From a virus, in IMG/VR virus record IMGVR_UViG_3300017917_004503, positions 32,001 to 96,000 of that record: a stretch of DNA of 64,000 bases. The stretch is one strand, 5' to 3'. A program made the position numbers and the translations under genes. The notes beneath the pieces are model-generated. The model worked only from the letters and a program-made list of their open reading frames with translations. It did no database searches and was not told the DNA's origin. Within the stretch, counting starts at the first letter, position 1, and each line of letters begins with the position of its first letter. Below are positions 1-64,000 of the stretch, in pieces.

Positions 1-2
1 TT

Positions 3-344
3 GAATCTTATTGGTCCGAATTGATGAAAGAAATTCCTACTAACTGTAGGATTTGGGGAGAAAGAAGCGATGTAGAATTATTTTATCAGGCAGCAGATCT
101 ATTTGTTTTCACCTCTAAACTCGAATTAAATCCACTGGTAATAAAGGAATCACTATCGTTTAAATTGCCATGTATGATTTACGATCTTCACACTTACAAG
201 GATGAGTATAAAAATAATCCACTCGTTTCTTTTTTAACACCCGATATGGAAAAAAATACCTTTAAAATTCTAGAAATTTTAGGGTTCGTGAAAAAAATTA
301 AGAAGAATTATGATAATCCACGAATCGTCAATTTCAATTTATAA
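3..344 (+). CDS. Glycosyltransferase (GT-B/GT4-like), C-terminal part; gene begins upstream of the window
   Basis: Frame is open from the window edge; FYQAADLFVFTSKLELNPLVIKESLS matches the GT4 D-x-F-x-x-x-S-x-x-E-x(7)-E motif. Confidence 0.75.
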   Translation, partial: ESYWSELMKEIPTNCRIWGERSDVELFYQAADLFVFTSKLELNPLVIKESLSFKLPCMIYDLHTYKDEYKNNPLVSFLTPDMEKNTFKILEILGFVKKIKKNYDNPRIVNFNL

Positions 345-1488
345 TGACATTGAAAAGTCTGATAATCACATTTTCAGTAATAAAATAAAAATCAAAATTT
401 GTTTTGATTATCTACCAAAAGTAACTATTGAATTTGGTGACTTTATGAGAGAACCTTATAAGGTCTATATGATCGAAAAATCTGGTCGAATTTTACACAC
501 TGATCAAATTTCAACCGGAATTTATACTTTAGCATTTAGAAGATGGATTGAAGACCTTGATATTTTAGTTTATGATAATAAAGATGCGTTAGTAAAAAAA
601 TTTAACCTCTTTGATAAAATAAAATCAGGAAAGGTTTTAATTGCGATTGAAAGTTCTTCATTAGGTGACACCTTAGCTTGGATCCCCTATGTCAATCAAT
701 TTATTGAGACTCATAATTGTTCTAATGCAACTGTTACTACTTTTTGGAATGATCTTTTTGAAGATCAGTATCCTGGATTTAATTTAAAATATCCAGGATA
801 CAGAGAAAATGACATTGATGTTCTTATCGGTGTTGGCTGGTATGATGAAGCAGATCCAAATAAGCATAAGATAGATCCTAGAACAGTCCCGCTTCAAAAG
901 GTTGCTTCTGATATTTTAGGTGTTGAATATTTGGGTGAAATCAAGCCTAGAATAAAATCAACAGGTAAAAGACCCACAGAGAAAACTAAAAATGTTTGTA
1001 TAGCTACCGAATCAACTGCTGCAGCTAAGCATTGGAATAATCCGAATGGATGGCAGGAGCTAATTAATCTTTTGACCCAATCCGGGTATGTTGTTAATGT
1101 GATACAAAAACAACCAACTCATCTATTGGATGTTGTTGATAAAACTGGTGATATTGACATAAGCGAAAGAATAAATGATTTGATTAATTGTGATTTTTTC
1201 ATTGGAATCGGATCTGGACTTTCTTGGTTAGCATGGAGTTTAGATGTTCCTGTTGTTTTAATCTCTGGTTTTAGTAAACCTTTTTGTGAGTTTAGCGATA
1301 AAACTCTCAGAATCATAGATGAGTCTGTGTGCAATGGCTGTTTCAACAATCCCCAGTATTTTTTCGACCGTGGAGATTGGATGTGGTGTCCCGTACATAA
1401 AGATACTGATAGACACTTTGAGTGTACCAAGGTAATCACTCCTTATCAGGTGTTTCGCCAAATAAATTTCTGGAAAAATACTTTATAA
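310..1488 (+). CDS. AAH/TibC-family (autotransporter O-heptosyltransferase-like) glycosyltransferase
   Basis: SSSLGDTLAWIPY, FFIGIGSGLSWLAW, VVLISGFS..FCEF, and four-Cys iron site CNGC...WCP...FEC typical of AAH/TibC. Confidence 0.8.
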   Translation: MIIHESSISIYNDIEKSDNHIFSNKIKIKICFDYLPKVTIEFGDFMREPYKVYMIEKSGRILHTDQISTGIYTLAFRRWIEDLDILVYDNKDALVKKFNLFDKIKSGKVLIAIESSSLGDTLAWIPYVNQFIETHNCSNATVTTFWNDLFEDQYPGFNLKYPGYRENDIDVLIGVGWYDEADPNKHKIDPRTVPLQKVASDILGVEYLGEIKPRIKSTGKRPTEKTKNVCIATESTAAAKHWNNPNGWQELINLLTQSGYVVNVIQKQPTHLLDVVDKTGDIDISERINDLINCDFFIGIGSGLSWLAWSLDVPVVLISGFSKPFCEFSDKTLRIIDESVCNGCFNNPQYFFDRGDWMWCPVHKDTDRHFECTKVITPYQVFRQINFWKNTL

Positions 1489-1508
1489 GACCTGATAAAT
1501 CGTTCAGG

Positions 1509-1520
1509 GATATATAAATA
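1509..1520 (+). promoter_or_regulatory. Late promoter GATATATA (overlaps an exact T4 TATAAATA)
   Basis: GATATATAAATA 13 nt upstream of the ATG at 1534; motif recurs before most structural genes. Confidence 0.7.
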
Positions 1521-1533
1521 AAAGAAAACACTG

Positions 1534-4023
1534 ATGAGTTTTTACCCTGAAGATAAATTTCCTAAAGAAGGTAATCCTGTTTATAACGGGAATGGTGAGC
1601 AGTACAACTTGACTGATCAAAGATATGAATACCACGATGGACTGCAGAACACTGAAAAGATAAAAGAATCATCGGTTGATAATCTGTTTTCGACCATCGA
1701 TGCCGCTAAGGCTAGATCTCTTCAGATAGGTTGCGGTGGATATCACACTGTAGTTATAAAGGGAGTTACCTATTATAAACCATGTGAAACCCCCGAATAT
1801 TACGCTATAAGATTAGAACAGTTAGAAAGCGCTCTGAATTTCACATATATTGGAAATTATAGAGTTCTGAGCTGGGATTCTCCATTTGAGTATGTTACTA
1901 AATTTAATGGCTGGATAATAGATACAGGATCTAGTTTAGATTATGGATCTATTACAGATGCAAATGATATTGCAATTGATTTTAGATACAGCATTGACGG
2001 AATCACTTGGTCTTTGTGGACAAATGTTGGTACTGCTAAGGGTGGATTGACTAATGAATTTTCGGAGCTTTTTGAAATATCACTAGATCCAGAGAATAAA
2101 TTTTATCCAGAGTTTAGATTTACCTCGGTTCTTGTAAATAATGATGGAACTATAATATATCAAACTGATGAACCAATAGATCCTAATGTAACTATATTAA
2201 ATTTTGATCTAGATCTCGAGTATGCACCAACCCCCGAAAAGATTATAAAAAAACCAGTTGCTATTTGCTCTAATGAGGTTTCAAATAGACCAGTTATATT
2301 TTCAGATTGTAATTTTACTTTTAATCCATATGCTGTAAATAGAGCACTAAATTTATATCAAGATCTGAGTAAAATGGTTAACAGGGTTTTTGGATTGGAT
2401 GTAAATTATTATTCAATACAGCCTCAAGCAAGGGGCAAAGATGTAATACTCAAAGAGTATACATTATTCAATGTAGTTTCTGAAAAGTGTATTAAGGTAA
2501 TGGTACCACAGAACCAATTTCCTGATAATAAAATAAACTTTGATCCCTTTGGACTTAATTTCGATTCTCCGTTCGAAGTTCAGATTGATAAGAGATACTT
2601 TGAAACTATTTTCGGTAGGGGATCACAGCCTAGAAAACGTGATATTATTTACTTTCCACTCACTAACAGAATTTATGAAATAAACTCGACATATTTATTT
2701 AGAGATTTCATGAACTCTCCTGTTTATTTTAAAATGGAACTCCAAAAATATAATCCTAGAAGTAACACATTCTTTCAGGATCCTGCTTATAAAGAGGAAT
2801 TGGATGGTATTGCTTTAACAACTTCTGAATTGTTTGGCGAAGAAACAAGATCTGAAGAAATCCAAGTTTCTAAACCCCAACAATATGCTACGACAATAAC
2901 TCAAATGTCACAGGATCCTATTAGATCTTATATTTATGAGGATCTTCCGATAATCGAATATGATCTAAATAATAACTGGACCATAGTATTAAATAACTAT
3001 TACGATTTATCTGAAGCGTTCTATGATGTTTCGGAGTTTCAATATGATCCTAGAAGATATAAAACTGGTGTAAAATATAAATCTTTACCAAAGTTAACAT
3101 CGAGTGAGGAATTAGCTTTTACTTGTTGGTTTAGCTTAAGAGATTTTTATGACAATACTAAAATGGTAAAAAGACCATATCCCATCTTAAATGCAACGTT
3201 AGAAAGTTCAGATTCAGATTATCTTTATTTTAGCACATATCCACAAAGACACAGACTGGAAAAATGGGAGTCTTACGCTTCTAATCCTGAAGGCTACGTA
3301 GCAGTAAAAGGTGATAAATTGCATTCTGGCGGATATGAAGTCCTTGATGTTATTGATGAATATAGATTTAAGGTAAAGAATAATTCTACAAATTTCTCTC
3401 AGGGAACTATAGTATGGAAAGTTCAAAAAGCCCAAAGTAGAAATTTAATTAGTGGTTTATATGAAGACTCCGATGGTAATATTAAGGGTATTCGCGTCGA
3501 TCTTATACATTCTGGTGTAATGGACGAAAGCACAAATCCTTTCTTGGGACAAGGTTCTTTAGTGATTCGATTGAATGATACCATTATAAATTCTGGACTC
3601 CAATTTACACCAGAATTTGGAGATTGGTATGGCGTTGTTGTGAATGTTTCAAACATTTATAAACAAATAGCTGCCACTGTATGGGGCTTAACATATGATC
3701 CTGTTGATCCTAATGAGCAATCTAGTAAACTTAAAAAACTCCATGATGAGGTAAGAATGTTTACTGACCCTATTATTTTTGATGCACCTAGTGACAAAAT
3801 CACAGATAAATATAGTCCACTTTACGGAACTGAGCTGAATTCTTATAAAGTTTTCACCGGACCCATTTGGCTAAGTAATATTAGATTGTTCAAAAAAATG
3901 ATTGATGTTGATACTCAATCAACAGTTTTAAATCAAAATGTTGTTAGAGATGCTCAGCTTGCCCATATTATAGATAACGCCAAACCACTTTTAAATATTC
4001 CAAAGTTTGCTAGAAATAGATAA
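1534..4023 (+). CDS. Neck/head-closure protein, T4 gp14-like core with N- and C-terminal extra domains
   Basis: FGLDVNYY...FDPFGLNFDSPFEVQIDKRYFE...QPRKRDIIYFPLTNRIYEI resembles gp14; lies directly before the terminase genes. Confidence 0.65.
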   Translation: MSFYPEDKFPKEGNPVYNGNGEQYNLTDQRYEYHDGLQNTEKIKESSVDNLFSTIDAAKARSLQIGCGGYHTVVIKGVTYYKPCETPEYYAIRLEQLESALNFTYIGNYRVLSWDSPFEYVTKFNGWIIDTGSSLDYGSITDANDIAIDFRYSIDGITWSLWTNVGTAKGGLTNEFSELFEISLDPENKFYPEFRFTSVLVNNDGTIIYQTDEPIDPNVTILNFDLDLEYAPTPEKIIKKPVAICSNEVSNRPVIFSDCNFTFNPYAVNRALNLYQDLSKMVNRVFGLDVNYYSIQPQARGKDVILKEYTLFNVVSEKCIKVMVPQNQFPDNKINFDPFGLNFDSPFEVQIDKRYFETIFGRGSQPRKRDIIYFPLTNRIYEINSTYLFRDFMNSPVYFKMELQKYNPRSNTFFQDPAYKEELDGIALTTSELFGEETRSEEIQVSKPQQYATTITQMSQDPIRSYIYEDLPIIEYDLNNNWTIVLNNYYDLSEAFYDVSEFQYDPRRYKTGVKYKSLPKLTSSEELAFTCWFSLRDFYDNTKMVKRPYPILNATLESSDSDYLYFSTYPQRHRLEKWESYASNPEGYVAVKGDKLHSGGYEVLDVIDEYRFKVKNNSTNFSQGTIVWKVQKAQSRNLISGLYEDSDGNIKGIRVDLIHSGVMDESTNPFLGQGSLVIRLNDTIINSGLQFTPEFGDWYGVVVNVSNIYKQIAATVWGLTYDPVDPNEQSSKLKKLHDEVRMFTDPIIFDAPSDKITDKYSPLYGTELNSYKVFTGPIWLSNIRLFKKMIDVDTQSTVLNQNVVRDAQLAHIIDNAKPLLNIPKFARNR

Positions 4024-4026
4024 TTT

Positions 4027-4812
4027 ATGCCAAGAAGAAAACCTAAACCGGAAAAAATAATCCAAGAAAAGATCAAGGAGAATCTAGATTCCATTATTAT
4101 GGAAGAAGCTTTAGATTCTTTGACTGTAGATGTCCAAGATTTACCTAGATTGAAAACCTCAGAATTAATGAATTTCGCTGAGGAAAAACTAACAGCTTTA
4201 ACTGATGCTAGATCTTTATTAGATAAAGTTGCTGAATTTTATGTAGATCCAGGATCACATGGAAACCCAGAAATATTAGAGCTAAAAAAGAAAGTTGATG
4301 CTACAAACATTTCTGCAATGATGTTCCAGATGAAATCTGCACAGCATGCCATCACTAAACTCTTAGAGGAAATAGAGCTGGGTAATATGCACCCTCGACT
4401 TTTTGAAGTCCTAGCTCAACTACAATCACAGATAATGCAAATGCCTAAGGATTATCAACAGTATCTGGAAAAGATGGAAGCAAACTATAAAAAAGTAAAC
4501 ACTGAACTTGAAGAAAAGAAACATCAAGGTGGGGTACTAATGCAACCTTCTCAATCAGAAGACAACTCTTATATAGCTGGAAGTCAGAATCAATCTGGAG
4601 AAGGCATAAAATCGAGAGGAACTAGAGGAATTATGGAAGGAATTCGAAGTATACTCGGAACAGAGGTCGTTGATATTAAACCAATAGAAGTTTCCGAAAA
4701 TGCCGTTGTTAACGCCAAACAAAAAAGAATCCTAGATCAGAGAAACGGAGAAGTTGAACCCGATGATCATAACGATACGAGTTTTTTTGTTGAGGATGAA
4801 ATAATAGAATAA
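4027..4812 (+). CDS. Terminase small subunit (gp16-like)
   Basis: HPRLFEVLAQL motif of T4-like small terminases; immediately upstream of TerL. Confidence 0.7.
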   Translation: MPRRKPKPEKIIQEKIKENLDSIIMEEALDSLTVDVQDLPRLKTSELMNFAEEKLTALTDARSLLDKVAEFYVDPGSHGNPEILELKKKVDATNISAMMFQMKSAQHAITKLLEEIELGNMHPRLFEVLAQLQSQIMQMPKDYQQYLEKMEANYKKVNTELEEKKHQGGVLMQPSQSEDNSYIAGSQNQSGEGIKSRGTRGIMEGIRSILGTEVVDIKPIEVSENAVVNAKQKRILDQRNGEVEPDDHNDTSFFVEDEIIE

Positions 4813-4813
4813 T

Positions 4814-6658
4814 ATGTTTTCTGATAATATAAAAGACGGAAAAAAAGATGTTCTTCAGGATGAAAGTAACGTTTGGAGTACTTTAAGAGTAAATGATCTT
4901 TTAAGAAGAATTGATGAGGAGGGTCTGGATTATAAAGAAGTTGATAATCCTTTTCATGATCAGAATCCTGAATTAAAGAGAGCAAATATCTTATGGGAAT
5001 ATACTCCCGAAGAGATAATGGAGATTAAAAAATGTGCTGAGGATGTAACGTACTTTTCTAAGTATTGTCAGGTAATGACTGACGAGGGACTTTCTTATAT
5101 TAGATTGAGAGACTACCAAGTTTCTGTCCTTAGAGAATATCAAGCAAACAGGTTTAATGTTTTTTTAGCCCCACGACAGGTTGGTAAATCGATTACATCT
5201 TCAATTATCTTAGTGTGGTATTTGTTATTCAATCATGATAAAAACGCCATGATTTTAGCAAACGTCGGTGACACTGCAGAAGAATTAATGGATAAGATCA
5301 AGTCGATTATAAAGGGCTTGCCTTTCTTCCTTAAACCTGGAATGGTTGTGAATAATGTTATGTCGATGAGATTCGATAACGGATGTAGAATTTTAGCAAA
5401 AACTACTACCAAAACTTCAGGTATTGGTTTTACTATTCACTTTTTGTATATGGACGAATTTGCCCATATCAATCCAAATTTCATCGAAGCTTTTTTCAGA
5501 TCAACTTATCCAACAGTATCATCTTCTAAAGTCTCTAGAATTATTATCACATCAACACCTAACGGCCTGAATAAATTTCATGAGATTTATCAAGGTGCAC
5601 TAACAGGAGAAAATAGTTTTAATCCCATCCGGGTTGATTGGTGGCAGGTTCCGGGCAGGGATGAGGCTTGGAAACAAAAAGAAATTGGTAACTTAGGTAG
5701 CGAAGAGCTGTTCAACCAGGAGTATGGTAATCAATTTCTGAGCTCGTCTTCCCTCCTTTTAGGATCTAATGAGCTTTTGAAAATTAAAGCTAATCAGACT
5801 GATTATATTTGGAAGGAGATTGACGTCTTACACAATAATGATATAAAATATGAAAATTTATTGTGGCATCCGAAATTTAATCTCGATTTAGCAGATTCTC
5901 CTGGTAAAAAATTTGTTTTAACGATCGATATAAGTGGTGGAGTTAAGGGTGATTTTACAGTTGTTAATATTTTTAAAGTTACACCTTTACCTAAAAATAA
6001 AATTATATCTTTGACTGAATATGAAGATGAATCTGATTTTTTCGGATTGGTTCAGATTGGTATTTTTAGAGATAATGAGATTAAATTAGAAGACCTTGTT
6101 AAACTTGTAAAAGGCTTAGTCAAATCTTTGGGTATAGATAGAGTCAAAATGGCTATTGAAATGAATTTCAAGGGTGAGCTTCTTTATGATAAACTAATTT
6201 CCGATGATGACTATTACGACGAGATGTTTTTATTTACTAAACACTCAGAAGGATCTAAAGTAATGAAGCCAGGAATTAAGTATAATGAAAAGAATAAATT
6301 AAAGTATTGTGAATTGCTGAGAAGTCTGGTTAGAGAAGGAAAAATATTAATAAATGATAAAAAATGGACAATTCCTGAGCTTTTTACATTTGGACTCAAT
6401 AATAGAGGAACATATTCTAGTCAAACTGGACACGACGATGTTGCTATGACTTTGGTTAACCTCCCTGCCCTTTTTGATGGTTATGATTTCAATCAATTGG
6501 TTGGTGATGTGTTCGATGAGCTAGAAAACGAATACAAAGAATTGATTATCCAAAAATTAGAGATGAATTTAAATGGTGATCCCGAAGACCCGTATTCTTC
6601 AAGAGGACCCGTTACCAAGGATGGCAAAAATTATAGCGGATTCAGCAATTTGATGTAA
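4814..6658 (+). CDS. terL: Terminase large subunit (gp17)
   Basis: LRDYQ, Walker A PRQVGKS, Walker B YMDEFAH, ITSTPNG, FNQEY, nuclease IDISGG..GDF and HDD. Confidence 0.95.
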   Translation: MFSDNIKDGKKDVLQDESNVWSTLRVNDLLRRIDEEGLDYKEVDNPFHDQNPELKRANILWEYTPEEIMEIKKCAEDVTYFSKYCQVMTDEGLSYIRLRDYQVSVLREYQANRFNVFLAPRQVGKSITSSIILVWYLLFNHDKNAMILANVGDTAEELMDKIKSIIKGLPFFLKPGMVVNNVMSMRFDNGCRILAKTTTKTSGIGFTIHFLYMDEFAHINPNFIEAFFRSTYPTVSSSKVSRIIITSTPNGLNKFHEIYQGALTGENSFNPIRVDWWQVPGRDEAWKQKEIGNLGSEELFNQEYGNQFLSSSSLLLGSNELLKIKANQTDYIWKEIDVLHNNDIKYENLLWHPKFNLDLADSPGKKFVLTIDISGGVKGDFTVVNIFKVTPLPKNKIISLTEYEDESDFFGLVQIGIFRDNEIKLEDLVKLVKGLVKSLGIDRVKMAIEMNFKGELLYDKLISDDDYYDEMFLFTKHSEGSKVMKPGIKYNEKNKLKYCELLRSLVREGKILINDKKWTIPELFTFGLNNRGTYSSQTGHDDVAMTLVNLPALFDGYDFNQLVGDVFDELENEYKELIIQKLEMNLNGDPEDPYSSRGPVTKDGKNYSGFSNLM

Positions 6659-6695
6659 CTACATCTTACGGATCAAATATTCAAATTTTTTTTTC

Positions 6696-6703
6696 GATAT
6701 ATA
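6696..6703 (+). promoter_or_regulatory. Late promoter GATATATA upstream of sheath
   Basis: Exact motif 30 nt before the ATG at 6734. Confidence 0.7.
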
Positions 6704-6733
6704 GCTATGAGCATAAAAATATCTTAAACAATA

Positions 6734-9700
6734 ATGGCAAATAAGGTTAAAATAGACTACTCACAGTTTAGAGCATCAGGGGTTTACACCCTCGAATTTG
6801 ACGCGTCACAAAACGTCATTTTAACTTCTCAAACTATCAGATTAGTTGTTGGGTTCTCTAATAAAGGACCTTTTAATACACCGGTTTATATCCCAGATCC
6901 AACTACAATGGTATCAATTTTTGGTGACATTGACCGATCTCTAGAAAACAGAGGATCTTTTTTCCAAAGATCTATTCTTACCTGTCTAAATGCTGGTCCT
7001 GTTTTCGCTTTAAATCTTTTAAAATTAAATGACGATCTAGAGTCTGCTAGTCCGGATGAAGTTGATTACAGATCATTCTCTGTTGATACTGAAGAATACA
7101 ACGGTGTGTTAACCAATGAATTATACTCTTCTTACTATAACAAAGAAAGATTTTGGTATGCCGATCCTGCATACTTCTTAGCTACTCTTAGCGTTGCTGA
7201 TACCGGAAAAATTCTTAGCTTAACCAATCTTGGTAAATCGCCATGTAGTGTTATTATTAGAAAGTCTACAGATTCATCGAAGCCCCTCAAAGGATATGAT
7301 ATTTTTGCAATAGACTGGTACGGAGCTAACAACGTTCCTACTTTCATGCACCCATATGATTATATGTCTGATTATTTCATTGACATAATCGCTGTATCTG
7401 GTAATTGGACAAATTATTCTGCTTTGTCTGTTGATCCCGAGTGGGCTCAATATTTCACACCGAATGGATTTATAAAGAGTCAAATTGATAACTTCTTATC
7501 TAACCAGAACGTAAATATTGTAATTTCAGTCACTGGATGTATTATCCCTGATTTTGTTGATCTTAATGGGGTGAATCAATACATACAGACATTAGTTAAT
7601 AATGATACACCTTCTACCGGTTTATTCTGTGCTATTGACGAACAAGCTTTTGATGATATTTGTCAAAATCCTTCTAAAATCGATTTAGTTGGTAATCACT
7701 TAATTGATGAACTTACAGGTAATAGGGATTTATCTACTCCTAGAATTAATTTCTTAAGTTATGATCAAGTTCTTGTAGCTGATTATCTCTACACCCAAAA
7801 CGTAATAGGTGTAACCGGTTCTACTGGTTTTATTGGCCCTACTGGAGTTACTGGATATAGCTCAGGGGTTAAAATCGGAACTCTATTCGCTATAGGTGCT
7901 GGACAAACAGCTGGTGTTGCATATCAATCATTTGAACCCTATGACTCTAGTGCTTATGACGCAGGATCACACTATTTGCAAACATCAGGAACTGGTGGAA
8001 CTGCAGGATATTTTGTTACCTCTACTCAGAAAAATGAGCTCAAGACTTTCTTAACTGTTAACTCATCAGATGATCAAAAATTTGTTTTAGGTATCGTTAA
8101 TGGAATGTCTGGAGCAACAGGATCTTTAGTAAGCCAATTTTCTAATTTTGATCTTGTTAAATTGAAAGTAACAGGAACTAAAGATGTGAGCGGAGAACTT
8201 AGAATTTTCTGGTCTCATCCTTTAGATACTTCTTTCTATAGATCACAAGGAATTACGGTTACCCCTGTTTATCAAGTTACTTCTTATAACACTGGTGCTT
8301 CAGGATCAAATAAACCATTCTATACAGATTCATATCAATTTGGTGATTCTGATTACATTGATATTGTGAGTGCAACAACCCCTGACGGTGTTACTGGACC
8401 TAACGCTCCACTTGGTGTTTCTAATGTTCTTCAAGGATATAATTCTTCAGATTTATTCCAAGATTCTAAATATGATGAGATTGCAGATGGCGATTTAGTT
8501 TGGTTAAACTCTTCAGGATCTAGTGTTAATTACCTAAGTTTTGAGGCAGGAGTTGATAGAGATCAGTTTGATTTCGTGAATGTTAGATCTCATACCAATG
8601 TTTCTTTATCCGAAACAACTATAAATAATATAGCAAACTTTGCTACGATGTATGCTTCTGATAATATAGGTTCACCTGTATCTTCTCAGAAATTCGACAT
8701 CATATCACAAGAAGGATCTATAAATTCTTTCATAGAATGTACTAGAATTGATACAACTTCATTTTATGTAAATGAAGATTCAAATGGAAATGTGCCTTTC
8801 TCTGTTGGAGATTTGGTAGTTTCCACTGATCTTGATATCTGCGTTCCAGCTTCAGGAAATCAGCAAAACAGATTGTCTAAAATTACTGTAGTAGCCCAAA
8901 CCACAACAGCAGGACAATATAGAGTGGTTTCTTCAAGACCTGTATTATTCTATTCAAGCGCAGGAACTGGATTCAGAGTTCAAAAATTCCAATCGATAGC
9001 TCAGTTTACTAGATCTTTTGATTTTACATATCTTTCAGGATTTACAATGAAAGAAAGTCACAGACCAAATGGAAGTGACGCTAGAATATCTGAGATATTA
9101 AATGTCATGTATGACACCAATATAGCTAAAACACTTGCTTCTAAGGATGTTATTTCATTTAGATATATTGTTGACACTTTCTCTGGACAGATTCTTCCTA
9201 ATTCGAAGTATCAGCTTTCAAGACTGGCTAAATTGAGACAACAGGCTTTGGCATTAATCAATGCTCCTTCAATGGCTCAGTTCCAGGCAAGTACAGATCC
9301 TAGATTTACTAATGCTCCTACCGCAGCTAATCCGTACCCTAGTTTGAATACTTCTTATATCGTAGACGGAGGTAATCTCTCATTAAATCCAAGCTATACA
9401 TTTAGCTTACCTTCTGAAGAAGAAGGATCTAAATTTGCAGCTTTCTATTCTCCTTATATTACGATCAGAGAAACTAACAGAAATATAAACGTTCCACCAT
9501 CAGCGATGGTTTCTAATAATTTCGTTAGAAAGTTCGCAAACGGAGAACCTTATGCTATTATAGCAGGTCAGAAAAGAGGTATATTAAGTGGAGGCGGAAA
9601 TATAGTAGGTGTAGAATATGACTTCACTGACGAAGATAGAGGAAATCTTGAACCTTTTGGTATTAATCCAATTATCAAGAGAAGAGGAGTTGGAGTGGTT

Positions 9701-10081
9701 ATTTTCGGTAATCAAACAGCTTACCAACAAGTGAATTCAGCCTTCAATCTTGTACACGTTAGAGATTTGCTTATTAGTGTAGAAACCGATGTTCAAACAA
9801 TTTTATCTAACTATCTCTTTGATTTCAACGAGGATAGTATTAGACTCGAGATCAAGACTTTGGTTGATAATTATCTTGACGGTGTAAGAGCAGGAGGAGG
9901 TATTTATCAATACCAAACAATCATGGATGCTTCTAATAACACACCAGCAATTATCGATATGAATATGGGTGTAATAGATGTTATTATTGAACCTGCAAGA
10001 GGAATACAGAAATTCATCAATAGAATTACAGTTACAAGAACTGGAGGAATCTCTTCTGGAGGATTTATCCAATTCGTGTAA
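6734..10081 (+). CDS. Contractile tail sheath protein (gp18)
   Basis: N-terminal SGVYTLEFD/VGFSNKGPFNTP; C-terminal GINPI, IFGNQT, VHVRDLL, YLFDFN sheath motifs. Confidence 0.93.
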   Translation: MANKVKIDYSQFRASGVYTLEFDASQNVILTSQTIRLVVGFSNKGPFNTPVYIPDPTTMVSIFGDIDRSLENRGSFFQRSILTCLNAGPVFALNLLKLNDDLESASPDEVDYRSFSVDTEEYNGVLTNELYSSYYNKERFWYADPAYFLATLSVADTGKILSLTNLGKSPCSVIIRKSTDSSKPLKGYDIFAIDWYGANNVPTFMHPYDYMSDYFIDIIAVSGNWTNYSALSVDPEWAQYFTPNGFIKSQIDNFLSNQNVNIVISVTGCIIPDFVDLNGVNQYIQTLVNNDTPSTGLFCAIDEQAFDDICQNPSKIDLVGNHLIDELTGNRDLSTPRINFLSYDQVLVADYLYTQNVIGVTGSTGFIGPTGVTGYSSGVKIGTLFAIGAGQTAGVAYQSFEPYDSSAYDAGSHYLQTSGTGGTAGYFVTSTQKNELKTFLTVNSSDDQKFVLGIVNGMSGATGSLVSQFSNFDLVKLKVTGTKDVSGELRIFWSHPLDTSFYRSQGITVTPVYQVTSYNTGASGSNKPFYTDSYQFGDSDYIDIVSATTPDGVTGPNAPLGVSNVLQGYNSSDLFQDSKYDEIADGDLVWLNSSGSSVNYLSFEAGVDRDQFDFVNVRSHTNVSLSETTINNIANFATMYASDNIGSPVSSQKFDIISQEGSINSFIECTRIDTTSFYVNEDSNGNVPFSVGDLVVSTDLDICVPASGNQQNRLSKITVVAQTTTAGQYRVVSSRPVLFYSSAGTGFRVQKFQSIAQFTRSFDFTYLSGFTMKESHRPNGSDARISEILNVMYDTNIAKTLASKDVISFRYIVDTFSGQILPNSKYQLSRLAKLRQQALALINAPSMAQFQASTDPRFTNAPTAANPYPSLNTSYIVDGGNLSLNPSYTFSLPSEEEGSKFAAFYSPYITIRETNRNINVPPSAMVSNNFVRKFANGEPYAIIAGQKRGILSGGGNIVGVEYDFTDEDRGNLEPFGINPIIKRRGVGVVIFGNQTAYQQVNSAFNLVHVRDLLISVETDVQTILSNYLFDFNEDSIRLEIKTLVDNYLDGVRAGGGIYQYQTIMDASNNTPAIIDMNMGVIDVIIEPARGIQKFINRITVTRTGGISSGGFIQFV

Positions 10082-10122
10082 ATTTTGATCAATTTCTAGA
10101 TAAAAGATAAATATAAAAGAAT

Positions 10123-10677
10123 ATGGCAGGATTACCACATTATCAGAACTCACTCTCTGCAACCAATAGGTTTGAACCTGTTTACCTCAACCAGTTTGAG
10201 GTAACAGTTATACCACCAGCGGCTGTTTTGGGAGGAGAGATACTTTTACAGCATGTTACCAAAGTAAGTGGCTTATCTTTGGATAAGAATCCTGGATTAG
10301 TTACTCAGAAGTATAAATTCGCTAAAAGAAACTATGCAGGATCTAAACCGGATAATACTTATATGGATCTAAGCTTAAGTTTTACAGTTAACTTGAACGA
10401 TGACAATTCAATGTATGTTTTTAAGACTTTAAGACAATGGAGTGATTTGATCTATAACCCTTTAACCGGTGCAATGGGATTAAAGAACGATTATGTAGGG
10501 ACTTTAGTTGTTTCTATTTATAATAAACAGGGAGATGTTTTCAGAAGGATAACTTGCAGAGATTGTTACCCAACAAAGCCTGTTAATCCTATGAATCTAA
10601 ATTACACCTCGACTGACATTTATAAAATAGATGACATGACTTGGGCGGTTGATTACTGGGAAGATCTATTCTTATAA
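10123..10677 (+). CDS. Tail tube protein (gp19-like), copy 1
   Basis: Directly after sheath; N.FEV, LRQWSDLI, DCYPT..., TWAVDYW tube motifs; about 185 aa. Confidence 0.85.
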   Translation: MAGLPHYQNSLSATNRFEPVYLNQFEVTVIPPAAVLGGEILLQHVTKVSGLSLDKNPGLVTQKYKFAKRNYAGSKPDNTYMDLSLSFTVNLNDDNSMYVFKTLRQWSDLIYNPLTGAMGLKNDYVGTLVVSIYNKQGDVFRRITCRDCYPTKPVNPMNLNYTSTDIYKIDDMTWAVDYWEDLFL

Positions 10678-10694
10678 AAAAAGATTGAAACTAA

Positions 10695-11270
10695 ATGGCA
10701 GGTTTACCACATTTTACAAATTCGAGAGCTGCGATAAACAACTTTGAACCTGTTTATCTAAACCAATTTGAGGTCATTATAAACACACCACCTGGAATTC
10801 CAGATTCCAGCACAACATTTAAAGGTGAGACTATTTTAACCCAACAGGTGAAATCTATTACAGGTTTAGCCGTTGATATTCTTCCGGCTTCTAATGTTGA
10901 GCAAAACTATAAGTTTGCCACAAGGAGATATGCTGGAGGAGAACCTTCAACATCCGATATGACACTCACTATGGAATTTGAAGTTAACTTGAACGATGCA
11001 AATTCGATGACGACATACAAGATATTAAGACAATGGAGTGACTTAATATACAATCCATTAACTGGTGCAATGGGACTTAAGACAGATTATGTTGGATCTA
11101 TGGTTATATCTATTTTTAATAAAAGGGGAGACGTTTTCAGAAGAATCAGAATTCCTTCTTGTTTTTTAAGTGAGGCTATAAATCCAATGGAACTAGATTA
11201 CGAAAACCCTGCTATATACACAGTCAGTACGTCTTGGATATGTGATTACTGGGAGGATCTTTTCCTATAA
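10695..11270 (+). CDS. Tail tube protein (gp19-like), copy 2
   Basis: Clear paralog of 10123..10677 (MAGLPH, FEPVYLNQFEV, LRQWSDLIYNPLTGAMGLK, DYWEDLFL). Confidence 0.85.
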   Translation: MAGLPHFTNSRAAINNFEPVYLNQFEVIINTPPGIPDSSTTFKGETILTQQVKSITGLAVDILPASNVEQNYKFATRRYAGGEPSTSDMTLTMEFEVNLNDANSMTTYKILRQWSDLIYNPLTGAMGLKTDYVGSMVISIFNKRGDVFRRIRIPSCFLSEAINPMELDYENPAIYTVSTSWICDYWEDLFL

Positions 11271-11291
11271 GATAGTATCTATAAAAATTAT

Positions 11292-11324
11292 AAAAAAGAG
11301 ACAAATTAATTTGTCTCTTTTTTT
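11292..11324 (+). terminator. Intrinsic terminator after the tube genes
   Basis: Perfect palindrome AAAAAAGAGACAAATTAATTTGTCTCTTTTTT followed by T tract. Confidence 0.8.
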
Positions 11325-11364
11325 GTTTTCTGTTATATAATATAAAATAACAGAATTCTGTATT

Positions 11365-12507
11365 ATGGACTTTATGCAAAACTTTTCTCCTGAAGAAATA
11401 CTGAGAAAAAAAGAACTCGAGGGAGGGATTGAATATGATCCAATCCCAAATGATCAGGTATCTGATCCAATTAATAATATACCTCAAACCGAAGATCCAC
11501 CTCAATCTATAATTAAATCACTGGAGAGTAAATCAACAGGAGCTTACGTACCCAACGATCAGATTCCTTCTGAATCTGATCTAATACAACCCGAAACTGA
11601 GCCTGTACAGCAAAATTATCCAAACTCCTTTGGTAAGTCTCAGAAAGTTGCTATGAACGCGCCAGCATCAAATTTAGGATGGAAAAACATACCTATTTCT
11701 TTTTTACCTTCCATGGGAATGTTTTATCCGAATGGAACCAAAATAGCAATAAGAGCTGCGGAGGTAAAGGAAATTAGACATTACTCTACTATCGACGATG
11801 CTGACAATTTGGACATAGAGGAAAAATTATCATATGTCCTCGAAAGATGTTTCAAGATGGAATTTTTAGGAGAAGGTGTTGTTTCTTACAAAGATTTGAA
11901 ACAAGAAGATAGATTTTTTATTATTCTGGCTATTAGAGACCTAACTTTTACCAAGGGCGAGAATATGATAATTCTTAAGCCATATAAAAAATGTAAGGAA
12001 CTTCCAGATTGTCCTTTCTCTGCCGGAATAGAATTAAGAACTGGGGTACTTAACTCTTATGAGATTGACCCTAAAATCCTTCAGTATTATGACGAACAGG
12101 CAAGATGCTTTACTTTCAGTCCTAAAAAATTAGGTAAAAGCATCAACGTTTACATTCCTTCTATTGGTGTAAATCAGGAGATAACATCTTTTATCTCCGA
12201 ATGTTCTAAAAGAAAGATAGAAGTTGATGATGGGTTTATTTCTATAGCTCCTTTTTTATTTAGTGATTGGAGAGATCTTGATTTCAATAGGATATTAGGC
12301 AAGATGAGAGAAATTGATAATTTTTGGAGCAAAGAAGAATATAGTTTATATTTTGAATTGTCCGAAAGAATTAAACTAGGAACGAAATCAGAGGTTAAGT
12401 TAGAATGTCCAACTTGCGGTGAGAAGGAGGTCACCGCTAGCATTACCTTTCCCAGAGGGCTCAGATCTCTTTTCGTTATTACAGATATCTTTGGAGAACT
12501 TTTTTGA
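11365..12507 (+). CDS. Baseplate hub/tail assembly chaperone (gp26-like)
   Basis: LPSMGMFYP, D..FIILAIR, C..C and C-terminal CPTCG; position between tube and tape-measure-like genes. Confidence 0.65.
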   Translation: MDFMQNFSPEEILRKKELEGGIEYDPIPNDQVSDPINNIPQTEDPPQSIIKSLESKSTGAYVPNDQIPSESDLIQPETEPVQQNYPNSFGKSQKVAMNAPASNLGWKNIPISFLPSMGMFYPNGTKIAIRAAEVKEIRHYSTIDDADNLDIEEKLSYVLERCFKMEFLGEGVVSYKDLKQEDRFFIILAIRDLTFTKGENMIILKPYKKCKELPDCPFSAGIELRTGVLNSYEIDPKILQYYDEQARCFTFSPKKLGKSINVYIPSIGVNQEITSFISECSKRKIEVDDGFISIAPFLFSDWRDLDFNRILGKMREIDNFWSKEEYSLYFELSERIKLGTKSEVKLECPTCGEKEVTASITFPRGLRSLFVITDIFGELF

Positions 12508-12685
12508 TGTAAAATTTAGGCTTTGGAATGAACATGGACTGGATCCAGAATGGGTTGAAAATATACCTTTCTATGAATACCAAATATGGATAGATAAACT
12601 AAATAAAGTTATCGAACAGGAAAATGCCGAGACCCAAGCAAAAAGTGGACTGAAGCAGCTTTTCAGCTTTAGTAAGGGTAATTAA
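12419..12685 (+). CDS. gp51-like baseplate hub assembly protein; no ATG, start uncertain (GTG 12419, TTG 12491 or frameshift from gp26-like gene)
   Basis: SLENFFDVKFRLWNEHGL...VENIPFYEYQIWIDKL resembles the gp51 pattern LENYY..NF.L..HH....ENM.PWER.IY. Confidence 0.6.
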   Translation: MRRRSPLALPFPEGSDLFSLLQISLENFFDVKFRLWNEHGLDPEWVENIPFYEYQIWIDKLNKVIEQENAETQAKSGLKQLFSFSKGN

Positions 12686-12719
12686 TTCCTGAATATATAA
12701 AGTAAATTTGTTTTTACAA

Positions 12720-14228
12720 ATGGACAACAACCAGAAATTAATATCACAAATAGCTGACCTTAGCAGAAATCTTAATATTGTTAATGATTCTCTGAAAGCA
12801 AATAACAAGGGTATCGAATCACTTTTAGAAACACAAAAAAAATCGGAAAAGAATAGACAAATAGGTTCCGATAAAAATGCACAATTGGATTCAATATCTA
12901 ATGATTTTTCCACGTTTTCCAAAGATATTAAAGAGATGTCTAAATCTCTTTCTAAAATGACAGAAGCCTTAGAAAATCAGAATCTTAAAAATTTTGATTT
13001 CAAAAGTCAACAAGTTAAAGGATCTTTCCAAAACGGAGGCGTGGCCAAAGAAAGTGGAAACTATATAGTAGGAGAGAACGGTAAAGAAATCGTAACACTC
13101 CCTAAAGGTGCTGGAGTTATCCCAATCAACACTAAAGATTTAATAGAAGGCTTAAAAAAAGTTCCCGAACTATCAGGATTACTTAAGGATGGAGATTCAA
13201 TAAATGTCACTGGTTCAATATCAAGTAGAGATAGGGGAATTTTATCTAACGATGGTAAAAAAATAAGCTTATATAGACTGATTGATAATTACGAAGAGGA
13301 TCTGGCTCTAGCAGATGACAAAGATCCTGAAATTAGCAAAACACTAGAAAAAATTAGTGGATATTTACAATCACTGGAAGCTTTAGATGCAGAAGCTGGA
13401 AAAAGGATTGATGCTGAATTTAATATGATTAGGGAGGAGAGAAGTAAGCTTAAGGAAAAAAGAGGTGGGGAAGAAACTTTTGAAGATTTTAAAGAAAAAC
13501 AAAGAATTTCAGAGGAGATAAAGAAAAAACTCCCTCCCCAAGAATATAATGAACTGGGAATTGCTAAGGCTGAACTTGAAGCTGAGAAAATGATCCTCTT
13601 AAAAAAGACGGAATCTGGTGAGATTAAGAAACCTCAGACTGAAGAAAAAGCTGAATTCACTTCAGCTAAAACCGATTTGAAAAAATCTGTTAAAGAACCT
13701 GAAGTAGAGAAAAAAGAATCTTCTCTATTCTCTAAGATCTCTTCTAGTGCTGGCAGGATAACAGAAGGAGTTGCCGAAAAAACTGGTTTAGGTGGGGTTT
13801 TATCTTTAGCAAAAAAAGGAATTGGTAAACTTTCAGAAAAATCTGTTGCTAAAAGCGAAGCTGAAGTACAAGGATCATCTCAAAATGCTCCTAAAGCAAA
13901 TATGGAAAAGAATATTAGTAAGCTTTCTCCTATACCATCTAAACCTGAAATTAAACCAGAATCTAGTATTTCTGAGAAAAATACACCTACTCAGACTGCA
14001 CCAAAAAGTACACCACCCCAGGCAGCACCATCTAAACAACAGGAGTCTAATCAATCTTCTAAAAAATCAGAAAAGACCTCTTCTACCCCAACAGATAATA
14101 AGGGTATAAGTTCAGATGATCTAAATGATATTAAAGGTGCTCTTATTAGAATTGCATCTTTGTTAGAAGGTCCACTTACTGTTTCTCCGTTGGATTCCCC
14201 ATTTAGACCCGACTCTAGAAGAATATAA
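12720..14228 (+). CDS. Tape-measure/baseplate hub (gp29-like) protein
   Basis: FQNGG...YIVGENGKEIV..P.GAGVIP tape-measure motif, coiled-coil N-terminus; ATG 12720 preferred to TTG 12708. Confidence 0.55.
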   Translation: MDNNQKLISQIADLSRNLNIVNDSLKANNKGIESLLETQKKSEKNRQIGSDKNAQLDSISNDFSTFSKDIKEMSKSLSKMTEALENQNLKNFDFKSQQVKGSFQNGGVAKESGNYIVGENGKEIVTLPKGAGVIPINTKDLIEGLKKVPELSGLLKDGDSINVTGSISSRDRGILSNDGKKISLYRLIDNYEEDLALADDKDPEISKTLEKISGYLQSLEALDAEAGKRIDAEFNMIREERSKLKEKRGGEETFEDFKEKQRISEEIKKKLPPQEYNELGIAKAELEAEKMILLKKTESGEIKKPQTEEKAEFTSAKTDLKKSVKEPEVEKKESSLFSKISSSAGRITEGVAEKTGLGGVLSLAKKGIGKLSEKSVAKSEAEVQGSSQNAPKANMEKNISKLSPIPSKPEIKPESSISEKNTPTQTAPKSTPPQAAPSKQQESNQSSKKSEKTSSTPTDNKGISSDDLNDIKGALIRIASLLEGPLTVSPLDSPFRPDSRRI

Positions 14229-14291
14229 CATTGATTATCAACCCGTTTAAAAATTGTTAATGTTTGATTTTTTCTTCCCGTTTATTTTTAC

Positions 14292-14299
14292 TAGATTTG
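14292..14299 (+). promoter_or_regulatory. Bacteroidota housekeeping-sigma -7 element TAnnTTTG (early promoter)
   Basis: TAGATTTG 16 nt before the dCMP deaminase ATG; same element at 27262, 33811 and 46667. Confidence 0.55.
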
Positions 14300-14315
14300 T
14301 AAAAATTCTCACAGT

Positions 14316-14921
14316 ATGGAAATCTCACTATCAACCGGAAGCTTTAGTACCTTTCTAGATTTTAACATTTTAGAATCCGGACTCATTGATGTAAACAACT
14401 GGAAGATCTCCCACAACAAAAATGATGGATTCAAAACTATCAAATGGGATAATTCTGAATATCTCAATCCTGAACTATTAACTCTACACGAAAACCAGAA
14501 ATTACTTAGGAATGATTTGATCTATTTAAAAATGGCTTCAATCTGGGGAAAAAATTCACATTGCAAAAGAATGCAAGTCGGGTGTCTTATGGTAAAAGAT
14601 AAATCTATTATATCTGACGGTTATAACGGATCACCCACAGGATTTCCTAATATTTGTGAAGATCAAGATATGACGACTTTACCGTATGTTTTACATGCAG
14701 AGGCCAATGCAATTACTAAATTAGCCAAAAGCACCCAAAGTTCAGATGGATCTACAATATATGTAACACTATCACCCTGTTACGAATGCTCTAAGTTAAT
14801 TATTCAATCAGGAATTAAAAGAGTAGTTTTTAATGAATTATATAGAAAACCTGAGTCTCTTCAATTTCTTTTTGAAGCAGGTATCGAAATTGTAAAAATA
14901 TCTAACCTTAACCAAATTTAA
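14316..14921 (+). CDS. dCMP deaminase
   Basis: SHCKRMQVG, GYNG, HAEANAI, SPCYEC zinc motifs. Confidence 0.93.
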   Translation: MEISLSTGSFSTFLDFNILESGLIDVNNWKISHNKNDGFKTIKWDNSEYLNPELLTLHENQKLLRNDLIYLKMASIWGKNSHCKRMQVGCLMVKDKSIISDGYNGSPTGFPNICEDQDMTTLPYVLHAEANAITKLAKSTQSSDGSTIYVTLSPCYECSKLIIQSGIKRVVFNELYRKPESLQFLFEAGIEIVKISNLNQI

Positions 14922-14927
14922 GTTCAC

Positions 14928-15539
14928 ATGCAGCAATCTAAGGAAACCAACATTCAAAAATTAGCTGAAGATTTTATCAGCAAAAAAACCGACAAATCCT
15001 TTGCGGATCTTTTTAATCGTCTCAAACCCGGGGTTTCCAATCATTGTTTTCTCATTCTCAAGGACACTGAGCTTGCAGAGGATGCCTTTTTAAACACCAT
15101 GTCTAAAGTTTGGCAGAAGATAGATCAGTATAAATTAGAGAGAGGTAATTTTTCTACCTGGTGTTACAATATTGCCCGAAATGAATCTCTTTTACTAATG
15201 AAATCCAGAAAAAAACTGGTTAACCATGAAGAAATAGATTTAGAGTTTCTATCATCTAAAAACACCCTTGGGGAAATAGGCGGAGTTTACACAATAGAGG
15301 ATGATCCAGCATACGCATTCTTCAGTGAGGAGAACACCATCGACTCTGTCTATGAGTCTGTTTTGGACGAGATCAGATCATTACCCGAAACCTATAGAGA
15401 TATTATGATAGACCGTGAGATCCACGGTATGAAATATAAAGATATAGCTGATAAATATGGCATAAAGAAAAGATCGATTGCTACCAGAATCAGAAGAGCT
15501 AGAGGTAGAATAAGAAAGAAGATTGACGAGAAACAATAG
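14928..15539 (+). CDS. ECF-type RNA polymerase sigma factor
   Basis: Region 2 AEDAFLNTMSKVWQKIDQY...FSTWCYNIARN; region 4 LPETYR...GMKYKDIADKYGI...IATRIRRAR. Confidence 0.88.
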   Translation: MQQSKETNIQKLAEDFISKKTDKSFADLFNRLKPGVSNHCFLILKDTELAEDAFLNTMSKVWQKIDQYKLERGNFSTWCYNIARNESLLLMKSRKKLVNHEEIDLEFLSSKNTLGEIGGVYTIEDDPAYAFFSEENTIDSVYESVLDEIRSLPETYRDIMIDREIHGMKYKDIADKYGIKKRSIATRIRRARGRIRKKIDEKQ

Positions 15540-15557
15540 CACAAAAAATCATATAAT
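15530..15557 (+). promoter_or_regulatory. Putative middle promoter GAAAC-N17-TATAAT
   Basis: One of nine GAAAY-N17/18-TAHAAW sites lying just before gene starts. Confidence 0.6.
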
Positions 15558-15562
15558 CTAAT

Positions 15563-16006
15563 ATGTTAGCGATATTCAAATTTATAAAGGTCTGGAAAGA
15601 TGTAGCTATTTATAGGGATTATTTAAAGATAATAAAGAAAGAATCTCTAAATTCCCCTGTTTGGTCTAGAAAAAATCTGAGAAAGGATTGGTTCGGAAGA
15701 ATCTATACCGTCGTGAACTTACCCCCTGAAGTAATTTTTTCGGCTGATTTACCTAAAGAATCCAGACCATCGTTTGTTATGAATGAGATCAAGCCAATTA
15801 ACGACTATATGAAGTCTCTTAATCTCCAGGAGATATTAACTTTAAGTATAGAGGAGGTTGAGAGCACAAACGCTGAGTCTTATTTGGTTGTTTATCAATA
15901 TCTTTTTAGAGAGTTAAACTGGATTTGGATTTTTAGATTTGTGATCGAGTTGATTTTTATAACGACATTAATTATTAAATGGGATTGGATAATAAGCCTC
16001 TTTTAG
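15563..16006 (+). CDS. Hypothetical protein with C-terminal transmembrane segment
   Basis: ORF with hydrophobic C-terminus. Confidence 0.6.
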   Translation: MLAIFKFIKVWKDVAIYRDYLKIIKKESLNSPVWSRKNLRKDWFGRIYTVVNLPPEVIFSADLPKESRPSFVMNEIKPINDYMKSLNLQEILTLSIEEVESTNAESYLVVYQYLFRELNWIWIFRFVIELIFITTLIIKWDWIISLF

Positions 16007-16818
16007 TACCTGGCCATGATCATCTCATGCAAGCTAAATCTGAAATTGAAAAAAAGCTTTTAGTCTTTAAAGATAAAAACTTTACTTTCGATGAAGATTC
16101 TCATACGTATAGGTTTAACGATATTAAATACGACTCTGTTACGACATTTCTTAAGACATTTAAAGTTCCCTTTGATCGTGAATATTGGTCGAGAAAAAAG
16201 GCTGAAGAGAGAGGCGTAGACGTTTCCGTTGTTTTGAATGAATGGCAAGAAAAAGCTAATAATGCGACTAGTTTAGGTACAAGAGTACATAAATACATTG
16301 AAGATTTTTGGAGCGGTGAAAATCCTGAATTTCCCAGTGATGAGAAATTGCTAGAGAGAATTCAGAGCTTTGTTGATATCTATAATAGAAAACTTCATGT
16401 TTTGCTTCCTCTTAAATCAGAGTTGAAAATTTTTTCAAGGAGATGGAGATTGGCTGGAACTATTGATCAGCCTTTTCTTTTTTGGTCTTTTCATCATGAA
16501 AGACCTTTTTTGATTATAGGAGATTGGAAGACTAATGGCGAATTTAGAGACGATTCCCACCCAAAGGGTAGATATAAAAAATTACTCCGACCTTTTTCAC
16601 ACCTTTACGAAAATCACCATAATGAATATTCTATACAGATTAGTCTCTATAGGTTAATTTTAGAAGAAGAAGCAAACATAGAAACTCAGGATGGATTTTT
16701 GTGTCACATAGGCCCAGAAGGACCTGCCAAAATCTATAGAACTAAAGATTTGAGAGAACCACTTAAAGTGTTTCTAGATCACAATAGAACTGAATTTGAT
16801 ATTTTTAATATTGATTAG
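15979..16818 (+). CDS. PD-(D/E)XK exonuclease (phage RecB/Cas4-like); start may be ATG 16027
   Basis: SVTT, GTRVHKYIE, LAGTID, IGDWKT, YSIQISLY motifs. Confidence 0.8.
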   Translation: MGLDNKPLLVPGHDHLMQAKSEIEKKLLVFKDKNFTFDEDSHTYRFNDIKYDSVTTFLKTFKVPFDREYWSRKKAEERGVDVSVVLNEWQEKANNATSLGTRVHKYIEDFWSGENPEFPSDEKLLERIQSFVDIYNRKLHVLLPLKSELKIFSRRWRLAGTIDQPFLFWSFHHERPFLIIGDWKTNGEFRDDSHPKGRYKKLLRPFSHLYENHHNEYSIQISLYRLILEEEANIETQDGFLCHIGPEGPAKIYRTKDLREPLKVFLDHNRTEFDIFNID

Positions 16819-16862
16819 AAACAAAAGTGGATAATTGATCTAAAAAAAAGAAAAAGAAAAAT

Positions 16863-17387
16863 ATGGCAAATAATAAAGCATCCAAGAAAATGACAGAAAC
16901 CGGTCCTGGAGCATCATCAGAGGTAGATTTCCAAACCATGAATCCTGAATCTGATATTATGATAGATCAGGAATTAGTTAAATCACTTGAAAACAAAATC
17001 AAGGATAAAAAAGAGGAAATTAAAAACAAGGTTTATGCTATTACCTTCTCTGAAGATCTTCTACAGAAGTATGAAAAATTCATAAACGAAGAAGCTGAAT
17101 GGAATTCGACCGAGGCTATTGGAGTTAAAGAGATAGCTAAAAATATACAGAAAATAAAGAAGGATGGTGTAAAAAACGGTGTTATTTATCTAGGAGCACT
17201 GGCTTTAGAAGCTACCCATTATTTTATTTCTAAGAGTAAGGGCAAGGGCTTAAAACAAGCCGAAGCTTTCATTGATCTCTATAAACCTTTTGACCAGGCA
17301 CTATCTGATGCTAAGATGGATGCAGCAGAGGTAAAAGACCTAGATAAACAACTTGCTGCAGCAATGCAAGGCATTTCTTTAGGATAA
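16863..17387 (+). CDS. Hypothetical protein
   Basis: ORF preceded by GAAAC-N18-TAAAAA (16818-16846) and followed by a terminator. Confidence 0.6.
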   Translation: MANNKASKKMTETGPGASSEVDFQTMNPESDIMIDQELVKSLENKIKDKKEEIKNKVYAITFSEDLLQKYEKFINEEAEWNSTEAIGVKEIAKNIQKIKKDGVKNGVIYLGALALEATHYFISKSKGKGLKQAEAFIDLYKPFDQALSDAKMDAAEVKDLDKQLAAAMQGISLG

Positions 17388-17406
17388 ATTACACACTAAA
17401 TAAAAC

Positions 17407-17436
17407 AAAACCAGTCATTTTTGATTGGTTTTTTTT
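17407..17436 (+). terminator. Intrinsic terminator
   Basis: AAAACCAGTCA-TTTT-TGATTGGTTTT stem-loop plus T tract. Confidence 0.7.
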
Positions 17437-17476
17437 GTGACTTTTAAATTTGATATATAAATGAAGTAAATTAATT

Positions 17477-17785
17477 ATGAAACAGCTACAAAAAATCAAA
17501 GAAAATTCTTGGGCAATAACTTTAGTTTTAAGTGTTTTGCTTTTCTTTAAACAATGCGGAGTTAGTAGGGATATTGATAGAATACAGAAGGATCTGAAAG
17601 TAATCTCTAAAAATGTTGATTCAACACAAAATCAACAGATGACTAAAGATGAGGTAAAACAAACTATGAATGAAGTTATGTTTGATTTCCTTATTTATGA
17701 AGACGATTTCGATAAAGGTAAATCTTCTCTATCAGATATTAAATCAAAAATTAAATCGTCGGTTGATGGAAAAGGCCAAGAATAA
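17477..17785 (+). CDS. Small membrane/lipoprotein-like late protein
   Basis: N-terminal hydrophobic segment ending FFKQC, then coiled coil; GATATATA at 17452. Confidence 0.55.
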   Translation: MKQLQKIKENSWAITLVLSVLLFFKQCGVSRDIDRIQKDLKVISKNVDSTQNQQMTKDEVKQTMNEVMFDFLIYEDDFDKGKSSLSDIKSKIKSSVDGKGQE

Positions 17786-18449
17786 GTTAGTAAACGGTTT
17801 TATAATTAGCACCTTTGTTGGACTTTATTTAATCGTTTCAGTTATCTCTACTATCCACGTTATAGAGTTCTTCGAACTCTCTAATCCTAAGTGGCTCGCA
17901 ATCTCTTTGGCATTAGCTTTCGAAGTTGGTGCAGCAGCATCATTGTCATCACTTATAGTTCTTGATAAGATGAATAAATTTTTGGTTTGGATCTTGTTTA
18001 TAGTTTTAACATGTATGCAAGCTATGGGTAACACATATTATGCTTATACCCACATACACGATTTCCAATCATGGAGTGAGCTATTTGGTCTTGTCGATGA
18101 TGATTTAATATATCAGAAAAGATTGTTATCTATTATAAGTGGTGCAATTTTACCTTTAGTTTCATTGGGATTCATAAAATCTTTGGTTGATTACATTAGA
18201 CCAGAAGACAAAAAAGATGAAGTGCCAGAATCTGATTTAATAGAACCTTCTTTAGAGCCAGATTCTAAAGAAGATCCTTCAGAAATCTCAGATATTCTAA
18301 ATACTGAACAAATAGAAGAAGCTCAAGAAGCTCCTGTAGAAAATCCTATAATAGAACAGATAGAGCAACCGGTTGAAGTAGTGCAATCTATTAATAGAGG
18401 TAAAACTGGATACATTCCTCAGGATCTGAATCCAACAAAAATAAAATAA
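17766..18449 (+). CDS. Multi-pass membrane protein (about four TM segments) with acidic tail
   Basis: Hydrophobic segments; ATG 17766 (MEKAKNK) preferred to 17670. Confidence 0.6.
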   Translation: MEKAKNKLVNGFIISTFVGLYLIVSVISTIHVIEFFELSNPKWLAISLALAFEVGAAASLSSLIVLDKMNKFLVWILFIVLTCMQAMGNTYYAYTHIHDFQSWSELFGLVDDDLIYQKRLLSIISGAILPLVSLGFIKSLVDYIRPEDKKDEVPESDLIEPSLEPDSKEDPSEISDILNTEQIEEAQEAPVENPIIEQIEQPVEVVQSINRGKTGYIPQDLNPTKIK

Positions 18450-18455
18450 GAAAAA

Positions 18456-19127
18456 GTGTCGAATAACAATCTTGATTTTGATGGGGGTTCAGCTCTATCC
18501 GTTGGAACCAATAATTTTCCTGGTGGATCTGCCGGATTTGCTCTGGATCCTATGGAAGGAACAACAGGGCCACAAACTTTCGTTACCACATATACTAACA
18601 TAGCCCAGAAAAAAGCTGATTTAACAAGAGTTAATGCAACTTTTAGGGATTTTAACGATCAGCCAGAAATTAAATTTATCAAGGAATCTTTTGATGTCAT
18701 TCAGCAAGCGGATACGCTCGATTATCTTGATGTTGCTTCTTTTTTTCATCCTCTCCAATCTTTTTCTGATTTCCAGAAGCAAACCTTTATAATTGGACCT
18801 AGAAATTCTGTTAATTTAGACCCTTCTGGATTCGAAGGAACATCTGGTGAAGCTTCAATGCTTATGGCAAGAGCTTATTACTTGCCAGAAACTGAAGAAG
18901 ATGAGAAAATATTGTTCTGGGATTATAAAGGAATGGGTAGGAATGTGATGGGTCAATTCATGGTTTTAACCGGAGCAATAAAAGAAGATTCTCATTGGAA
19001 GGGATGGGATTTAGATCCCTTTTCGACGTATGGACACACAGGACCTGCCGATTCTGCACAGGGTGGATTTATTTTCACTAATCCCACAGAACGAAATGTT
19101 AAATTAACAATAATAACAGCTAACTAA
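18456..19127 (+). CDS. Hypothetical virion protein, paralog of next gene
   Basis: Shares W.Y.G...MG..MVL[TS]G...GW...GG..F.N with 19131..19613. Confidence 0.55.
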   Translation: MSNNNLDFDGGSALSVGTNNFPGGSAGFALDPMEGTTGPQTFVTTYTNIAQKKADLTRVNATFRDFNDQPEIKFIKESFDVIQQADTLDYLDVASFFHPLQSFSDFQKQTFIIGPRNSVNLDPSGFEGTSGEASMLMARAYYLPETEEDEKILFWDYKGMGRNVMGQFMVLTGAIKEDSHWKGWDLDPFSTYGHTGPADSAQGGFIFTNPTERNVKLTIITAN

Positions 19128-19130
19128 AAA

Positions 19131-19613
19131 ATGGCAACTCAACCGATAATTTGTCCTTATGAAGAGGGTACAGGATTTAGATTCCATAGAGGAAATCTCG
19201 TTTTAGATGAAGGTGGCATGAAACTCCCAGTTTATCTAGAATTAGGTGACATGTTCCAGGAAACACCAGCTTTTAGCAAAAGTAGGGTTTTTCTAAAAGC
19301 GGGTAAATGTTTTTTACTCAGCCAAACTAATATAGGCGATAATGACGGATATGTGTCATTCATAGCAGTTAAAGTTACATATCCTTCTTCTGTAGTTGAG
19401 TCTAAAAAATATTTGGAGTGGACATATTTAGGAAATACCTATTACATGGGTGAATTAATGGTTTTATCTGGTAAAAAGCTATCAACAACAGATTCTATAC
19501 AGGAGGGATGGTTTTTATCGAAACCTGGTGTTGAATCTCAATTAGGTGGTATAGTTTTTTGTAATACACATACTGATATAGACGTTAAAGTAGAAATACT
19601 TGTGTGTAAGTAA
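19131..19613 (+). CDS. Hypothetical virion protein, paralog of previous gene
   Basis: See shared motifs with 18456..19127. Confidence 0.55.
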   Translation: MATQPIICPYEEGTGFRFHRGNLVLDEGGMKLPVYLELGDMFQETPAFSKSRVFLKAGKCFLLSQTNIGDNDGYVSFIAVKVTYPSSVVESKKYLEWTYLGNTYYMGELMVLSGKKLSTTDSIQEGWFLSKPGVESQLGGIVFCNTHTDIDVKVEILVCK

Positions 19614-19699
19614 ACAAAAAATAAGATTTAGGTTAAATATATAGTAGAAAGTTTTCGTTCCCTATTGGGATATATAATAAGAATAAAAAAAACAAGACC

Positions 19700-22255
19700 A
19701 TGGATTTTATAAACCAAGTGAAAAAATTAAAAGAGCTAACTAAATCACCTGAAGTTAGACAAATCTGCGAGAAATATCTTAGCGGATCAAATGAGGTCTC
19801 AAAGGAACAGGTAGAGGCCGTTATTAATGAACAAGCTACTCCTGATGTTAAGAATCATTGGGATTCGATTGCTCAAGAGCAATTACAGGCTTCTAAAAAA
19901 GCCGCTCAAGCTCTTATGGAATCTTGGGGAGGTTTCGGAAGAGGATCTTCGAATTCTGGTTCTTATAAACCTTCGGTTAAGCAAGAAGAAAACACTTCAG
20001 CTCTTTTAGAGAATCTTAATACTATATCGATTGAAGATAACAACGCTAAATCTTTTGTTGAAGCTCAGAACTTAAAAAATCTTGGGATCTTAGAATCTAT
20101 TAACAAGATTAAAGGACTTTCTATTTCTGAATATCCTAAAGTTAAAATAGTTTGTGAGCAATACTCTAACTTAATCGTTAACAAAAACATTCCTGAGTTT
20201 TCTTTAATCAATGGATTTATCTCTGAAATGGAGTCTTTTAAATGGGACGTATCTATATTACCAGTCATAGAAAATCTAAAAGAAAAATCTTCTAGATTTT
20301 CAAGAGAAATCGAAGTTGCTAAAGTTATCGAATCTATAAAAACTAGTGGATCAGCTTCTTTTTATTCTGACTTGTCAGAATCGCTAAATTCTTGGTTAAT
20401 CTCTGAAAATAAATCCTCTGGATTATTAGCAAAAGAAATTAGTAAATGGTCTTTCAATCCTGTCGTTAGAAATCTAATCAATTTCTTAAATGCTAATGAA
20501 GCAAGTAACACATCTAAGCTGGAGTTACCTGTGAATGCTCAAAACGAGTCAAGGGTTTCTAGAATTTTTTCACCTATTTTAATCGAAGGTGAGACTACAT
20601 ATTTCACCGCAGGAAAGAGTATCTTCCAAATTAAAGATAGCTCGATAAAAAGATTAAATGAAAAAGAGATCGCTTCAGTTCCAGGAGAGTATATTTCTTT
20701 GGTTAACGCTTGTTTAAAACCTTATGTTCAAATTTCAGAAAGCGGAGTTAAAATATCTCTAGGTAAGAAATCTGTTAGCATTATCGAAGAGAAAGAAGAT
20801 GTTTCAGTTTATCTTGGTAAATCTAGATTAAACTTTAGATCAGTTGCAGAACTTGCTAAAATACTTGGTCTTGAATCTAGCAGCCATTTCGGAGTAAATG
20901 AGTCACAAGTAGTTGGAGATATTCTTAACATCTATACTAACTTCAGAAATATAGTAGAGCTTGATTTCGCTAAAAACATTTCGTCTAATATCTACGAAGG
21001 TGTTTCGGTTAATCTTATTAAATGGGATAATAATATCTTCTTACAGAGAATAAACGATGCAATGAGAGAAAATTCTGTTTATAAAGTTAATGGATCTCAA
21101 GCCGTGAAAATGGTTAAAGATTTCTTAAGATATGACATATCAGAGGGCTTAACTGAATTCTTGGATGGAGAACAGAAGATCAAGTCTATTATGGTAAATG
21201 ATAGAACTAAGGTCCTTGAAAACATCTCTCGTGTTGAATCAGAAGTTAACAAACTAGAGACATTGATGGAAAGCAATCCTCTTTATGCTGCTTCAAAGGA
21301 AATAAAATCAGCTCATGGATTATTAACCAGTGAACTTTCAGTTCTTAGAGAAAAATGGAATCAGATTAATCTTGAGATCTCTAAGATAGAATCAGAACCT
21401 AATATAGTATCAGATCTTTTTGAAGATCAAAAATTCAATATTGGCGATCTAGTTAAAATTAAAGAATCAGGTGAAACCGGAAAGATTATTTCTGTTGATG
21501 GAAGTTCTGGCAGATATACAATCCTTTTAGACAATGGAAGAACTTCGGATTACATGGTTAATGATATAGTTGATCTTGAAGAAGCATTAGCTCAAGCAGC
21601 AGAAAGAAACGAAGAAAAAGCTGGTGAAGATAGATCAGAGGAAGAAGGATCAGAAGAAATGAAGGAGTCAAACAACCTCAATAAATCTAATCTTTCAATC
21701 GAAGAACAGAAAAAACTTTTAAAAACTTTTTCAACAGGTCATTCTTTTTCTAAAGCTCCAGAAGACGAGAACGAAGAAATAGAAATGGAACTTGATAGCT
21801 TACATGGATACAATGTAACTATGAATGAAAAGAATCAAACAACAGCTAAAGCACCAGGCGATAGTAAATTAGAATCAGGTAAAGATGCTAATAAAAAGAA
21901 TCTAGCAACTGCACCAGGATCTCATAAAAAAGAAAAGGCAAAGGCTGAAGGTGAAGATTTATTAAGCGATAATGCACCTGAAACTAAAAAGAAAACCGAA
22001 TTTGATGGTAAAGATGCTGAAGGATCTAAATATGAAATCGGATATAACATCAGAGAAGGTAAAGCCGAAGACGAGGGTAATATGGTAGAAGCTCCTGAAA
22101 AGGGGAAAAATGCTAAAGAAACAACTGCTAAGGGTAACTTAGAAAAGATGATGAATTTGGCCGAGGCTCCAGGTAAAGAAGGTAATATTGATTTCGAAGT
22201 AAACGATGAAATGGGATATAACATTCAAGAATCCGACGAAGTAAAAAAAAACTAA
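19700..22255 (+). CDS. Large putative prohead core/internal protein with KOW/SH3-like domain and repeated acidic C-terminal cassettes
   Basis: GATATATA at 19669; many [ILM]-x-E sites; FNIGDLVKIKESGETGKIISVD; ends in slippery A9 run. Confidence 0.55.
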   Translation: MDFINQVKKLKELTKSPEVRQICEKYLSGSNEVSKEQVEAVINEQATPDVKNHWDSIAQEQLQASKKAAQALMESWGGFGRGSSNSGSYKPSVKQEENTSALLENLNTISIEDNNAKSFVEAQNLKNLGILESINKIKGLSISEYPKVKIVCEQYSNLIVNKNIPEFSLINGFISEMESFKWDVSILPVIENLKEKSSRFSREIEVAKVIESIKTSGSASFYSDLSESLNSWLISENKSSGLLAKEISKWSFNPVVRNLINFLNANEASNTSKLELPVNAQNESRVSRIFSPILIEGETTYFTAGKSIFQIKDSSIKRLNEKEIASVPGEYISLVNACLKPYVQISESGVKISLGKKSVSIIEEKEDVSVYLGKSRLNFRSVAELAKILGLESSSHFGVNESQVVGDILNIYTNFRNIVELDFAKNISSNIYEGVSVNLIKWDNNIFLQRINDAMRENSVYKVNGSQAVKMVKDFLRYDISEGLTEFLDGEQKIKSIMVNDRTKVLENISRVESEVNKLETLMESNPLYAASKEIKSAHGLLTSELSVLREKWNQINLEISKIESEPNIVSDLFEDQKFNIGDLVKIKESGETGKIISVDGSSGRYTILLDNGRTSDYMVNDIVDLEEALAQAAERNEEKAGEDRSEEEGSEEMKESNNLNKSNLSIEEQKKLLKTFSTGHSFSKAPEDENEEIEMELDSLHGYNVTMNEKNQTTAKAPGDSKLESGKDANKKNLATAPGSHKKEKAKAEGEDLLSDNAPETKKKTEFDGKDAEGSKYEIGYNIREGKAEDEGNMVEAPEKGKNAKETTAKGNLEKMMNLAEAPGKEGNIDFEVNDEMGYNIQESDEVKKN

Positions 22256-22410
22256 GTCGTAATTTTTACTTCGCACCGAAAGATAAGAATCAAAATTCAC
22301 CGGGACAAAAATTTGTAGATCCTATAGAAGGTAGAATGAGTAAAGCTCCAACAGGAAAGGAATCTGAAGAAATAGAGACTGATTCTGATTCACAGGAAGA
22401 TTCTAAATAA
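22252..22410 (+). CDS. -1 frame extension (52 codons) of the 851-aa protein via A_AAA_AAC
   Basis: Open frame LSRNFYFAPKDKNQNSPGQKFVDPIEGRMSKAPTGKESEEIETDSDSQEDSK*, carrying the same AP motifs as the upstream C-terminus and ending just before a terminator. Confidence 0.6.
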   Translation, partial: LSRNFYFAPKDKNQNSPGQKFVDPIEGRMSKAPTGKESEEIETDSDSQEDSK

Positions 22411-22419
22411 TTTTAACAT

Positions 22420-22452
22420 GAAAAGAACGTAAAACCTACGTTCTTTTCTTTT
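22420..22452 (+). terminator. Intrinsic terminator
   Basis: GAAAAGAACGTA-AAACC-TACGTTCTTTTC hairpin followed by TTTT. Confidence 0.75.
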
Positions 22453-22481
22453 GAAATAAAATCCACCTTTAGTAGTATAAT
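22453..22481 (+). promoter_or_regulatory. Putative middle promoter GAAAT-N18-TATAAT driving gp55
   Basis: Matches the recurrent bipartite motif; 22 nt before ATG 22504. Confidence 0.6.
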
Positions 22482-22503
22482 TATTTAAAATTATTGAATT
22501 TTA

Positions 22504-22863
22504 ATGGCTAAGGATTACGTAAAAAATAGCGATCTAATGGTTGCTATAATAGAATCAAAAAAAGCAGGCAAGCTAACACCCGATGCCATTGCTATGTTTG
22601 GACTTATGATACAGGGAATATCAAAGAAAATGGCATATAAGGATCCAGAAGATAAAGAGGACTGTATGGCTTTTGCTATGGAGGATCTTTGCAAATATTG
22701 GGATAGATTTAATCCTGAAAAATCAAATAACCCTTTTGCTTATTTCACACAAATTGCAAAAAATGGATTTGCAAAGGGATGGAAAAAAATACATCCACCA
22801 AAAAGTCCAAAAACTATACCGTTTAGTCATATTACAGGAGAAGATAACACATATAACATCTAA
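22504..22863 (+). CDS. Late-transcription sigma factor (T4 gp55-like), short form
   Basis: YVKNSDL and FNPEKSNNPFAYFTQIAKNGF gp55 signatures. Confidence 0.85.
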   Translation: MAKDYVKNSDLMVAIIESKKAGKLTPDAIAMFGLMIQGISKKMAYKDPEDKEDCMAFAMEDLCKYWDRFNPEKSNNPFAYFTQIAKNGFAKGWKKIHPPKSPKTIPFSHITGEDNTYNI

Positions 22864-22865
22864 AG

Positions 22866-23351
22866 ATGACCGATATTAAAAAGGTAAAACCTAATGGAGA
22901 GTATAAGTCTGGTTTATATGAACCACAAAATCCAGAAAAGTACATAGGAGATATTCACAATATCATATTTAGATCGTCTTGGGAATATAGATTTTGTGTA
23001 TACTGTGATACTAATGAATCAATATTAAAATGGAGTTCAGAACCTCTTAAAATACCGTATTACAATCCTCTGGATAAAAAGGAACATGAATATAATGTTG
23101 ACTTTTATGTCAGAGTTTTAAAAGAATCTGGTGAAGAACAAGAGTGGATCTTAGAGATTAAGCCCGAAAGACAAACAAAAAAACCGGTATTTGAAGGAAT
23201 AACTACTTTACAGAAACTGAAATCGTATAATCATAATATGCAGATCTGGATTACGAACCAATCTAAGTTTAAAGCTGCAAAACACTGGGCTGAGAAAAGA
23301 GGTTTTAGATTTGGTGTCGTTGATGAAAATTTCTTATTTAAGAGTAAATGA
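22866..23351 (+). CDS. Head completion nuclease (gp4-like, TnsA-like fold)
   Basis: PQNPEKYIGD..NIIFRSSWE, KWSSEP, IPYYNP.D, VDF, EIKP, N..KF.AA. Confidence 0.85.
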   Translation: MTDIKKVKPNGEYKSGLYEPQNPEKYIGDIHNIIFRSSWEYRFCVYCDTNESILKWSSEPLKIPYYNPLDKKEHEYNVDFYVRVLKESGEEQEWILEIKPERQTKKPVFEGITTLQKLKSYNHNMQIWITNQSKFKAAKHWAEKRGFRFGVVDENFLFKSK

Positions 23352-23947
23352 TTCCATATTCACAGGAGGTGCTTCAGTATAAGAATTCGTATAAAAATTT
23401 ATCTGAGGTTGTTAGTAAAACTAACTCTAAATTTTCAGAAAAGTATTATAGAGATGCTAAACCCGAGAAACCCTTCTCTCTACCGTTTATACCTGGTCAA
23501 ATTTATAGCTTTTTCTATAAGACAACAAGCAAAATAACTCCGGAAAGAACTTTTATAAACAGAAATCCTGTTGTTCTTTGTACTGAATCTTTTCAAAACA
23601 AAGAAGGTGAGCTTATACTCAAGGGTATAGATTTAATAACAGTTCCTCCTGATTTGAGAATGATTATTCTTGAAAGAATTTATAACAGTTTCTATTATAA
23701 TATAAACCCAGGTTCCTACGAGAACCCAAAACCTATATTGCTTAATCACGAAACATTAAAGAAAATACTTACAGACACTGGATACTCGAGTTCATTATTT
23801 GGTTTTAGAACCAAATTTTTTGGTGAAATCTTTACCGTCGATGTTAAAGATTGGATCATGTTACCCTATCTAACAGAATCACTCATAGAAGGCACGAATT
23901 TACAAGGGATATATACGACATATAAATCGAAATTAATCCGAGAATAA
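23348..23947 (+). CDS. DNA end protector (gp2-like)
   Basis: PGQIYSFFY, P.VL, G.DL...PP..R, DW...LP; follows gp4 as in T4-like genomes. Confidence 0.6.
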   Translation: MIPYSQEVLQYKNSYKNLSEVVSKTNSKFSEKYYRDAKPEKPFSLPFIPGQIYSFFYKTTSKITPERTFINRNPVVLCTESFQNKEGELILKGIDLITVPPDLRMIILERIYNSFYYNINPGSYENPKPILLNHETLKKILTDTGYSSSLFGFRTKFFGEIFTVDVKDWIMLPYLTESLIEGTNLQGIYTTYKSKLIRE

Positions 23948-23962
23948 ACACTAAAAAGAAGA

Positions 23963-25561
23963 ATGGCCGGTTTTGTAAATAATAACGATCCCCAACAGTC
24001 ACCAGTAATTACCAGAATTAGAGATTCTGTGAGAAAGCTGAGCACTTTCGGGATGAAGTATGATGATATGGTCATACGAAACTCTCAGGCAGTTGGTGTT
24101 ACTGAAGCAGCATTCTTAAACAAGAATAAATCCAATGTTGAGGATGAAAGTATGCTATGGACTCTTGCGAAGCAAGATATTACATCAAAGCAGTATGTTT
24201 CATATTTCGATAAAGATTATAAGGGTAAAAGAGATTACCTAAGAAAATTCTCTCTTAATCCTGAAATAGAATGGGTTTTAGACACTGTGTGTGATGAGAC
24301 TATTTCTTACGATCCTGCCAATTTTTTTGCTTATCCTGATTTTTTAGACCTGTCAGACATCAACGAAAAACTAAAGGATTCTCTTTATGAGACGTATCGA
24401 AAACTATATGATGTTTGGGGATTCTCTGATGATATAACTGCATGGCAGTATTTTAGACAATTCCTCGTTGATGGATTTCTTTGTTTCGAAATTATCTATG
24501 ATAATGAGGGAAAGAATATAATAGGATTTAAAGAATTAGATCCTGTTACTATAGTACCTAGCGTAGAAAAGCAAGTAGACGGAAGTTTTTTAAATACCTG
24601 GACCCAATTTCCACAGGATCCAAGAAGAAGACGTGTTCTATATGATCCCCAGATTATTTATATCTCGTATGCTAAGGGCAATTCAATTTCCAGAATAAGT
24701 TATATCGAAAGATTAATTCGTCCTTATAATATCCTTAGAATCATCGAATACACCAGAATTATCTGGTCTGTTATGAATGCTTCTTTTAAATTGAAGATGA
24801 CTGTTCCTATTGGTACTAAATCCCAACAAAAAGGAATGCAAACTCTAGGAGAATTAATGAGCATCTATAAGGAAGACGTTCAATTGAATGATGAAAGTGG
24901 TGAATTGTTTATAGACGGAAGACCTAAAATTCAGTTTTACAAGAATTACCTAATGCCTTCTGGAGTAAACGGAACGCCAACAATTGAACCTTTAACAACA
25001 GAGGGTCCAAACTTAAATGACCCTGCTCCTTTATCATATTTCTTTGATAAGTTTGTACAAGAATCTAAGGTACCTCCATCAAGATTCACTGGTCCAGATG
25101 GAACTAATGCTTCGACCTACACAAATGCTGCTGAGGGATTGGATAAAGAGGAGATTAGATTTGCTAAATTTGTAGAAAGACTTAGATCTATATTCCAGGA
25201 GATATTAACTAAACCTCTGTGGATACAAATGGCTAAAAAATATCCTGAGTTAGAGAAGGACTTTATGTTTAAGAGCCAGCTAGGTCTCGATTATTTTTCA
25301 GATAACCCGTTTAAAATAAACCAAGAAATTGAAGTAATTAATAAAAGAAAAGAATCAGTAACAGCTATGTCAGGTTTACTTGATGATGAGGATAAACCCT
25401 TTTTCTCAGTTCCTTTCCTAATTGAAAATTTCTTAGGAATTTCTAGACAGGATATTGTAGCAAATAAAGAAGCCAAAGAAAGGAAAGAGAAGGAGAAAAA
25501 GAAAGATAGTAAAAAAGATGAAGGCGAAAAAGAGGGTGGAGAGGAAAGCATAACTTTATAA
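23963..25561 (+). CDS. Portal protein (gp20-like), copy 1
   Basis: PEIEWVLDTVCDE, FRQFLVDG, LDP, SYIERLIRPYNILRIIE, VPPSRF, EEIRFAKFVERLRSIF; GATATATA at 23908. Confidence 0.9.
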   Translation: MAGFVNNNDPQQSPVITRIRDSVRKLSTFGMKYDDMVIRNSQAVGVTEAAFLNKNKSNVEDESMLWTLAKQDITSKQYVSYFDKDYKGKRDYLRKFSLNPEIEWVLDTVCDETISYDPANFFAYPDFLDLSDINEKLKDSLYETYRKLYDVWGFSDDITAWQYFRQFLVDGFLCFEIIYDNEGKNIIGFKELDPVTIVPSVEKQVDGSFLNTWTQFPQDPRRRRVLYDPQIIYISYAKGNSISRISYIERLIRPYNILRIIEYTRIIWSVMNASFKLKMTVPIGTKSQQKGMQTLGELMSIYKEDVQLNDESGELFIDGRPKIQFYKNYLMPSGVNGTPTIEPLTTEGPNLNDPAPLSYFFDKFVQESKVPPSRFTGPDGTNASTYTNAAEGLDKEEIRFAKFVERLRSIFQEILTKPLWIQMAKKYPELEKDFMFKSQLGLDYFSDNPFKINQEIEVINKRKESVTAMSGLLDDEDKPFFSVPFLIENFLGISRQDIVANKEAKERKEKEKKKDSKKDEGEKEGGEESITL

Positions 25562-25562
25562 G

Positions 25563-27215
25563 ATGGCAGGATTTTTAGATCTATTTAAACCAAACGAATC
25601 TGCTTTAGGTAACATTCTTAGAAACCTAGGCAAAGTCTCCAAATTTGGGATGGAGTACGATGATATGGTTGTTCGTAATTCTCAAGCAATAGGTAAAAGC
25701 GAAGGATCCTTTTTTAATCAGCAGGGGACTGGGTTTACTCAGGATGATGCTTTTTATTGGACTCTTTCTTATCAGGATACGAAGGTAAGAAAATACATAG
25801 CTTATTTTGATAAGGATTATATTGAAAAAAGAAACTTTCTGAGAAAATTTTCACTCAATGGTGAGATAGAATTTATTTTAGATACTATCACTGACGAATG
25901 TATAACCTATGACGATAGAAATTTTTTCGCAAATCCTTCTTTCATAAATCTTGATTTGAAAGAGAAAATTCTAAATAAAATAACTTCACATTACAATCGC
26001 CTTTATAACATTTTTGGATTTCAGAATTCTATTTTGGCTTGGCAATTATTTAGACAGTTTCTTATTGATGGATTTTTAGCTTTTGAAATAATATACGACA
26101 ACAAAGGAAAAGAAATTATTGGATTTAAAGAATTGGATGCAACCTCTTTGCAGCCAGCAGTAGAAAGAGTTGGTGAAAATGAGTACAAACAATTTTGGAT
26201 TCAATACCCAAAGAATCCTCAGATGACTAGAAAACTCACTAATGAACAGGTTATCTATATTTCTTATGCCAAGGGTAATAGTATTTCCAGAGTTAGCTAT
26301 ATAGAAAGATTAGTAAGATCATATAATATTTTGAGAATCATGGAGAATTCCAGGGTAATCTGGAATGTTATGAATGCTTCTTATAGATTAAAGTTTGTAA
26401 TACCAACTGGAAGCCAGTCTCCTCAAAAAGCTATGCAAACATTAGGACAGTTAATGTCAAATTATAAAGAGGAGATAAGCATAAATGATGCTTCTGGTGA
26501 ATTGACTGTAAACGGAAGACCTAAAGTCCAATTTTACAAAAATTATTTATTTCCTGAAATGAATGGACAATCTCCACAAATTTCATCACTAAATCCTTCC
26601 GGTCCTGATTTTAACGTTATGGAAAATGTTGTTTACTTCTATAATAAGTTAAAAATGGACTCTAAACTTCCTTATGCTAGATTTGCAGCTAGAAGTGCAG
26701 GTCCTTCTAATTATAAGGTAAGTATTGATGCTCTTGAAAGAGATGAGATACGTTTTGAAAAGTTTCTCCGTAGATTGAGATCTATATTTCAAGAAATTTT
26801 GGTTAAACCTCTTTATATACAAATGTGTTTAGATTTTCCTGAATTATCTAGAGATAGAAGCTTTAAGGTTAATCTTGGATTAGATTTTCACAGAGAAAGT
26901 GAATTTGAAGAAATGGTTCAGCTTTCGAATTACACTAAAAGAAGTGAATTTATCAAAGGACTCTATGAATTTAAAATTAAGGCTGGTGATGAGGAAAAGC
27001 CATATTTTGATAATGACTTTCTAATTCAGAGATTTCTAGGTCTGACTCCAGATCAGATTAAAATGAATGAAGAATATAAGAAGAAAGAGGAAAAACAAGC
27101 ACCACAAGCTAAACCTGCCAGTGGAGAAGGCGAATCACCAGAAGGAGAAACGTCAACCCCTCCAGAGGGAGAAGCTCCAGAGGGAGAAGCTCCGGAACCA
27201 GAAGTAACACTTTAA
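25563..27215 (+). CDS. Portal protein (gp20-like), copy 2
   Basis: Same motif set (FRQFLIDG, SYIERLVRSYNILRIME, RDEIRFEKFLRRLRSIF); full length. Confidence 0.9.
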   Translation: MAGFLDLFKPNESALGNILRNLGKVSKFGMEYDDMVVRNSQAIGKSEGSFFNQQGTGFTQDDAFYWTLSYQDTKVRKYIAYFDKDYIEKRNFLRKFSLNGEIEFILDTITDECITYDDRNFFANPSFINLDLKEKILNKITSHYNRLYNIFGFQNSILAWQLFRQFLIDGFLAFEIIYDNKGKEIIGFKELDATSLQPAVERVGENEYKQFWIQYPKNPQMTRKLTNEQVIYISYAKGNSISRVSYIERLVRSYNILRIMENSRVIWNVMNASYRLKFVIPTGSQSPQKAMQTLGQLMSNYKEEISINDASGELTVNGRPKVQFYKNYLFPEMNGQSPQISSLNPSGPDFNVMENVVYFYNKLKMDSKLPYARFAARSAGPSNYKVSIDALERDEIRFEKFLRRLRSIFQEILVKPLYIQMCLDFPELSRDRSFKVNLGLDFHRESEFEEMVQLSNYTKRSEFIKGLYEFKIKAGDEEKPYFDNDFLIQRFLGLTPDQIKMNEEYKKKEEKQAPQAKPASGEGESPEGETSTPPEGEAPEGEAPEPEVTL

Positions 27216-27288
27216 TTTTTTATGTCCATTTAATCAATTTTTTTTTCGCGAAAAATTCATTTACTTTTGCTTAAAATAAATTGAAAAA

Positions 27289-28638
27289 ATGATAAACGAA
27301 ATTAAAACTCTCACTCTTTTAGAAGGTCTAACTGGTGAAGGCTCACAGAAAGCCAAACAGGAACTAATAAAAACCAGAATCAATCCCAGACTTTCTTTCA
27401 TCTTGGATGTCTGTTTCAATCCTTTCGTAACAACAAAACTTCACAAATTAAAATTTATTGATTCACCCATCGATTCTCCTTACAGAGAATTTTCTGACGA
27501 TGAACTTTGGAATGAGTTTAAATCGTTAATTGATGATTTGAAAAAAGCACCAGCAGCAAACGATAATCTTCGATCAAGAGCACAGCAACTGATATCTTAT
27601 CGTTTATCTGATGTTGAACAAGAAGATTCAGAGGTAAGAAAAAACCTCATGAAGATTCTAACCAAGAGAATGAATATTGGTATTGGAGCTAAACTTATCA
27701 ATAAAGCTGTTGGTAAGGAATTGATTCCTGATCCTTCATTAATGCTTGCGACCGATGATCATGAGACTATAGAAAAATGGAATTCAATTTATTGTGAAGA
27801 AAAATATGATGGTGTTAGAGTAATAGCTATCTATAAAAATGGTGAATTCTCTTATTTTACTAGAGCTTTTAATGAACTAGATTCGTCTTGTTTCCCTAAG
27901 ATTACTTTCGATCTTAAATTATGTATGATAAATTCTGGCCTTTCTGGCAATTGGTTTTTTGATGGTGAATTAACAGATTTAAATCGTAAATCTGTAAGTG
28001 GAAAGGTAACACAGATTCTTAAAGGAACGGTAGATCATAAAATAGAAGAAGGAATGCTTTTTAATGTTTTTGATTTTGAAGAGCTTTCGACACTAGATAA
28101 AGGTCACGGTGTTATAAACTATGAAACCAGACGTCACACTCTGGAAAAAGTACTTCAAAGTTTAGATTCTTCTTCACCTGTAAAGTTAGCCCAGATGTGG
28201 AAATTAAATGATGCTTCTGAGGTATCTTCCATTTATAAAAAAATAGTAGAACTTGGCGGCGAAGGAGTTATTTGTAAAGATAACGGTATCTATGAATGCA
28301 AGAGATCTAAATCTTGGGTGAAATTTAAAGAAGTTAATGATTGTGATCTTGAAATAGTTGGTTGGTATCCGGGTGAGGGAAAAAGAGAAGGTTTTATCGG
28401 TGGATTCTTTATGACAGATAGTTCTAAAACTCTTCAAGTAAAAGTTGGATCTGGCTTTACTGAAAGCGATCTTAAAAATCTAAGTACAGATCCGGATTCT
28501 TATATTGGTAAAATCGCAGCCGTTCAGTATAATGTTACGATTACTGATAAACATAACAATAGATCTCTTTTCTTACCTCGTTTTATTGAAATTAGAAGTG
28601 ATAAATCAATAGCCGACGATCTTTCAACGAAATTCTAA
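27289..28638 (+). CDS. lig: ATP-dependent DNA ligase
   Basis: EEKYDGVR, FDGEL, FNVFD, EGVICK, KRSKSWVKFK, VKVGSGF, LFLPRF; TACTTTTG at 27262. Confidence 0.95.
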   Translation: MINEIKTLTLLEGLTGEGSQKAKQELIKTRINPRLSFILDVCFNPFVTTKLHKLKFIDSPIDSPYREFSDDELWNEFKSLIDDLKKAPAANDNLRSRAQQLISYRLSDVEQEDSEVRKNLMKILTKRMNIGIGAKLINKAVGKELIPDPSLMLATDDHETIEKWNSIYCEEKYDGVRVIAIYKNGEFSYFTRAFNELDSSCFPKITFDLKLCMINSGLSGNWFFDGELTDLNRKSVSGKVTQILKGTVDHKIEEGMLFNVFDFEELSTLDKGHGVINYETRRHTLEKVLQSLDSSSPVKLAQMWKLNDASEVSSIYKKIVELGGEGVICKDNGIYECKRSKSWVKFKEVNDCDLEIVGWYPGEGKREGFIGGFFMTDSSKTLQVKVGSGFTESDLKNLSTDPDSYIGKIAAVQYNVTITDKHNNRSLFLPRFIEIRSDKSIADDLSTKF

Positions 28639-28673
28639 GAAACAAGAATTAAAAATTCTACTAAAAATCCAAT

Positions 28674-29618
28674 ATGATACAAGATTTATTAACAGAAAAA
28701 CTAAGACCCAAGGAGCTAAAACATATGATTTTACCTCCTAGAATTTATAAACAATTTGAATCGGGACTTAATCAAAACGTGCTTTTAAGCGGTCCTCCAG
28801 GATGCGGTAAAACAACTCTAGCCAAGATACTTGCTTCACAACTTCCTTATCTTTTTATTAACGTTTCTGATGAAAGCTCTGTGGAAACGATTAGAGTTAA
28901 AATTAATGATTTTTGCTCAACTATATCTGTACTTGATGGCAAATCTTCTAAAAAAATTGTAATCCTCGATGAGTTTGATGGTGCATCGGATCAGTTTTAT
29001 AAAGCTCTAAGAGGAACTATTGAAAAATTTGCTTCTAATGCCAGATTTGTAGCAACTTGTAACTATATAAACAAAGTTCCTGATGCGATTCAAAGCCGAT
29101 TTGAAGTTATCGATTTTAATCCTGTAAGTTCAGAAGAAGAAGATTTGTTAAAAATGGAGTGGAATAAAAGAGTTAAACTGATCCTGTCTAAACTTGGTAT
29201 TTCCATTGAAGATGTATCCCTTGAAGAATTTAGAAGAAATTATTATCCAGATTTCAGATCTGCACTTAATAAAATTCAATCCTGGATGATAGAAGGAGTG
29301 AAAGTTGTAGATTCTGCTAAAATCAACGAACTTGGTTGGTCCTACGAAGATCTTTACATGATGATAGCCACGTCTAAAGATCCCGTTCAAAATTATCAAA
29401 GTATCGTAGGAGAATATCAAGGCAAAGTTGATGAGGTTATGTCAGCTTTGGGCGGCGAGTTTATAGATTGGATAATCAAAAATCATCCAGATTTAAAGAA
29501 GATCATTCCTGGAGTAATTGTTTTAGTTGCAGACCATCAGGCTCAAAGAACCCAGGTTATCGATCCTATGGTTTCTCTTCTTTCTTTAGTTTTTCAAATC
29601 CAAAAACTTATTTCTTAA
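28674..29618 (+). CDS. Clamp loader large subunit (gp44/RFC small-like AAA+)
   Basis: EKLRP, GPPGCGKTT, ILDEFDG, ATCNY, IQSRF, YPDFR. Confidence 0.92.
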   Translation: MIQDLLTEKLRPKELKHMILPPRIYKQFESGLNQNVLLSGPPGCGKTTLAKILASQLPYLFINVSDESSVETIRVKINDFCSTISVLDGKSSKKIVILDEFDGASDQFYKALRGTIEKFASNARFVATCNYINKVPDAIQSRFEVIDFNPVSSEEEDLLKMEWNKRVKLILSKLGISIEDVSLEEFRRNYYPDFRSALNKIQSWMIEGVKVVDSAKINELGWSYEDLYMMIATSKDPVQNYQSIVGEYQGKVDEVMSALGGEFIDWIIKNHPDLKKIIPGVIVLVADHQAQRTQVIDPMVSLLSLVFQIQKLIS

Positions 29619-30152
29619 ATGATTCCTCTTTATAAAAGATTGATAGTTGTTGGTAAAGGTGGTTCTGGAAAGGATTATCTTGTAAAACTTCTTAAGGATA
29701 ATGGATATACTTATTCTGTTTCTCATACCTCTAGACCTCCAAGAGAAAATGAAATTGATGGGGTTGATTATTACTTCATAGAAAAAAACATTGCTTTAGA
29801 AATGGCTAAAAAATCTCTTTTCTACGAGTGTGTTGAATTTAACGATTGGTTCTATGGTACATCTCTTGAAGAATTCAATAGAGCGAATCTTTTTATTATG
29901 ACACCATCAGGAATATCCAAATTAAAAGAGGAGGATAGAAAAGAATCTTTTATTATTTTTTTAGACATTGATGAAAAAATACTAACCTCTAGACTGATGA
30001 ACAGAAGAGATGCTGATAGTACAAATAGAAGGATACAAGCCGATAAAATAGATTTTGCTAGCTTTAATGATTTTGATTTGAGAATAACTAACCCAAATTT
30101 CACCATTAAAGATGTTTTAGAAGGCATAGATTCAGTTCATTTTGGAGTTTAA
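29619..30152 (+). CDS. gmk: Guanylate kinase-like
   Basis: GKGGSGKD, SHTSRPPRENEIDGVDYYF, WFYGTS. Confidence 0.88.
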   Translation: MIPLYKRLIVVGKGGSGKDYLVKLLKDNGYTYSVSHTSRPPRENEIDGVDYYFIEKNIALEMAKKSLFYECVEFNDWFYGTSLEEFNRANLFIMTPSGISKLKEEDRKESFIIFLDIDEKILTSRLMNRRDADSTNRRIQADKIDFASFNDFDLRITNPNFTIKDVLEGIDSVHFGV

Positions 30153-30213
30153 TGATAAGTATTGAATTTAGAAATTTTTTTCAATAGAAGCACTATAAAA
30201 TTGAAATACGATT

Positions 30214-31362
30214 ATGATTAATATTTTGGTTGATGGAAATTATATTTTCCATAAAACTTTCGGGGTTTTTGCAGGATATGGAAGTGTAGATCCAGGAAAG
30301 GTGTTAAAAAATAAATCAGATCAAGCAATGTTTATTAGAAAAGTTGCAACTGATCTTACATCTTCACTTCGTCTTTTACCTGGAGGCGGACGTTTAGTTT
30401 TTACATCTGACAGTAAAAGCTGGAGAAAGGATATAGAAATTGAGGACGGAGGATATAAATCAGGAAGAGTTAAAGATGAGAATGTAGACTGGAGCATTTT
30501 CTTCGATCTTATGCAATCATTCGGAACACATTTAGAAAAGATGGGATTTATTTTTTCTAAAGTTGAAGGTGCGGAAGGTGATGATTTGTTACTTTTTTGG
30601 TCTAATAAATTTGTAAGCATGGGTGAAAGCTGTATTATTATCAGCGGTGACAAAGACCTACATCAACTAGTTAAGATGTCTGGACCTGATGCTTGGACTT
30701 GTGTTTGGAATAACAATTCTAAGAAAAACACGCTCTCTGTACCTATGGGGTGGAAGGACAATTGGCTTAATGAAGCGAATCATTCTGAAGTTACTATTTT
30801 CAATATGGGATCTACTATATCCCCGGAGAAAGAGAGATTAAAGGATTTCATTAAAAAGGTTGAAGTTGAGGAGTTAGATTGTTTCCCTTTTGTCTTCAAT
30901 AAAATTTTGATAGGAGACAAAGGAGATTCAGTTCCAAGTGTTTGGGAGTATGAACAATCAGATAAGACTTACAGGTTTACACAATCTAAAGCAGATAAGA
31001 TTTTCGAACTTTTTAAAGAATCTGAGTTTAAATCTCTTGGGATCACTGAACTCTATGAAGATGATGATTTTCTTAATTGGATTTCTCCTTTGATATTAAA
31101 ACTTTCTAAAGGCGTAGATAGTACAGACAATCGCATCAAAGTGAAAAACAACTGGATCCGAAACCTTAAGCTGATGTGGTTAGATTCATCTATAATACCC
31201 GAAAGAGTATCTCTTTCTACAGAAATCGACATTGAAAGAGGCCTGAAGATGCCCAAAAAATCAGTAACCCTTGATAGAATTAAAATTCTGGAGGGGACAG
31301 ATTGGGTTAATAGTAATTATCAACCTAAAGGATTTGATCCTTTTGAAAATTTTTTAAAGTAA
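30214..31362 (+). CDS. 5'-3' exonuclease/T4 RNase H-like
   Basis: LVDGN, SWRK...YKSGR, AEGDD, ISGDKDLHQL, IGDKGDSVP. Confidence 0.88.
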   Translation: MINILVDGNYIFHKTFGVFAGYGSVDPGKVLKNKSDQAMFIRKVATDLTSSLRLLPGGGRLVFTSDSKSWRKDIEIEDGGYKSGRVKDENVDWSIFFDLMQSFGTHLEKMGFIFSKVEGAEGDDLLLFWSNKFVSMGESCIIISGDKDLHQLVKMSGPDAWTCVWNNNSKKNTLSVPMGWKDNWLNEANHSEVTIFNMGSTISPEKERLKDFIKKVEVEELDCFPFVFNKILIGDKGDSVPSVWEYEQSDKTYRFTQSKADKIFELFKESEFKSLGITELYEDDDFLNWISPLILKLSKGVDSTDNRIKVKNNWIRNLKLMWLDSSIIPERVSLSTEIDIERGLKMPKKSVTLDRIKILEGTDWVNSNYQPKGFDPFENFLK

Positions 31363-31368
31363 AAGAAA

Positions 31369-31800
31369 ATGCAACTTTTTGATATAGTCAAGCTTATTTT
31401 CACTAACAAAGAATCCGAATGGAAAACTGTTGGAAAAAACGATAAAACCCGAAATTTCTTTATGATTAATCGGATTATGTCAATAAACTTTCCAGTTCAG
31501 GCAAACCAATTTAATAAACTGAAAGTAATACCCTTTCCTGTAGTTGATTGGTGGCACGATACACTCCACACCAGATACACGAGATCACCTCAGTGGATTT
31601 ATACGCAAACTAAAAAATCTAATGATTCTTCAAAATCTGACGATAAGAAAAATTTCGAAGCAACAGAAGATTTTATTAGATCTAAGTACAATATCTCAAA
31701 AAAAGATTTACAGCAAATAAAGAAATTCTATCCAAAGAAGTATGAAAAATGGTTAAACGATGTTTCTGAACAGGTTGGACTACAAACAAAGAATATATAA
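31369..31800 (+). CDS. Clamp loader small subunit (gp62-like)
   Basis: LFDIV...FMINRIMS...ANQFN...W...KK...Y.IS pattern resembling gp62. Confidence 0.6.
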   Translation: MQLFDIVKLIFTNKESEWKTVGKNDKTRNFFMINRIMSINFPVQANQFNKLKVIPFPVVDWWHDTLHTRYTRSPQWIYTQTKKSNDSSKSDDKKNFEATEDFIRSKYNISKKDLQQIKKFYPKKYEKWLNDVSEQVGLQTKNI

Positions 31801-31803
31801 AAC

Positions 31804-32367
31804 ATGAAAAAGAATTCAACAGAGAATAAGTTAGTAGATAAGATTATATCCAGCTTGGATTGGGACTCTATACTCGAAGTTAATAAGTGCTTCAAGTTAG
31901 GTGTTGGTGAGGGTAGCTCTGTGATACCTGGTATTAAAAGAAAGGTTTTTAGTCCTTCATTGAATAAAAATGACATTAAATCTGAGCTTAAAACGCTTCT
32001 TAAATACGCCATAGAAAATGATATTGCAGAACTGTTTTATGGACCTTGGATGATATTTTGGTCTAATAGCGAATGGGTAAAAGTTGAATTCGATCAGATC
32101 GAAGACGATGATGAGGATGATTCTTTTTCCGATATAAACACAGAAATTGATCTTCTTCTAGATTCAACACTGGAAGTCATATATTCACCGCAAAGAATCA
32201 TGGTTTCTGGCAATTCGCCTCACCTAGAAGTTACTCAGGAGAATTCAGATACTGTTCAGCTGGAAAATATGTTAAAAAAAGCTTTAGCCTCTGAAAACTA
32301 TGAGGTAGCAAATAAAATAAAAGAAATCTTAGATCTCCAGAATATTGGTGGATCTAAAGATAAATAG
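31804..32367 (+). CDS. Hypothetical protein with C-terminal UVR (UvrB/C) motif
   Basis: LENMLKKALASENYEVANKIKE. Confidence 0.6.
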   Translation: MKKNSTENKLVDKIISSLDWDSILEVNKCFKLGVGEGSSVIPGIKRKVFSPSLNKNDIKSELKTLLKYAIENDIAELFYGPWMIFWSNSEWVKVEFDQIEDDDEDDSFSDINTEIDLLLDSTLEVIYSPQRIMVSGNSPHLEVTQENSDTVQLENMLKKALASENYEVANKIKEILDLQNIGGSKDK

Positions 32368-32371
32368 CTAG

Positions 32372-32848
32372 ATGAAACATATCAAAAGCATTTATGAGTT
32401 CGATACCGCATTTGGTGATACCTATGGGTATGGTGGGGCTAACGGAATTTTAAAAATCAACTATAAACCTTTTTCAGATCTTTCAGTTTCTGTTGGACAG
32501 GATCCCAATGTTGAAACTACCGTAAAAGGTTCCGAATTTCAGATTGGAGATGTTGTTGTAGCCCAACCTTTGCATTCGAAGAAAAAACTTACCGGCATTA
32601 TAGTTAGAGCATTTAGAGACCCTGATAACAGGGAATATAGATACTTTATCCAAGTTTACAATGTTGGAAAAAAAACAGAAAAGGTGATAGAGGTTAAAAG
32701 TGACTCCATAAAGTTTGCCGAAGGTGGTGATCACGGCCACATTGAGAAAGTCTCTAAATATAAGAATAACACCGTACCTGATAGTGCATATAATTCTAAA
32801 ACTGTTTACAATGCTTCCGAATTAGGTCTAGAAACGACCGGTGGGTAA
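32372..32848 (+). CDS. Putative internal virion protein with SH3/KOW-like domain
   Basis: Leader MKHIKSIYEF; FQIGDVV; GATAAATA at 32359. Confidence 0.5.
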   Translation: MKHIKSIYEFDTAFGDTYGYGGANGILKINYKPFSDLSVSVGQDPNVETTVKGSEFQIGDVVVAQPLHSKKKLTGIIVRAFRDPDNREYRYFIQVYNVGKKTEKVIEVKSDSIKFAEGGDHGHIEKVSKYKNNTVPDSAYNSKTVYNASELGLETTGG

Positions 32849-32893
32849 ACAGAAACTTAAAATAAACTTCCATGTATAATATAGAAAATTTCA

Positions 32894-33790
32894 ATGTTAT
32901 TCGGAAGTAATCCACCACAACTAACTTATATAGGACCGCATAGTGAAGATTCTTCTTGCACCAGAAATATTAATTCATATAGCGATTTACTAAAATTGGT
33001 TTACAATAATCTTTTGTTAAACCAAGAAATAGACATTGTAAACACCTGTATAGATTTTTCACTACTAACTTTTACCCAAAATTTTTTTGATGAATTTATT
33101 GATGAAGAGTCAGAAAATACGTCTCTAATTATTGATCAAATAAATTCACATGTTGCTAAAAATGGATCCAAAATATTCTTTTATTTACCTAAGGATCATT
33201 TTCTTGGAACACAGTTAGACACTGTTGAAAAAACTACAACTTCTCTTATAATAAAATTATCGGAGATACTGGAAACTATAGGAGTGAATTACCCTTCTAT
33301 TTTAATTAGAATAGGATCTGCTTATGGAAACAGAAAAAATACCATGAGTGTTTTTTGTGAAAGAGCTAATCTTTTAGGTAAATCTACACTATCTAGATTG
33401 TGTGTAATGAATGACGATAAACCTAGTTTATTTTCAGTAACAGATTTACTTTCTGGCGTTCACTATAAAACCGGGATTCCTATTTGTTTTAGGATACTAC
33501 CGCACCAATTTAATGATGGTGGGCTATCTATCAGAGAAGCAATGTTTCTTTCATGTTCTACGTGGAAATCTGAACATAAGCCTGTTTATATCCATTCCGA
33601 ATCCGTCTCTGTTGATGATTTTGGGTTTCCTACCGATCCCAAATGCTCAGATTATCTCAAACACAGAATACCTACTTTTGGCCTAGATCTCGATGTTATT
33701 GTAGATTCACCAGCTAAAGAAGATTCTTGTTTAAAATATAGAATGGATTGTAAATCACTTCCTCCTATAGTTATTAGCAAAAAACCATAA
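32894..33790 (+). CDS. uvsE: UvsE (UV damage endonuclease)-like protein with substituted metal ligands
   Basis: GSAYG, RL.V.NDDK.S.FSV.DL, GIPI.F, GGLS..EA, STW, SES, SDY, TFGLD.DV, AKE...LKYR scaffold of UvsE. Confidence 0.7.
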   Translation: MLFGSNPPQLTYIGPHSEDSSCTRNINSYSDLLKLVYNNLLLNQEIDIVNTCIDFSLLTFTQNFFDEFIDEESENTSLIIDQINSHVAKNGSKIFFYLPKDHFLGTQLDTVEKTTTSLIIKLSEILETIGVNYPSILIRIGSAYGNRKNTMSVFCERANLLGKSTLSRLCVMNDDKPSLFSVTDLLSGVHYKTGIPICFRILPHQFNDGGLSIREAMFLSCSTWKSEHKPVYIHSESVSVDDFGFPTDPKCSDYLKHRIPTFGLDLDVIVDSPAKEDSCLKYRMDCKSLPPIVISKKP

Positions 33791-33827
33791 TTTATCTCGA
33801 ATAAAGTATTTATATTTGTGAAAAATT

Positions 33828-34535
33828 ATGTTTACTAAAGATCTAATAAAAAAGTTTCTATATTTTGATGTGGAAACTGCTGGAATGTATCCAGATTTGG
33901 CTTCTCTTCACGATCAAGATCATCGGAGGTGGGAGCTTTGGCTTAAAAGAGAAAAATATTACAGAGGTTCTTATCCTGAATTAAGTGATGCTGACTCGGA
34001 AGAGATCTATAAGCAGAAGGCAGGACTGGAACCGGAATTCTCAAGAGTTGTATGTGTTTCGTTTGGGTCTTTTACCGAAGATGGTGAAATGAGATTCGCT
34101 TCCTTTTATGGACCAGATGAGAATGATAACCTTCAAAAAGCAGCCAAGGTTTTAAATAATGCAGCAGTCAAGGGGTGGAAATTATGTGGTCATAACATAA
34201 AAGGATTTGATGTTCCTTGCCTGGGTAAAAGGATGATTTATAATAATATAAACCCACCAATTAATATCAGAATCTGGGATAAAAAACCTTGGGAACTTCC
34301 TTATATAGATACGTCTGAGGTTTTTTCTTTTGGAAGCTGGGTTCAACAAAAATATCTGAGTTTGGATCTCCTCTCTTGCTCTTTGGGAATAGAATCTCCA
34401 AAAGAACTTATGGACGGGTCGATGGTTCATGCTAGATTTTGGTCAGATGTTGATTTAGAAACAGTTAAGAACTACTGCGAACTTGATGTTAAAACAGTTA
34501 TGCAAGTAATGGATAAGATCTGCTTTGAAAATTAA
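33828..34535 (+). CDS. DnaQ-like/PolB-related 3'-5' exonuclease
   Basis: YFDVET, PEFSRVVCVS, GHNIKGFDVP, YCELDV (DEDD); TATATTTG at 33811. Confidence 0.85.
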   Translation: MFTKDLIKKFLYFDVETAGMYPDLASLHDQDHRRWELWLKREKYYRGSYPELSDADSEEIYKQKAGLEPEFSRVVCVSFGSFTEDGEMRFASFYGPDENDNLQKAAKVLNNAAVKGWKLCGHNIKGFDVPCLGKRMIYNNINPPINIRIWDKKPWELPYIDTSEVFSFGSWVQQKYLSLDLLSCSLGIESPKELMDGSMVHARFWSDVDLETVKNYCELDVKTVMQVMDKICFEN

Positions 34536-34559
34536 CTAGAAACAAAATACGTCATAGAT

Positions 34560-34599
34560 AAAAGCTTTTTCTTGATATATAAGAGAAAAAGCTTTTTTT
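34560..34599 (+). terminator. Terminator hairpin whose loop contains a late promoter
   Basis: AAAAGCTTTTTCT-TGATATATAAG-AGAAAAAGCTTTT plus T tract. Confidence 0.65.
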
Positions 34600-35409
34600 G
34601 TGGGCAAAGTTTTACCTTATTCAATCTTCCGTTCATCTGAGAGAATTTTTGAAAAAAAAATTAGCAGCTTCTATAACGATCAGCTAAATCCTGTTTTTTG
34701 GTCTAAGAAAGAATCTAAGAATGGAGAAATAGAGTGGATCTTTGATGAGAGAATAAGGAAAAAGCTGTTGAGAATATCGTATGACTTCTTCAAAGAGTTT
34801 GAAGAAATTCTTAAAAAGAAGGATATTATAGACATTCAACTTTCAGGATCTCTAGCAAATTATAACTACACTAATCTATCAGATATTGATGTGCAGATAA
34901 TCGTTAGCACTAAAAACGTATCTGACGATTCTCCTGAAGTTGTTAAAGAAGCCTTAAATGGTATAAGATTTAAGTGGAATCTATCACATGACATTTCTAT
35001 AAGGGGTTACGATTTAGAAATGTATATACAAGAACCTGAAACCCCACATTTAGGATCAGGACTCTTCTCACTTCTCAATAATAAATGGATAAAAAATCCT
35101 CCGATTAATCCTCCGGAAGTAGATGAACTAGATGTTGAACAAAAGTATCAATCTATAGCTTACGAAGTTGACCAGCTTGAATCCAGATTGGTTTCTTTGT
35201 CTTCCGTTCCTAATAATGCAAAAGCTCTTTACAATAGAGCTAATATGCTAAAGAAAAGAATCACAAAGATGAGGAAAGAAGGATTATCTAAAAACGGAGA
35301 GTTTTCTGTTGGTAATCTAACCTATAAAAAGCTAAGGAATGAAGGATATATAGAAAAATTAATTCATTTGATTTCCAAATCATATGATAAGATCTACACA
35401 GAAAAATAA
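34600..35409 (+). CDS. Pol-beta-superfamily nucleotidyltransferase-like protein
   Basis: LSGSLANYNY...SDIDVQI and YDLEMYIQ (GS...DxD...E); RKEGL...GEFSVGNL.YK.LR. Confidence 0.7.
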   Translation: MGKVLPYSIFRSSERIFEKKISSFYNDQLNPVFWSKKESKNGEIEWIFDERIRKKLLRISYDFFKEFEEILKKKDIIDIQLSGSLANYNYTNLSDIDVQIIVSTKNVSDDSPEVVKEALNGIRFKWNLSHDISIRGYDLEMYIQEPETPHLGSGLFSLLNNKWIKNPPINPPEVDELDVEQKYQSIAYEVDQLESRLVSLSSVPNNAKALYNRANMLKKRITKMRKEGLSKNGEFSVGNLTYKKLRNEGYIEKLIHLISKSYDKIYTEK

Positions 35410-35415
35410 TCTATC

Positions 35416-37956
35416 ATGATAATATTTTTAGGAAAAAATTCAGTTTATAAAATCAACGACGATTTCCCTATTTTCAGAATACCTGTTGAAATGGAAGGTG
35501 CCGTTACCCAATCTTTATCGGATTTTCAATGGTGGGCATATTCTTCAGATTTTGAGAAGTGGCTGAAAGAAAATCCTAGAGAGTGGACAGCAGATTCGGA
35601 GGACATGAGCAAATATGGATCTCCACTAGACTTCATAAAAGAAAGTCTTAGATCCGAATTTATTTCTAATGATATAAAAGAGGGAGTTTTAGGTTTTGAT
35701 GATTATCACAATGATCTTTTACTTGAGCAAGATGAACAGAACGATGCCGGTCAGGCCATAAAATTTCATTATGCTTATAATAAATTATTAAGCGAGAATA
35801 AAATAGAAAAAGAATTTATTGTAGCTAATCAGAAACAGGGTGTAGAGAGAGCCGTATTTTTAACTCTCGATGATCCTGAAACCAAATCAGAGGTTTTTGA
35901 AACATTAACTGCTTATAAATTAACAGCCTTGCCAGTTTCTAGTAATTCTAAAATGGCTTTGTTTAAACTTTCTGAAACCTTACCAGGTGGACCTGTTCCT
36001 GACGATGAGACTAACGATGGATTGTTAAAAAGAGCTGCAGAAACAACATTTAAAGTAGCAGCTATTTCTGGTATAGGATTGGGAATTTATCAGATATTAT
36101 CTGTTGCTGGTAGTGTTTTTGTCGCTAGAAGAGCATATAAATATTTAGATAAGCTTTTGCCTTCTTCTAGAGTTACTCAACAAACTCAGCAAGCCTCTAA
36201 TGCTATCAGCTGGCTAACTAAGAGTAAAAACGCTGCTAAAGGATTCATAGGAAAAAGACTCAATCCTTTAAGATATGGTAAAGGAGTAAAACAAGCTGGT
36301 CAATTCTGGAAGGGTGTTGGCAAATCTTTGGAGAGAGGAGCTAGTGGTGCATATAAGACTGTAACTAAAGGTAAAGGTGGTGCAAGTGCTGCTGTAAAAG
36401 CTTTCGGTAAGGGAGCAGGGAGAGGTCTTTCAAAATTGACTGCAAAGGGAGCTGTTGATTGGATCCCTGTAATAGGATGGACACTAGCTGCAATTGATGT
36501 TGTTGGTTCTACTTGGAATTGGTTTAGTGACAAACAAGCTCCTAGATTTTCTGAAGTTGAATCTTTTGCAAAAGATCAGTTCTCTCCTAAATCTATTCCG
36601 ATTGGGATACCTATAACAATCTGCTGGTCTCAAGAAGCAGGTGGAGCCTGGGGTACTATAGTAAACTTTATTGCAAATAACGATACCAGAACAACAATGG
36701 AATTGGTAAAGGTGTCGGATATCAACGGAAAATCTATTTTCATCGTTACTCAAATAAATTCAAAAGAACTTGGTAAACAACTAGCTGAGCATGAATTGAC
36801 TCTTATTTCATTTGACAGTTCTGCTAATGTTAAAACCGGAGTACTTGATAATGACGATCTTGATTTTGAAATGGTTGCTATAGATGGTTTAAATAAAATA
36901 GCAAGTGTTTATAATTTTAAAGGCGTTTGTGACTGGACAGAAACGTACACTACATACGAGGCTTCATCAACCCAACTTTTCATAGCTGATCCAGGTGCTC
37001 CTAAGAAATATGAGTTTTATTTTGAAGATTCAGAAGGTGAGGTTATAAATGTTTCGGGAGATTTAATAGACGATGACCAATTGGAGAAATTATCTGATTC
37101 GGATTTGTTAAAACACTTCGGTACAACAGCATCCGCTCAAAACGAAAGCGAAACCGTATCATGGAACAGAGACATACTTGAATCTGAAAAGATTCTAAAT
37201 TTCGAAAACTTTGTTTCATCCACATCTCTAGTTAAGGAGGAAGATGAAGCTGCTAAAGATTCTGATGTTGATTATGATTTAAAGCCTTCACAAAAAACTG
37301 CACCGGTTAAGGTTGCAATTTATAAAGTAACAGAGAGAGAATATGCTAATCCTGAACTAAGAGGAAAGTATGAAACTGGGGATTTCCAAAGTTTTGTTGT
37401 TGATCAAGAATATTGGGATGCAAGTGAAGGTAGTAAAATTGAAGTTGAAATAAATACCCCAGAAATACTAGAAGATACAATTAGAGGTATTTATACGTAT
37501 AAATCTGAGGGAAAGAGAAAAGAAGTTAAAGACGAAGAACCTACTGAGGTGAAGACCGCCACCAAGAAAGAGGGAGCAGAAAGAGATGATGATAGTGAAA
37601 AGGGTAAGAAGTTACCTGATGATTATTACATCGTTGCAAACCCAGATGATATATCAATTAAACAAAGAGAAAGATCTACAACCATAAGAGATACTAATTA
37701 TAGTGGTGGATTGAATCTTTTTGATAAGTTCCTAACTCCTAGACAAAAAGAAATATTGGGAGTCGATAAATGGAAGACGATAACATTTGCAAAAGAATTT
37801 TATGATAAAAGAGGTGATATTATAGAGGTTAAGCTCAAGAATAAATATGCTCCTTTTGGAGAGAAGAGTAGAAAGTATAGAGTTACTGATGGTGAATCTT
37901 TTGAAATAGCTAAAAAGTTCGTTGAAGAGACCAAAGACAGAATTAAATATGAATAA
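35416..37956 (+). CDS. Large putative internal virion/ejection protein with hydrophobic hairpins
   Basis: GATATATA at 35345; leader-like motifs VLGFDDY..LLLE and ILNFENF..LVKE; Gly/Ala/Lys-rich central region. Confidence 0.5.
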   Translation: MIIFLGKNSVYKINDDFPIFRIPVEMEGAVTQSLSDFQWWAYSSDFEKWLKENPREWTADSEDMSKYGSPLDFIKESLRSEFISNDIKEGVLGFDDYHNDLLLEQDEQNDAGQAIKFHYAYNKLLSENKIEKEFIVANQKQGVERAVFLTLDDPETKSEVFETLTAYKLTALPVSSNSKMALFKLSETLPGGPVPDDETNDGLLKRAAETTFKVAAISGIGLGIYQILSVAGSVFVARRAYKYLDKLLPSSRVTQQTQQASNAISWLTKSKNAAKGFIGKRLNPLRYGKGVKQAGQFWKGVGKSLERGASGAYKTVTKGKGGASAAVKAFGKGAGRGLSKLTAKGAVDWIPVIGWTLAAIDVVGSTWNWFSDKQAPRFSEVESFAKDQFSPKSIPIGIPITICWSQEAGGAWGTIVNFIANNDTRTTMELVKVSDINGKSIFIVTQINSKELGKQLAEHELTLISFDSSANVKTGVLDNDDLDFEMVAIDGLNKIASVYNFKGVCDWTETYTTYEASSTQLFIADPGAPKKYEFYFEDSEGEVINVSGDLIDDDQLEKLSDSDLLKHFGTTASAQNESETVSWNRDILESEKILNFENFVSSTSLVKEEDEAAKDSDVDYDLKPSQKTAPVKVAIYKVTEREYANPELRGKYETGDFQSFVVDQEYWDASEGSKIEVEINTPEILEDTIRGIYTYKSEGKRKEVKDEEPTEVKTATKKEGAERDDDSEKGKKLPDDYYIVANPDDISIKQRERSTTIRDTNYSGGLNLFDKFLTPRQKEILGVDKWKTITFAKEFYDKRGDIIEVKLKNKYAPFGEKSRKYRVTDGESFEIAKKFVEETKDRIKYE

Positions 37957-38012
37957 TCAAAAAAATTCAAATTTTAATTGATATATAAGAAATAATAAAA
38001 AGTAGTATAAAA

Positions 38013-39977
38013 ATGTCACAACTACAATCGTTAAAAGAAGATCTCGTTTTGAATGTTTTCATTCTTGAAAAACAAAATTCAATTCTAGAGTCTAAGAAAT
38101 CTGAATCTGATGACTATGTCCTAGAGGGTATAGCTGCTGTGTTCGGTCAAGAGAACAACAACAATAGGATTTACGAAGAGAAAGAATATCTTCCACACCT
38201 TGAGTACTTAAAAGAAAAAATCTCTCAAAACAGATTGGTTGGAGAATTAGATCATCCTGAAAAGTTCGATGTATCTCTTAAGAATATCTCTCACATTATC
38301 ACAGACCTTAATCATGATAAGGATGGTAGAGTCCTTAAAATCAAAGTAAAACTTCTTGATACCCCAGCTGGTAATATAGCAAAAAATTTAGTTGAAGCAG
38401 GAGTTCCACTTTCAATTTCGTCGAGAGCAGCAGGATCAGTAGGCCCTGATAAAAAGGTTCAGATTAAAAAAATCTTTACTTATGATCTAGTAGCCGATCC
38501 TGGATTCAAAGATGCACAACTTGAAAGAGTATATGAAAGCCAAGGATTTACCCCACAAATAGAAGAAATGAAAAAAAATAGCATTTTAAATCATTTAGAA
38601 TGTGTGAATGAGTCTTTAGGTCTAGAAAATGAATCATCGTTAAAGATATATAAAGTCGAAAACGATCAGGAGTTTGAAAAAATCGTAAATAAATCAGACA
38701 ATAAAAATAAATCAGTCCTTATGGAGAATAATGAGTTTGTTACTGAACAGGAGCTTAATAAGTATTCTATTTTCATTAAAAAAGAAATGGATGCTTTAAG
38801 ATCCGCTATCGCAGAGGTTAAAGATCAGAAAGTAACCTTAACAGAATCCGAAGAAGCTAACAAAATGAATAAAGCTCTCGAGGAAAGAGTTGCTAAATTA
38901 GAAAAATATTCAGAGTATTTAGCAGAGAACCTTGAAAGTGCAATTAAGTATGGCGAATATCTAGCTGAAAATTTAGATAATTCTATCAACTATAGTAAAT
39001 ATCTAGCTGAAAATTTAGATAAGAACATTTCTTACTCTAAGTATTTAGCTGAAAATGTTGATAAGTCTATTTCTTATTCAGAATACGTAGCAGAAAGCGT
39101 AGATAGAAACATTGAATATTCTAAATACTTGGCTGAAAAGTTAGATCAGAATATCCAATACTCTGAGTACCTTGCAGAAAACGTTGATCACTCTATTAAC
39201 TATTCTGAATATCTAGCAGAAAACTTAGATAAGGGTATTGCTTATACTGAGTATGTGGCTGAAAAATTAAATGACGGTATTGAATATACAGAATATCTTG
39301 CAGAAAATCTTAATAAAGGAATTCAATATTCTGATTATTTAGCAGAGAATATTAACAAAAGCGTAGACTTTACTGAAAATCTTTCAGAAAAGCTTAATAA
39401 ATCAATATCATATGCTGAGTATATTGCTGAGTCAATTTCTACTAAATTGCCAGCTGACCCTAGCGTAATTTTAAAAGAAAGTGTAAATACATCTGCTGCT
39501 GCAGGCCTAAATGAATCCGGATTTGCTGGTAATTATGAAGGTCTAACATCTCAGATAGATTCACTAATCGAATCGGTTAAAACACAAAAAACCGAGACTA
39601 ATATAAACGAAGCTGCTAAAATGGCAGCACCAGCCGAAACCCAGAAGGCAGAAGAGGTTCTCAATGAAACAGAGAACACCAACAAAACAGGAATTAAATT
39701 TATTGATGATATGCCTGAAGAATACGTTCAGGTTTGGGAATCACTTAATGAAGGACACAAGCAATCAATTATTGCTCAATCTAACTTCTATAAATTGAAC
39801 ACTCCTTACCAGATTAAAAATTTCTGGCAAACACGTCAGTTAGGATCTAAACCTGTTGGTGTACAAAAACTCAACGAGAATGAAAACGTTGCTGAAACCG
39901 CAAAAAATCAAGCTTATAGTACAGATTACATGAATTATATAGCTAGTGCGTTAGAGCAAAAGTTTGGAAAAAGATAA
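38013..39977 (+). CDS. Prohead protease (gp21) fused to scaffold (gp22-like)
   Basis: NNNNRIY, GELDHP, ISH, LLDTPAG, ISSRAAG, TYDLVADPGF, followed by coiled-coil repeats; GATATATA at 37980; directly upstream of MCP. Confidence 0.9.
   Translation: MSQLQSLKEDLVLNVFILEKQNSILESKKSESDDYVLEGIAAVFGQENNNNRIYEEKEYLPHLEYLKEKISQNRLVGELDHPEKFDVSLKNISHIITDLNHDKDGRVLKIKVKLLDTPAGNIAKNLVEAGVPLSISSRAAGSVGPDKKVQIKKIFTYDLVADPGFKDAQLERVYESQGFTPQIEEMKKNSILNHLECVNESLGLENESSLKIYKVENDQEFEKIVNKSDNKNKSVLMENNEFVTEQELNKYSIFIKKEMDALRSAIAEVKDQKVTLTESEEANKMNKALEERVAKLEKYSEYLAENLESAIKYGEYLAENLDNSINYSKYLAENLDKNISYSKYLAENVDKSISYSEYVAESVDRNIEYSKYLAEKLDQNIQYSEYLAENVDHSINYSEYLAENLDKGIAYTEYVAEKLNDGIEYTEYLAENLNKGIQYSDYLAENINKSVDFTENLSEKLNKSISYAEYIAESISTKLPADPSVILKESVNTSAAAGLNESGFAGNYEGLTSQIDSLIESVKTQKTETNINEAAKMAAPAETQKAEEVLNETENTNKTGIKFIDDMPEEYVQVWESLNEGHKQSIIAQSNFYKLNTPYQIKNFWQTRQLGSKPVGVQKLNENENVAETAKNQAYSTDYMNYIASALEQKFGKR
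38907..39452 (+). repeat. 13 x 42-bp (14-aa) tandem repeat YSEYLAENLDKSIx in scaffold
   Basis: Counted directly in the translation. Confidence 0.9.
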
Positions 39978-40000
39978 AACAAAAAAAATAACCACAAATC

Positions 40001-41719
40001 ATGAAATTGATTAACGAAAATGAAATCTATGAAACCTGGTCTCCGATTATCGAGAGCAAAGCAGGTATCACAGACGAAAGCAAAAAAGGGTGGTTGACTA
40101 AATACTGTCACTACCACTCATTAAACGAATCTGCCGGTGCATACAACTCTTTAGGTGTTGTTAACGGTATGGGTACTGTAGCTCCTCCAGCTTTCCCTGG
40201 TGCTGCTTATCCTGGTGGTTCGTATTCAACTGGCGCAAACGCTGGTTTCTATAACAACACTTGGCAAGGTTCAGGTGACAAATTCCCTTCACTTCTTCCT
40301 TTAGCTATTCAGGTAGCTGCGAAGACTATAGGTTTTGATATTGTCCCTGTTATTCCTTTATCAGGTCCAACCGGTATCTTATCTTATTTAGATTATGTGT
40401 ATGCTGGTGGTAAAATCAGTGCTGCTGCTGCATCTTCTGCTGCTGATCAGTTAGCTACTGCTCCTTCAATGATTAAATTCCCAGTTTATCAAACTGCTTC
40501 AGGCGCTGCTGGTACTACCGGTGCTACTGCTGGAACTTTCACTGTTGGTGCTACTGCATCTATTAGCTCAACTCTTCTTTTAACCTTCGTAGGTTTATCA
40601 AGAATTGACGGATTCCCTATCTTCGAAATTACTGGTCTTGCTTCAGGATCTAACGTTGCTTCTTATTTCAACGGAACTCCTGCTCAAATCGTAACTGGTT
40701 CTGGCGGATCTGGATTCTACACAGCTAACACTTCTGGTACAGCTCAGTTAGTAAAAGCTTTAGAAGATCACATCCAAGGTTTCTCTGGTGCTGGTTTCAA
40801 CGATACAAACGATTGGCAAGGTCCTTATGTTGATGGTACTAAGACTTACAATCCAATGTTAAGAGGAGTAGCTGAATCTACCTACTACAACTCAATGGGT
40901 CTTTCGACTTTCACTAAGTTCGTAGAAGCTGAAACTTTCCAAGTTGCTGCTTCAGTTACAACTGAGCAAATCCAAGACTTAAACAAGCAGTTCGGTATCG
41001 ATGTTATCTCAATGATCGAGAACGCACTTGTTAACGAGGTTTCTCAAGCTATCAATAAGCACATTCTTTCAAGAGCTTTTGCTTTAGGATGGTCTAACCA
41101 CACTCAATTCTTCGCAGTTGAAAATCAAAACCTTAACCTTAACTTAGTTATTGGTGGTGGTTCTGGAACTACTGCTGCTTACGTGAAGAAGGACGACACA
41201 ACTGGAACAATGCCTATCCCTACAGGTCCTGCATCAGGAGGATATGAGAACTTATCAACTTTACAAAGAAGATTATTCTCAAGAATTCTTGCAGCTGCTA
41301 ACGTGGTAGCTAACAGAGGTAGAAGAGGTCCTGCTAACTTCATCGTTACAAACGCTGCGGTTGCAAGTGCACTTCAAGACATCTCTCAGTTCACTTTCGC
41401 TCCATTCTCTAATACTTTAACTCAAAACAACGGTACTTTATACCCTGTAGGTTCACTTGCTGGTATGACAGTTTACGTAGATCAGAATATGAGATACGAT
41501 GATACCAGAGTTTGCGTTGGTAGAAAAGGTGGAGATGATGAGCCAGGATTAAAATTCATGCCTTACATGATGGCTGAATCAATCCAGACCATCTCAGAAG
41601 GTACTATGTCACCTAAGATCGCAGTTAAGTCTAGATACGCTCTAGTAGAAGCTGGTTTCTTACCAGAAACTATGTACTTAACATTCTATGTGAACGTGCC
41701 AGTTGGCGGATTAGCTTAA
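40001..41719 (+). CDS. Major capsid protein (gp23)
   Basis: WSPIIE, VIPLSGPTG, EQIQDL...GID, RGRRGPANFIV, GSLAGMTVYVD, FMPY, PKIAVKSRYAL; strong codon bias. Confidence 0.95.
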   Translation: MKLINENEIYETWSPIIESKAGITDESKKGWLTKYCHYHSLNESAGAYNSLGVVNGMGTVAPPAFPGAAYPGGSYSTGANAGFYNNTWQGSGDKFPSLLPLAIQVAAKTIGFDIVPVIPLSGPTGILSYLDYVYAGGKISAAAASSAADQLATAPSMIKFPVYQTASGAAGTTGATAGTFTVGATASISSTLLLTFVGLSRIDGFPIFEITGLASGSNVASYFNGTPAQIVTGSGGSGFYTANTSGTAQLVKALEDHIQGFSGAGFNDTNDWQGPYVDGTKTYNPMLRGVAESTYYNSMGLSTFTKFVEAETFQVAASVTTEQIQDLNKQFGIDVISMIENALVNEVSQAINKHILSRAFALGWSNHTQFFAVENQNLNLNLVIGGGSGTTAAYVKKDDTTGTMPIPTGPASGGYENLSTLQRRLFSRILAAANVVANRGRRGPANFIVTNAAVASALQDISQFTFAPFSNTLTQNNGTLYPVGSLAGMTVYVDQNMRYDDTRVCVGRKGGDDEPGLKFMPYMMAESIQTISEGTMSPKIAVKSRYALVEAGFLPETMYLTFYVNVPVGGLA

Positions 41720-41738
41720 TCGCTTTTCTTCATAATAT

Positions 41739-41770
41739 AAAACCCCAGGCCTTAAAACCTGGGGTTTTTT
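41739..41770 (+). terminator. Intrinsic terminator after MCP
   Basis: AAAACCCCAGG-CCTTAAAA-CCTGGGGTTTTTT. Confidence 0.88.
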
Positions 41771-41844
41771 GTTTCTTGTCACCTAGGCTCTTTGGGAACT
41801 AATAATAATTGGGATATATAGATAACAAAAATGAATTGTTTCCG

Positions 41845-42990
41845 ATGAAAAATTTACCATCATTTAAAGACTTTAGTAATTACTCCTCCCTTCTTGAAAC
41901 TGCATCAGCAGAGGAAATTAGACTACTTAATGAGTTAGAAACCTCTGATCCTAATCATACACTCAATGAAGGAAAAATTTTAGATACCGTAAAGAATGAA
42001 TTGTCTAAATTTTTTCTTGGTAAATATTCTAAACTAAGCGTAATAGATAAAGCTAGAAAAGTTTTAGTCGATCTGGAAATTGATCTTATTGAGAAAAAAT
42101 ATGAATTTGAAGAATCTATTTCTAATATAGATTCTCAAATAGATTCGATTGGTAGCTCTGGTGATAAACAGAGATTGATTGCACTCAGAAAAGATAGAGA
42201 TAATAAGATTAAGGAATTTGAAAAATATGAGGAGTCTTCTAAACTAAAGATGAAAAAAGCCATCGAAGTAATTAGAGAAATGATCGAAGGTGATTCAAGA
42301 AAAAGAAAGTATTATGAAGCCGGAAGATCCGAAGATGAAATTGGATTAGCTGAATTGAAGTACAAATTCGCAAAAGAAAAATCTGATGATAAGGAAATCA
42401 AAAAATACGAAGAAGCAATTAGAAAGGCTAAAGAAGAAGCTGAAGCTAAAGCAGATGTCCTGAAATCTGAGATCGAAACTAAAGAAAAAGATAGCGAGCC
42501 TGAAGCATCTAATCAGGTTCAAGTTGTTAAAATTGATCCTGAAAAAGAAAAGAAAAAAATATCTAGCAGAAGAGGTAAGGACATCATTGAAAGAAAAAGA
42601 CAACTTGAAAATTCCATAGTAGATTTAAAAGCTGATATGGAAAGAATTCTGACCCAAATGGAGAAACATATAAAGTCAGGTAAGAAAATTTCTAGATCGT
42701 ATATCAACAACAAGAAGATTCAACTTCTTTCTATGGCATCTTCAATCGATTCTCAGACCAATTTACTTAAAATCCTTAGAGACTTAGGAAAAAGTGAAAA
42801 TGAGATAACGAAGAAACTTTCTAAAGAACAGGAATTTACCAAATTGGCTAATCTTATAAATCAAGGCATTGCCGAGGGCGAAGATGCCAAATCTGGTTTA
42901 AAGAAAGTCGTTTCTTCCATCTTTGTTGGTCCAGAGGGAACGATAAACACTGAAAAGGTTAAACAAGCTAAAGAAAAATTGAATAAATAA
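41845..42990 (+). CDS. Coiled-coil putative internal virion protein
   Basis: GATATATA at 41813 favours ATG 41845; leader MKNLPSFKDF...LLE. Confidence 0.55.
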   Translation: MKNLPSFKDFSNYSSLLETASAEEIRLLNELETSDPNHTLNEGKILDTVKNELSKFFLGKYSKLSVIDKARKVLVDLEIDLIEKKYEFEESISNIDSQIDSIGSSGDKQRLIALRKDRDNKIKEFEKYEESSKLKMKKAIEVIREMIEGDSRKRKYYEAGRSEDEIGLAELKYKFAKEKSDDKEIKKYEEAIRKAKEEAEAKADVLKSEIETKEKDSEPEASNQVQVVKIDPEKEKKKISSRRGKDIIERKRQLENSIVDLKADMERILTQMEKHIKSGKKISRSYINNKKIQLLSMASSIDSQTNLLKILRDLGKSENEITKKLSKEQEFTKLANLINQGIAEGEDAKSGLKKVVSSIFVGPEGTINTEKVKQAKEKLNK

Positions 42991-42991
42991 T

Positions 42992-43909
42992 ATGACTCTG
43001 AATTTTACAGAATGGGAAAGGCTTAATGAAGCTAGTGTTTTAGATAAACTCAAAAATTTCTTGAGTGGAGCTTTTGGTGGTTCGATTTCTAAATTGGATA
43101 ACCTTGGCGAGGAATATAGATCTGCAGAAATGGATTATGTTGATGAGTGGGAGAAAATCCAAGAGGAAATTGATAAACTAGAATTACAAAGATCCCAAAC
43201 CAAAGCTGATCCTGCAGAACTCAAAAAGATCGATAGATTAATCGTTAGAAACAATCAACTTCTTAGTTCTCAGTCAAAGGCACACGAAAAGAAGACTGAT
43301 GAAATCTTTTTAAAAGTTAAAAAGATAATCACTGAAAACAAAAGACTTAGAACTTATTGGGAAAGAATAAAGACTAAAATAGATTCTGAGGTTAGCCAAG
43401 ACATGTATGAGAAAGCCAAAAAGCTATCTGATTCTTCTTTAGCTGATTCATTGTATACCAAATATAAAGATGCTGTACTAAAGGCTAAACAAAAGGATGA
43501 AGAATTTAGAGAGAAGTATGGCAATTTGATGACTCGAGAAATTCAGGCTGGTCCAAAGTCATCAAAGTTTAAAGATGATGAAATTGATTCCGAAATTGAT
43601 GGCGAGTCTTCAGAAACTTCCTTTTCATATCTTTCCAAATTACCTGTTTCAGATTTTTCTAAAGCTGTTAAAAATCTTGAGCAAAAGGATGCTAAAAGCT
43701 TATTGTCTTATTTAATTAAGCAAAGGAATGAAAGATATGTCGCAATGGATTTAGAAAGAGATGCACTTAACAAATTTGTTTCTAGTGCTTCTAATAAGGA
43801 TAAGGCTAGAGATTTAGCTTCAGATAAAATTAAGGACATCAGATCTAGATATATGTCAGAAATTCGTGATTTAAGATCTAAAATAACTTTAACTAGAAAA
43901 TATGCTTAA
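42992..43909 (+). CDS. Coiled-coil putative internal virion protein, paralog of previous
   Basis: Leader MTLNFTEW..LNE; LNE..[IV]LD..KN.LS..F.G..SKL shared with 41845..42990. Confidence 0.55.
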   Translation: MTLNFTEWERLNEASVLDKLKNFLSGAFGGSISKLDNLGEEYRSAEMDYVDEWEKIQEEIDKLELQRSQTKADPAELKKIDRLIVRNNQLLSSQSKAHEKKTDEIFLKVKKIITENKRLRTYWERIKTKIDSEVSQDMYEKAKKLSDSSLADSLYTKYKDAVLKAKQKDEEFREKYGNLMTREIQAGPKSSKFKDDEIDSEIDGESSETSFSYLSKLPVSDFSKAVKNLEQKDAKSLLSYLIKQRNERYVAMDLERDALNKFVSSASNKDKARDLASDKIKDIRSRYMSEIRDLRSKITLTRKYA

Positions 43910-44153
43910 TTTCGAAGAATTTAGGTTAAGTGAGGCAGAAACCAAATTAACCACTATACAGAAAATCAAGACTCAGATTTCAGAGAAGTTTGATGCGATC
44001 AACAACGCTAAAAAAACTAAAAAACCGGGAGATATGAATTCCGAGGTTAATAGTATAATTGCTCAATCTACTTTATACTCAGAGATTTCTGCAATGATGA
44101 AAACTTTGGCGGCGGAGATTAAAGCCAGTGGTAAAAGTGAAAATATATATTAA
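43902..44153 (+). CDS. Small putative internal virion protein
   Basis: Leader MLNFEEFRLSE. Confidence 0.5.
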   Translation: MLNFEEFRLSEAETKLTTIQKIKTQISEKFDAINNAKKTKKPGDMNSEVNSIIAQSTLYSEISAMMKTLAAEIKASGKSENIY

Positions 44154-44155
44154 GT

Positions 44156-46636
44156 ATGAATAAGAACCCTTATATCAATAATCCTGTAGCTAATAGTTTT
44201 CTACAGGAATATTATGACAAGATTTTCGAAAACGAGAATGTCGATGAACTTTTGGTTAAAATTGCAGATAATTCTTTAAACGCTTTTAAAATTATAACTT
44301 TCGATTTAGCTCCTAAGAGAGATAGAAATCCTGATGTTATTAGAGTAAAATTATCTGATGTTGCTAATTCTAAAAATGTAAAGGAACTTACTTCTAAACT
44401 TTTAGATTATGCTGACGATAATGATTTGGTTAATTCTAAATTCTACGAGTCTAAAAAGCTCTATTTGGATGCTCTGAAGAAATTCTGTGAAGCTTTAAAT
44501 AGAACATCAGAAATATCTAAATCTAAAGACGAGGTTTCAATAAAGCAATTTAAGTTAGCTGCAAGCAAACTTATGAACTCTATCGATAACATCGCTAAGC
44601 AAGCAGCAGAGGAAGAGAAAAAAGCTAATGAAAATCTGGATCTTTATTATTTCGAAGATCATTTAAATGAATCTATTTTTACTGGATATAAAGATAGACT
44701 CAAGGATTTAAAGAAGCTTCTCACCAATCTCAAAACTTCTGCAGAAGGAAAGGATCAGAAAAATGGATATGGTAAAGACTGGAAGATGGTTTTTGTCGAA
44801 TTGGATGAAAAAAGAAAAACCCTGGATGTAAATGAGGGCGGTGAAAAAAATCGTAAGCTTTTAGAGGAATTAGAAAAACAGGTTGCTAAATTCCAAGCGG
44901 AATTCAACGATTCTTTAATTAAAGCTGCTAACAGATCTTTACAGAAACTTGAAGCCGATGAGGAAATATACACAACATATTCGGATGTTACTGATCTTGT
45001 TGGTCAGGCCATTGAATTGTTAACTAGAGCAAAGACTCAATATTTAATGGCGGTGAAAGATATCAAAGATGAGAATGAGGTTAAGGAAATAGAGATTTCT
45101 AAAACTCTTTTTCCTTTGAAAAGAGGTGATACAGATTCTGACAAAAAGATGAAAAATAGTGGATTGATATTCGCTATTCAAAAATCTTTTGTCGATGGCA
45201 TACCATCAGCAGGAAAGCTTTTAAAATCTAAAGGTGGACCTAATGGTAAATATGGTCCGGCTACAACGTCTATCGTGGCAACAATCCAGAAGATAACAGG
45301 AAATAAAAACCAGAACGGTGAACTTGATAGAACCCTTTTAGGCGATATAATTTCTTCTGATTGGGTTTCTGGTGAAAACAAAAAGAAAATTCAAACTGCA
45401 TTAGAGATCATAAAATCTAAGACGAATGAAAACTATAATTATTTGTCATATGAGAAAATTTTCGAAGGGAAGATCCAAATTAATCAATCTGAATTTGAAT
45501 CTGAGTTAGCGAAAAAATTCGATGAAGTGAAAAGCATGTCTGTTGATAGAGCAAAGGGTGAAGATGTCAGTCATAAACCTGGATCCGCATCGGGTGTAGG
45601 TAAATTGGCAAAAAAACTTAGGGAACTCTATAGTATTAAAATAGAGGAAGATGCTTTTGTGAAATCCGATGGAACTTTAAAATCCTCTTATTCAACACAA
45701 TTTATAAAAGATTGGAATTCAGCTTTAGAAAAAGTTGAAAACGAAGAACCTAAGAATTTCGCATATTTCTTTGCTGATGGTGGAGTTTATAACATAAATC
45801 TAGCATCAACTTCTCTTAAAAATGCTTGCAACTGGTCTAAGTGGACAGATTTCAGAAAGATAAAGGATTTAAATGACGAGGATGCGATCGACTTCTTAAC
45901 CAACTATCTTAAAGGTTGGACTACTTTCGGTATGGTAAGACCTGGCTACAGATACGATGGTATTAAAACTCTTACTAAACAAAATTCAGATAACGATTCT
46001 TTAGATCTTTCTGGTCCTTATGAGATGATGGAAACATCGATTAAAAACAAAGAGATTCCTTTCATTGATTATGAAACCCTCAAAGGAGACATTGCTAAAG
46101 CTTTTAAAATTGTTTTACAAAAGGAAGAAAAATCTCCAGACTTGGGTAAGGAAGAATTTGTTGCTTTGAATAACTTTTTAATCATGATTGCTAATTGCGT
46201 TAGCTTTAACGGTGAAAAATTCATAAGCTGTGTGAAATGGATTGATGAAAACGTGATCGGAGAATCTACAGCCAAAAGGATAATCAAAGATCAAATAATC
46301 GGAATCGATAGAGACGATTCTGATACGGGACGTTTATTAGGTTACGAGTCTTCTAGAATTATAGTTGGCAAGTTTTCTGAAATAGCTAAAAAGCAAACCT
46401 CAACCAAAAGGAAGAAACAAATGTCTCAATCACTTACTTCACTTAATACTCTAGCTGGAATGAAAGTTGGTGATAGAGAAGCTATAGGAATAAGGGACGT
46501 TTTAGCCGATACCTGCTATTATATAGCTGCAGACATCTATCCCAGCATAGAAACCCATATAAAACGTATGAATTCTAAGTCTTTTGATCAAATACCCCAA
46601 CAAACACCTAATAAATGTGTTAATGTTTCTAAATAA
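44156..46636 (+). CDS. Large virion-associated protein with peptidoglycan-binding-like domain
   Basis: PLKRGD...IFAIQK...NGKYGPATTSIVATIQ; IFE and LNE processing-like sites. Confidence 0.5.
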   Translation: MNKNPYINNPVANSFLQEYYDKIFENENVDELLVKIADNSLNAFKIITFDLAPKRDRNPDVIRVKLSDVANSKNVKELTSKLLDYADDNDLVNSKFYESKKLYLDALKKFCEALNRTSEISKSKDEVSIKQFKLAASKLMNSIDNIAKQAAEEEKKANENLDLYYFEDHLNESIFTGYKDRLKDLKKLLTNLKTSAEGKDQKNGYGKDWKMVFVELDEKRKTLDVNEGGEKNRKLLEELEKQVAKFQAEFNDSLIKAANRSLQKLEADEEIYTTYSDVTDLVGQAIELLTRAKTQYLMAVKDIKDENEVKEIEISKTLFPLKRGDTDSDKKMKNSGLIFAIQKSFVDGIPSAGKLLKSKGGPNGKYGPATTSIVATIQKITGNKNQNGELDRTLLGDIISSDWVSGENKKKIQTALEIIKSKTNENYNYLSYEKIFEGKIQINQSEFESELAKKFDEVKSMSVDRAKGEDVSHKPGSASGVGKLAKKLRELYSIKIEEDAFVKSDGTLKSSYSTQFIKDWNSALEKVENEEPKNFAYFFADGGVYNINLASTSLKNACNWSKWTDFRKIKDLNDEDAIDFLTNYLKGWTTFGMVRPGYRYDGIKTLTKQNSDNDSLDLSGPYEMMETSIKNKEIPFIDYETLKGDIAKAFKIVLQKEEKSPDLGKEEFVALNNFLIMIANCVSFNGEKFISCVKWIDENVIGESTAKRIIKDQIIGIDRDDSDTGRLLGYESSRIIVGKFSEIAKKQTSTKRKKQMSQSLTSLNTLAGMKVGDREAIGIRDVLADTCYYIAADIYPSIETHIKRMNSKSFDQIPQQTPNKCVNVSK

Positions 46637-46667
46637 GGAATGATTTTAAAATCATTCCTTTTTTTTT
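46635..46667 (+). terminator. Intrinsic terminator
   Basis: Perfect 26-bp palindrome AAGGAATGATTTTAAAATCATTCCTT plus T tract. Confidence 0.8.
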
Positions 46668-46708
46668 ATATTTGACCCTGGAAACAATCTAATTTGATTC
46701 CATATAAA
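46667..46708 (+). promoter_or_regulatory. Tandem early (TATATTTG) and middle (GAAAC-N17-TATAAA) promoters
   Basis: Both motifs lie between the terminator and ATG 46713. Confidence 0.55.
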
Positions 46709-46712
46709 AAAT

Positions 46713-47282
46713 ATGGTTTACGTTTTTGAGGGTCCACGAAATAGTGGTAAAACCTTTTTATCCAATTACATTTCTCAAAAAACCCATATTGAGAGGTTTC
46801 AATTTGCTTTTGTTGACTATTTTAAAAGATTGGGTTTGGAGAGTCAAGACAGTAAAGAGGCCCACGCTTTTTCTATGGGAAAGGAATTAATGCTTATGCA
46901 ACTTTTCAAGGATGTGCAGTTTAAGAAGGATCTAATCCATGATCGGGGAATACTTACTGTTTTATCATGGGGTATTATGGAAAATAGGATAACCGAGCAG
47001 GAAATGGAACGCCAGGTAAAAATGCTAAGTGATCTGGATCTCATGAAAAACATCAAAGTTTTTTTCGTTACAGGAGAAAATCCCAATAAAGAAAATAGAA
47101 ATAAAGACGATTGGGATAGAATCGATGGTGATTCCAGAGAATTGGAATGTTATGAGAAAGTTATAAAAAAATTCGAGGAATATGATATTTGTAAAATCTA
47201 TCGTTTTACCAATAATTACGACGATCAGACGTTAGTCTCTTCCTTTGAATTTTTCGAAAAATTAACTCAAGACTTAATTTAA
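46713..47282 (+). CDS. P-loop (d)NMP kinase-like (thymidylate kinase fold)
   Basis: FEGPRNSGKT Walker A; IHDRG. Confidence 0.7.
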   Translation: MVYVFEGPRNSGKTFLSNYISQKTHIERFQFAFVDYFKRLGLESQDSKEAHAFSMGKELMLMQLFKDVQFKKDLIHDRGILTVLSWGIMENRITEQEMERQVKMLSDLDLMKNIKVFFVTGENPNKENRNKDDWDRIDGDSRELECYEKVIKKFEEYDICKIYRFTNNYDDQTLVSSFEFFEKLTQDLI

Positions 47283-47287
47283 ATAAT

Positions 47288-48697
47288 ATGTGCGGAATAT
47301 TACTGACGACAAGGGCGCAAAAGAATAAAAATATACTCGATTCCATAAAGCACAGAGGAATTGAAAGAAGTGATCTTGAATTAGATCAGGTTACATTATG
47401 TCATCATAGACTTCCTATCCAAACCTTAGATGGAGATGAATGGGCACAGCCTCGAGAACTGAGTCCTGGAATTTATATGATGTTTAACGGTGAGATCTTC
47501 AATTACGATAAAAATAGATTTAGTTCAGATACCGAATATCTTTGTAGCTTGTTTTCTAACCTTAATGGAATTAACATTGAGTTTTTCGCTGCTATTTATC
47601 AATCACACATCCAGACATGGGATGGGTTTTGGGCTATAGTTTTCTATGATTCTAGAAACGGTGACATACTTGCCTTTACTGATCCTTTAGGTAAAAAATG
47701 TTTGTATAAAAATGATCTTGGTGAGATCTGTTCCGAAATTAAAGGATTGAGAGGTCCACTAGATGAAATTGATGAAATTTATATTAGCTCTGTTAGAAAA
47801 TGGGGATACAATAAAGATAACAGAACTCCCTTTAAAAACATCAAAAGGCTCCTACCTAATACCTTTCATTTTTATAATATAGCATCACCACACTTTATAA
47901 AAAATTATGGTCCATATTACAGGACTTGGGAATCCCCTATTAGAGAATTACAGGGTGCTTCATACGAAGACCATATGAATTGGTTATGGGATAAAATGTT
48001 CGAAAGTGTAGGGAATAGACTAGTTTCTAAAAATTATCCAATTTCTCTTCTTGTGTCTGGAGGCTTGGATTCTTCGATTATAGCTGCTATACTTAAACAA
48101 ATGGAAGCACAGGTCACCTGGTTTTCTATTGAGAATGGTGAAACCCCATTTGTTACCGATTTAGGAGCTCATTTAGACACCCAAATAAATTTTCTAGAGT
48201 ATGATATGGATTCTAGTAAAAATGCTCTTATATACACACTATGGAACGAAACACCGGTTGATCTTGGCTCCGTTGTACCTCAGTATCATTTATTCGAGGC
48301 AGTAAAAAAGAAATCTGGATATAGAATAGTCCTCAGTGGGGACGGATCTGATGAATTGTTTGGTGGATACTCGAGGATACATGAATATGATTCTCAGCAA
48401 TCTGATATATTCGAAGAACTTACATTTTACCATTTACCCAGACTTGACAAGATGTCTATGGCTCACACCTTGGAATTGAGAAACCCTTTCTTGAATCTAG
48501 AAATTGTTAGATTTTCCATGCACCTCCCTCTTGAATGGAGAACAGACAAAAAAATTCTTAAAGATACGTTTGGTCCTCTTTTGCCGGATTCTATAATTAA
48601 TAGAAAAAAAGAAGCCCTTAAAAATCCAGAGATAAAGGATGACAAGTTAAAATATAGACAAAAAGCTGTTGATCTTTTTCTTTCATCACTATCTTGA
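47288..48697 (+). CDS. asnB: Asparagine synthase (glutamine-hydrolysing)-like amidotransferase
   Basis: MCGI, HRG, HHRL, FNGEIFNY, SDTE, WDGFWA, SGGLDSS, LSGDGSDELFGGY, RLDKMSMAH.LE.R.PFL. Confidence 0.88.
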   Translation: MCGILLTTRAQKNKNILDSIKHRGIERSDLELDQVTLCHHRLPIQTLDGDEWAQPRELSPGIYMMFNGEIFNYDKNRFSSDTEYLCSLFSNLNGINIEFFAAIYQSHIQTWDGFWAIVFYDSRNGDILAFTDPLGKKCLYKNDLGEICSEIKGLRGPLDEIDEIYISSVRKWGYNKDNRTPFKNIKRLLPNTFHFYNIASPHFIKNYGPYYRTWESPIRELQGASYEDHMNWLWDKMFESVGNRLVSKNYPISLLVSGGLDSSIIAAILKQMEAQVTWFSIENGETPFVTDLGAHLDTQINFLEYDMDSSKNALIYTLWNETPVDLGSVVPQYHLFEAVKKKSGYRIVLSGDGSDELFGGYSRIHEYDSQQSDIFEELTFYHLPRLDKMSMAHTLELRNPFLNLEIVRFSMHLPLEWRTDKKILKDTFGPLLPDSIINRKKEALKNPEIKDDKLKYRQKAVDLFLSSLS

Positions 48698-48746
48698 TAA
48701 TAAGATGTAAACTAGGATTTGGATATATAAAAGAAAAATTTATTCG

Positions 48747-49415
48747 ATGACTAGAATTATAAAAGATCTGGGTTCATTTACAGAAAGTGAAAAAATTAAC
48801 GAAGATTTTAGTTGGGGTAATCTAATATCAGGTGCATTGGATTTAGGTGGTGAAGGACTGAGAAAAACCATTAAAGAGAAAATAGCTGCTTCGATAATGG
48901 AAAAGTTTGGAATTTTAGATAATTCGATCTTTTCTGGATTGATCCAAGAAGTCGTAGATGCTATACCCGTTAAAGATTATCCTGGTATCATCATGGGTGA
49001 AAAAGCAAACGTAGACTATCTTGCACCTTTTATGGTTCAGGCAATAGGAGAATTTGTCGAAAGAAAAGGCTTAGACACTTTTGCAGAATCACTTGGATTA
49101 GATCCTAGAGGATGGCTTTATAGCACGATAGCTAACAGTCTTCAAACTGAAAGAGGGAAAGAAACTCTAAAAAATCTTTTTGTCGAAGCTTTCGGTGGTA
49201 AAGGAGCCCAAGGATCTGTAGCTAGAGATGCTATATCAGGTTTACCACAAAGAGATAAAGTTAAAATTTCTGATAGTGTCAAGAAAAAACTTTCCACATT
49301 ATACGGCAAACCCGTTGACATGGAGCCTAAAAAAGATGATAAAGGTGTAGGTGACTATATTTCAGACTTTTGGCATTCTTTATTAGGTGACAAAGAACCT
49401 AAAAAAACATTTTAA
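48747..49415 (+). CDS. Putative internal virion protein
   Basis: GATATATA at 48722; leader IIKDLGSF..EKINE. Confidence 0.5.
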   Translation: MTRIIKDLGSFTESEKINEDFSWGNLISGALDLGGEGLRKTIKEKIAASIMEKFGILDNSIFSGLIQEVVDAIPVKDYPGIIMGEKANVDYLAPFMVQAIGEFVERKGLDTFAESLGLDPRGWLYSTIANSLQTERGKETLKNLFVEAFGGKGAQGSVARDAISGLPQRDKVKISDSVKKKLSTLYGKPVDMEPKKDDKGVGDYISDFWHSLLGDKEPKKTF

Positions 49416-49418
49416 ATT

Positions 49419-49763
49419 ATGAACATAAATAACGTTGCTCAAAGAGAAATCTTAGATTTCAATAATTTCAGAAAGAAGGTACATGACGATACCTATAAGC
49501 CATTATCACCTTCGAACCAATCAGAGGGAGGATTGGAAAAATCTGGATTGCATGATATAAAAAGAGAACCTGCTTATGATTATGCAGGGTATGCTGATTC
49601 TGTTTTTGCTGGTAAATCTAAGATTGATGTACCAGGAGTTAGAATTAAAATGGGAGAAGAATCTGGTTTGTCTGATTCAACCGGATTTGGAACGTCTTTT
49701 AACATGAATACTAGTGAATCTGATCAGAGTTCTTCTGTTCTAAAAAGACTATCAGATTTTTAA
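49419..49763 (+). CDS. Small putative internal virion protein
   Basis: ILDFNNF near the N-terminus and LKRLSDF at the C-terminus. Confidence 0.5.
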   Translation: MNINNVAQREILDFNNFRKKVHDDTYKPLSPSNQSEGGLEKSGLHDIKREPAYDYAGYADSVFAGKSKIDVPGVRIKMGEESGLSDSTGFGTSFNMNTSESDQSSSVLKRLSDF

Positions 49764-49782
49764 ACGTTTCATGAAATATTAA

Positions 49783-49814
49783 AAAAAAAGCCAATTCTAG
49801 AATTGGCTTTTTTT
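49783..49814. terminator. Bidirectional terminator between convergent genes
   Basis: Perfect palindrome AAAAAAAGCCAATTCTAGAATTGGCTTTTTTT. Confidence 0.85.
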
Positions 49815-50544
49815 ATGGACAGATTTGTTCTATGAATTTCTCTTTTGCTAATTTATAAATTTCAGATTCTTCATCGAAATTTTCATAAATTTCAACCACG
49901 TAAAAACTAGGAGAGTAATTTACCTCTTTAGGCTGTATTTCTTCAATTATCTCGTGATAGATGTATTCGTAATTTAGAGAGAAAAAAGTGTTTTTGAGGT
50001 AGATCTTTTTCATTATTGAAACTAATTTTTCTCCCTCTGGTGTCTCTATTTTCACATTAATTTTAAAGAAAAAATTGGACAACTTATCAGTTATCATATT
50101 TCTGATTATAACAATCCCTGAATTTTCTTTAGAATTTGGGTCGTTGAATTTAGATTGGATCTTGAATATCTTGATTTTAGATTCTTCCTCTTTTATTATT
50201 TCTAAGCAAATCTCCGAATATTCATACAGAGTTTGTAAAGAATCTTCTACTATCTCCATCAGCCTCATTTTTTCTTCTTCTGAAAGCTTTGAATATTCAA
50301 AACTTTCTAAAAATGATTTTTCCGATTTAGTCAATGATTTAATTAAAGATTGATCTATTATCCTTTGACTCTTAAATGAATTTAAGAATCTAACAATTTT
50401 TGATATCTCTTTCATGACCGAATAGCAATTTTTGCTATCTAAATTTTTACTGAGATTTTTCAAATAGTCCAATAAAACGTATTCCTTGTATTCCTGATCT
50501 AATGGTTCTCTTAGAAACCAGATTGCACTTAACTTCTTTTTCAT
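49813..50544 (-). CDS. Hypothetical protein (only credible minus-strand gene)
   Basis: 243-aa ORF filling the gap; WFLREPLDQEYKEYVLLDYL; converges on the palindrome. Confidence 0.7.
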   Translation of the reverse strand: MKKKLSAIWFLREPLDQEYKEYVLLDYLKNLSKNLDSKNCYSVMKEISKIVRFLNSFKSQRIIDQSLIKSLTKSEKSFLESFEYSKLSEEEKMRLMEIVEDSLQTLYEYSEICLEIIKEEESKIKIFKIQSKFNDPNSKENSGIVIIRNMITDKLSNFFFKINVKIETPEGEKLVSIMKKIYLKNTFFSLNYEYIYHEIIEEIQPKEVNYSPSFYVVEIYENFDEESEIYKLAKEKFIEQICP

Positions 50545-50610
50545 AATAAGGTATTATCCCGTTCGATTGTATATATTTTTAGTGATATATAAATCAAAAA
50601 ATTCTCTATA

Positions 50611-51051
50611 ATGAGCCGAATTTACGATTATAATCAATTTTCATCTAAAAAAAACAGAATAGGGGGAGATTTTACCTTCGGACAAGAGATGAGATATGTT
50701 GATATCGATCTTTTCGATAGACCCGAAGAATGGGCTGATCTTGATGACTGTAAAGCTTTTATCGAGTATTCTATTGATATTAATGTAAAAAAATCTGGTA
50801 TAGAAGGACTTACTTTCAGAATTAATTCGGTGGAACTAGAGTTTACCGTAGATGACTATCCAAATTCTTCAAAAGAATTTGATTTTGATCTAATTCCTGG
50901 TAAAACTATAGATTACAGCCAGCTTAATGAAAATCCATTGGATTATGTCATACCTTCATATCCTTCCAATTTAGAAATTAATATGAACAAAAGTCAAGAA
51001 CCTTCTAAATGGAAAATAAAAGTAAATTTTGGTACTGATGTCAACTCATAA
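50611..51051 (+). CDS. Putative internal virion protein
   Basis: GATATATA at 50584; leader MSRIYDYNQF. Confidence 0.5.
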   Translation: MSRIYDYNQFSSKKNRIGGDFTFGQEMRYVDIDLFDRPEEWADLDDCKAFIEYSIDINVKKSGIEGLTFRINSVELEFTVDDYPNSSKEFDFDLIPGKTIDYSQLNENPLDYVIPSYPSNLEINMNKSQEPSKWKIKVNFGTDVNS

Positions 51052-51937
51052 ATCTAGATTGTTAAGTTTTTCTGATTTTTCCAGAGGTGTTTTCGAGTCA
51101 AGTTCTTATGAAATCCCTGGAATAGTAGATCTTCATGATGGTGGGTATGAAATTCACATAGCCCCTTTAGATTCAAGCCACGAAGAAAGATTTGACAAAA
51201 TTTTCATAAGCAAACAAAACGATAAGTCAATAGGATTAAGTTTCTTGGATAAAAATGGTAGGGAAGCTGAAATTTTTTGGATTCCTAAAGAAGCTACAGA
51301 ATCTACGGAAAATTCAATTAGAATTAAATCTATAAATCGATGGGCATCCAACCCCGATAATAAATCTAAGCTCGAAGATTTTTTCGAAGACTTTGCAGAT
51401 TCCGTCGAGAATTACAAGTTGACCGGATCATCCAGAAACGAGCAAAATGCAAAAGATGATGTTGAAATGATCATTGATTTGTTCGAGATTCCATCTAGAA
51501 TAAGCTCTTTTAAAAAATCTGGTGAGAATCAATGGGACGCTGAACTGGAAAACGGTAAAATCGTTGAGATAACAAAAAGAAATTCCGATGATCTTGTTTC
51601 CACTTTTAAGGTCTATCCTGATATAAATAGTTCCACACCATCCTTAATAATACAAAATACATCTACTCCTAAAACAACTTTTAATTCGGAGGAAATAGGA
51701 AAGATTGAGATCGATGACGTTTTCTTGGGCCTCAAAAAATGTAATCCTTATATCAAATTCCTGTTTAAAAAGTCTCTCGGTATAGTAACACACAGTGACG
51801 ATGCTGAACTTTACGCTTATTTTAGAGATAATTCTAAAAAAAGTGATATGGATCTACGCGACCTTAGAAATATTGCAACACTGCTTAAAGATACAGTAGA
51901 TCAATCCGAGATAAGACACATTTTAGATAAACGCTAA
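51038..51937 (+). CDS. Putative internal virion protein
   Basis: Leader RLLSFSDF...VFE; ATG 51038. Confidence 0.5.
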   Translation: MSTHKSRLLSFSDFSRGVFESSSYEIPGIVDLHDGGYEIHIAPLDSSHEERFDKIFISKQNDKSIGLSFLDKNGREAEIFWIPKEATESTENSIRIKSINRWASNPDNKSKLEDFFEDFADSVENYKLTGSSRNEQNAKDDVEMIIDLFEIPSRISSFKKSGENQWDAELENGKIVEITKRNSDDLVSTFKVYPDINSSTPSLIIQNTSTPKTTFNSEEIGKIEIDDVFLGLKKCNPYIKFLFKKSLGIVTHSDDAELYAYFRDNSKKSDMDLRDLRNIATLLKDTVDQSEIRHILDKR

Positions 51938-51980
51938 TAATCAAGCGAAACATCTTCAACTATTGGTAGTACAATTTTTT

Positions 51981-52250
51981 ATGGAATTACCTGAAGATTT
52001 TGTTCCCGATTATAATCAGATACTCAAACTTAGTAAGTCTAAAGGATTTAGTGTTCTTGAGTTTTCTAGACATCCTGATATGGACTTGGATAATATCATA
52101 GAATTTTGGAGGTATGATAAAAGAAAATCGTCTAAAGGTGAATCCTCTTGGTTAACCGAGAGTGATTTTAAATCACATCTTCCAAAATATTTAGAATCTT
52201 TTCCCTTGGTGGAAATAGAAACAAAAAACCAAAAAACAAATAAAAAGTAA
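51981..52250 (+). CDS. Hypothetical protein
   Basis: ATG 51981 downstream of GAAAC-N18-TACAAT (51947-51975). Confidence 0.5.
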   Translation: MELPEDFVPDYNQILKLSKSKGFSVLEFSRHPDMDLDNIIEFWRYDKRKSSKGESSWLTESDFKSHLPKYLESFPLVEIETKNQKTNKK

Positions 52251-52254
52251 AACT

Positions 52255-52911
52255 GTGGGAAATTGGTCTAATTTTTCTTGGTTAAAGTGGCCGACTAAAA
52301 AAAAACAAAAGATGGAAATTACAGAAAAAAGTATACATGAAGCTCGTGTATTTTACTCAGCTTTTGATTTCGAATGGATAAAGGGTGAAAATTCCTCTAT
52401 GATCGAAAAATATAGAGACATTGTACAAAATGGAGATATGATGTTTATAGAATTCCAAAGTGGAAAAAGAATAAACATGGATCTTCTTAATGAATACATG
52501 ATAACATATCCAGCTCAACCCGTTCAAGTTATACAGCAGCCCACACCAATTCAAGTACAACCCACACCTACACCTAATAGTAATTTCTCCGTTACTTCAA
52601 TCCAATACGAGGATAATAAGAACGTGAACGTAGATTCTCCGATATATAAGCTGCTTCGAAAGCAGAAAAAAAACATGGTAGAAATATCCATTAAGCTAAA
52701 GATAAATCTTCCTCCTAAAGACCTATATACAGTTCTGTCTGGATCTTTTGATGATGCTGAGAAGGAGATAATTGATTTTGTTCTGGATGGTGTGGATATC
52801 GAGGGTATAAAATTATCATTGGCTGATTCAATCAGAAAAAATTATTATTCAGAAACTGCTAAAGTTAACGAAGGACAAAAAAAGAATTCAAAAAGAGAAA
52901 CAAATGAATAA
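52255..52911 (+). CDS. Hypothetical protein (start GTG 52255 or ATG 52312)
   Basis: ORF; GAAAC-N18-TAAAAA at 52218-52246. Confidence 0.6.
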   Translation: MGNWSNFSWLKWPTKKKQKMEITEKSIHEARVFYSAFDFEWIKGENSSMIEKYRDIVQNGDMMFIEFQSGKRINMDLLNEYMITYPAQPVQVIQQPTPIQVQPTPTPNSNFSVTSIQYEDNKNVNVDSPIYKLLRKQKKNMVEISIKLKINLPPKDLYTVLSGSFDDAEKEIIDFVLDGVDIEGIKLSLADSIRKNYYSETAKVNEGQKKNSKRETNE

Positions 52912-53494
52912 TCAATCACCAGAAAAACTAATACATTCGACCCAAAGATTTGATGTTGTTGAAAGAGAAGGGTGCGTTGGAATAAAATCAACAGTTGAAC
53001 CTGTTGTTATTTTGCCCTACATATCGGACGACCAAGGATTACCCCTTATGCTCGGTGTTCTTAAGGAAAGAAATCCCTTTAGAGACGGAGGATACTCTAT
53101 AGCTCCTATATCTGGAACTACCGAAGAAGAGGATCCTGATTACCTATCAACTGCTAAAAGAGAGCTTAAAGAAGAATCAGGCTATGACGTTGAAGATAAT
53201 TCTAAATGGTTTTTCTTGGGTACTGTGACTGCAACTAAAATGGTTGACTGTGAACATCCTTGTTTTGCTGTTGATGTGACTGGTATACAAAAAGGAGAAG
53301 CTACTACAGATGGATCCGAACATGAAAAATTATCTAAATTTGTTTTCATTCCAGCAAACGATGTTGTTAAATCTAAAGATGTTTTTATTCCAGCTTTATT
53401 TTTAAAACTTTTCAAATTTGTAGTTGGTATGGATTTATATAACAGAGAGGATTCGGTTTTTGGTAAATCTCAAGGATTCACAACAGAAATTTAA
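52904..53494 (+). CDS. Nudix hydrolase
   Basis: Nudix box SGTTEEEDPDYLSTAKRELKEESGY. Confidence 0.85.
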   Translation: MNNQSPEKLIHSTQRFDVVEREGCVGIKSTVEPVVILPYISDDQGLPLMLGVLKERNPFRDGGYSIAPISGTTEEEDPDYLSTAKRELKEESGYDVEDNSKWFFLGTVTATKMVDCEHPCFAVDVTGIQKGEATTDGSEHEKLSKFVFIPANDVVKSKDVFIPALFLKLFKFVVGMDLYNREDSVFGKSQGFTTEI

Positions 53495-53499
53495 TAGCA

Positions 53500-53775
53500 A
53501 TGCAAAATAGAAAAGAAAGAAGAAAGCTTTTAAAAAACTACGGCTTACTCAAATTAGAGAAAAAAAGAAGCGTATCTGATAAAATCAACGAGGGTAAGGA
53601 AAAACATCGATTGAATTTGCAAGAAATGAAAAATTCTGAGATTAAAAGAAAAATAGAAAAGGGTCAGGAAAACGAAGAGTCTGATTTTTTTATGTACCGT
53701 AACCTTGAAAGCAGCTATGACAATCTACAATCATTCTTCTTAAATAAAGATTGGAATAAACTAGAAAATGAGTAA
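53500..53775 (+). CDS. Hypothetical basic protein
   Basis: ORF starting NRKERR. Confidence 0.55.
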   Translation: MQNRKERRKLLKNYGLLKLEKKRSVSDKINEGKEKHRLNLQEMKNSEIKRKIEKGQENEESDFFMYRNLESSYDNLQSFFLNKDWNKLENE

Positions 53776-53783
53776 ATCTCATC

Positions 53784-54113
53784 ATGACCCAGAAATTTAT
53801 TGTGAATTTTTACATATCTAAGCACTCGCCGAAAGAAGTCAAAAAAAGGGCCAATATTGATTGTGATTATTATATTATCGATATCACAAAAATAATACGT
53901 GATATGGGATATGAATTGGAAAATCTCAGCCCCGAATCAGAATTCGTTATTAACCACTCAATTCGGAGTAAAATCACACAAGGAATATATAGTACGAAGT
54001 GTGATAGTATACTCGTCTGTTACCGGAATATGTCCCCTGATTTTATTAAAAATCTTGAGGATTTCCTAGATGAATTTCCAGAAACCATTGAATATACTAT
54101 CCACAGACTTTAA
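53784..54113 (+). CDS. Hypothetical protein
   Basis: ORF in operon context. Confidence 0.55.
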   Translation: MTQKFIVNFYISKHSPKEVKKRANIDCDYYIIDITKIIRDMGYELENLSPESEFVINHSIRSKITQGIYSTKCDSILVCYRNMSPDFIKNLEDFLDEFPETIEYTIHRL

Positions 54114-54128
54114 AAAGTGGAAGTATAA

Positions 54129-55976
54129 ATGTTTGATAAAGCAGCATTAGGTTTACAAGAAGAAGCCAGGTTACAAGGTAATGTAAATGGAATTATTTCA
54201 TCCTATAGCAACATAGGATCTAGTAATCCTGCTAAAGGACCAACCGCAAGAAGTCTTTTTTATGAAGCTGGAAAAAGAGTACCAGGTAAATATGGAAACT
54301 TTCTTTTTTACGCACTAGGTAATAGCGAAAATAGTTTTATTGATGCCTATTATCGATCTGAATCTTCAGAATATAACATTAAAACATCTTCTGTAAAATC
54401 TAAAAATCCGACTGCTGCTTTTCTTGTTTCTGAAACAACTAAATTACAAGCCAGAGCTTCATCAACTGGTGTATTAAATGGTCTTTTTGCTAGATTTGAA
54501 GGTGATGTAATCGGAGGTCTTTCCGCACCATATTACTGGAAGGATTTTCTTTATTGTAAGTATTATGGAACTATCCCTAATAATTACATGATTACTCTAA
54601 GAAGATTTCCGAGTCCTGTTTTAGATAATCTAAGTAGTCCAAAGAAGCTGGATAAAAATTCAGATGGATTTTACACCGAAGGGGTAATGAGACCTGTAGC
54701 ACAAGCAGTTACATGGTTCGGAGGAAATACCGGTAATGCTTTGAATGACATCATTTCATTTTCGACAGGTATCCAATGGAACAGTAAACCTCAGGATTTA
54801 ATTAAAGAACAAGAAGCTTTCAGTAAAGGGTTTTTACAAGATGGAATTGTCAATCAAATTCGTCAAGGTTTAGGTGCATTAAGTGATACTGCGACTAACA
54901 TTTTTGATGCTGGAGAAATACTCACTACAAATACAGTCGCTGCAACAGATCCAAATGAAACACTTACAAGAGGAATTAGAACGGCAAAACTTAGAGATAG
55001 AGCGAAAGATCAAGGTGGATTGATGAGTGAGTATATTTGGACATCTGTTGATGTTGTTCAAAACACTTATGTTAGAGGCGTTGGCTTAACTTTCGATTGG
55101 AAGTCCATAACTGTTGTTTTTGATTATGAATTAACTTCTGTCGGTGAGGTTAACACTAAAGCTGCTATGTTAGATATTCTAGGTAATATTCTATCGATCG
55201 GAACCAATTATGGAGTTTTCTTGACTCCTGATTTTAGATATAATGCAGCATTCTCAGCAGTTAGATTCCCTGGTGGGGACGCTGGACTAGAATTATATTA
55301 TAGTGATCCTTTAGCATGGCTGACCAGATATGGCGATAAAATTAATAAAATTATAGAAGAAGCTGCTGTCGGATCAAACGACGAAGGCAACGGAACACAG
55401 GGGCAAGCAGAGGTTCAGCAAGTTAAAAAAGCTGTGGATCAGATTTCTAAAGATGGAAGTAAACCTAATGCTGAAACCGGTGATCTAATTAAAAAACTTT
55501 TGGGCAGTGACGAGTTTAGAAGGCTTCTAAAATTCCAACAATCTTCTAGTTTTCTTGAAAATTATCAAATGCCATTGAGCTTTCTGACTGGTGCCCCTAT
55601 AGGTGAATGGCATTTAACAATAGGAAATCCTTGCAACCCAATTGCCATGATAGGTAATTTGGTGTGTACTGACGTTAAAATAGACTTTACAGAGGTTTTA
55701 GGACCTGATGATTTCCCAACCGGAATAAAGGCTACCTTTACATTAGAACACGGAAGAGATCGAGAAAGAGGCGAGATAGAAAGCATCTTTAACCGAGGCG
55801 ACGGTCGTCTATATCACTCTGCACAGGAAACCTCTGCAAATCAGCAAAGTTTCACTGCATTTGCAGATACTGCAGGCAATGTTTTAACATACGATTCTCC
55901 TGGATCTTTAATGGATGGTTTCTGGAACTCTCAATTAAATACTATCCCAGATCAATTGGGACCAAATAACCCTTAA
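54129..55976 (+). CDS. Baseplate tail-tube initiator/cap (gp48-like)
   Basis: C-terminal NLVCTDVKIDF...DDFPTGIKATFTLE tube-fold motif; start of baseplate block. Confidence 0.5.
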   Translation: MFDKAALGLQEEARLQGNVNGIISSYSNIGSSNPAKGPTARSLFYEAGKRVPGKYGNFLFYALGNSENSFIDAYYRSESSEYNIKTSSVKSKNPTAAFLVSETTKLQARASSTGVLNGLFARFEGDVIGGLSAPYYWKDFLYCKYYGTIPNNYMITLRRFPSPVLDNLSSPKKLDKNSDGFYTEGVMRPVAQAVTWFGGNTGNALNDIISFSTGIQWNSKPQDLIKEQEAFSKGFLQDGIVNQIRQGLGALSDTATNIFDAGEILTTNTVAATDPNETLTRGIRTAKLRDRAKDQGGLMSEYIWTSVDVVQNTYVRGVGLTFDWKSITVVFDYELTSVGEVNTKAAMLDILGNILSIGTNYGVFLTPDFRYNAAFSAVRFPGGDAGLELYYSDPLAWLTRYGDKINKIIEEAAVGSNDEGNGTQGQAEVQQVKKAVDQISKDGSKPNAETGDLIKKLLGSDEFRRLLKFQQSSSFLENYQMPLSFLTGAPIGEWHLTIGNPCNPIAMIGNLVCTDVKIDFTEVLGPDDFPTGIKATFTLEHGRDRERGEIESIFNRGDGRLYHSAQETSANQQSFTAFADTAGNVLTYDSPGSLMDGFWNSQLNTIPDQLGPNNP

Positions 55977-55979
55977 TTT

Positions 55980-56570
55980 ATGGCATTAATGATTGATACT
56001 ATATCTACTAATAAAAAAGTTTTTAACCCGAATCCGGAATTGAATAGTACAGGAAATTATGGGGTTTGGGATTTGACACAAGGTTCTATAACTTATTCTG
56101 GGGTTGGTGTTCAAATACAATCTTTGTTCACTGTTACTGAATATCTACAAATGAGACCCGACTTAATTTCACAAATTAAATTATCAGATCAGGGTAAGAT
56201 GGGATCGCTTTTAAAGTTTAATTCAATCAGTAATCCCTTTTCTCTTAACGAAGGACAAATTTTGGCAATACCCTCAACTAGAACTATTGATGAAAGTTTC
56301 AGAGTTAAAAAAATAGAACAGCAATCAGGTACTTCTAACACTAATACAAATCCAGCAAACACTTTTAAGAAAAATCAAGAGCAGAAGAAGTTTAAGGTAA
56401 GTGAAGGCAGAAAGAAATTCTTGGATGAGAAAGTAAAAAATCCTCCCGGATTAAATTTACCTCCTAATATGTTACAACCAGGAGAATCTACAATTCAAAG
56501 GGAGAATGGATTTATAATCTTCGCACCAAATGCTGGAGGTGGTGGGAGTAACACGCCTCAAACCAATTAA
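55980..56570 (+). CDS. Baseplate wedge protein (gp53-like, LysM-like)
   Basis: MRPDLIS...LLKFNSISNPFSLNEGQILAIP. Confidence 0.7.
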   Translation: MALMIDTISTNKKVFNPNPELNSTGNYGVWDLTQGSITYSGVGVQIQSLFTVTEYLQMRPDLISQIKLSDQGKMGSLLKFNSISNPFSLNEGQILAIPSTRTIDESFRVKKIEQQSGTSNTNTNPANTFKKNQEQKKFKVSEGRKKFLDEKVKNPPGLNLPPNMLQPGESTIQRENGFIIFAPNAGGGGSNTPQTN

Positions 56571-56590
56571 TAACATCTAATTCTGAATAA

Positions 56591-58150
56591 ATGGAAAGAG
56601 ATTCTATTATTATTTCTGTGATTGCCAATAATAACGTTAAGCTGGATGAACAAAATCAGGTTGATCGAGCTAATGGCTCTGTTGATCAGGAAACCCTGAG
56701 GAATGCGAATGAAATATCTGCCCAAATAACGGGTTTAAATGTTCCCTTTATTACTATTAATGGTTATTCTGTGACCAATTATTTAACTAGGTTTTCTCTA
56801 GATCTTTCAGGTTTTTTACCTGTGATGAAATTTTCTTTTATTGCCGCACAAAACGTTTTCATTTCAGTTAACTATCCAAAAGATGGAGATCTGGCTTCTC
56901 TTTATATGAGATCGCCGGGAGAAATTTATAAACCGATAAGGATGGATTTTAACATCTTGAGTGTTCATAGTGAAGTTTCCAGTAAGTATTCAGAAACTGG
57001 ATCTGATCCTGATGGAAAGGGGATTAATTTAAGATTCAATATAGTAGCAGAATGCAGAGTCCCAGGACTTTATTCGAATAGAATCAAATCTTATCCAGTT
57101 ACCAGTTCTTTCGATACCCTTCTACAGGCAGCACAAGAGATAAATTTGGGGTTTGCTTCTAACGAGAAGACACTAGAAGATAACATGACTTGGATTTGCC
57201 CTAATTATTCTTTTTTTGACTTTTTTCAAGAGGTCTCAATTAGAGCTTTTAAAGACGATCAAACCAGTTTTTTTGATTGCTGGATTGATCCGTATTATAA
57301 TTTGAATTTTGTGAATCTGGGTAATCAATTTGCCTATGAAACAGATCCTCAACAAGAAGTAATGTTTCTTCCTGGATATACCAATAAAGGGTTGAAAGTT
57401 GATTCAGGATACCCCGGTTCTAATACACCAGATTTAATTCAAACCAAATTAGTTTTAACAAACTTTTTCGGATCAGCAGAGCTTCCTTTTTATATTAACG
57501 GATACACTCTAACCTCTAGAGCAGGAAGTAATGTTAATAGCATGGGGTATATTACTGAAATATCTTTTTATGATGAAAATATACTTAAAGAAGATCCTAG
57601 TCAAAAGTACATTAAATATGACATCGAATCATTTACAACCGAAAATGTTGGAAGTGGAGCAGTCTTACAAAAAGGAAGAGCCAGAGATAACGAATACAAA
57701 GAAGAAAAAAGAAGAGAGTGGTTAGGCGTTTTAAATTCACAAGTCACACCAGACGATGGGGTTCATCCAAACTATCTTCATGCAAAGTTTCAAAATCTTG
57801 TAAATATAAACGATTGTACAAAACTAACACTGGAAGTTGAACTTGATAATTATTTTCCTGGTATTTATAGAGGAATGGTAGTTCCCGTCGCAATTTATAT
57901 TTTTGACGATGGCACTAGAAAACAAAATGCAGGTAACATTTCAAATTCACAAGATAATACTGGTTCTGGTCCAACTAAGGATATTTTTTTATCCGGTAAC
58001 TATGTTGTTATGGGTATGACAGTAAACTGGTCGTTTAGTTCTGGTGGGATGAGACAATATCTTACTTTGGCCAAAAGAACTTGGTATCTAAATACATCAG
58101 GATCTATACCTAAAGCATTTCCTATTTCTGTCAAAAATAACAAATTTTGA
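56591..58150 (+). CDS. Baseplate hub protein (gp27-like)
   Basis: Position; WIDPYYNLNF and LSGNYVVMG...F....MRQYLTL.KR hub-type C-terminus. Confidence 0.6.
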   Translation: MERDSIIISVIANNNVKLDEQNQVDRANGSVDQETLRNANEISAQITGLNVPFITINGYSVTNYLTRFSLDLSGFLPVMKFSFIAAQNVFISVNYPKDGDLASLYMRSPGEIYKPIRMDFNILSVHSEVSSKYSETGSDPDGKGINLRFNIVAECRVPGLYSNRIKSYPVTSSFDTLLQAAQEINLGFASNEKTLEDNMTWICPNYSFFDFFQEVSIRAFKDDQTSFFDCWIDPYYNLNFVNLGNQFAYETDPQQEVMFLPGYTNKGLKVDSGYPGSNTPDLIQTKLVLTNFFGSAELPFYINGYTLTSRAGSNVNSMGYITEISFYDENILKEDPSQKYIKYDIESFTTENVGSGAVLQKGRARDNEYKEEKRREWLGVLNSQVTPDDGVHPNYLHAKFQNLVNINDCTKLTLEVELDNYFPGIYRGMVVPVAIYIFDDGTRKQNAGNISNSQDNTGSGPTKDIFLSGNYVVMGMTVNWSFSSGGMRQYLTLAKRTWYLNTSGSIPKAFPISVKNNKF

Positions 58151-58185
58151 TTTCAGGATAAATATTAAAAATAATCACCAAGAAA

Positions 58186-60477
58186 TTGCTTGCAACAGAT
58201 CAACAAAGAAGTTTATTCCTCAAGGGATTTAAACTTTCAAACCAAGGAAAATATGAAGATCCAACTTATCTAGGATTTAAGATAGTTTTCGATTTCGGAG
58301 TTTTACCTGTGAGAGCTGACGATGGGTTAGCTCCAAGTCCTCTTTTTAGGATAGGAAGTTATGAGGATCAACAATTTTTTCCTTTAAATCCATTTGCTCA
58401 ACCACAGTATTCGTATAAGACTGGTCCTAATATAGCTTATTATTCCGCTGCTGAATACCTCAGACAAAGAGAGCAAAACTTTCCCCGTGGTGGAAAGAGG
58501 GCAGATATGTTGATTCAGTTTCGTAATTTATTAAACGATCTTGTTTCAAATTCACCATGGTTTTTACAATCTATCGATGGTTTGGACCAATTGGAAAAAG
58601 TAGAGCGTCCAGGATTTCCCACATTGGATATCGGTGGTTTTGATCCACAGAGAACAGGTAATAAGGTATTAACTTTCAACACTTTAGAGTCTCTGAATTT
58701 AAGAATGACTGCTTTAGCTGATCTTTATAATCAGGCTACTTTTGATTATGATAATATGAGGGAACTAGTCCCTAGGAATCTCCGAAGATTTACGATGTTT
58801 ATCTTCGTTCAAGAAATTAGAAATTTCTTTAAAACTTCTAGATTGATTGGTTCTTCTGCAGCTTTAACTTCACTCAACAATCTATCTGATCTACTGGGAG
58901 CAGGTAATAATCCTGGCAGTAATCTCGGAGCAGCTACTAACATAGCGAATCAGTTTGGACAGGAATTTGGTCAAGCTAATTCTGGTGGTGGAGGACCATT
59001 ATCTTCTTTTGTAGGTAACGTATTTAATAATTCTGGTGTTGATAATGACTATGCTATATTCACAAATCAGCAGGATCAAAGCGGGATTAAGCCAATGCTA
59101 ATCTATGAATGCAGAAATTGTGAATTTGATTTTAGCGACAGTACACCAATACCTAGCTCTATAAACGTTGGTGTTGATACAGCTACACCTGTTGGACAGA
59201 GCTTTAGAATTTTGGTTGGAAAGGTTAGAAAGAAGAGTCAATATCCAAATATCAGGCAAGATGGAAAGCCCTTAATTCTTGCTGATAGCTGGGATTCTTC
59301 TCGCTCGTCTGTTCAAAAAAATCCACAAGACACGAATGACATCTTATCTATTGGCGAAGAGCTTTTAACTAACTTTGTAAGTAATTCACTAAACGATCTT
59401 ATTAACGAAGGTATAAATAATTATGTTCTACCTGCGATTGCAGGAGCAGATAGATTAGCCTTAGGTAATGTTTATAGTTTAGATCCTGGACAGATCTTAT
59501 CAGATCTATCCTTTAACAATGCACAGAATTTTCTAAATCAATTGGGTAACGTCTCTGAAATTTCACTTCCTAATCCACAGACTTTAGGACAAGGTGGACC
59601 TCCAGAGAGGGTTTATATTAAACCAACTGGTGACGTTTATGCACAGGTTCCAGGAAGAGATCTTGGTGTTCCTGAAAGAGTTTACGTTAAGCCTAGTGGA
59701 GATTCCTATCCTGATGTACCAGGAAGGGATTTAGGGGTTCCTGGAAGAGTTTATAATACTCCATCTGGTGATGCCTATCCTGATGTTCCTGGTAAGGATC
59801 TCGGTGTTCCAGATAGAGTTTACACTCCACCTTCAGGTGATGCCTATCCTGATGTTCCAGGAAGAGATCTTGGTGTTCCTGATAGAGTTTATCCTTTACC
59901 AACTGGTGATGTCTATCCTGATGTTCCAGGAAGAGACCTCGGTGTTCCAGATAGAGTATATCCACCATCAACCGGAGATGTTTACACCGACGTACCTGGT
60001 AGAGATTTAGGTGTTCCTGATAGGGTTTACGGTAAGCCAGGAGGAGATGTTTATTCGAATGTTCCTGGTACAGATTTAGGTGTTCCTGATAGAAATTACA
60101 ATAAACCTCAGGGAAAGGTTTATCCTGATTCCCAGCCTTCTCCTAAATTAGGTGAATCGCAGGTTTATCCTGATTTTATTCCATCATCTCCTATCGATAT
60201 TTCGTCTCAAAGAGTTTATACAGATACTCCAAAAGTTAGTTACAACGGAGAACTGAGAGATGAATCTAATACTTTCTCGAGTAATCCTGGAAGAGTCTAT
60301 CCTGTCAACAAACCTTTTTCTGGTCAGAGTAGAGGAGATATCGGAAAGGCTTATCCTGAGACTACAGGAGATTTCATAATCGAAAAACCTTTAAATCTAG
60401 GAAATCTTAAACCAGAAGACAAATATAATATTAGTCTGGGACAAAACAATCCAGATCCTAATCAATTTGAAGATTAA
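58186..60477 (+). CDS. Baseplate/tail protein (possibly gp54-like) with C-terminal Pro/Gly repeat
   Basis: GATAAATA at 58157; EDPTYLGF, PWFLQSIDGL, NLRRFTM; within baseplate block. Confidence 0.5.
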   Translation: MLATDQQRSLFLKGFKLSNQGKYEDPTYLGFKIVFDFGVLPVRADDGLAPSPLFRIGSYEDQQFFPLNPFAQPQYSYKTGPNIAYYSAAEYLRQREQNFPRGGKRADMLIQFRNLLNDLVSNSPWFLQSIDGLDQLEKVERPGFPTLDIGGFDPQRTGNKVLTFNTLESLNLRMTALADLYNQATFDYDNMRELVPRNLRRFTMFIFVQEIRNFFKTSRLIGSSAALTSLNNLSDLLGAGNNPGSNLGAATNIANQFGQEFGQANSGGGGPLSSFVGNVFNNSGVDNDYAIFTNQQDQSGIKPMLIYECRNCEFDFSDSTPIPSSINVGVDTATPVGQSFRILVGKVRKKSQYPNIRQDGKPLILADSWDSSRSSVQKNPQDTNDILSIGEELLTNFVSNSLNDLINEGINNYVLPAIAGADRLALGNVYSLDPGQILSDLSFNNAQNFLNQLGNVSEISLPNPQTLGQGGPPERVYIKPTGDVYAQVPGRDLGVPERVYVKPSGDSYPDVPGRDLGVPGRVYNTPSGDAYPDVPGKDLGVPDRVYTPPSGDAYPDVPGRDLGVPDRVYPLPTGDVYPDVPGRDLGVPDRVYPPSTGDVYTDVPGRDLGVPDRVYGKPGGDVYSNVPGTDLGVPDRNYNKPQGKVYPDSQPSPKLGESQVYPDFIPSSPIDISSQRVYTDTPKVSYNGELRDESNTFSSNPGRVYPVNKPFSGQSRGDIGKAYPETTGDFIIEKPLNLGNLKPEDKYNISLGQNNPDPNQFED
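59626..60108 (+). repeat. 7 x 69-bp (23-aa) tandem repeat xGDVYPDVPGRDLGVPDRVYxxP
   Basis: Counted directly in the translation. Confidence 0.9.
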
Positions 60478-60479
60478 TT

Positions 60480-61181
60480 ATGCCGAGTGAAAGAGTCTAT
60501 TTGGGTCAAATCGTAGATAATAAAGATCCCTTATACCAGGGAAGAGCAAGGGTAAATGTTTTTGGTTTTTTCGATGGAATACCGACTGAAGATCTACCTT
60601 GGGCAGAGCAGATAGCTGGACTTTCCTTTGATGGAGGATTCGGAGGCGGAAATATCTCTATTCCTAGAATAGGTACTGTTGTTGCTGTTCATTTTGAGGA
60701 GAATAATTACTATAAAATGAATTATCACTACATTAAAGAGATCTCTCCTTCGTTATTAGAAGAGCTTAAACAAGAAAATTCATACGAGGGTACTCAATCA
60801 ATAGTCTATGACACCGAAGCTCAGCCAGGCACACTTAAAATGATTTATACGAGGAAAAATGGTTTGGTCTTTCAATTAGGTGATGCAACAATTCAACTTG
60901 ATACACAGAATGCTGGAACTGATAAAGAAAAACTCAGAATCAAGATAAAGATGAATGATGATGAGATTAGAATGGAGAAGAATGCGGGTAAGCAAAAAGT
61001 AATTATCAAGTCTGGAAACATAGAGCTAGGTGAAGAAGCTGTTGAAAAAATTATTTTAGGTAGCACCTTTTTGGATTTCTTTAATAAGCATACACACCCA
61101 ACCGGGGTTGGACCATCTGGTGTTCCCGTGATACCTATGATAGATCAAGTTCATTTAAGTCAAGTTTCAAAAACTAAATAA
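60480..61181 (+). CDS. Baseplate central spike (gp5/gpV-like OB fold)
   Basis: VDNKDPLYQGRARV, LPWA, IPRIGTVVAVHF, C-terminal HTH metal-binding motif FNKHTHP. Confidence 0.85.
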   Translation: MPSERVYLGQIVDNKDPLYQGRARVNVFGFFDGIPTEDLPWAEQIAGLSFDGGFGGGNISIPRIGTVVAVHFEENNYYKMNYHYIKEISPSLLEELKQENSYEGTQSIVYDTEAQPGTLKMIYTRKNGLVFQLGDATIQLDTQNAGTDKEKLRIKIKMNDDEIRMEKNAGKQKVIIKSGNIELGEEAVEKIILGSTFLDFFNKHTHPTGVGPSGVPVIPMIDQVHLSQVSKTK

Positions 61182-61182
61182 C

Positions 61183-62889
61183 ATGCCAGCTGATTGGGTA
61201 TCTTTTATAACAAATGTTTCTAATAAACTTGACGGTCAATCCATTCAAGCTTCTTATGATTCTGCGGGTTCAGATGTTGATGATTTTGCAACTTATCTGG
61301 CACAACAGTATACAAATGCTACAGTCGGTAAAGCACAATCCCCTTACGGCAATACACATGTGAAGGGTAACGAATCCATTTTGATAGCAGGATTTTCCGA
61401 GGCTTTTAAGAAACTAGAATCCGAAAGATCCCCTACCTTTGAAGAAAAATCCAAAGATCCTAACTATAAAGATTTAAAGGAAGAACCAACTGAGCAACAA
61501 CTTGAATCGGCTAGATCGAAATTTGATCTAGATTTTTTAGCTTGGGCTGAAGAAAATGGTTCAAACATACCGGATTTCATATATTCTCAATTTTTTAGTC
61601 AATATCCTGGATTTCCCAATACAGAGGAGCAAAGGGTTCTTGAATTAGCTAGAAGAATTATTAATCAATTTGACGGAACTTCAGATTATTTACAATGGAT
61701 ATACACTTTAAAGATACAGAATGATGAGTATAAAACTATATCTAGCAAAGTTTATGATAAAATTTTAGAATTAACCAAGGGACTAGGGTCTTCTGAGATA
61801 AAAGTCGGGGATGAAGTTCAAGGACTTTCTCTTTATCCTTTGAATCCAAACGGAACTGAAAATAGAAATTCTCCAAATAAGGGCGGTGAATTGATAAGAG
61901 GTAAGGTTTCATCTATTAATAAAATTAAAATACCTCTCTTATCAGGATCTAATATTTATTCAGTGACAGTAAATTCAAATGGTAAAAACATAGAAAGAAT
62001 TTTAGTTCCTGATACTATTCAAAAGAAAATTAATGTCTCTGATTTTCGTAATGTTAGAAACGTGAATTTATCTAAAAAAATCTTACAAGAAGACCATGTA
62101 TCTGATCCTAGCAGAATACCTAATTATTTGACATCTAAATTCATTACCCGTTTCACATACGATCCAAACAATGATAAAAATCTTTTTTATAGGATAATTA
62201 GAGCTACGCTAAATTTAGTTAATTATGATGGGGTTCAAAATTCCATAAACCAAAATCTATCTCCGAATAATGTACTTTATAGTGGATCTATTACTAAATT
62301 TTTAGACGGAGATTTTACTAATGCACAAATACAAGGCGCTAATATTCTAAGTACTCAGTTCCTTAACAATTCTAGAAATTATAAAGATTCTCTTAGCGTA
62401 AATAATTTTCTAGTATCACTTTCCTCTAAAAAATCCACGTCATATTCAGTTGAAGCCTCGAGATTTCTCCAGCTTAAAAGATCTTACATTGATTATTTAG
62501 TTCAAGAATCTAAAATACAGGATGAATCTGTCAATACTGAAGATCCATATTACAAAATGGCTGATAGTGTTATAAAATACTGGATTAGTTGTTTACAACA
62601 ACCTCTTTCTTCGTCTCCTCCTGTACCACCTTGTACAATATTACCGCCATCAAACGGTGTTTATGTTGGTGTATATTATGGATCTATAAAAAAACTAGGA
62701 GACAGTTTACGCCGTGCATTTAACGATGGCAAAAGTTTCAAGACTGGTAAAACTGGAAAAATAGTTGCAAGTTCTTTGGCTTCATCTTTCCAAAAGCATT
62801 TACTAGAACTAAAATTTATTTATAATGGTGGTATCCCTACAACAGGTGGACCTGTACCAATGTCAGGATTTGTTTCGTTAGTTTTTTAA
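61183..62889 (+). CDS. Hypothetical baseplate-associated protein
   Basis: Follows spike gene; no recognisable catalytic motif. Confidence 0.5.
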   Translation: MPADWVSFITNVSNKLDGQSIQASYDSAGSDVDDFATYLAQQYTNATVGKAQSPYGNTHVKGNESILIAGFSEAFKKLESERSPTFEEKSKDPNYKDLKEEPTEQQLESARSKFDLDFLAWAEENGSNIPDFIYSQFFSQYPGFPNTEEQRVLELARRIINQFDGTSDYLQWIYTLKIQNDEYKTISSKVYDKILELTKGLGSSEIKVGDEVQGLSLYPLNPNGTENRNSPNKGGELIRGKVSSINKIKIPLLSGSNIYSVTVNSNGKNIERILVPDTIQKKINVSDFRNVRNVNLSKKILQEDHVSDPSRIPNYLTSKFITRFTYDPNNDKNLFYRIIRATLNLVNYDGVQNSINQNLSPNNVLYSGSITKFLDGDFTNAQIQGANILSTQFLNNSRNYKDSLSVNNFLVSLSSKKSTSYSVEASRFLQLKRSYIDYLVQESKIQDESVNTEDPYYKMADSVIKYWISCLQQPLSSSPPVPPCTILPPSNGVYVGVYYGSIKKLGDSLRRAFNDGKSFKTGKTGKIVASSLASSFQKHLLELKFIYNGGIPTTGGPVPMSGFVSLVF

Positions 62890-62948
62890 AAACCGGAACT
62901 TATTGGTGGATATATACTAAGATTGTTTAACTTCTTAATAAAAAAAAT

Positions 62949-64000
62949 ATGACTGATTTTCTCAAAGAAAACGAACCAAAAACAAACGACTTTAACTGGG
63001 ACATTCAAAATGGGATCAAACCCAACAAGAAATTGAAGAGAGTTCCTGCAGGATTCAAGGTGTTCTGTCATGAACCTTATGCACAGGCTATGCTAGATTC
63101 CTACAACCAATTTTTTTCAGGATCCTCCCAAGTTGATGAATATGCTAAGGATTTATCCGAAGGTATGGTTTATTCTTGTAGGATTGTAGTTCTGAAAGAA
63201 GACGAGGCACTAGCACAAACTTCGACAGGACAAACTATCTACATTGATCTAAAGAAAGAGAAAAAAGACGCGGAAAAGCTCAATATTAGCGGCTTAACAT
63301 TTAACATCGGAGATACAGTTCAGGCTAGGATTAGAGTTTCTAATTCTAACTATTATGGTTCTGTTATTGAATATTATATCCACAGCTTGAGACTGGAACT
63401 TTTTGAACAAATCAAAAAAGAAAACAGTGCTTATAGAGTAAAAATCGAAAGCATAAATAAGGGCGGATACATCGTAGATCTTTCTGGTATTAAGTGCTTC
63501 TTACCAGGTTCGTTAGCTGCGGCAAACAGAATTACCGATTTTGAATCATATTTAGGTAAAGAAATCCATGTTATGATCGAGGGATATGTTGAGTCTAAGG
63601 ACATTTTTATAGTTTCTTACAAGAAGTATCTTAGTAAAATTATGGAATCTAAGATACAAGAGCTTGATTTAACTAAAAAATATAAAGGATTCGTTACTGG
63701 AACTAGTGAGTTTGGAGTTTTTGTTGAATGGGAGGAAGTTTACACTGGTCTTATTCATAAAACAGAATTCTTAGAGGATTCTGAGCTTACTTCAATCCAT
63801 CCTGGAGACGAGATTGAATTTTACGTTAAAGAGATCAAGGATAACAATCGTCTTACTTTAACTCTAGAGAAACCTTTAGAAAGAAATGTAATTATCCAAG
63901 ATTTAGATAATCAAATTAAAGAAGGATCTATTGAACCACAAGAAGCGCGTATTAAGCACAGAAGAAAAAATGGAATTCTCGTTGACTTAATTAATCTTGG
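62949..64000 (+). CDS. rpsA: Ribosomal protein S1 homolog (truncated by window end; absent from ORF track)
   Basis: Own translation: MTDFLKENEPKTNDFNWD...INKGGYIVDLSGIKCFLPGS...IVSYK...YKGFVTGTSEFGVFVEWEEVYTGLIHKTE...PGDEIEFYVKEI; no stop through 64000. Confidence 0.88.
   Translation, partial: MTDFLKENEPKTNDFNWDIQNGIKPNKKLKRVPAGFKVFCHEPYAQAMLDSYNQFFSGSSQVDEYAKDLSEGMVYSCRIVVLKEDEALAQTSTGQTIYIDLKKEKKDAEKLNISGLTFNIGDTVQARIRVSNSNYYGSVIEYYIHSLRLELFEQIKKENSAYRVKIESINKGGYIVDLSGIKCFLPGSLAAANRITDFESYLGKEIHVMIEGYVESKDIFIVSYKKYLSKIMESKIQELDLTKKYKGFVTGTSEFGVFVEWEEVYTGLIHKTEFLEDSELTSIHPGDEIEFYVKEIKDNNRLTLTLEKPLERNVIIQDLDNQIKEGSIEPQEARIKHRRKNGILVDLINL

Follow-up and report, generated by a model that had tools for sequence, protein, structure and literature searches.

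The window, that is, the whole 64,000-nt stretch of DNA analysed here, comes from an uncultured T4-related jumbo phage and contains a dCMP-deaminase/ECF-sigma operon, a gp55-like late sigma gene and promoter motifs of three kinds, here called early (E), middle (M) and late (L) (Table 1). The phage has T4-type core genes (gp55-like, clamp loader, UvsX/UvsY, gp32-like, gp41-like, gp46/47-like, portal, protease, capsid, sheath and tube), and by terminase and gp55 its nearest deposited relatives are Lak, PAU and PTm1. The record that contains the window represents about half of a genome (151 kb; CheckV completeness 52%), and its synteny with a 349-kb relative spans only about 157 kb of that relative. 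Five complete relatives (290-430 kb) were used, one of which, G001, served for ortholog concordance. The host is probably a member of the Bacteroidota. Of 132 genes, only 7 show a Shine-Dalgarno-like core. The hosts of the nearest deposited phages are Prevotella, Sphingobacterium, Tenacibaculum and Chryseobacterium, and 51 of the 80 bacterial matches to the extended E pattern, among the matches listed, fall in Bacteroidota.

Table 1. Sigma factor operon, gp55-like gene and promoter motifs in the window (positions are those of the window).
Feature	Position	Strand	Motif or protein	Context
L promoter	1509..1516	+	GATATATA	before gene of 829-aa protein with head-closure-like domain
L promoter	6696..6703	+		before tail sheath gene
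E promoter	14268..14299	+	T-run 14268-14273, CTTCCCG 14274-14280, 11-nt spacer, TAGATTTG 14292-14299	ends 17 nt before operon ATG
dCMP deaminase	14316..14921	+	PF00383 4.5e-24; phrog_174 3.9e-52	first gene of early operon
Phage ECF-type sigma	14928..15539	+	203 aa; PF04542 + PF08281; sigma-2 and sigma-4, without sigma-3	
M promoter	15530..15557	+	GAAAC-N17-TATAAT	overlaps 3' end of sigma gene; ends 6 nt before ATG 15563 of 147-aa protein gene; G001 ortholog also M
M promoter	16818..16846	+		before 174-aa protein gene (16863); conserved in G001
L promoter	17452..17459	+		before 102-aa gene (17477)
L promoter	19669..19676	+		before gene of 851-aa protein with matches only in Lak and other huge phages
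M promoter	22453..22481	+	GAAAT-N18-TATAAT	behind terminator hairpin; ends 23 nt before gp55-like gene
gp55-like late sigma	22504..22863	+	119 aa; sigma-2-like only; phrog_234 4.1e-16; T4 gp55 PDB 7d7c 4e-4	
L motif	23908-23915	+		second motif before first portal gene, beside M 23929..23957
M promoter	23929..23957	+		ends 6 nt before first portal gene; G001 ortholog with both M and L
E promoter	27238..27269	+	T-run, CGCG, N11, TACTTTTG	before ATP-dependent DNA ligase gene (27289); E in G001 ortholog
M promoter	28639..28667	+		ends 7 nt before clamp loader gene (28674); conserved in G001
M promoter	30171..30199	+		before exonuclease gene (30214)
M promoter	32852..32880	+		before 298-aa gene (32894), weak UvsE-like match; conserved in G001
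E promoter	33788..33818	+	AATTTATCTCG, N11, TATATTTG	before gene (33828) of 3'-5' exonuclease / polymerase exonuclease subunit; E in G001 ortholog
L promoter	34574..34581	+		before 269-aa gene (phrog_36119)
L promoter	37980..37987	+		before prohead protease gene, then major capsid gene
M promoter	46681..46708	+		ends 5 nt before thymidylate kinase-like gene (46713); not conserved in G001 ortholog
L promoter	48722..48729	+		before 222-aa gene
L promoter	50584..50591	+		before 146-aa gene
M promoter	51947..51975	+	GAAAC-N18-TACAAT	ends 6 nt before ATG 51981; G001 ortholog with M
M promoter	52218..52246	+		before 218-aa gene (52255); conserved in G001
L promoter	62909..62916	+		before gene at 62949 (S1-like according to an earlier note)

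Upstream of the ECF sigma operon, an earlier note based on the DNA letters had pointed to TAnnTTTG, and this site is real; it is kept in 44 of 48 distinct relatives against a background of 5.1% per 100 nt. Taken alone, TAnnTTTG shows no genome-wide enrichment (80 on the + strand, 81 on the - strand, about 87 expected). The three E sites share an extended form, composed of a T-run, YCG (also YCCG), 11 nt and TAnnTTTG, which precedes the operon in 38 of the 48 distinct relatives (background 0.6% per 100 nt), is common to the G001 orthologs in 3 of 3 cases and is found in dozens of copies in the early region of G001. Primary-sigma promoters of Bacteroidota consist of a -33 TTTG and a -7 TAnnTTTG about 19 nt apart. 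The sites at 14292, 27262 and 33811 have this -7 box, which relatives also keep, whereas the textbook -33 TTTG about 19 nt upstream of it is absent; instead, a T-run, which overlaps the -33 position, and (A)TCCCG stand 11 nt upstream. The most likely reader of E promoters is the unmodified host RNA polymerase. They would drive the deaminase/sigma operon, the ligase and the exonuclease, and in the complete relatives also small early genes that form a cluster, as well as an RpoD-like phage sigma.

The ECF-type sigma contains Sigma70_r2 (PF04542, residues 28-94) and r4_2 (PF08281, residues 143-194) and no other domain. It passes the sigma70-ECF model TIGR02937 (70.3 bits, cut-off 42.9) and lies below the cut-off of every specific subfamily, the best one being Sig70_bacteroi1 (78 against a cut-off of 126), while its best PDB match is Bacillus subtilis SigW (5wuq, 3.5e-10), whose -35 is TGAAAC. 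ECF sigmas typically recognise an AAC-containing -35, are autoregulated and are co-transcribed with a cognate anti-sigma. The M motif was found upstream of the ECF operon in none of the 48 distinct relatives and, therefore, the autoregulation typical of ECF sigmas is missing. The gene that follows the sigma (15563-16006) encodes a protein with a hydrophobic C-terminus, with no family match and no informative Atlas match.

The M motif, GAAAY-N17/18-TAHAAW, has 24 matches on the + strand and 7 on the - strand, compared with 9.4 in shuffled sequences. A scan of spacings peaks at N=18, with 18 matches versus about 5 at other spacings, or 10 versus about 1 when only matches within 40 nt of a start codon are counted; the peak at 18 recurs in a complete relative. 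The earlier note had placed this motif before gp55 and replication genes, as is indeed the case: 31 of 41 distinct relatives have the strict form upstream of the gp55-like gene (background 2.5%), 6 more have near-variants and none of the 41 has an E or L motif there, and the genes of the class include replication or recombination genes. Of 11 cases of M, 8 are shared with the G001 orthologs (p 7e-7). Beyond the window, a strict M motif lies 153 nt upstream of UvsX, which also has a relaxed GAAAC-N18-TATGAT near its start, and the gp32-like SSB gene has the relaxed match GGAAC-N17-TAAAAA. At 51981, the ATG is probably the true start of a small gene that was called from 51963.

The third motif was described in the earlier note as GATAWATA before structural genes. 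This holds, chiefly in the form GATATATA, which has 24 copies in the 151-kb record, all of them on the + (coding) strand and none on the - strand, and stands before genes such as sheath and protease; the degeneracy adds little (10 extra + strand matches, 2 of them intergenic). Seventeen of the 24 copies lie in the 2.8% of the DNA that is non-coding, and those that precede a gene end 12-33 nt upstream of its start codon. In de novo motif discovery, a check that the earlier note had proposed, GATATATA ranked first among 8-mers (p 2e-19). L is common to G001 orthologs in 26 of 32 cases (p 1e-10), and strict GATATATA in 17 of 18; before the tail tube gene, only the variant GATAAATA is present. No conserved element, and thus no -35, was found upstream of GATATATA, and the box differs from that of T4. 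The gp55-like protein aligns through its residues 4-109 with residues 9-126 of the 185 of T4 gp55, so it is truncated and the C-terminal third of the T4 protein is absent; a family-profile search gave only a weak Sigma70_r2 match and no sigma-4. It is through its C-terminal tail that gp55 of T4 is attached to the gp45 sliding clamp. A T4-type clamp (PF02916) was not found in the record or in the five complete relatives; a divergent clamp is possible, and a clamp loader is present. Since the protein has only the sigma-2-like part and L lacks a -35, the gp55-like protein suits the L promoters; it is likely their reader and would thereby drive the virion genes.

The DNA itself shows the three motif classes, where they lie, how far they are conserved and which of them precedes each sigma gene. 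In agreement with the earlier note, the motifs separate into three classes by their statistics, which were replicated in G001, by their conservation and by the annotated function of the downstream genes: deaminase and sigma, ligase and exonuclease for E; the gp55-like gene, clamp loader, exonuclease and thymidylate kinase for M; and sheath, protease (with the capsid gene next) and the head-closure-like protein for L, which is also the second motif of the portal gene. The wiring is kept across dozens of relatives, and no relative has another promoter class at the ECF-operon site (48 distinct relatives) or at the gp55-like site (41). We are thus highly confident that the three classes and their wiring are real. 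Upstream regions contain 45-60% A, so that TAHAAW arises easily near start codons, and several M sites end just 5-9 nt from the ATG, as would be expected if one or more motifs acted in translation initiation or RNA processing or had arisen as a side effect of A-rich leaders; however, composition alone cannot give a spacing peak at exactly 18 nt, nor is such an origin easily reconciled with the strand bias of GATATATA, the frequent location of sites behind terminators, the sorting by gene function or motifs that stay conserved while spacers and flanks diverge among relatives. We consider this explanation very improbable.

Regarding the reader of the M class, a bipartite promoter needs a sigma-4 domain, and the likeliest candidate for GAAAY-N18-TAnAAW is the ECF sigma of the phage. 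M promoters would then drive replication, recombination and nucleotide genes together with the gp55-like gene. We favour the ECF sigma, at slightly better than even confidence, because its DNA-reading domains, sigma-2 and the helix-turn-helix of sigma-4, hardly vary across six genomes, every one of which retains GAAAY, because the M -35 looks ECF-type and because the -35 helix of the RpoD-like sigma varies. The assignment is partly by elimination and is ambiguous, since the RpoD-like sigma of the relatives also has sigma-4. Against it count the M -10, TAnAAT, which is canonical for primary-type sigmas but unusual for ECF sigmas, the missing autoregulation of the ECF gene, and the TGAAACG/TATA class of phage CBB, in which no ECF sigma was detected.

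This third phage sigma, RpoD/RpoS-like and of 298-305 aa, is encoded in 5 of 5 complete relatives, outside the part covered by the record, for which reason the cascade in this fragment cannot be called complete, as the earlier note had it. In 4 of the 5, its gene is preceded by an extended E promoter; in relative G004, it follows an M-like motif rather than E. The same three classes and relay might therefore operate with this early gene product as the reader of M, leaving the ECF sigma another, smaller regulon or a host-directed role. Such an arrangement would agree with the canonical -10 and 17-18 nt spacing of M and with a well-conserved region 2, in which the DNA-melting positions still carry an aromatic residue and a tryptophan. 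It would also parallel phages CBB and fENko-Kae01, in which we detected one RpoD-like sigma and no ECF-type gene, and the former of which still has a TGAAACG/TATA class (PMC5259590). However, the overall identity of the RpoD-like proteins is 43-46% and their region 4.2 is poorly conserved (ERIRQ, ESIRQ, ETVRS, ECVRI, ENIRV) in genomes that all keep GAAAY, in contrast with the almost invariant ECF sigma-4. Moreover, TTG never precedes GAAAY, no fourth motif class able to serve the ECF sigma was seen in the leftover upstream regions of G001, and the CBB parallel may be convergent, as Rak2-like phages are distant from a lineage whose nearest relatives are those named above. We regard a reading of M by the RpoD-like sigma as rather unlikely.

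A host sigma-A RNA polymerase assisted by a phage activator or sigma-remodelling factor, analogous to MotA/AsiA, with the phage sigmas acting elsewhere, is improbable. The M -10 does match the host-type TAnnTT box at T in position 1, A in position 2 and T or A in position 6, and many phage proteins are without annotation, but the M -35 is short and sigma-like with a fixed 18-nt spacing, two phage sigmas with sigma-4 would be available from early promoters, and no homologue of AsiA (PF09010) or MotA (PF09114) was found in the record or in the five complete relatives. This absence agrees with the earlier proposal that an ECF sigma replaces MotA/AsiA; the other half of that proposal, the ECF sigma as middle reader, is left ambiguous by the RpoD-like protein.

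Which protein reads each class, in what order the classes are used and what the RpoD-like sigma does are inferred from sequence. The proposed relay is feed-forward: E promoters would supply the ECF sigma, M promoters the gp55-like gene and L promoters the virion genes. As a whole, with host sigma on E, ECF sigma on M and gp55-like protein on L, this explanation seems reasonably probable.

A similar scheme, without an ECF sigma, has already been published in silico for the Rak2-like jumbo phages vB_PcaM_CBB and GAP32 (Buttimer et al. 2017, PMC5259590). In CBB, a class with -35 TGAAACG and -10 TATA precedes DNA-synthesis genes and the gp55-like gene, the late motif is ATAAATA, and no gp33 or gp45 homologue was found (PMC5259590). 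In CBB, we detected a single RpoD-like gene with sigma-r2 (339 aa) and none with r4_2; an ECF-type sigma, present in this lineage, was detected neither there nor in fENko-Kae01. Like the phage described here, CBB and GAP32 are jumbo T4-related myoviruses with host-type early promoters that carry a T/A-rich upstream element and cluster ahead of small early genes and of a phage sigma comprising regions 2-4. They also share a class with a -35 of TGAAAC type and a -10 of TATA type before DNA-synthesis genes and the gp55-like gene, and an AT-rich single-element third class before structural genes. They differ in the late box (ATAAATA versus GATATATA) and in their hosts, Enterobacteria versus probably Bacteroidota, which would explain the TAnnTTTG early class here, and the two lineages are only distantly related by terminase and gp55.

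T4 itself uses sigma-70 for early, MotA/AsiA for middle and gp55/gp33/gp45 for late transcription on TATAAATA. The present phage shares with it single-element AT-rich late promoters (an extended -10, TATAAATA, in T4; GATATATA here) and a gp55-like gene under middle control, and departs from it in lacking MotA/AsiA, the C-terminal third of gp55 and a T4-type clamp detectable by PF02916, and in a middle class that has a true -35 instead of a MotA box. Sinorhizobium phage PhiM9 and Rhizobium phage P10VF, also of the T4 superfamily and with Alphaproteobacteria as hosts, likewise have an RpoE-type ECF sigma alongside gp55, without gp33; their authors considered the ECF sigma a possible late, not middle, factor, and promoter classes were not mapped (PMC4621102). 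The same logic of host sigma, phage sigma, late sigma and late genes is followed by Bacillus phage SPO1 (host sigma-A, gp28, gp33/gp34), which belongs to an unrelated lineage with non-orthologous sigmas and whose cascade is bench-proven (PMC13401047) rather than deduced from sequence as here.

A fuller programme with four sigmas is possible, though we advance it tentatively: host sigma-A on extended E promoters, a phage primary-like sigma, the ECF sigma on M promoters that yield leaderless mRNAs, and a clamp-free minimal gp55 on L. If true, the primary-like sigma would take over or sustain the E class, with its -10 region conserved and its -35 helix free to vary, and the ECF protein would be a dedicated middle sigma without autoregulation or a recognisable anti-sigma. 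About one third of the M promoters would be placed for leaderless mRNAs, in a host without Shine-Dalgarno initiation.

An earlier note on this DNA had described a complete relay from host sigma to a phage ECF sigma and on to gp55, replacing T4 MotA/AsiA middle activation; we found that its observation of early, middle and late promoter motifs is confirmed and its interpretation partly supported. The window spans bases 32001-96000 of one 151,373-bp IMG/VR virus record, which is treated as linear and estimated by CheckV to be 52% complete; it carries 127 of its 132 ORFs on the + strand and has a non-coding share of only 2.8%. PHROG, Pfam and NCBIfam scans identified a T4-type gene set, with structural genes (large terminase, sheath, two tube paralogs, hub-like protein, two portal paralogs, prohead protease, major capsid, gp2-like, gp4-like) and replication and recombination genes (clamp loader, ligase, exonucleases, UvsX, UvsY, gp32-like SSB, DnaB-like helicase, primase, SbcCD). 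The tube paralogs adjoin, with a further tube-like gene elsewhere in the record, and the portal paralogs are full-length and in tandem (Table). Megablast against deposited phages gave no near relatives; by terminase and gp55, the closest are huge uncultured phages, Prevotella Lak, PAU, Tenacibaculum PTm1/PTm5 and Chryseobacterium MA9V, the host of PAU having been reclassified as Sphingobacterium (PMC4621102). These nearest phages, together with the scarcity of Shine-Dalgarno-like cores (7/132 genes) and gene leaders rich in A and poor in G, make a Bacteroidota host very likely.

Table. Coordinates of sigma genes, promoters and neighbouring features (window positions unless stated otherwise)
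Feature	Position	Remarks
Early promoter	14268-14299	deaminase/ECF operon; T-run + (A)TCCCG at 14268-14280
Early promoter	27238-27269	ligase; T-run + (A)TCCCG at 27238-27250
Early promoter	33788-33818	3'-5' exonuclease
dCMP deaminase	14316-14921	ECF sigma gene starts 6 nt downstream
ECF sigma	14928-15539	203 aa; regions 2 and 4 only
147-aa protein	15563-16006	directly 3' of ECF sigma gene
gp55-like protein	22504-22863	119 aa; phrog_234, 4e-16
RpoD-like sigma	G001 70285-71199	~300 aa; orthologs in other complete relatives
Middle promoters	15530-15557, 23929-23957, 28639-28667, 46681-46708, 51947-51975	end 5-7 nt before ATG
Middle promoter	52218-52246	ends 9 nt before ATG
Tail-tube paralogs	10123-10677, 10695-11270	both phrog_32623
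Tube-like gene	135266-135814 (genome)	
Portal paralogs	23963-25561, 25563-27215	both phrog_213 (3e-54, 1.8e-63)
851-aa protein	19700-22255	behind late promoter

In its bare form, the early box TAnnTTTG occurs 80 times on the + strand and 81 on the - strand, ~87 being expected, and was dropped as a promoter class because it shows no genome-wide enrichment. Matches at 12703, 17445 and 46667 and two intragenic ones were treated as chance, not being kept in the orthologs of G001, a complete 348,582-bp relative. Canonical TTGACA/TATAAT promoters were not enriched on the two strands (84 vs 79 ± 9 in shuffles). A longer architecture, consisting of a T-run, YCG, 11 nt and TAnnTTTG, is common to three sites, all of them kept in G001, where the extended form (consensus ATTTTTTTATCCCG-N11-TAnnTTTG) is present dozens of times and clusters in a small-ORF region missing from this record. 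The exact extended pattern was found in 107 bacterial contigs, only once per genome, with Bacteroidota accounting for 51 of 80 among the matches listed; for this reason the -7 box is host-type and the upstream half a phage peculiarity. The textbook Bacteroidota upstream element is a TTTG at -33, from which this half differs. A near-invariant T-run plus (A)TCCCG lies exactly 11 nt 5' of TAnnTTTG at two of the window sites and at many G001 sites, and could be a putative UP-like element or the binding site of a shut-off factor. In G001, hairpin-like GGGAACG...CGTTCCC repeats stand between small early genes at ~250-272 kb (reverse-complement coordinates).

The middle motif, GAAAY-N17/18-TAHAAW, gave 24 matches on the + strand and 7 on the - strand, compared with 9.4 in dinucleotide shuffles, and 13 matches fall in non-coding DNA. 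Because leaders are A-rich, a scan of spacings from 8 to 27 constitutes the decisive control: N=18 gave 18 matches and every other spacing ~5, and up to 40 nt from a start codon there were 10 at N=18 vs ~1 elsewhere. The peak is repeated in G001 (31 vs ~12, with 18 near starts), and the class is kept there for 8 of 11 middle-class genes (p = 7e-7). Within the window this class precedes the genes for the gp55-like protein, the clamp loader, an exonuclease and a thymidylate kinase-like protein, together with the gene right after the ECF sigma and several uncharacterised genes. Beyond the window, a strict motif lies 153 nt upstream of UvsX, with a GAAAC-N18-TATGAT variant near the start, and the gp32-like SSB gene has a relaxed GGAAC-N17-TAAAAA. 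About one third of the middle promoters end so close to the ATG that transcription initiated at the usual distance would begin on or beside the start codon, and the mRNAs would be leaderless or nearly so. For the gene called from TTG 51963, ATG 51981 is the probable true start.

The late box, GATATATA, has 24 copies on the + strand of the record and none on the - strand; 17 lie in non-coding DNA, and those preceding genes end 12-33 nt before the start codon. Genome-wide motif discovery, proposed as a check, returned it de novo as the top intergenic 8-mer (p = 2e-19), and comparison of the sequence upstream of the box revealed no conserved element. In the window it precedes, among others, the gene at 62949 and those for the sheath, the prohead protease (with the capsid gene next) and a head-closure-like protein, and also lies 48 nt upstream of the first portal gene, which has a middle motif as well, likewise in G001. 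The tail tube gene has the GATAAATA variant only. The late motif is also present before the G001 ortholog for 17 of 18 strict sites. The 851-aa protein has no PHROG family match, and among deposited phages it matches only the Lak megaphages and a single further huge phage (22-26% identity).

For the ECF sigma, IMG/VR contains at least 196 relatives, and for the gp55-like protein at least 266; the best 80 of each were kept (65-92% and 81-94% identity, respectively). Among distinct upstream sequences of these best 80, TAnnTTTG precedes the deaminase/ECF operon in 44/48 (background 5.1% per 100 nt), the extended form in 38/48 (background 0.6%), and middle or late motifs in 0/48. The gp55-like gene is preceded by the strict middle motif in 31/41 (background 2.5%), by near-variants such as TAAAAC in six more, and by early or late motifs in 0/41. 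Between relatives, spacers and flanks of early and middle sites vary freely, and the conserved sites are phylogenetic footprints. The 24:0 strand bias, the N=18 peak and the three extended early sites indicate that the motifs are real; that they are not promoters is very unlikely.

The ECF sigma passes the sigma70-ECF model (70.3 bits, cut-off 42.9); its top matches are Bacteroidota ECF families, yet under those families' cut-offs, and the closest protein of solved structure is B. subtilis SigW. Given the short distance to the deaminase gene, both probably form one operon. The 147-aa product encoded next has a strongly hydrophobic C-terminus and its gene has its own middle promoter within the 3' end of the sigma gene, a position that suggests a putative anti-sigma or feedback factor. 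Family and Atlas searches gave no family and nothing informative for this protein or for a middle-driven 174-aa protein. Since the gp55-like protein aligned only to residues 9-126 of the 185 of T4 gp55, it is devoid of the C-terminal third.

The cascade cannot be called complete in this record. Besides the CheckV value, synteny with G001 (CheckV 100%) spans just ~157 kb, and three sigma-r2 genes, of ECF, gp55 and RpoD-like types, are present in each of the five complete relatives, whose genomes measure 290-430 kb and in two cases carry terminal repeats. The RpoD-like sigma (298-305 aa) aligns over its full length with SigA/RpoS (PDB, 1e-41) and scores 177 bits with the RpoS model, under its cut-off. 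Its gene sits in the early region of G001, beyond the part syntenic with the record, and is preceded by an extended early promoter in four of the five complete genomes and by a middle-like GAAAC-N18-TATAGA in the fifth. Judging from these relatives, the genome of this phage very probably contains the gene as well, in a part beyond the fragment. The G001 gene has an upstream Shine-Dalgarno-like AAGGAGG; ~95% of genes in the present record have none.

With a -35 absent from the late box and a sigma-4 absent from the gp55-like protein, the two would pair naturally. The middle motif is bipartite and therefore its reader needs sigma-4, which leaves two phage candidates. We somewhat favor the ECF sigma as the probable reader: the -35 consists of GAAAY alone and is in no case TTGAAA; its sigma-2 and entire sigma-4 helix-turn-helix are near-invariant in six genomes, all keeping GAAAY; and no fourth motif class is left for it in the leftover upstream regions of G001, which by eye and k-mer enrichment gave nothing beyond imperfect early promoters, a tandem repeat in coding sequence and the hairpin-like repeats. 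Reading by the RpoD-like sigma is a less probable alternative, consistent with TAnAAT at 17-18 nt spacing being the classical primary-sigma -10, with the absence of ECF autoregulation (no middle motif upstream in those 48 sequences) and with phage CBB, where a class with -35 TGAAACG and -10 TATA lies ahead of DNA-synthesis genes and the gp55-like gene (PMC5259590); in CBB and fENko-Kae01 a single RpoD-like sigma was detected and an ECF-type gene was not. However, region 4.2 of the RpoD-like sigma is highly variable between genomes, region 2 being conserved. The gp55-like upstream regions of Chryseobacterium phage MA9V-1, PAU and Lak-B5 showed no clear middle motif, a non-discriminating result as their start codons are uncertain. 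Recognition by host sigma with an additional factor seems improbable. Neither AsiA nor MotA was found in the record or in five complete relatives. The proposed assignment of the middle class to the ECF sigma is ambiguous.

In its logic the relay agrees with both the T4 programme and the cascade of SPO1. It differs from T4 also in that a T4-type clamp was not detectable in the record or the five complete relatives and in the truncated gp55-like protein. PhiM9 and P10VF are T4-superfamily precedents for ECF sigma plus gp55, and among published systems the transcription scheme worked out in silico for CBB/GAP32 comes closest (Buttimer et al., PMC5259590). We infer that the cascade is a variant of known phage sigma cascades, a similar Rak2-like scheme being already published. 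If the ECF assignment is true, it would be the first example within the T4 superfamily of a phage middle factor that is an ECF-type sigma. As its promoters are short and its three sigma genes small, the system is directly amenable to in vitro work, and the relay would also supply Bacteroidota, for which few genetic tools exist, with compact, orthogonal promoter/sigma pairs. Should the relay hold, this lineage of uncultured Bacteroidota jumbo phages, itself widespread, would time infection by letting two or three phage sigmas in turn redirect host RNA polymerase, rather than by T4-style sigma remodelling.

Follow-up and report, generated by a model that had tools for sequence, protein, structure and literature searches.

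A portal built from twelve copies of one gene product ranks among the most invariant traits of tailed phages and herpesviruses, and this one-gene portal underlies current ideas on head nucleation, on the 12:5 mismatch with capsid and terminase, and on the gating of DNA. T4 and roughly 2,000 GenBank phages with the portal type of T4 gp20 (PF07230; structures 3JA7, 6UZC, 9MKB and 9LU6/9LU7) carry a single portal gene, whereas two full-length genes of this type are found in the giant-phage locus described here. The literature on phage portals was searched, and neither a hetero-oligomeric portal nor a phage with two portal genes was found; the papers on phage G and PhiMa05 report one portal each.

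The locus is located in a window of 64,000 nucleotides, corresponding to bases 32001-96000 of a 151-kb IMG/VR contig with a CheckV completeness of about 52%, and comprises the following two genes:

23963..25561, + strand: portal paralog A, 532 aa, T4 gp20 type (PF07230, PHROG 213)
25563..27215, + strand: portal paralog B, 550 aa, T4 gp20 type (PF07230, PHROG 213)

A single base (25562) separates the stop codon of A from the ATG of B. Both proteins start with MAGF, and they end with EESITL (A) and EPEVTL (B). The tails are of low complexity, basic then acidic and closing with ESITL in A, and acidic, rich in Gly, Pro and Ala and closing with PEVTL in B. When compared with the Pfam profile Portal_T4 (PF07230), A scored 186.4 bits (E = 1e-54, profile positions 7-430 of 433) and B 219.5 bits (E = 9e-65, positions 6-433 of 433), both far above the gathering cut-off of 22.9 bits, and each also matched PHROG 213 'portal protein'. 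BLASTP aligned A and B over 534 columns, of which 49% were identical and 69% positive (E = 0). The first-pass annotation, which had described two intact but substantially diverged gp20-like genes lying 1 nt apart with MAGF starts, similar ends and core motifs kept, is correct in every detail. No other full-length portal match occurs in the 151-kb contig.

The PDB sequence matches of B were to T4 gp20 (3JA7/6UZC/9LU6), and a Foldseek search with the model of B placed T4 gp20 chains in all of the top positions (E = 1e-16 to 8e-12), ahead of other portals, with TM-scores of about 0.4 for these low-confidence monomer models. The AlphaFold2 monomers of A and B, built from 68-sequence alignments, reached pLDDT values of 51.0 and 55.5, respectively, with the stem and clip poorly predicted and the wing core better, a level of confidence too low for interface mapping. 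By alignment, A and B share the wing-stem-clip-tunnel loop-crown order with T4 gp20, at an identity of about 20%; unlike gp20, they carry long low-complexity C-terminal tails with a short hydrophobic end motif. A and B probably both encode genuine portal subunits.

The pair sits inside a T4-like head morphogenesis gene set. Directly 5′ of it are a gene for a gp55-like late sigma factor and two head genes:

22866-23351, + strand: gp4-like head-completion protein (PHROG 218, E = 5e-45)
23348-23947, + strand: gp2-like DNA end protector (PHROG 429, E = 3e-4, a weak match)

The genes for the large terminase, sheath and tail tube are found farther upstream than these, while a DNA ligase and a clamp loader follow on the 3′ side and, farther on, a prohead protease and a gp23-like major capsid protein. 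The source phage is a distant member of the T4 superfamily, and A and B resemble their T4 counterpart in lying among T4-core head genes (gp4-like and gp2-like) and in being apparently expressed late. The nearest relatives of the portals in GenBank are all from metagenomic huge phages, with identities of 44-46% for LR756500, about 36% for LR756502, LR745206 and LR756504 (range 35-37% for LR756501/LR756502), 35% for LR756501 and 34% for Lak phages; LR756500 shares the MAGF-type N-terminus with A and B. Megablast of the portal locus against GenBank phages returned no match. A large protein collection contained 1971 relatives at E ≤ 1e-50, one of which is labelled as a Chitinophagia MAG (a mis-binned NCBI contig).

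A late-promoter-like motif precedes the pair:

23908..23915, + strand: late-promoter-like motif GATATATA, 48 nt 5′ of the start codon of A, within the 3′ end of the gp2-like gene

Within the window the GATATATA motif has a strong bias for the + strand and tends to precede structural genes. RATATATA was present at most 120 nt upstream of A in 84/84 related pairs, and in all 84 it was absent both inside A and upstream of B. As the motif stands before A only and never before B, we infer a conserved bicistronic late message for A and B with a putative promoter in front of A, and both proteins would consequently be expected to be present simultaneously in one cell.

Three scans of IMG/VR yielded 228 related loci, and wherever a locus had room for the two genes, A preceded B in the same orientation; the four exceptions to this arrangement (L067, L068, L106 and L244) are each cut by the end of the contig. 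Removal of duplicates left 85 distinct complete pairs with both ORFs intact in every one and 1-23 nt between A and B. Orthologues of A, with 66-94% identity, are present in all related loci, and the identity within either paralog falls to about 65% across the clade. A maximum-likelihood tree of the 170 proteins from the 85 pairs together with three outgroups recovered A as monophyletic (support 0.94), B as monophyletic (1.0) and the two as sisters (1.0), with the single portal of LR756500 branching outside the A+B clade. The two clades are closely matched in stem branch (0.40 for A, 0.37 for B) and in depth (0.45 and 0.42). One full-length portal each was found in LR756500 and its IMG/VR relatives, LR756501, LR756502 and Lak-B4, and among the GenBank phage records matching A (1276) or B (2089), a second portal match was seen in LR756501 and LR756503 only, partial in both. 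Given sister A and B clades and single-portal outgroups, the pair derives from one duplication at the base of a giant-phage clade and has been kept ever since. The A/B identity, the 228 loci and the sister-clade tree rule out an assembly artefact or a recent duplicate. Complete two-portal genomes encode terminase and major capsid protein once each at full length, which rules out an additional complete module for head formation or packaging.

Selection on the two copies was quantified as the median Nei-Gojobori dN/dS of orthologue pairs with 0.05 < dS < 1, which came to 0.020 over 36 pairs for A and 0.014 over 34 pairs for B. Both genes are under strong purifying selection. Two of the weaknesses that the first-pass annotation had allowed for, a duplication unique to this assembly and a copy free from purifying selection, are therefore not borne out, as the arrangement recurs in 85 distinct pairs and in every locus with room for it, and as both copies are constrained. 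Pairwise protein distances among A orthologues follow those among B orthologues closely (r = 0.96, slope 0.98), and the distance from A to B within a genome is 0.46-0.53 in all 85 genomes. Neither copy is decaying or evolving faster, and the differences between them are maintained. A decaying copy is ruled out by the 85 intact pairs and the dN/dS of both genes, and concerted evolution of the whole gene by the constancy of the A-to-B distance. Short exact A/B tracts were found in the wing core of a few genomes, with 44 nt in one related locus (L126) and 36 nt in another (L048), as compared to a maximum of 28 nt in cross-genome controls. Sequence exchange between A and B thus seems confined to the C-terminal end and a few short tracts of the wing core.

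The likeness at the C-terminal end is apparent from the terminal residues. Both proteins end in x-T-[LIF] in 50/85 genomes, and the last six or more residues of A and B often coincide inside one genome but vary from genome to genome (APEVTL/APEVTL, PPQVTL/PPQVTL, TPAVTI/TPAVTI). For the last 18-30 nt of A and B the similarity is 0.73 within a genome and 0.63 across genomes, a difference reached in 0/2000 permutations. This suggests either gene conversion acting locally or selection imposed on both ends by a single partner within the head, and the within-genome likeness further suggests that both tails may serve the same partner. Outgroup portals also carry Gly/acidic tails with a hydrophobic or aromatic end. 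In more distant subclades the end of A is replaced by a Pro/Ala-rich tail while B keeps xFTL, and this loss of the xTL end from A hints at partly separate roles.

The domain limits of T4 gp20 (PMC4493910) were carried onto A and B via a HMMER alignment to 3JA7 in order to locate the differences between the copies. Between the two proteins, identity amounts to 57-60% for the wing, 67% for stem helix alpha-5 and 52% for the clip, and it is lowest for the tunnel loop (28%), the crown (31%) and the tail (7%). Sites were scored as paralog-specific when the column was at least 90% conserved within each paralog and the residue differed between the paralogs. This definition identified 30 sites, of which 23 belong to the stem, clip, tunnel loop and crown; the wing holds 4 and the N-terminal region 3. 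The outgroup residue is A-like at 7 of the sites, B-like at 12 and neither at 11; both copies have thus moved off the ancestral state, and neither stands out as a clear ancestral copy. In T4 gp20 the clip strands form the sole main-chain inter-subunit sheet (PMC4493910), and these strands are nearly identical in A and B (SGELtvxGrPKxQFYKNYL). Consequently, no insulation against cross-assembly is seen in that part of the interface.

Of the explanations considered, we give about an even chance to a hetero-oligomeric portal, a reading that the first-pass annotation had also offered, with A and B predicted to co-assemble in one ring at the unique capsid vertex. Late in infection, a shared bicistronic message would yield both proteins, which would enter a single hetero-oligomeric ring, the simplest form being an alternating A6B6 dodecamer with six-fold in place of twelve-fold symmetry. 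Following the duplication, each copy would have fixed residues of its own in channel-lining and partner-binding parts, i.e. the stem, clip tip, tunnel loop and crown, and the wing core, the inter-subunit clip β-strands and the hydrophobic C-terminal end would have stayed compatible. We infer co-transcription, comparable dosage and co-assembly of A and B. When paralogs that go back to a homomer are expressed together, cross-assembly is the default, and as the main-chain interface is also kept between A and B, a mixed ring would be the most economical outcome. The presumed single operon, the symmetric constraint, the clip sheet and the shared ends would likewise favour co-assembly over alternative heads. 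Conversely, a mixed ring carries a low prior, since no hetero-oligomeric phage portal is described in the literature. It is also possible, if on the unlikely side, that A and B form two separate homo-oligomeric rings with different jobs. The vertex portal would then nucleate the head and dock terminase and neck, and the second ring would be a separate structure, e.g. a channel extension stacked onto the portal, either within the capsid or outside it, or would nucleate another particle population. The residues that set A and B apart fall at the positions through which T4 gp20 contacts terminase and neck (the clip tip) and DNA (the tunnel loop), as would be expected of rings with different partners, and the differences in these two places fit two rings as well as they fit a mixed ring; the gene bodies never homogenise (0.46-0.53 in 85 pairs), and in distant subclades only B has kept the xTL C-terminus. 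However, with the presumed one-message co-expression and a near-identical clip sheet, mixed rings would be hard to avoid. Moreover, with one terminase and one capsid protein per complete genome nothing else indicates two head types, and equal rates together with equal constraint would be unusual had one copy gained a new role.

A division of labour in which one copy is the structural portal and the other a non-virion helper or decoy appears quite improbable. The second protein could for instance initiate assembly of the ring or serve as its chaperone, or it could be a mimic that occupies a portal-recognising host defence sensor, and portal-sensing defence proteins of the Avs type do exist. Portal-like pieces are found in relatives, as a 342-aa ORF of LR756501 matches portal residues 75-264 and short ORFs with portal-like stretches occur in LR756500 and LR756502, so that portal sequence is apparently reused outside the portal gene. 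Still, shedding, relaxed parts, faster evolution and patchy presence would be expected of such a protein, whereas both copies retain all domains at full length, including channel and clip, at a dN/dS of about 0.02, and the pair is present in 228/228 loci with room for it. A recent or neutral duplication, an increase in dosage or an assembly artefact, all devoid of functional meaning, is scarcely credible: tandem duplicates arise easily, and the exact tracts in L126 and L048 show that A and B are still able to exchange, but the identity is only 49%, the duplication is older than the whole clade, and the 85 intact pairs combine strong constraint with 30 paralog-specific sites. In addition, the same gene arrangement is found in independent assemblies from many samples.

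In an all-against-all comparison of the 151-kb contig, the tail-tube gene emerged as the only other duplicated core virion gene:

10123-10677, + strand: tail-tube paralog 1, 184 aa, directly after the sheath gene
10695-11270, + strand: tail-tube paralog 2, 191 aa, in tandem with the first and 55% identical to it

Precedents for a duplicated virion protein in neighbouring, non-equivalent positions with lowered symmetry may be seen, by analogy, in gp23/gp24 of T4, which are major capsid and vertex protein paralogs, and in the tube protein pb6 of phage T5, in which two fused tube domains form a pseudo-hexameric trimer. Unlike in these cases it is the portal that is involved here, and unlike in pb6 the copies are separate genes for which co-assembly is proposed. 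The data describe a large and widespread giant-phage clade with two distinct portal subunits, equally and strongly constrained since an old duplication. Should A and B co-assemble, this would be the first hetero-oligomeric portal, found alongside a doubled tail-tube gene, and the clade would constitute a natural experiment on the purpose of portal symmetry; should they not, a second portal-like ring would be implied, which would be new as well.

An extension of the hetero-oligomeric reading, which we regard as unlikely without being far-fetched, is that the whole DNA conduit has been halved in symmetry, with an obligate alternating A6B6 portal and a tube of two alternating paralogs, the portal and tube duplications having presumably occurred on the same ancestral branch. 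T4 takes the step from twelve to six where the dodecamer of gp13 meets the hexamer of gp14 (PMC12929629), and under this extension it would be hard-wired into the portal itself. Two tube copies were found in 5/5 two-portal genomes (four of them complete, 319-434 kb) and a single copy in 5/5 one-portal outgroups, and the tube copies form sister clades with the outgroups outside. As the doubled portal and the doubled tube share one branch, their co-occurrence counts as one evolutionary event and does not amount to a statistical association. LR756500, LR756501/LR756502 and the Lak phages resemble the two-portal clade in having very large genomes, but carry one full-length portal and one tail-tube gene as opposed to two of each.

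The tail-tube gene is likewise present as a tandem pair in the window:

10123-10677, tail-tube paralog 1 (184 aa), directly after the sheath gene
10695-11270, tail-tube paralog 2 (191 aa), in tandem with paralog 1

The two paralogs share 55% identity and form sister clades. Two copies of this gene were found in all five two-portal genomes (5/5), and a single copy was found in each of the five one-portal outgroups (5/5).

The low-complexity C-terminal tail regions of portals A and B were compared in the window and also in the portal loci L018, L038, L043 and L044:

25480-25561, tail region of portal A
27130-27215, tail region of portal B

The final few residues of the A and B tails are the same within one genome, and differ from genome to genome. 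In L044, a two-portal relative, the last 21 nt of A and B are identical and lie within a longer stretch that matches given a 3-nt shift. This within-genome likeness of the tail ends suggests either local gene conversion or a common docking partner. In distant subclades the terminal motif is missing from A only, B keeping it.

Additional short ORFs with portal-like stretches were observed in three one-portal huge phages:

LR756501 (L167, at 142320-142823), which has a 342-aa ORF with 40% identity to portal residues 75-264
LR756502 (L168) and LR756500 (L169), ORFs of 164-190 aa matching portal residues around 241-336

Small ORFs with short capsid-protein stretches occur in the related complete genomes G002-G004 as well as on the contig containing the window:

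G000:C1:148322-148777, outside the window, 151-aa ORF with a 49-residue stretch of 55% identity to the major capsid protein

The motif GATATATA was found at 16 sites in the window (e.g. 19669, 23908, 37980 and 41813), 16/16 on the + strand, and these sites tend to stand just upstream of structural genes, namely portal A, the protease and the following ORF:

19700-22255, 851-aa ORF adjoining the head genes, with the late-type motif upstream

RATATATA gave 21 matches in total in the window, versus 12.4 expected. Judged from sequence, the GATATATA/RATATATA motif is a candidate late promoter that may be used by the gp55-like sigma factor encoded at 22504-22863. The 851-aa ORF had no PHROG match, and its best Pfam result was a sub-threshold match only; its product is a predicted large late protein, encoded beside the head genes.

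A portal A relative from a large protein collection (P0010, 87% identity) is deposited at NCBI under a Chitinophagia bacterium MAG. This deposit probably reflects mis-binning of a phage contig into the MAG; the Chitinophagia label hints weakly at a Bacteroidota host.

What the first reader, a model, noticed from the sequence alone, without database searches (positions are those of the whole stretch)
62909..64000. Phage-encoded ribosomal protein S1 under a late promoter
Seen: an open frame from ATG 62949 to the window end encodes successive S1 OB domains (KGGYIVDLSGIKCFLPGS; GFVTGTSEFGVFVE...GLIHKTE). It has an N-terminal DFNWD resembling Bacteroidota RpsA, and the late motif GATATATA lies at 62909. 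Established: S1 captures A/U-rich leaders, Bacteroidota mostly lack Shine-Dalgarno initiation, and S1 homologs have been reported in huge phages. Inference: the phage swaps in its own S1 late in infection to bias ribosomes toward its A-rich structural-gene leaders (e.g. AAACAATA-ATG, ACCACAAATC-ATG).
Basis: partly seen in the sequence, partly recalled or inferred. Interest (0 to 1): 0.8.

Follow-up and report, generated by a model that had tools for sequence, protein, structure and literature searches.

The report
Phage four-domain ribosomal protein S1 copy
A large uncultured phage, probably of Bacteroidia bacteria, carries a shortened four-domain copy of ribosomal protein S1 among its baseplate and neck genes, under a late-type promoter; such phage S1 genes were reported in 2020, and whether they act on ribosomes is still untested.

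Summary
ATG 62949 opens a 395-aa gene that runs 136 nt past the window end. Its product has four tandem S1/OB domains, collinear with domains 1-4 of bacterial bS1. The N-terminal F-N-W motif matches the [DNQ]F[DN]W motif of class Bacteroidia RpsA. That motif is absent from E. coli and from 30 RpsA loci of the same phylum.

GATATATA at 62909 is not chance. It occurs 24 times on the + strand and 0 on the - strand, with 18 copies in 7 kb of intergenic DNA (0.66 expected). It precedes neck, sheath, tube, portal and protease genes. It is kept upstream of S1 in relatives whose S1 is only 27-65% identical. A gp55-like late sigma is present.

The protein is not a full RpsA: it scores 76 bits against a 577-bit cut-off and lacks domains 5-6. 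It belongs to a very large family of about 390-aa proteins; every context examined was a big phage contig or record (Lak phages, LR7565xx huge phages). The gene usually sits between the baseplate hub and the neck gene.

Ribosome docking and selective late translation are inferred, not shown. Al-Shayeb et al. proposed this in 2020, and this scan has found the same gene on other genomes. I class it as a new member of a known kind.

The parts
62909..62916 (+). GATATATA, late-type promoter element 40 nt before the S1 start codon
   Evidence: Strand-specific (24 vs 0) and enriched in intergenic DNA (18 vs 0.66 expected). The exact octamer lies 30-45 nt upstream of S1 in L004, L008, L017 and L018, while the flanking sequence differs. 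It also precedes neck, sheath, tube, portal and protease genes.
62949..64000 (+). S1-like gene, residues 1-350 of 395; the gene ends at window-equivalent 64136 (L001:1501-2688)
62991..62999 (+). F-N-W motif (residues 15-17), shared with the N-terminal extension of Bacteroidia RpsA
   Evidence: W17 invariant and F15 at least 90% conserved in 22 family members. The motif is found in 116 of 119 close relatives. It aligns with FDW of Bacteroidia RpsA by hhalign. It is present in 9 of 10 low-scoring RpsA of the phylum sample and absent from the 30 others and from E. coli.
63072..63116 (+). Predicted helix (residues 42-56, 'PYAQ..L.D.Y'), candidate uS2-docking helix
   Evidence: DSSP helix 42-56 in the model, at low pLDDT. 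Y44 and A45 are invariant. hhalign places H41-S51 on E. coli M1-S12, so Y44 pairs with Phe5, A45 with Ala6 and Q46 with Gln7; column confidence is low there. Phe5, Phe9 and Gln7 are uS2 contacts in E. coli (PMC10123108).
63147..63362 (+). OB domain 1 (residues 67-138)
   Evidence: 17 invariant positions
63432..63617 (+). OB domain 2 (residues 162-223) with the bS1 domain-2 signature KGGY.V...GI.CFLPGS; the most conserved part
63678..63863 (+). OB domain 3 (residues 244-305), a canonical S1 domain with FGVFV, GLIH and D..R
   Evidence: Best Pfam S1 stretch, residues 244-304; 34 invariant positions in 227-310. That these residues bind RNA is from general knowledge of S1 domains.
63939..64000 (+). 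Start of OB domain 4 (residues 331-392, ending outside the window). It is divergent: the aromatic residues are replaced and a basic K-H-x-R-x-N-G patch is invariant.
22504..22863 (+). gp55-like late sigma factor (region 2 only, 119 aa), the presumed reader of GATATATA
   Evidence: Pfam Sigma70_r2, E 7.6e-6; phrog_234 'late sigma transcription factor', E 4e-16
60480..61181 (+). Baseplate hub (gp5-type OB domain) gene, the conserved upstream neighbour
   Evidence: phrog_430, E 1e-16; Pfam Phage_base_V; synteny

Best explanation
The gene encodes a phage version of ribosomal protein bS1, cut down to the N-terminal docking segment plus domains 1-4.

Shown:
- The protein is collinear with the first ~370 residues of Bacteroidia RpsA and of E. 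coli RpsA.
- It keeps the Bacteroidia-specific F-x-W extension, a helix aligned with the uS2-binding helix of E. coli bS1, the domain-2 signature and one canonical S1 domain (domain 3).
- It belongs to a large family of about 390-aa proteins; every context examined was a phage contig or record.
- It has its own copy of a motif that otherwise precedes virion genes.
- The phage has a gp55-type late sigma and no Shine-Dalgarno sites.

Inferred: late in infection the gp55-type sigma transcribes the gene together with the virion genes. The protein docks on uS2 of host 30S subunits, in place of or in competition with host bS1. Through domains 3-4 it captures the A-rich, SD-less leaders of phage mRNAs, keeping or favouring their initiation. 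Whether it selects phage messages over host ones is the least supported step.
For: - Family and fold: Pfam S1 at 56 bits and rpsA models matched collinearly. The best PDB sequence hits are all bS1. The AF2 model has four OB domains, and the top Foldseek hits are E. coli bS1 on the 30S (9gut_B, E 5.6e-22, 363 columns).
- Collinearity: hhalign against Bacteroidia RpsA gives prob 99, E 4e-17, residues 4-395 on 1-378, with FNW on FDW. Against E. coli it gives prob 97.6, residues 40-395 on 1-363, with YAQ on Phe5-Ala6-Gln7.
- Docking precedent: in E. coli the first 106 residues suffice for 30S binding through uS2 (PMC10123108).
- Tree: the phage clade (99*) is sister to F-x-W-type RpsA, SH-aLRT 92.
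- Conservation: more than 1000 homologues; 126 clusters at 50% identity with E below 1e-30, median length 390 aa.
- Position: fixed synteny of hub, ~600-aa gene, S1, amidoligase-like gene and gp13 neck gene, down to 27% identity, including LR756500. S1 is retained even where synteny is lost, in Lak-C1 and LR756501.
- Promoter. Virion genes behind the same motif. Late sigma.
- No SD sites and A-rich leaders.
Against: - It scores far below every curated rpsA cut-off (76 vs 577 bits).
- Domains 5-6 are missing.
- Domain 4 has lost the usual aromatic RNA-binding residues.
- Phe9 of E. coli corresponds to Met or Leu, and that part of the alignment and of the model has low confidence.
- S1 domains occur in many non-ribosomal proteins, a caveat stated in PMC6375957 and PMC7162821.
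- The branch to the phage clade is very long, so its position next to Bacteroidia RpsA is unsure.
- There is no expression, ribosome-binding or host data.
Confidence: 0.6

Rival explanations
1. It is an extraribosomal RNA-binding protein. A bS1-derived scaffold would act off the ribosome as an RNA chaperone, mRNA protector or cofactor of a phage enzyme, much as host S1 serves Q-beta replicase and T4 RegB.
For: [quoted passage not shown] The score is below the rpsA cut-offs. Domain 4 is divergent and carries an invariant basic patch. In E. coli, domains 1-2 also mediate binding to Q-beta replicase (PDB 4q7j and 4r71 appear among the hits).
Against: The F-x-W extension specific to Bacteroidia RpsA and the helix aligned to the uS2-binding helix are conserved. 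That is hard to explain without a ribosomal partner. Domain 2, which lies at the mRNA exit site in E. coli, is the most conserved part.
Confidence: 0.22
2. It is a virion-packaged protein. It would be made late, loaded into the particle and delivered with the DNA, so that it acts on host ribosomes or RNA from the first minutes of the next infection.
For: The gene sits at a fixed place between the baseplate hub and neck genes, under the same motif as virion genes. The same idea was raised for phage bS21 (PMC9723584).
Against: Position in a late operon does not show packaging. In Lak-C1 and LR756501 the gene lies away from the hub and neck genes. No virion proteome exists. This reading is compatible with the best explanation and does not exclude it.
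Confidence: 0.12
3. It is a structural OB-fold part of the baseplate, or a cellular gene brought in by misassembly or recent capture.
For: The neighbours are baseplate genes, and OB folds occur in hub proteins.
Against: The similarity is specific to bS1, not to hub OB domains. The same gene and neighbours recur on contigs up to 434 kb and in published phage genomes. Cellular RpsA do not appear among the best 150 cluster representatives.
Confidence: 0.03

Closest known systems
'Possible rpS1' genes of huge phages (Al-Shayeb et al. 2020, Nature, PMC7162821), including LR756500-LR756504, LR745206 and the Lak phages of Prevotella
   Same: They are homologous by tblastn (E 1e-13 to 1e-32). The portal finds the same records as nearest relatives. 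LR756500 has the same hub, S1, amidoligase and neck order. The genomes share the lack of SD sites, and the same hijacking hypothesis was proposed.
   Different: This record is smaller: 151 kb held, 52% complete by CheckV, so roughly 290 kb. The paper mentions proteins with up to six S1 domains and does not describe the four-domain architecture, the F-x-W docking end, the fixed place in the virion module or the dedicated late-type promoter. I read only parts of the paper, not its supplements.
Ribosomal protein bS1 (RpsA) of class Bacteroidia
   Same: N-terminal [DNQ]F[DN]W motif, a helix before domain 1, and collinear domains 1-4. It is the sister group in the tree.
   Different: The cellular protein has about 590-690 aa and six domains. 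The phage protein lacks domains 5-6, has two insertions in the N-terminal region, is about 23-27% identical and has a divergent domain 4.
E. coli bS1, whose N-terminal helix and domain 1 dock on uS2 (PMC10123108)
   Same: Best structural match. [FY]-A-Q lies at the start of the helix, and the domain-2 KGG...FLPGSL signature is shared.
   Different: E. coli has no F-x-W extension. Phe9 is Met or Leu in the phage. Binding was not tested for the phage protein.
Phage-encoded bS21 of Bacteroidetes phages, expressed with late genes (Chen et al. 2022, PMC9723584)
   Same: A small-subunit protein of the mRNA exit and platform region, encoded by large phages of SD-less hosts and associated with structural genes.
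   Different: It is a different protein. bS21 expression was shown by metatranscriptomics, whereas nothing of the kind is available for S1 here. No bS21 gene is found in this record.

Membership tests
Bacterial ribosomal protein bS1 / RpsA (NCBIfam TIGR00717 and PRK06299 models) | Whole-protein score over the curated cut-off | tested here: not met
   76.2 bits against a 577-bit cut-off for TIGR00717; every other rpsA model is also far below cut-off. The genome search gave 66.5 bits.
Bacterial ribosomal protein bS1 / RpsA | Tandem S1 domains collinear with domains 1-6 | tested here: inconclusive
   Domains 1-4 are collinear with Bacteroidia RpsA (1-378) and E. coli RpsA (1-363). Domains 5-6 are absent, and the protein ends after domain 4. 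NCBIfam also files shorter proteins as S1 (models of 391 and 318 positions).
Bacterial ribosomal protein bS1 / RpsA | N-terminal helix with aromatic residues that docks on uS2 | tested here: inconclusive
   Helix 42-56 is predicted at low pLDDT. Y44, A45 and Q46 align with Phe5, Ala6 and Gln7, but Phe9 aligns with Met or Leu, and column confidence is low. Y44 and A45 are invariant.
Bacterial ribosomal protein bS1 / RpsA | Physical association with the 30S subunit | not testable with these tools
This needs bench work.
Pfam S1 RNA-binding domain (PF00575) | Score over the gathering threshold | tested here: met
   56.1 bits against 22, with two stretches passing. Domain 3 alone scores 34.2 bits; domains 2 and 4 alone are below threshold.
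Phage S1-like family of huge phages ('possible rpS1', Al-Shayeb 2020) | Homology to the S1-like genes of published huge phage genomes, in a phage of the same clade | tested here: met
   tblastn hits in LR756500-04, LR745206 and 15 Lak genomes. The portal's best hits are the same records. Shared synteny with LR756500. The phage rows form one clade at 99*.
T4-type late transcription unit (gp55 sigma with a single -10-like element) | A gp55-type sigma in the genome and a strand-specific upstream motif shared with virion genes | tested here: met
   phrog_234, E 4e-16. Motif statistics. The motif lies upstream of sheath, tube, neck, portal and protease genes and is conserved upstream of S1 in relatives.
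T4-type late transcription unit | Transcription starts at the motif and occurs late in infection | not testable with these tools

The most novel reading that the evidence does not exclude
The four-domain S1 is not an occasional host-derived accessory gene. It would be an old, vertically inherited core gene of the Lak / huge-phage lineage of Bacteroidia. In this reading it is made from a dedicated late promoter, possibly loaded into the virion, replaces host bS1 on uS2, and gives ribosomes a preference for phage leaders through its altered domain 4.
Probability: 0.3. Interest if true: 0.65.

Novelty: new member of a known kind. Interest (0 to 1): 0.38.

Why it matters
Bacteroidia start translation without Shine-Dalgarno pairing, and bS1 is thought to matter most in such organisms, yet its role there is unresolved (PMC7797042). 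This is a compact phage S1 that keeps the Bacteroidia docking end, is conserved across more than 1000 homologues, and has a defined promoter. That makes it a convenient reagent for asking how bS1 sits on the Bacteroidia ribosome, and whether a virus can reprogramme initiation by exchanging it. The gene class and the hypothesis are already published, so the gain here is detail and testability rather than discovery.

Tried and rejected
- PHROGs has no family for the S1 protein or for the amidoligase-like neighbour.
- The scan of 185,579 species genomes found only two relatives. Both are contigs in metagenome bins, one labelled Saprospirales; this is at most a weak host hint and may be a binning artefact. 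That bin lacks rpsB.
- The 151-kb record has no tRNA and no bS21 gene, but it is only about half a genome.
- I considered that S1 and the amidoligase-like gene form an obligatory functional pair, because of the 8-nt ATGACTGA overlap. I rejected this as a general rule. In LR756501 the S1, amidoligase and gp13 genes lie at about 684, 241 and 455 kb, and Lak-C1 has S1 but no detectable amidoligase.
- The PDB entries named 'Ribosomal protein S1 homologue' (28jw, 28lu, 9tvu) looked like a possible phage structure, but 9tvu is the Chlamydomonas chlororibosome.
- Sigma-70-type promoter matches around the gene are at chance level, and no terminator-like site lies between the upstream gene and S1.

Full report
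**The sequence**

The frame from ATG 62949 is open to the window end. The window is bases 32001-96000 of a linear 151,373-bp virus record that CheckV rates 52% complete, which suggests a genome near 290 kb. In the record the gene ends 136 nt beyond the window and encodes 395 aa (P0001). Of the 127 ORFs I called, 124 are on the + strand. The gene lies in a virion block. Upstream are a gp5-type baseplate hub and a 568-aa gene. Downstream are an amidoligase-like gene, a T4 gp13-type neck gene and baseplate-J-like genes.

**What the protein is**

- Sequence families: Pfam S1 scores 56 bits (cut-off 22). Every NCBIfam rpsA model matches collinearly but far below its cut-off (76 vs 577 bits for TIGR00717). 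The best PDB sequence matches are all bS1.
- Fold: an AlphaFold2 model built on 22 relatives has mean pLDDT 74.6. It shows four OB barrels (74-138, 162-223, 244-305, 331-392) after a poorly predicted 65-residue N-terminal part that contains a helix at 42-56. Foldseek ranks E. coli bS1 on the 30S subunit first (9gut_B, E 5.6e-22 over 363 columns).
- Collinearity with Bacteroidia RpsA: profile alignment of the family against RpsA with the F-x-W motif gives probability 99 and E 4e-17. Residues 4-395 align with 1-378 of the cellular protein.
- Collinearity with E. coli RpsA: residues 40-395 align with 1-363, which is the docking helix plus domains 1-4.
- Domain detail: domain 2 carries the bS1 signature KGG...FLPGS. 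Domain 3 is a canonical S1 domain. Domain 4 has lost the aromatic residues and has an invariant basic patch. Domains 5-6 are absent.
- Conservation is highest in domains 2 and 3, with 38 and 34 invariant positions among 22 relatives. The N-terminal part has 4 and domain 4 has 9.

**The N-terminal motif**

- I sampled 41 genomes of the phylum of a Saprospirales bin that carries a related phage contig. The 30 RpsA that score highest on the general rpsA model have no such motif.
- 9 of the 10 lower-scoring RpsA, plus the Saprospirales protein, have [DNQ][FY][DN]W about 30 residues before domain 1. I read this group as class Bacteroidia.
- E. coli lacks the motif.
- In the phage family W17 is invariant, and 116 of 119 close relatives have the motif. 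Among more distant cluster representatives about a third keep it.
- Many family members keep the following '...Y-C-x-E-x-Y-A-Q-x-L-Y-D' helix.
- In E. coli, Phe5, Phe9 and Gln7 of the first helix contact uS2, and the first 106 residues suffice for 30S binding (PMC10123108). The alignment puts Y44, A45 and Q46 on Phe5, Ala6 and Gln7, with low column confidence.
- Ribosome docking is therefore a reasonable inference, not a result.

**The family**

- Size: the protein has more than 1000 homologues with E at or below 1e-5 in the near-length search. The best 120 are 323-402 aa and 56-100% identical, on contigs up to 434 kb.
- Diversity: in the library clustered at 50% identity, 126 representatives score below 1e-30. 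The 118 of the best 150 that have at least 340 aa have a median length of 390 aa. The best 150 are 101-501 aa, too short to be the 580-690-aa RpsA seen here.
- Published relatives: matches occur in the huge phages LR756500-04 and LR745206 and in 15 Lak phage genomes. The portal protein finds the same records as its nearest relatives.
- Tree: in a quick maximum-likelihood tree the phage proteins form one clade (99*) on a long stem, sister to the F-x-W-type RpsA (SH-aLRT 92, not starred). Long-branch effects cannot be excluded, and only one phylum plus E. coli was sampled.

**Gene order**

The order hub, ~600-aa gene, S1, amidoligase-like gene and gp13 neck gene is kept in relatives whose S1 is only 27-30% identical, including LR756500. 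In Lak-C1 and in the 735-kb LR756501 these neighbours are not within 12 kb of S1. In LR756501 the three genes are hundreds of kb apart. S1 is thus retained with or without its usual neighbours.

**The promoter**

- Statistics: GATATATA occurs 24 times on the + strand and never on the - strand. 18 copies fall in the 7,013 intergenic bases, against 0.66 expected.
- Genes behind it: it lies 10-64 nt before the starts of neck (Hc2), sheath, tube, portal, prohead protease and many unnamed genes.
- Conservation: the exact octamer stands 30-45 nt before the S1 start in L004, L008, L017 and L018, although the surrounding spacer is not conserved. LR756500, Lak-C1 and LR756501 do not have it there.
- Sigma factors: the genome encodes an ECF-type sigma and a 119-aa, region-2-only sigma that matches the PHROG 'late sigma transcription factor'.
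- Calling the motif 'late' rests on this homology and on the genes it precedes. No timing data could be obtained.

**Translation signals**

Only 5 of 123 genes have GGAG or GAGG at -20..-4, below the 7.5% background. Leaders are 50-65% A at -11..-16. This fits a host that initiates without SD pairing, as Bacteroidia do (PMC7797042).

**Comparison with what is known**

- Al-Shayeb et al. 2020 listed S1 among the ribosomal proteins of huge phages. They noted that phages with possible rpS1 rarely have SD sites, cautioned that 'true' rpS1 is hard to confirm, and proposed a role in initiation on or off the ribosome.
- Mizuno et al. 2019 set S1-domain proteins aside as ambiguous.
- Chen et al. 2022 showed late co-expression for phage bS21 and raised virion packaging.
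- The finding is therefore a further, well-supported member of a published kind.
- The points that go beyond the passages I read are the four-domain architecture, the Bacteroidia-type docking end, the size of the family, the fixed locus and the conserved promoter.
- This scan has already reached the same reading on other genomes. I treated those notes as leads only.

**Verdict**

I class the finding as a new member of a known kind, of moderate interest. The mechanism is untested.

Noticed in passing
L003:1880-3283 (window-equivalent 64129-65535, just past the window end): A 468-aa amidoligase-like gene (P0278) whose ATG overlaps the S1 stop codon (ATGACTGA). The Pfam Amidoligase_2 match is weak (E 0.014), and the nearest Atlas clusters are all viral. 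It is more conserved than S1 at the same distance (about 35% vs 27% identity), but it is not always next to S1.
   Followed up: partly
window 58186-60477: A 763-aa protein with about eight tandem copies of a proline-rich unit of the type 'P.GD.Y.DVPGRDLGVPDRVY', directly upstream of the baseplate hub. It matches no family in Pfam or PHROGs.
   Followed up: no
window 23963-25561 and 25563-27215: Two adjacent genes of similar size (532 and 550 aa). The first is a portal protein (phrog_213, E 3e-54). The second was not tested, so this may be a tandem portal pair.
   Followed up: no
window 22866-23351: A TnsA-like endonuclease N-terminal domain protein (E 5e-18) lies directly after the gp55-like late sigma gene.
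   Followed up: no
window 14316-15539: A dCMP/cytidine deaminase gene is followed by a phage ECF-type sigma factor (regions 2 and 4). Together with the gp55-like sigma, this means two phage sigma factors in one genome.
   Followed up: partly
L008 (CALAZP010000190.1, 64.2-kb contig in a bin labelled Saprospirales): A related phage contig (S1 54% identical, same neighbours) is binned with a Saprospirales genome. This is either a host hint or a binning artefact.
   Followed up: partly
MK250029.1 308613-309266 (Lak-C1): The gp13-like match in Lak-C1 contains 7 in-frame TAG codons, in line with stop-codon recoding in Lak phages. The Lak S1 homologue (L020:11521-12630) has none.
   Followed up: no
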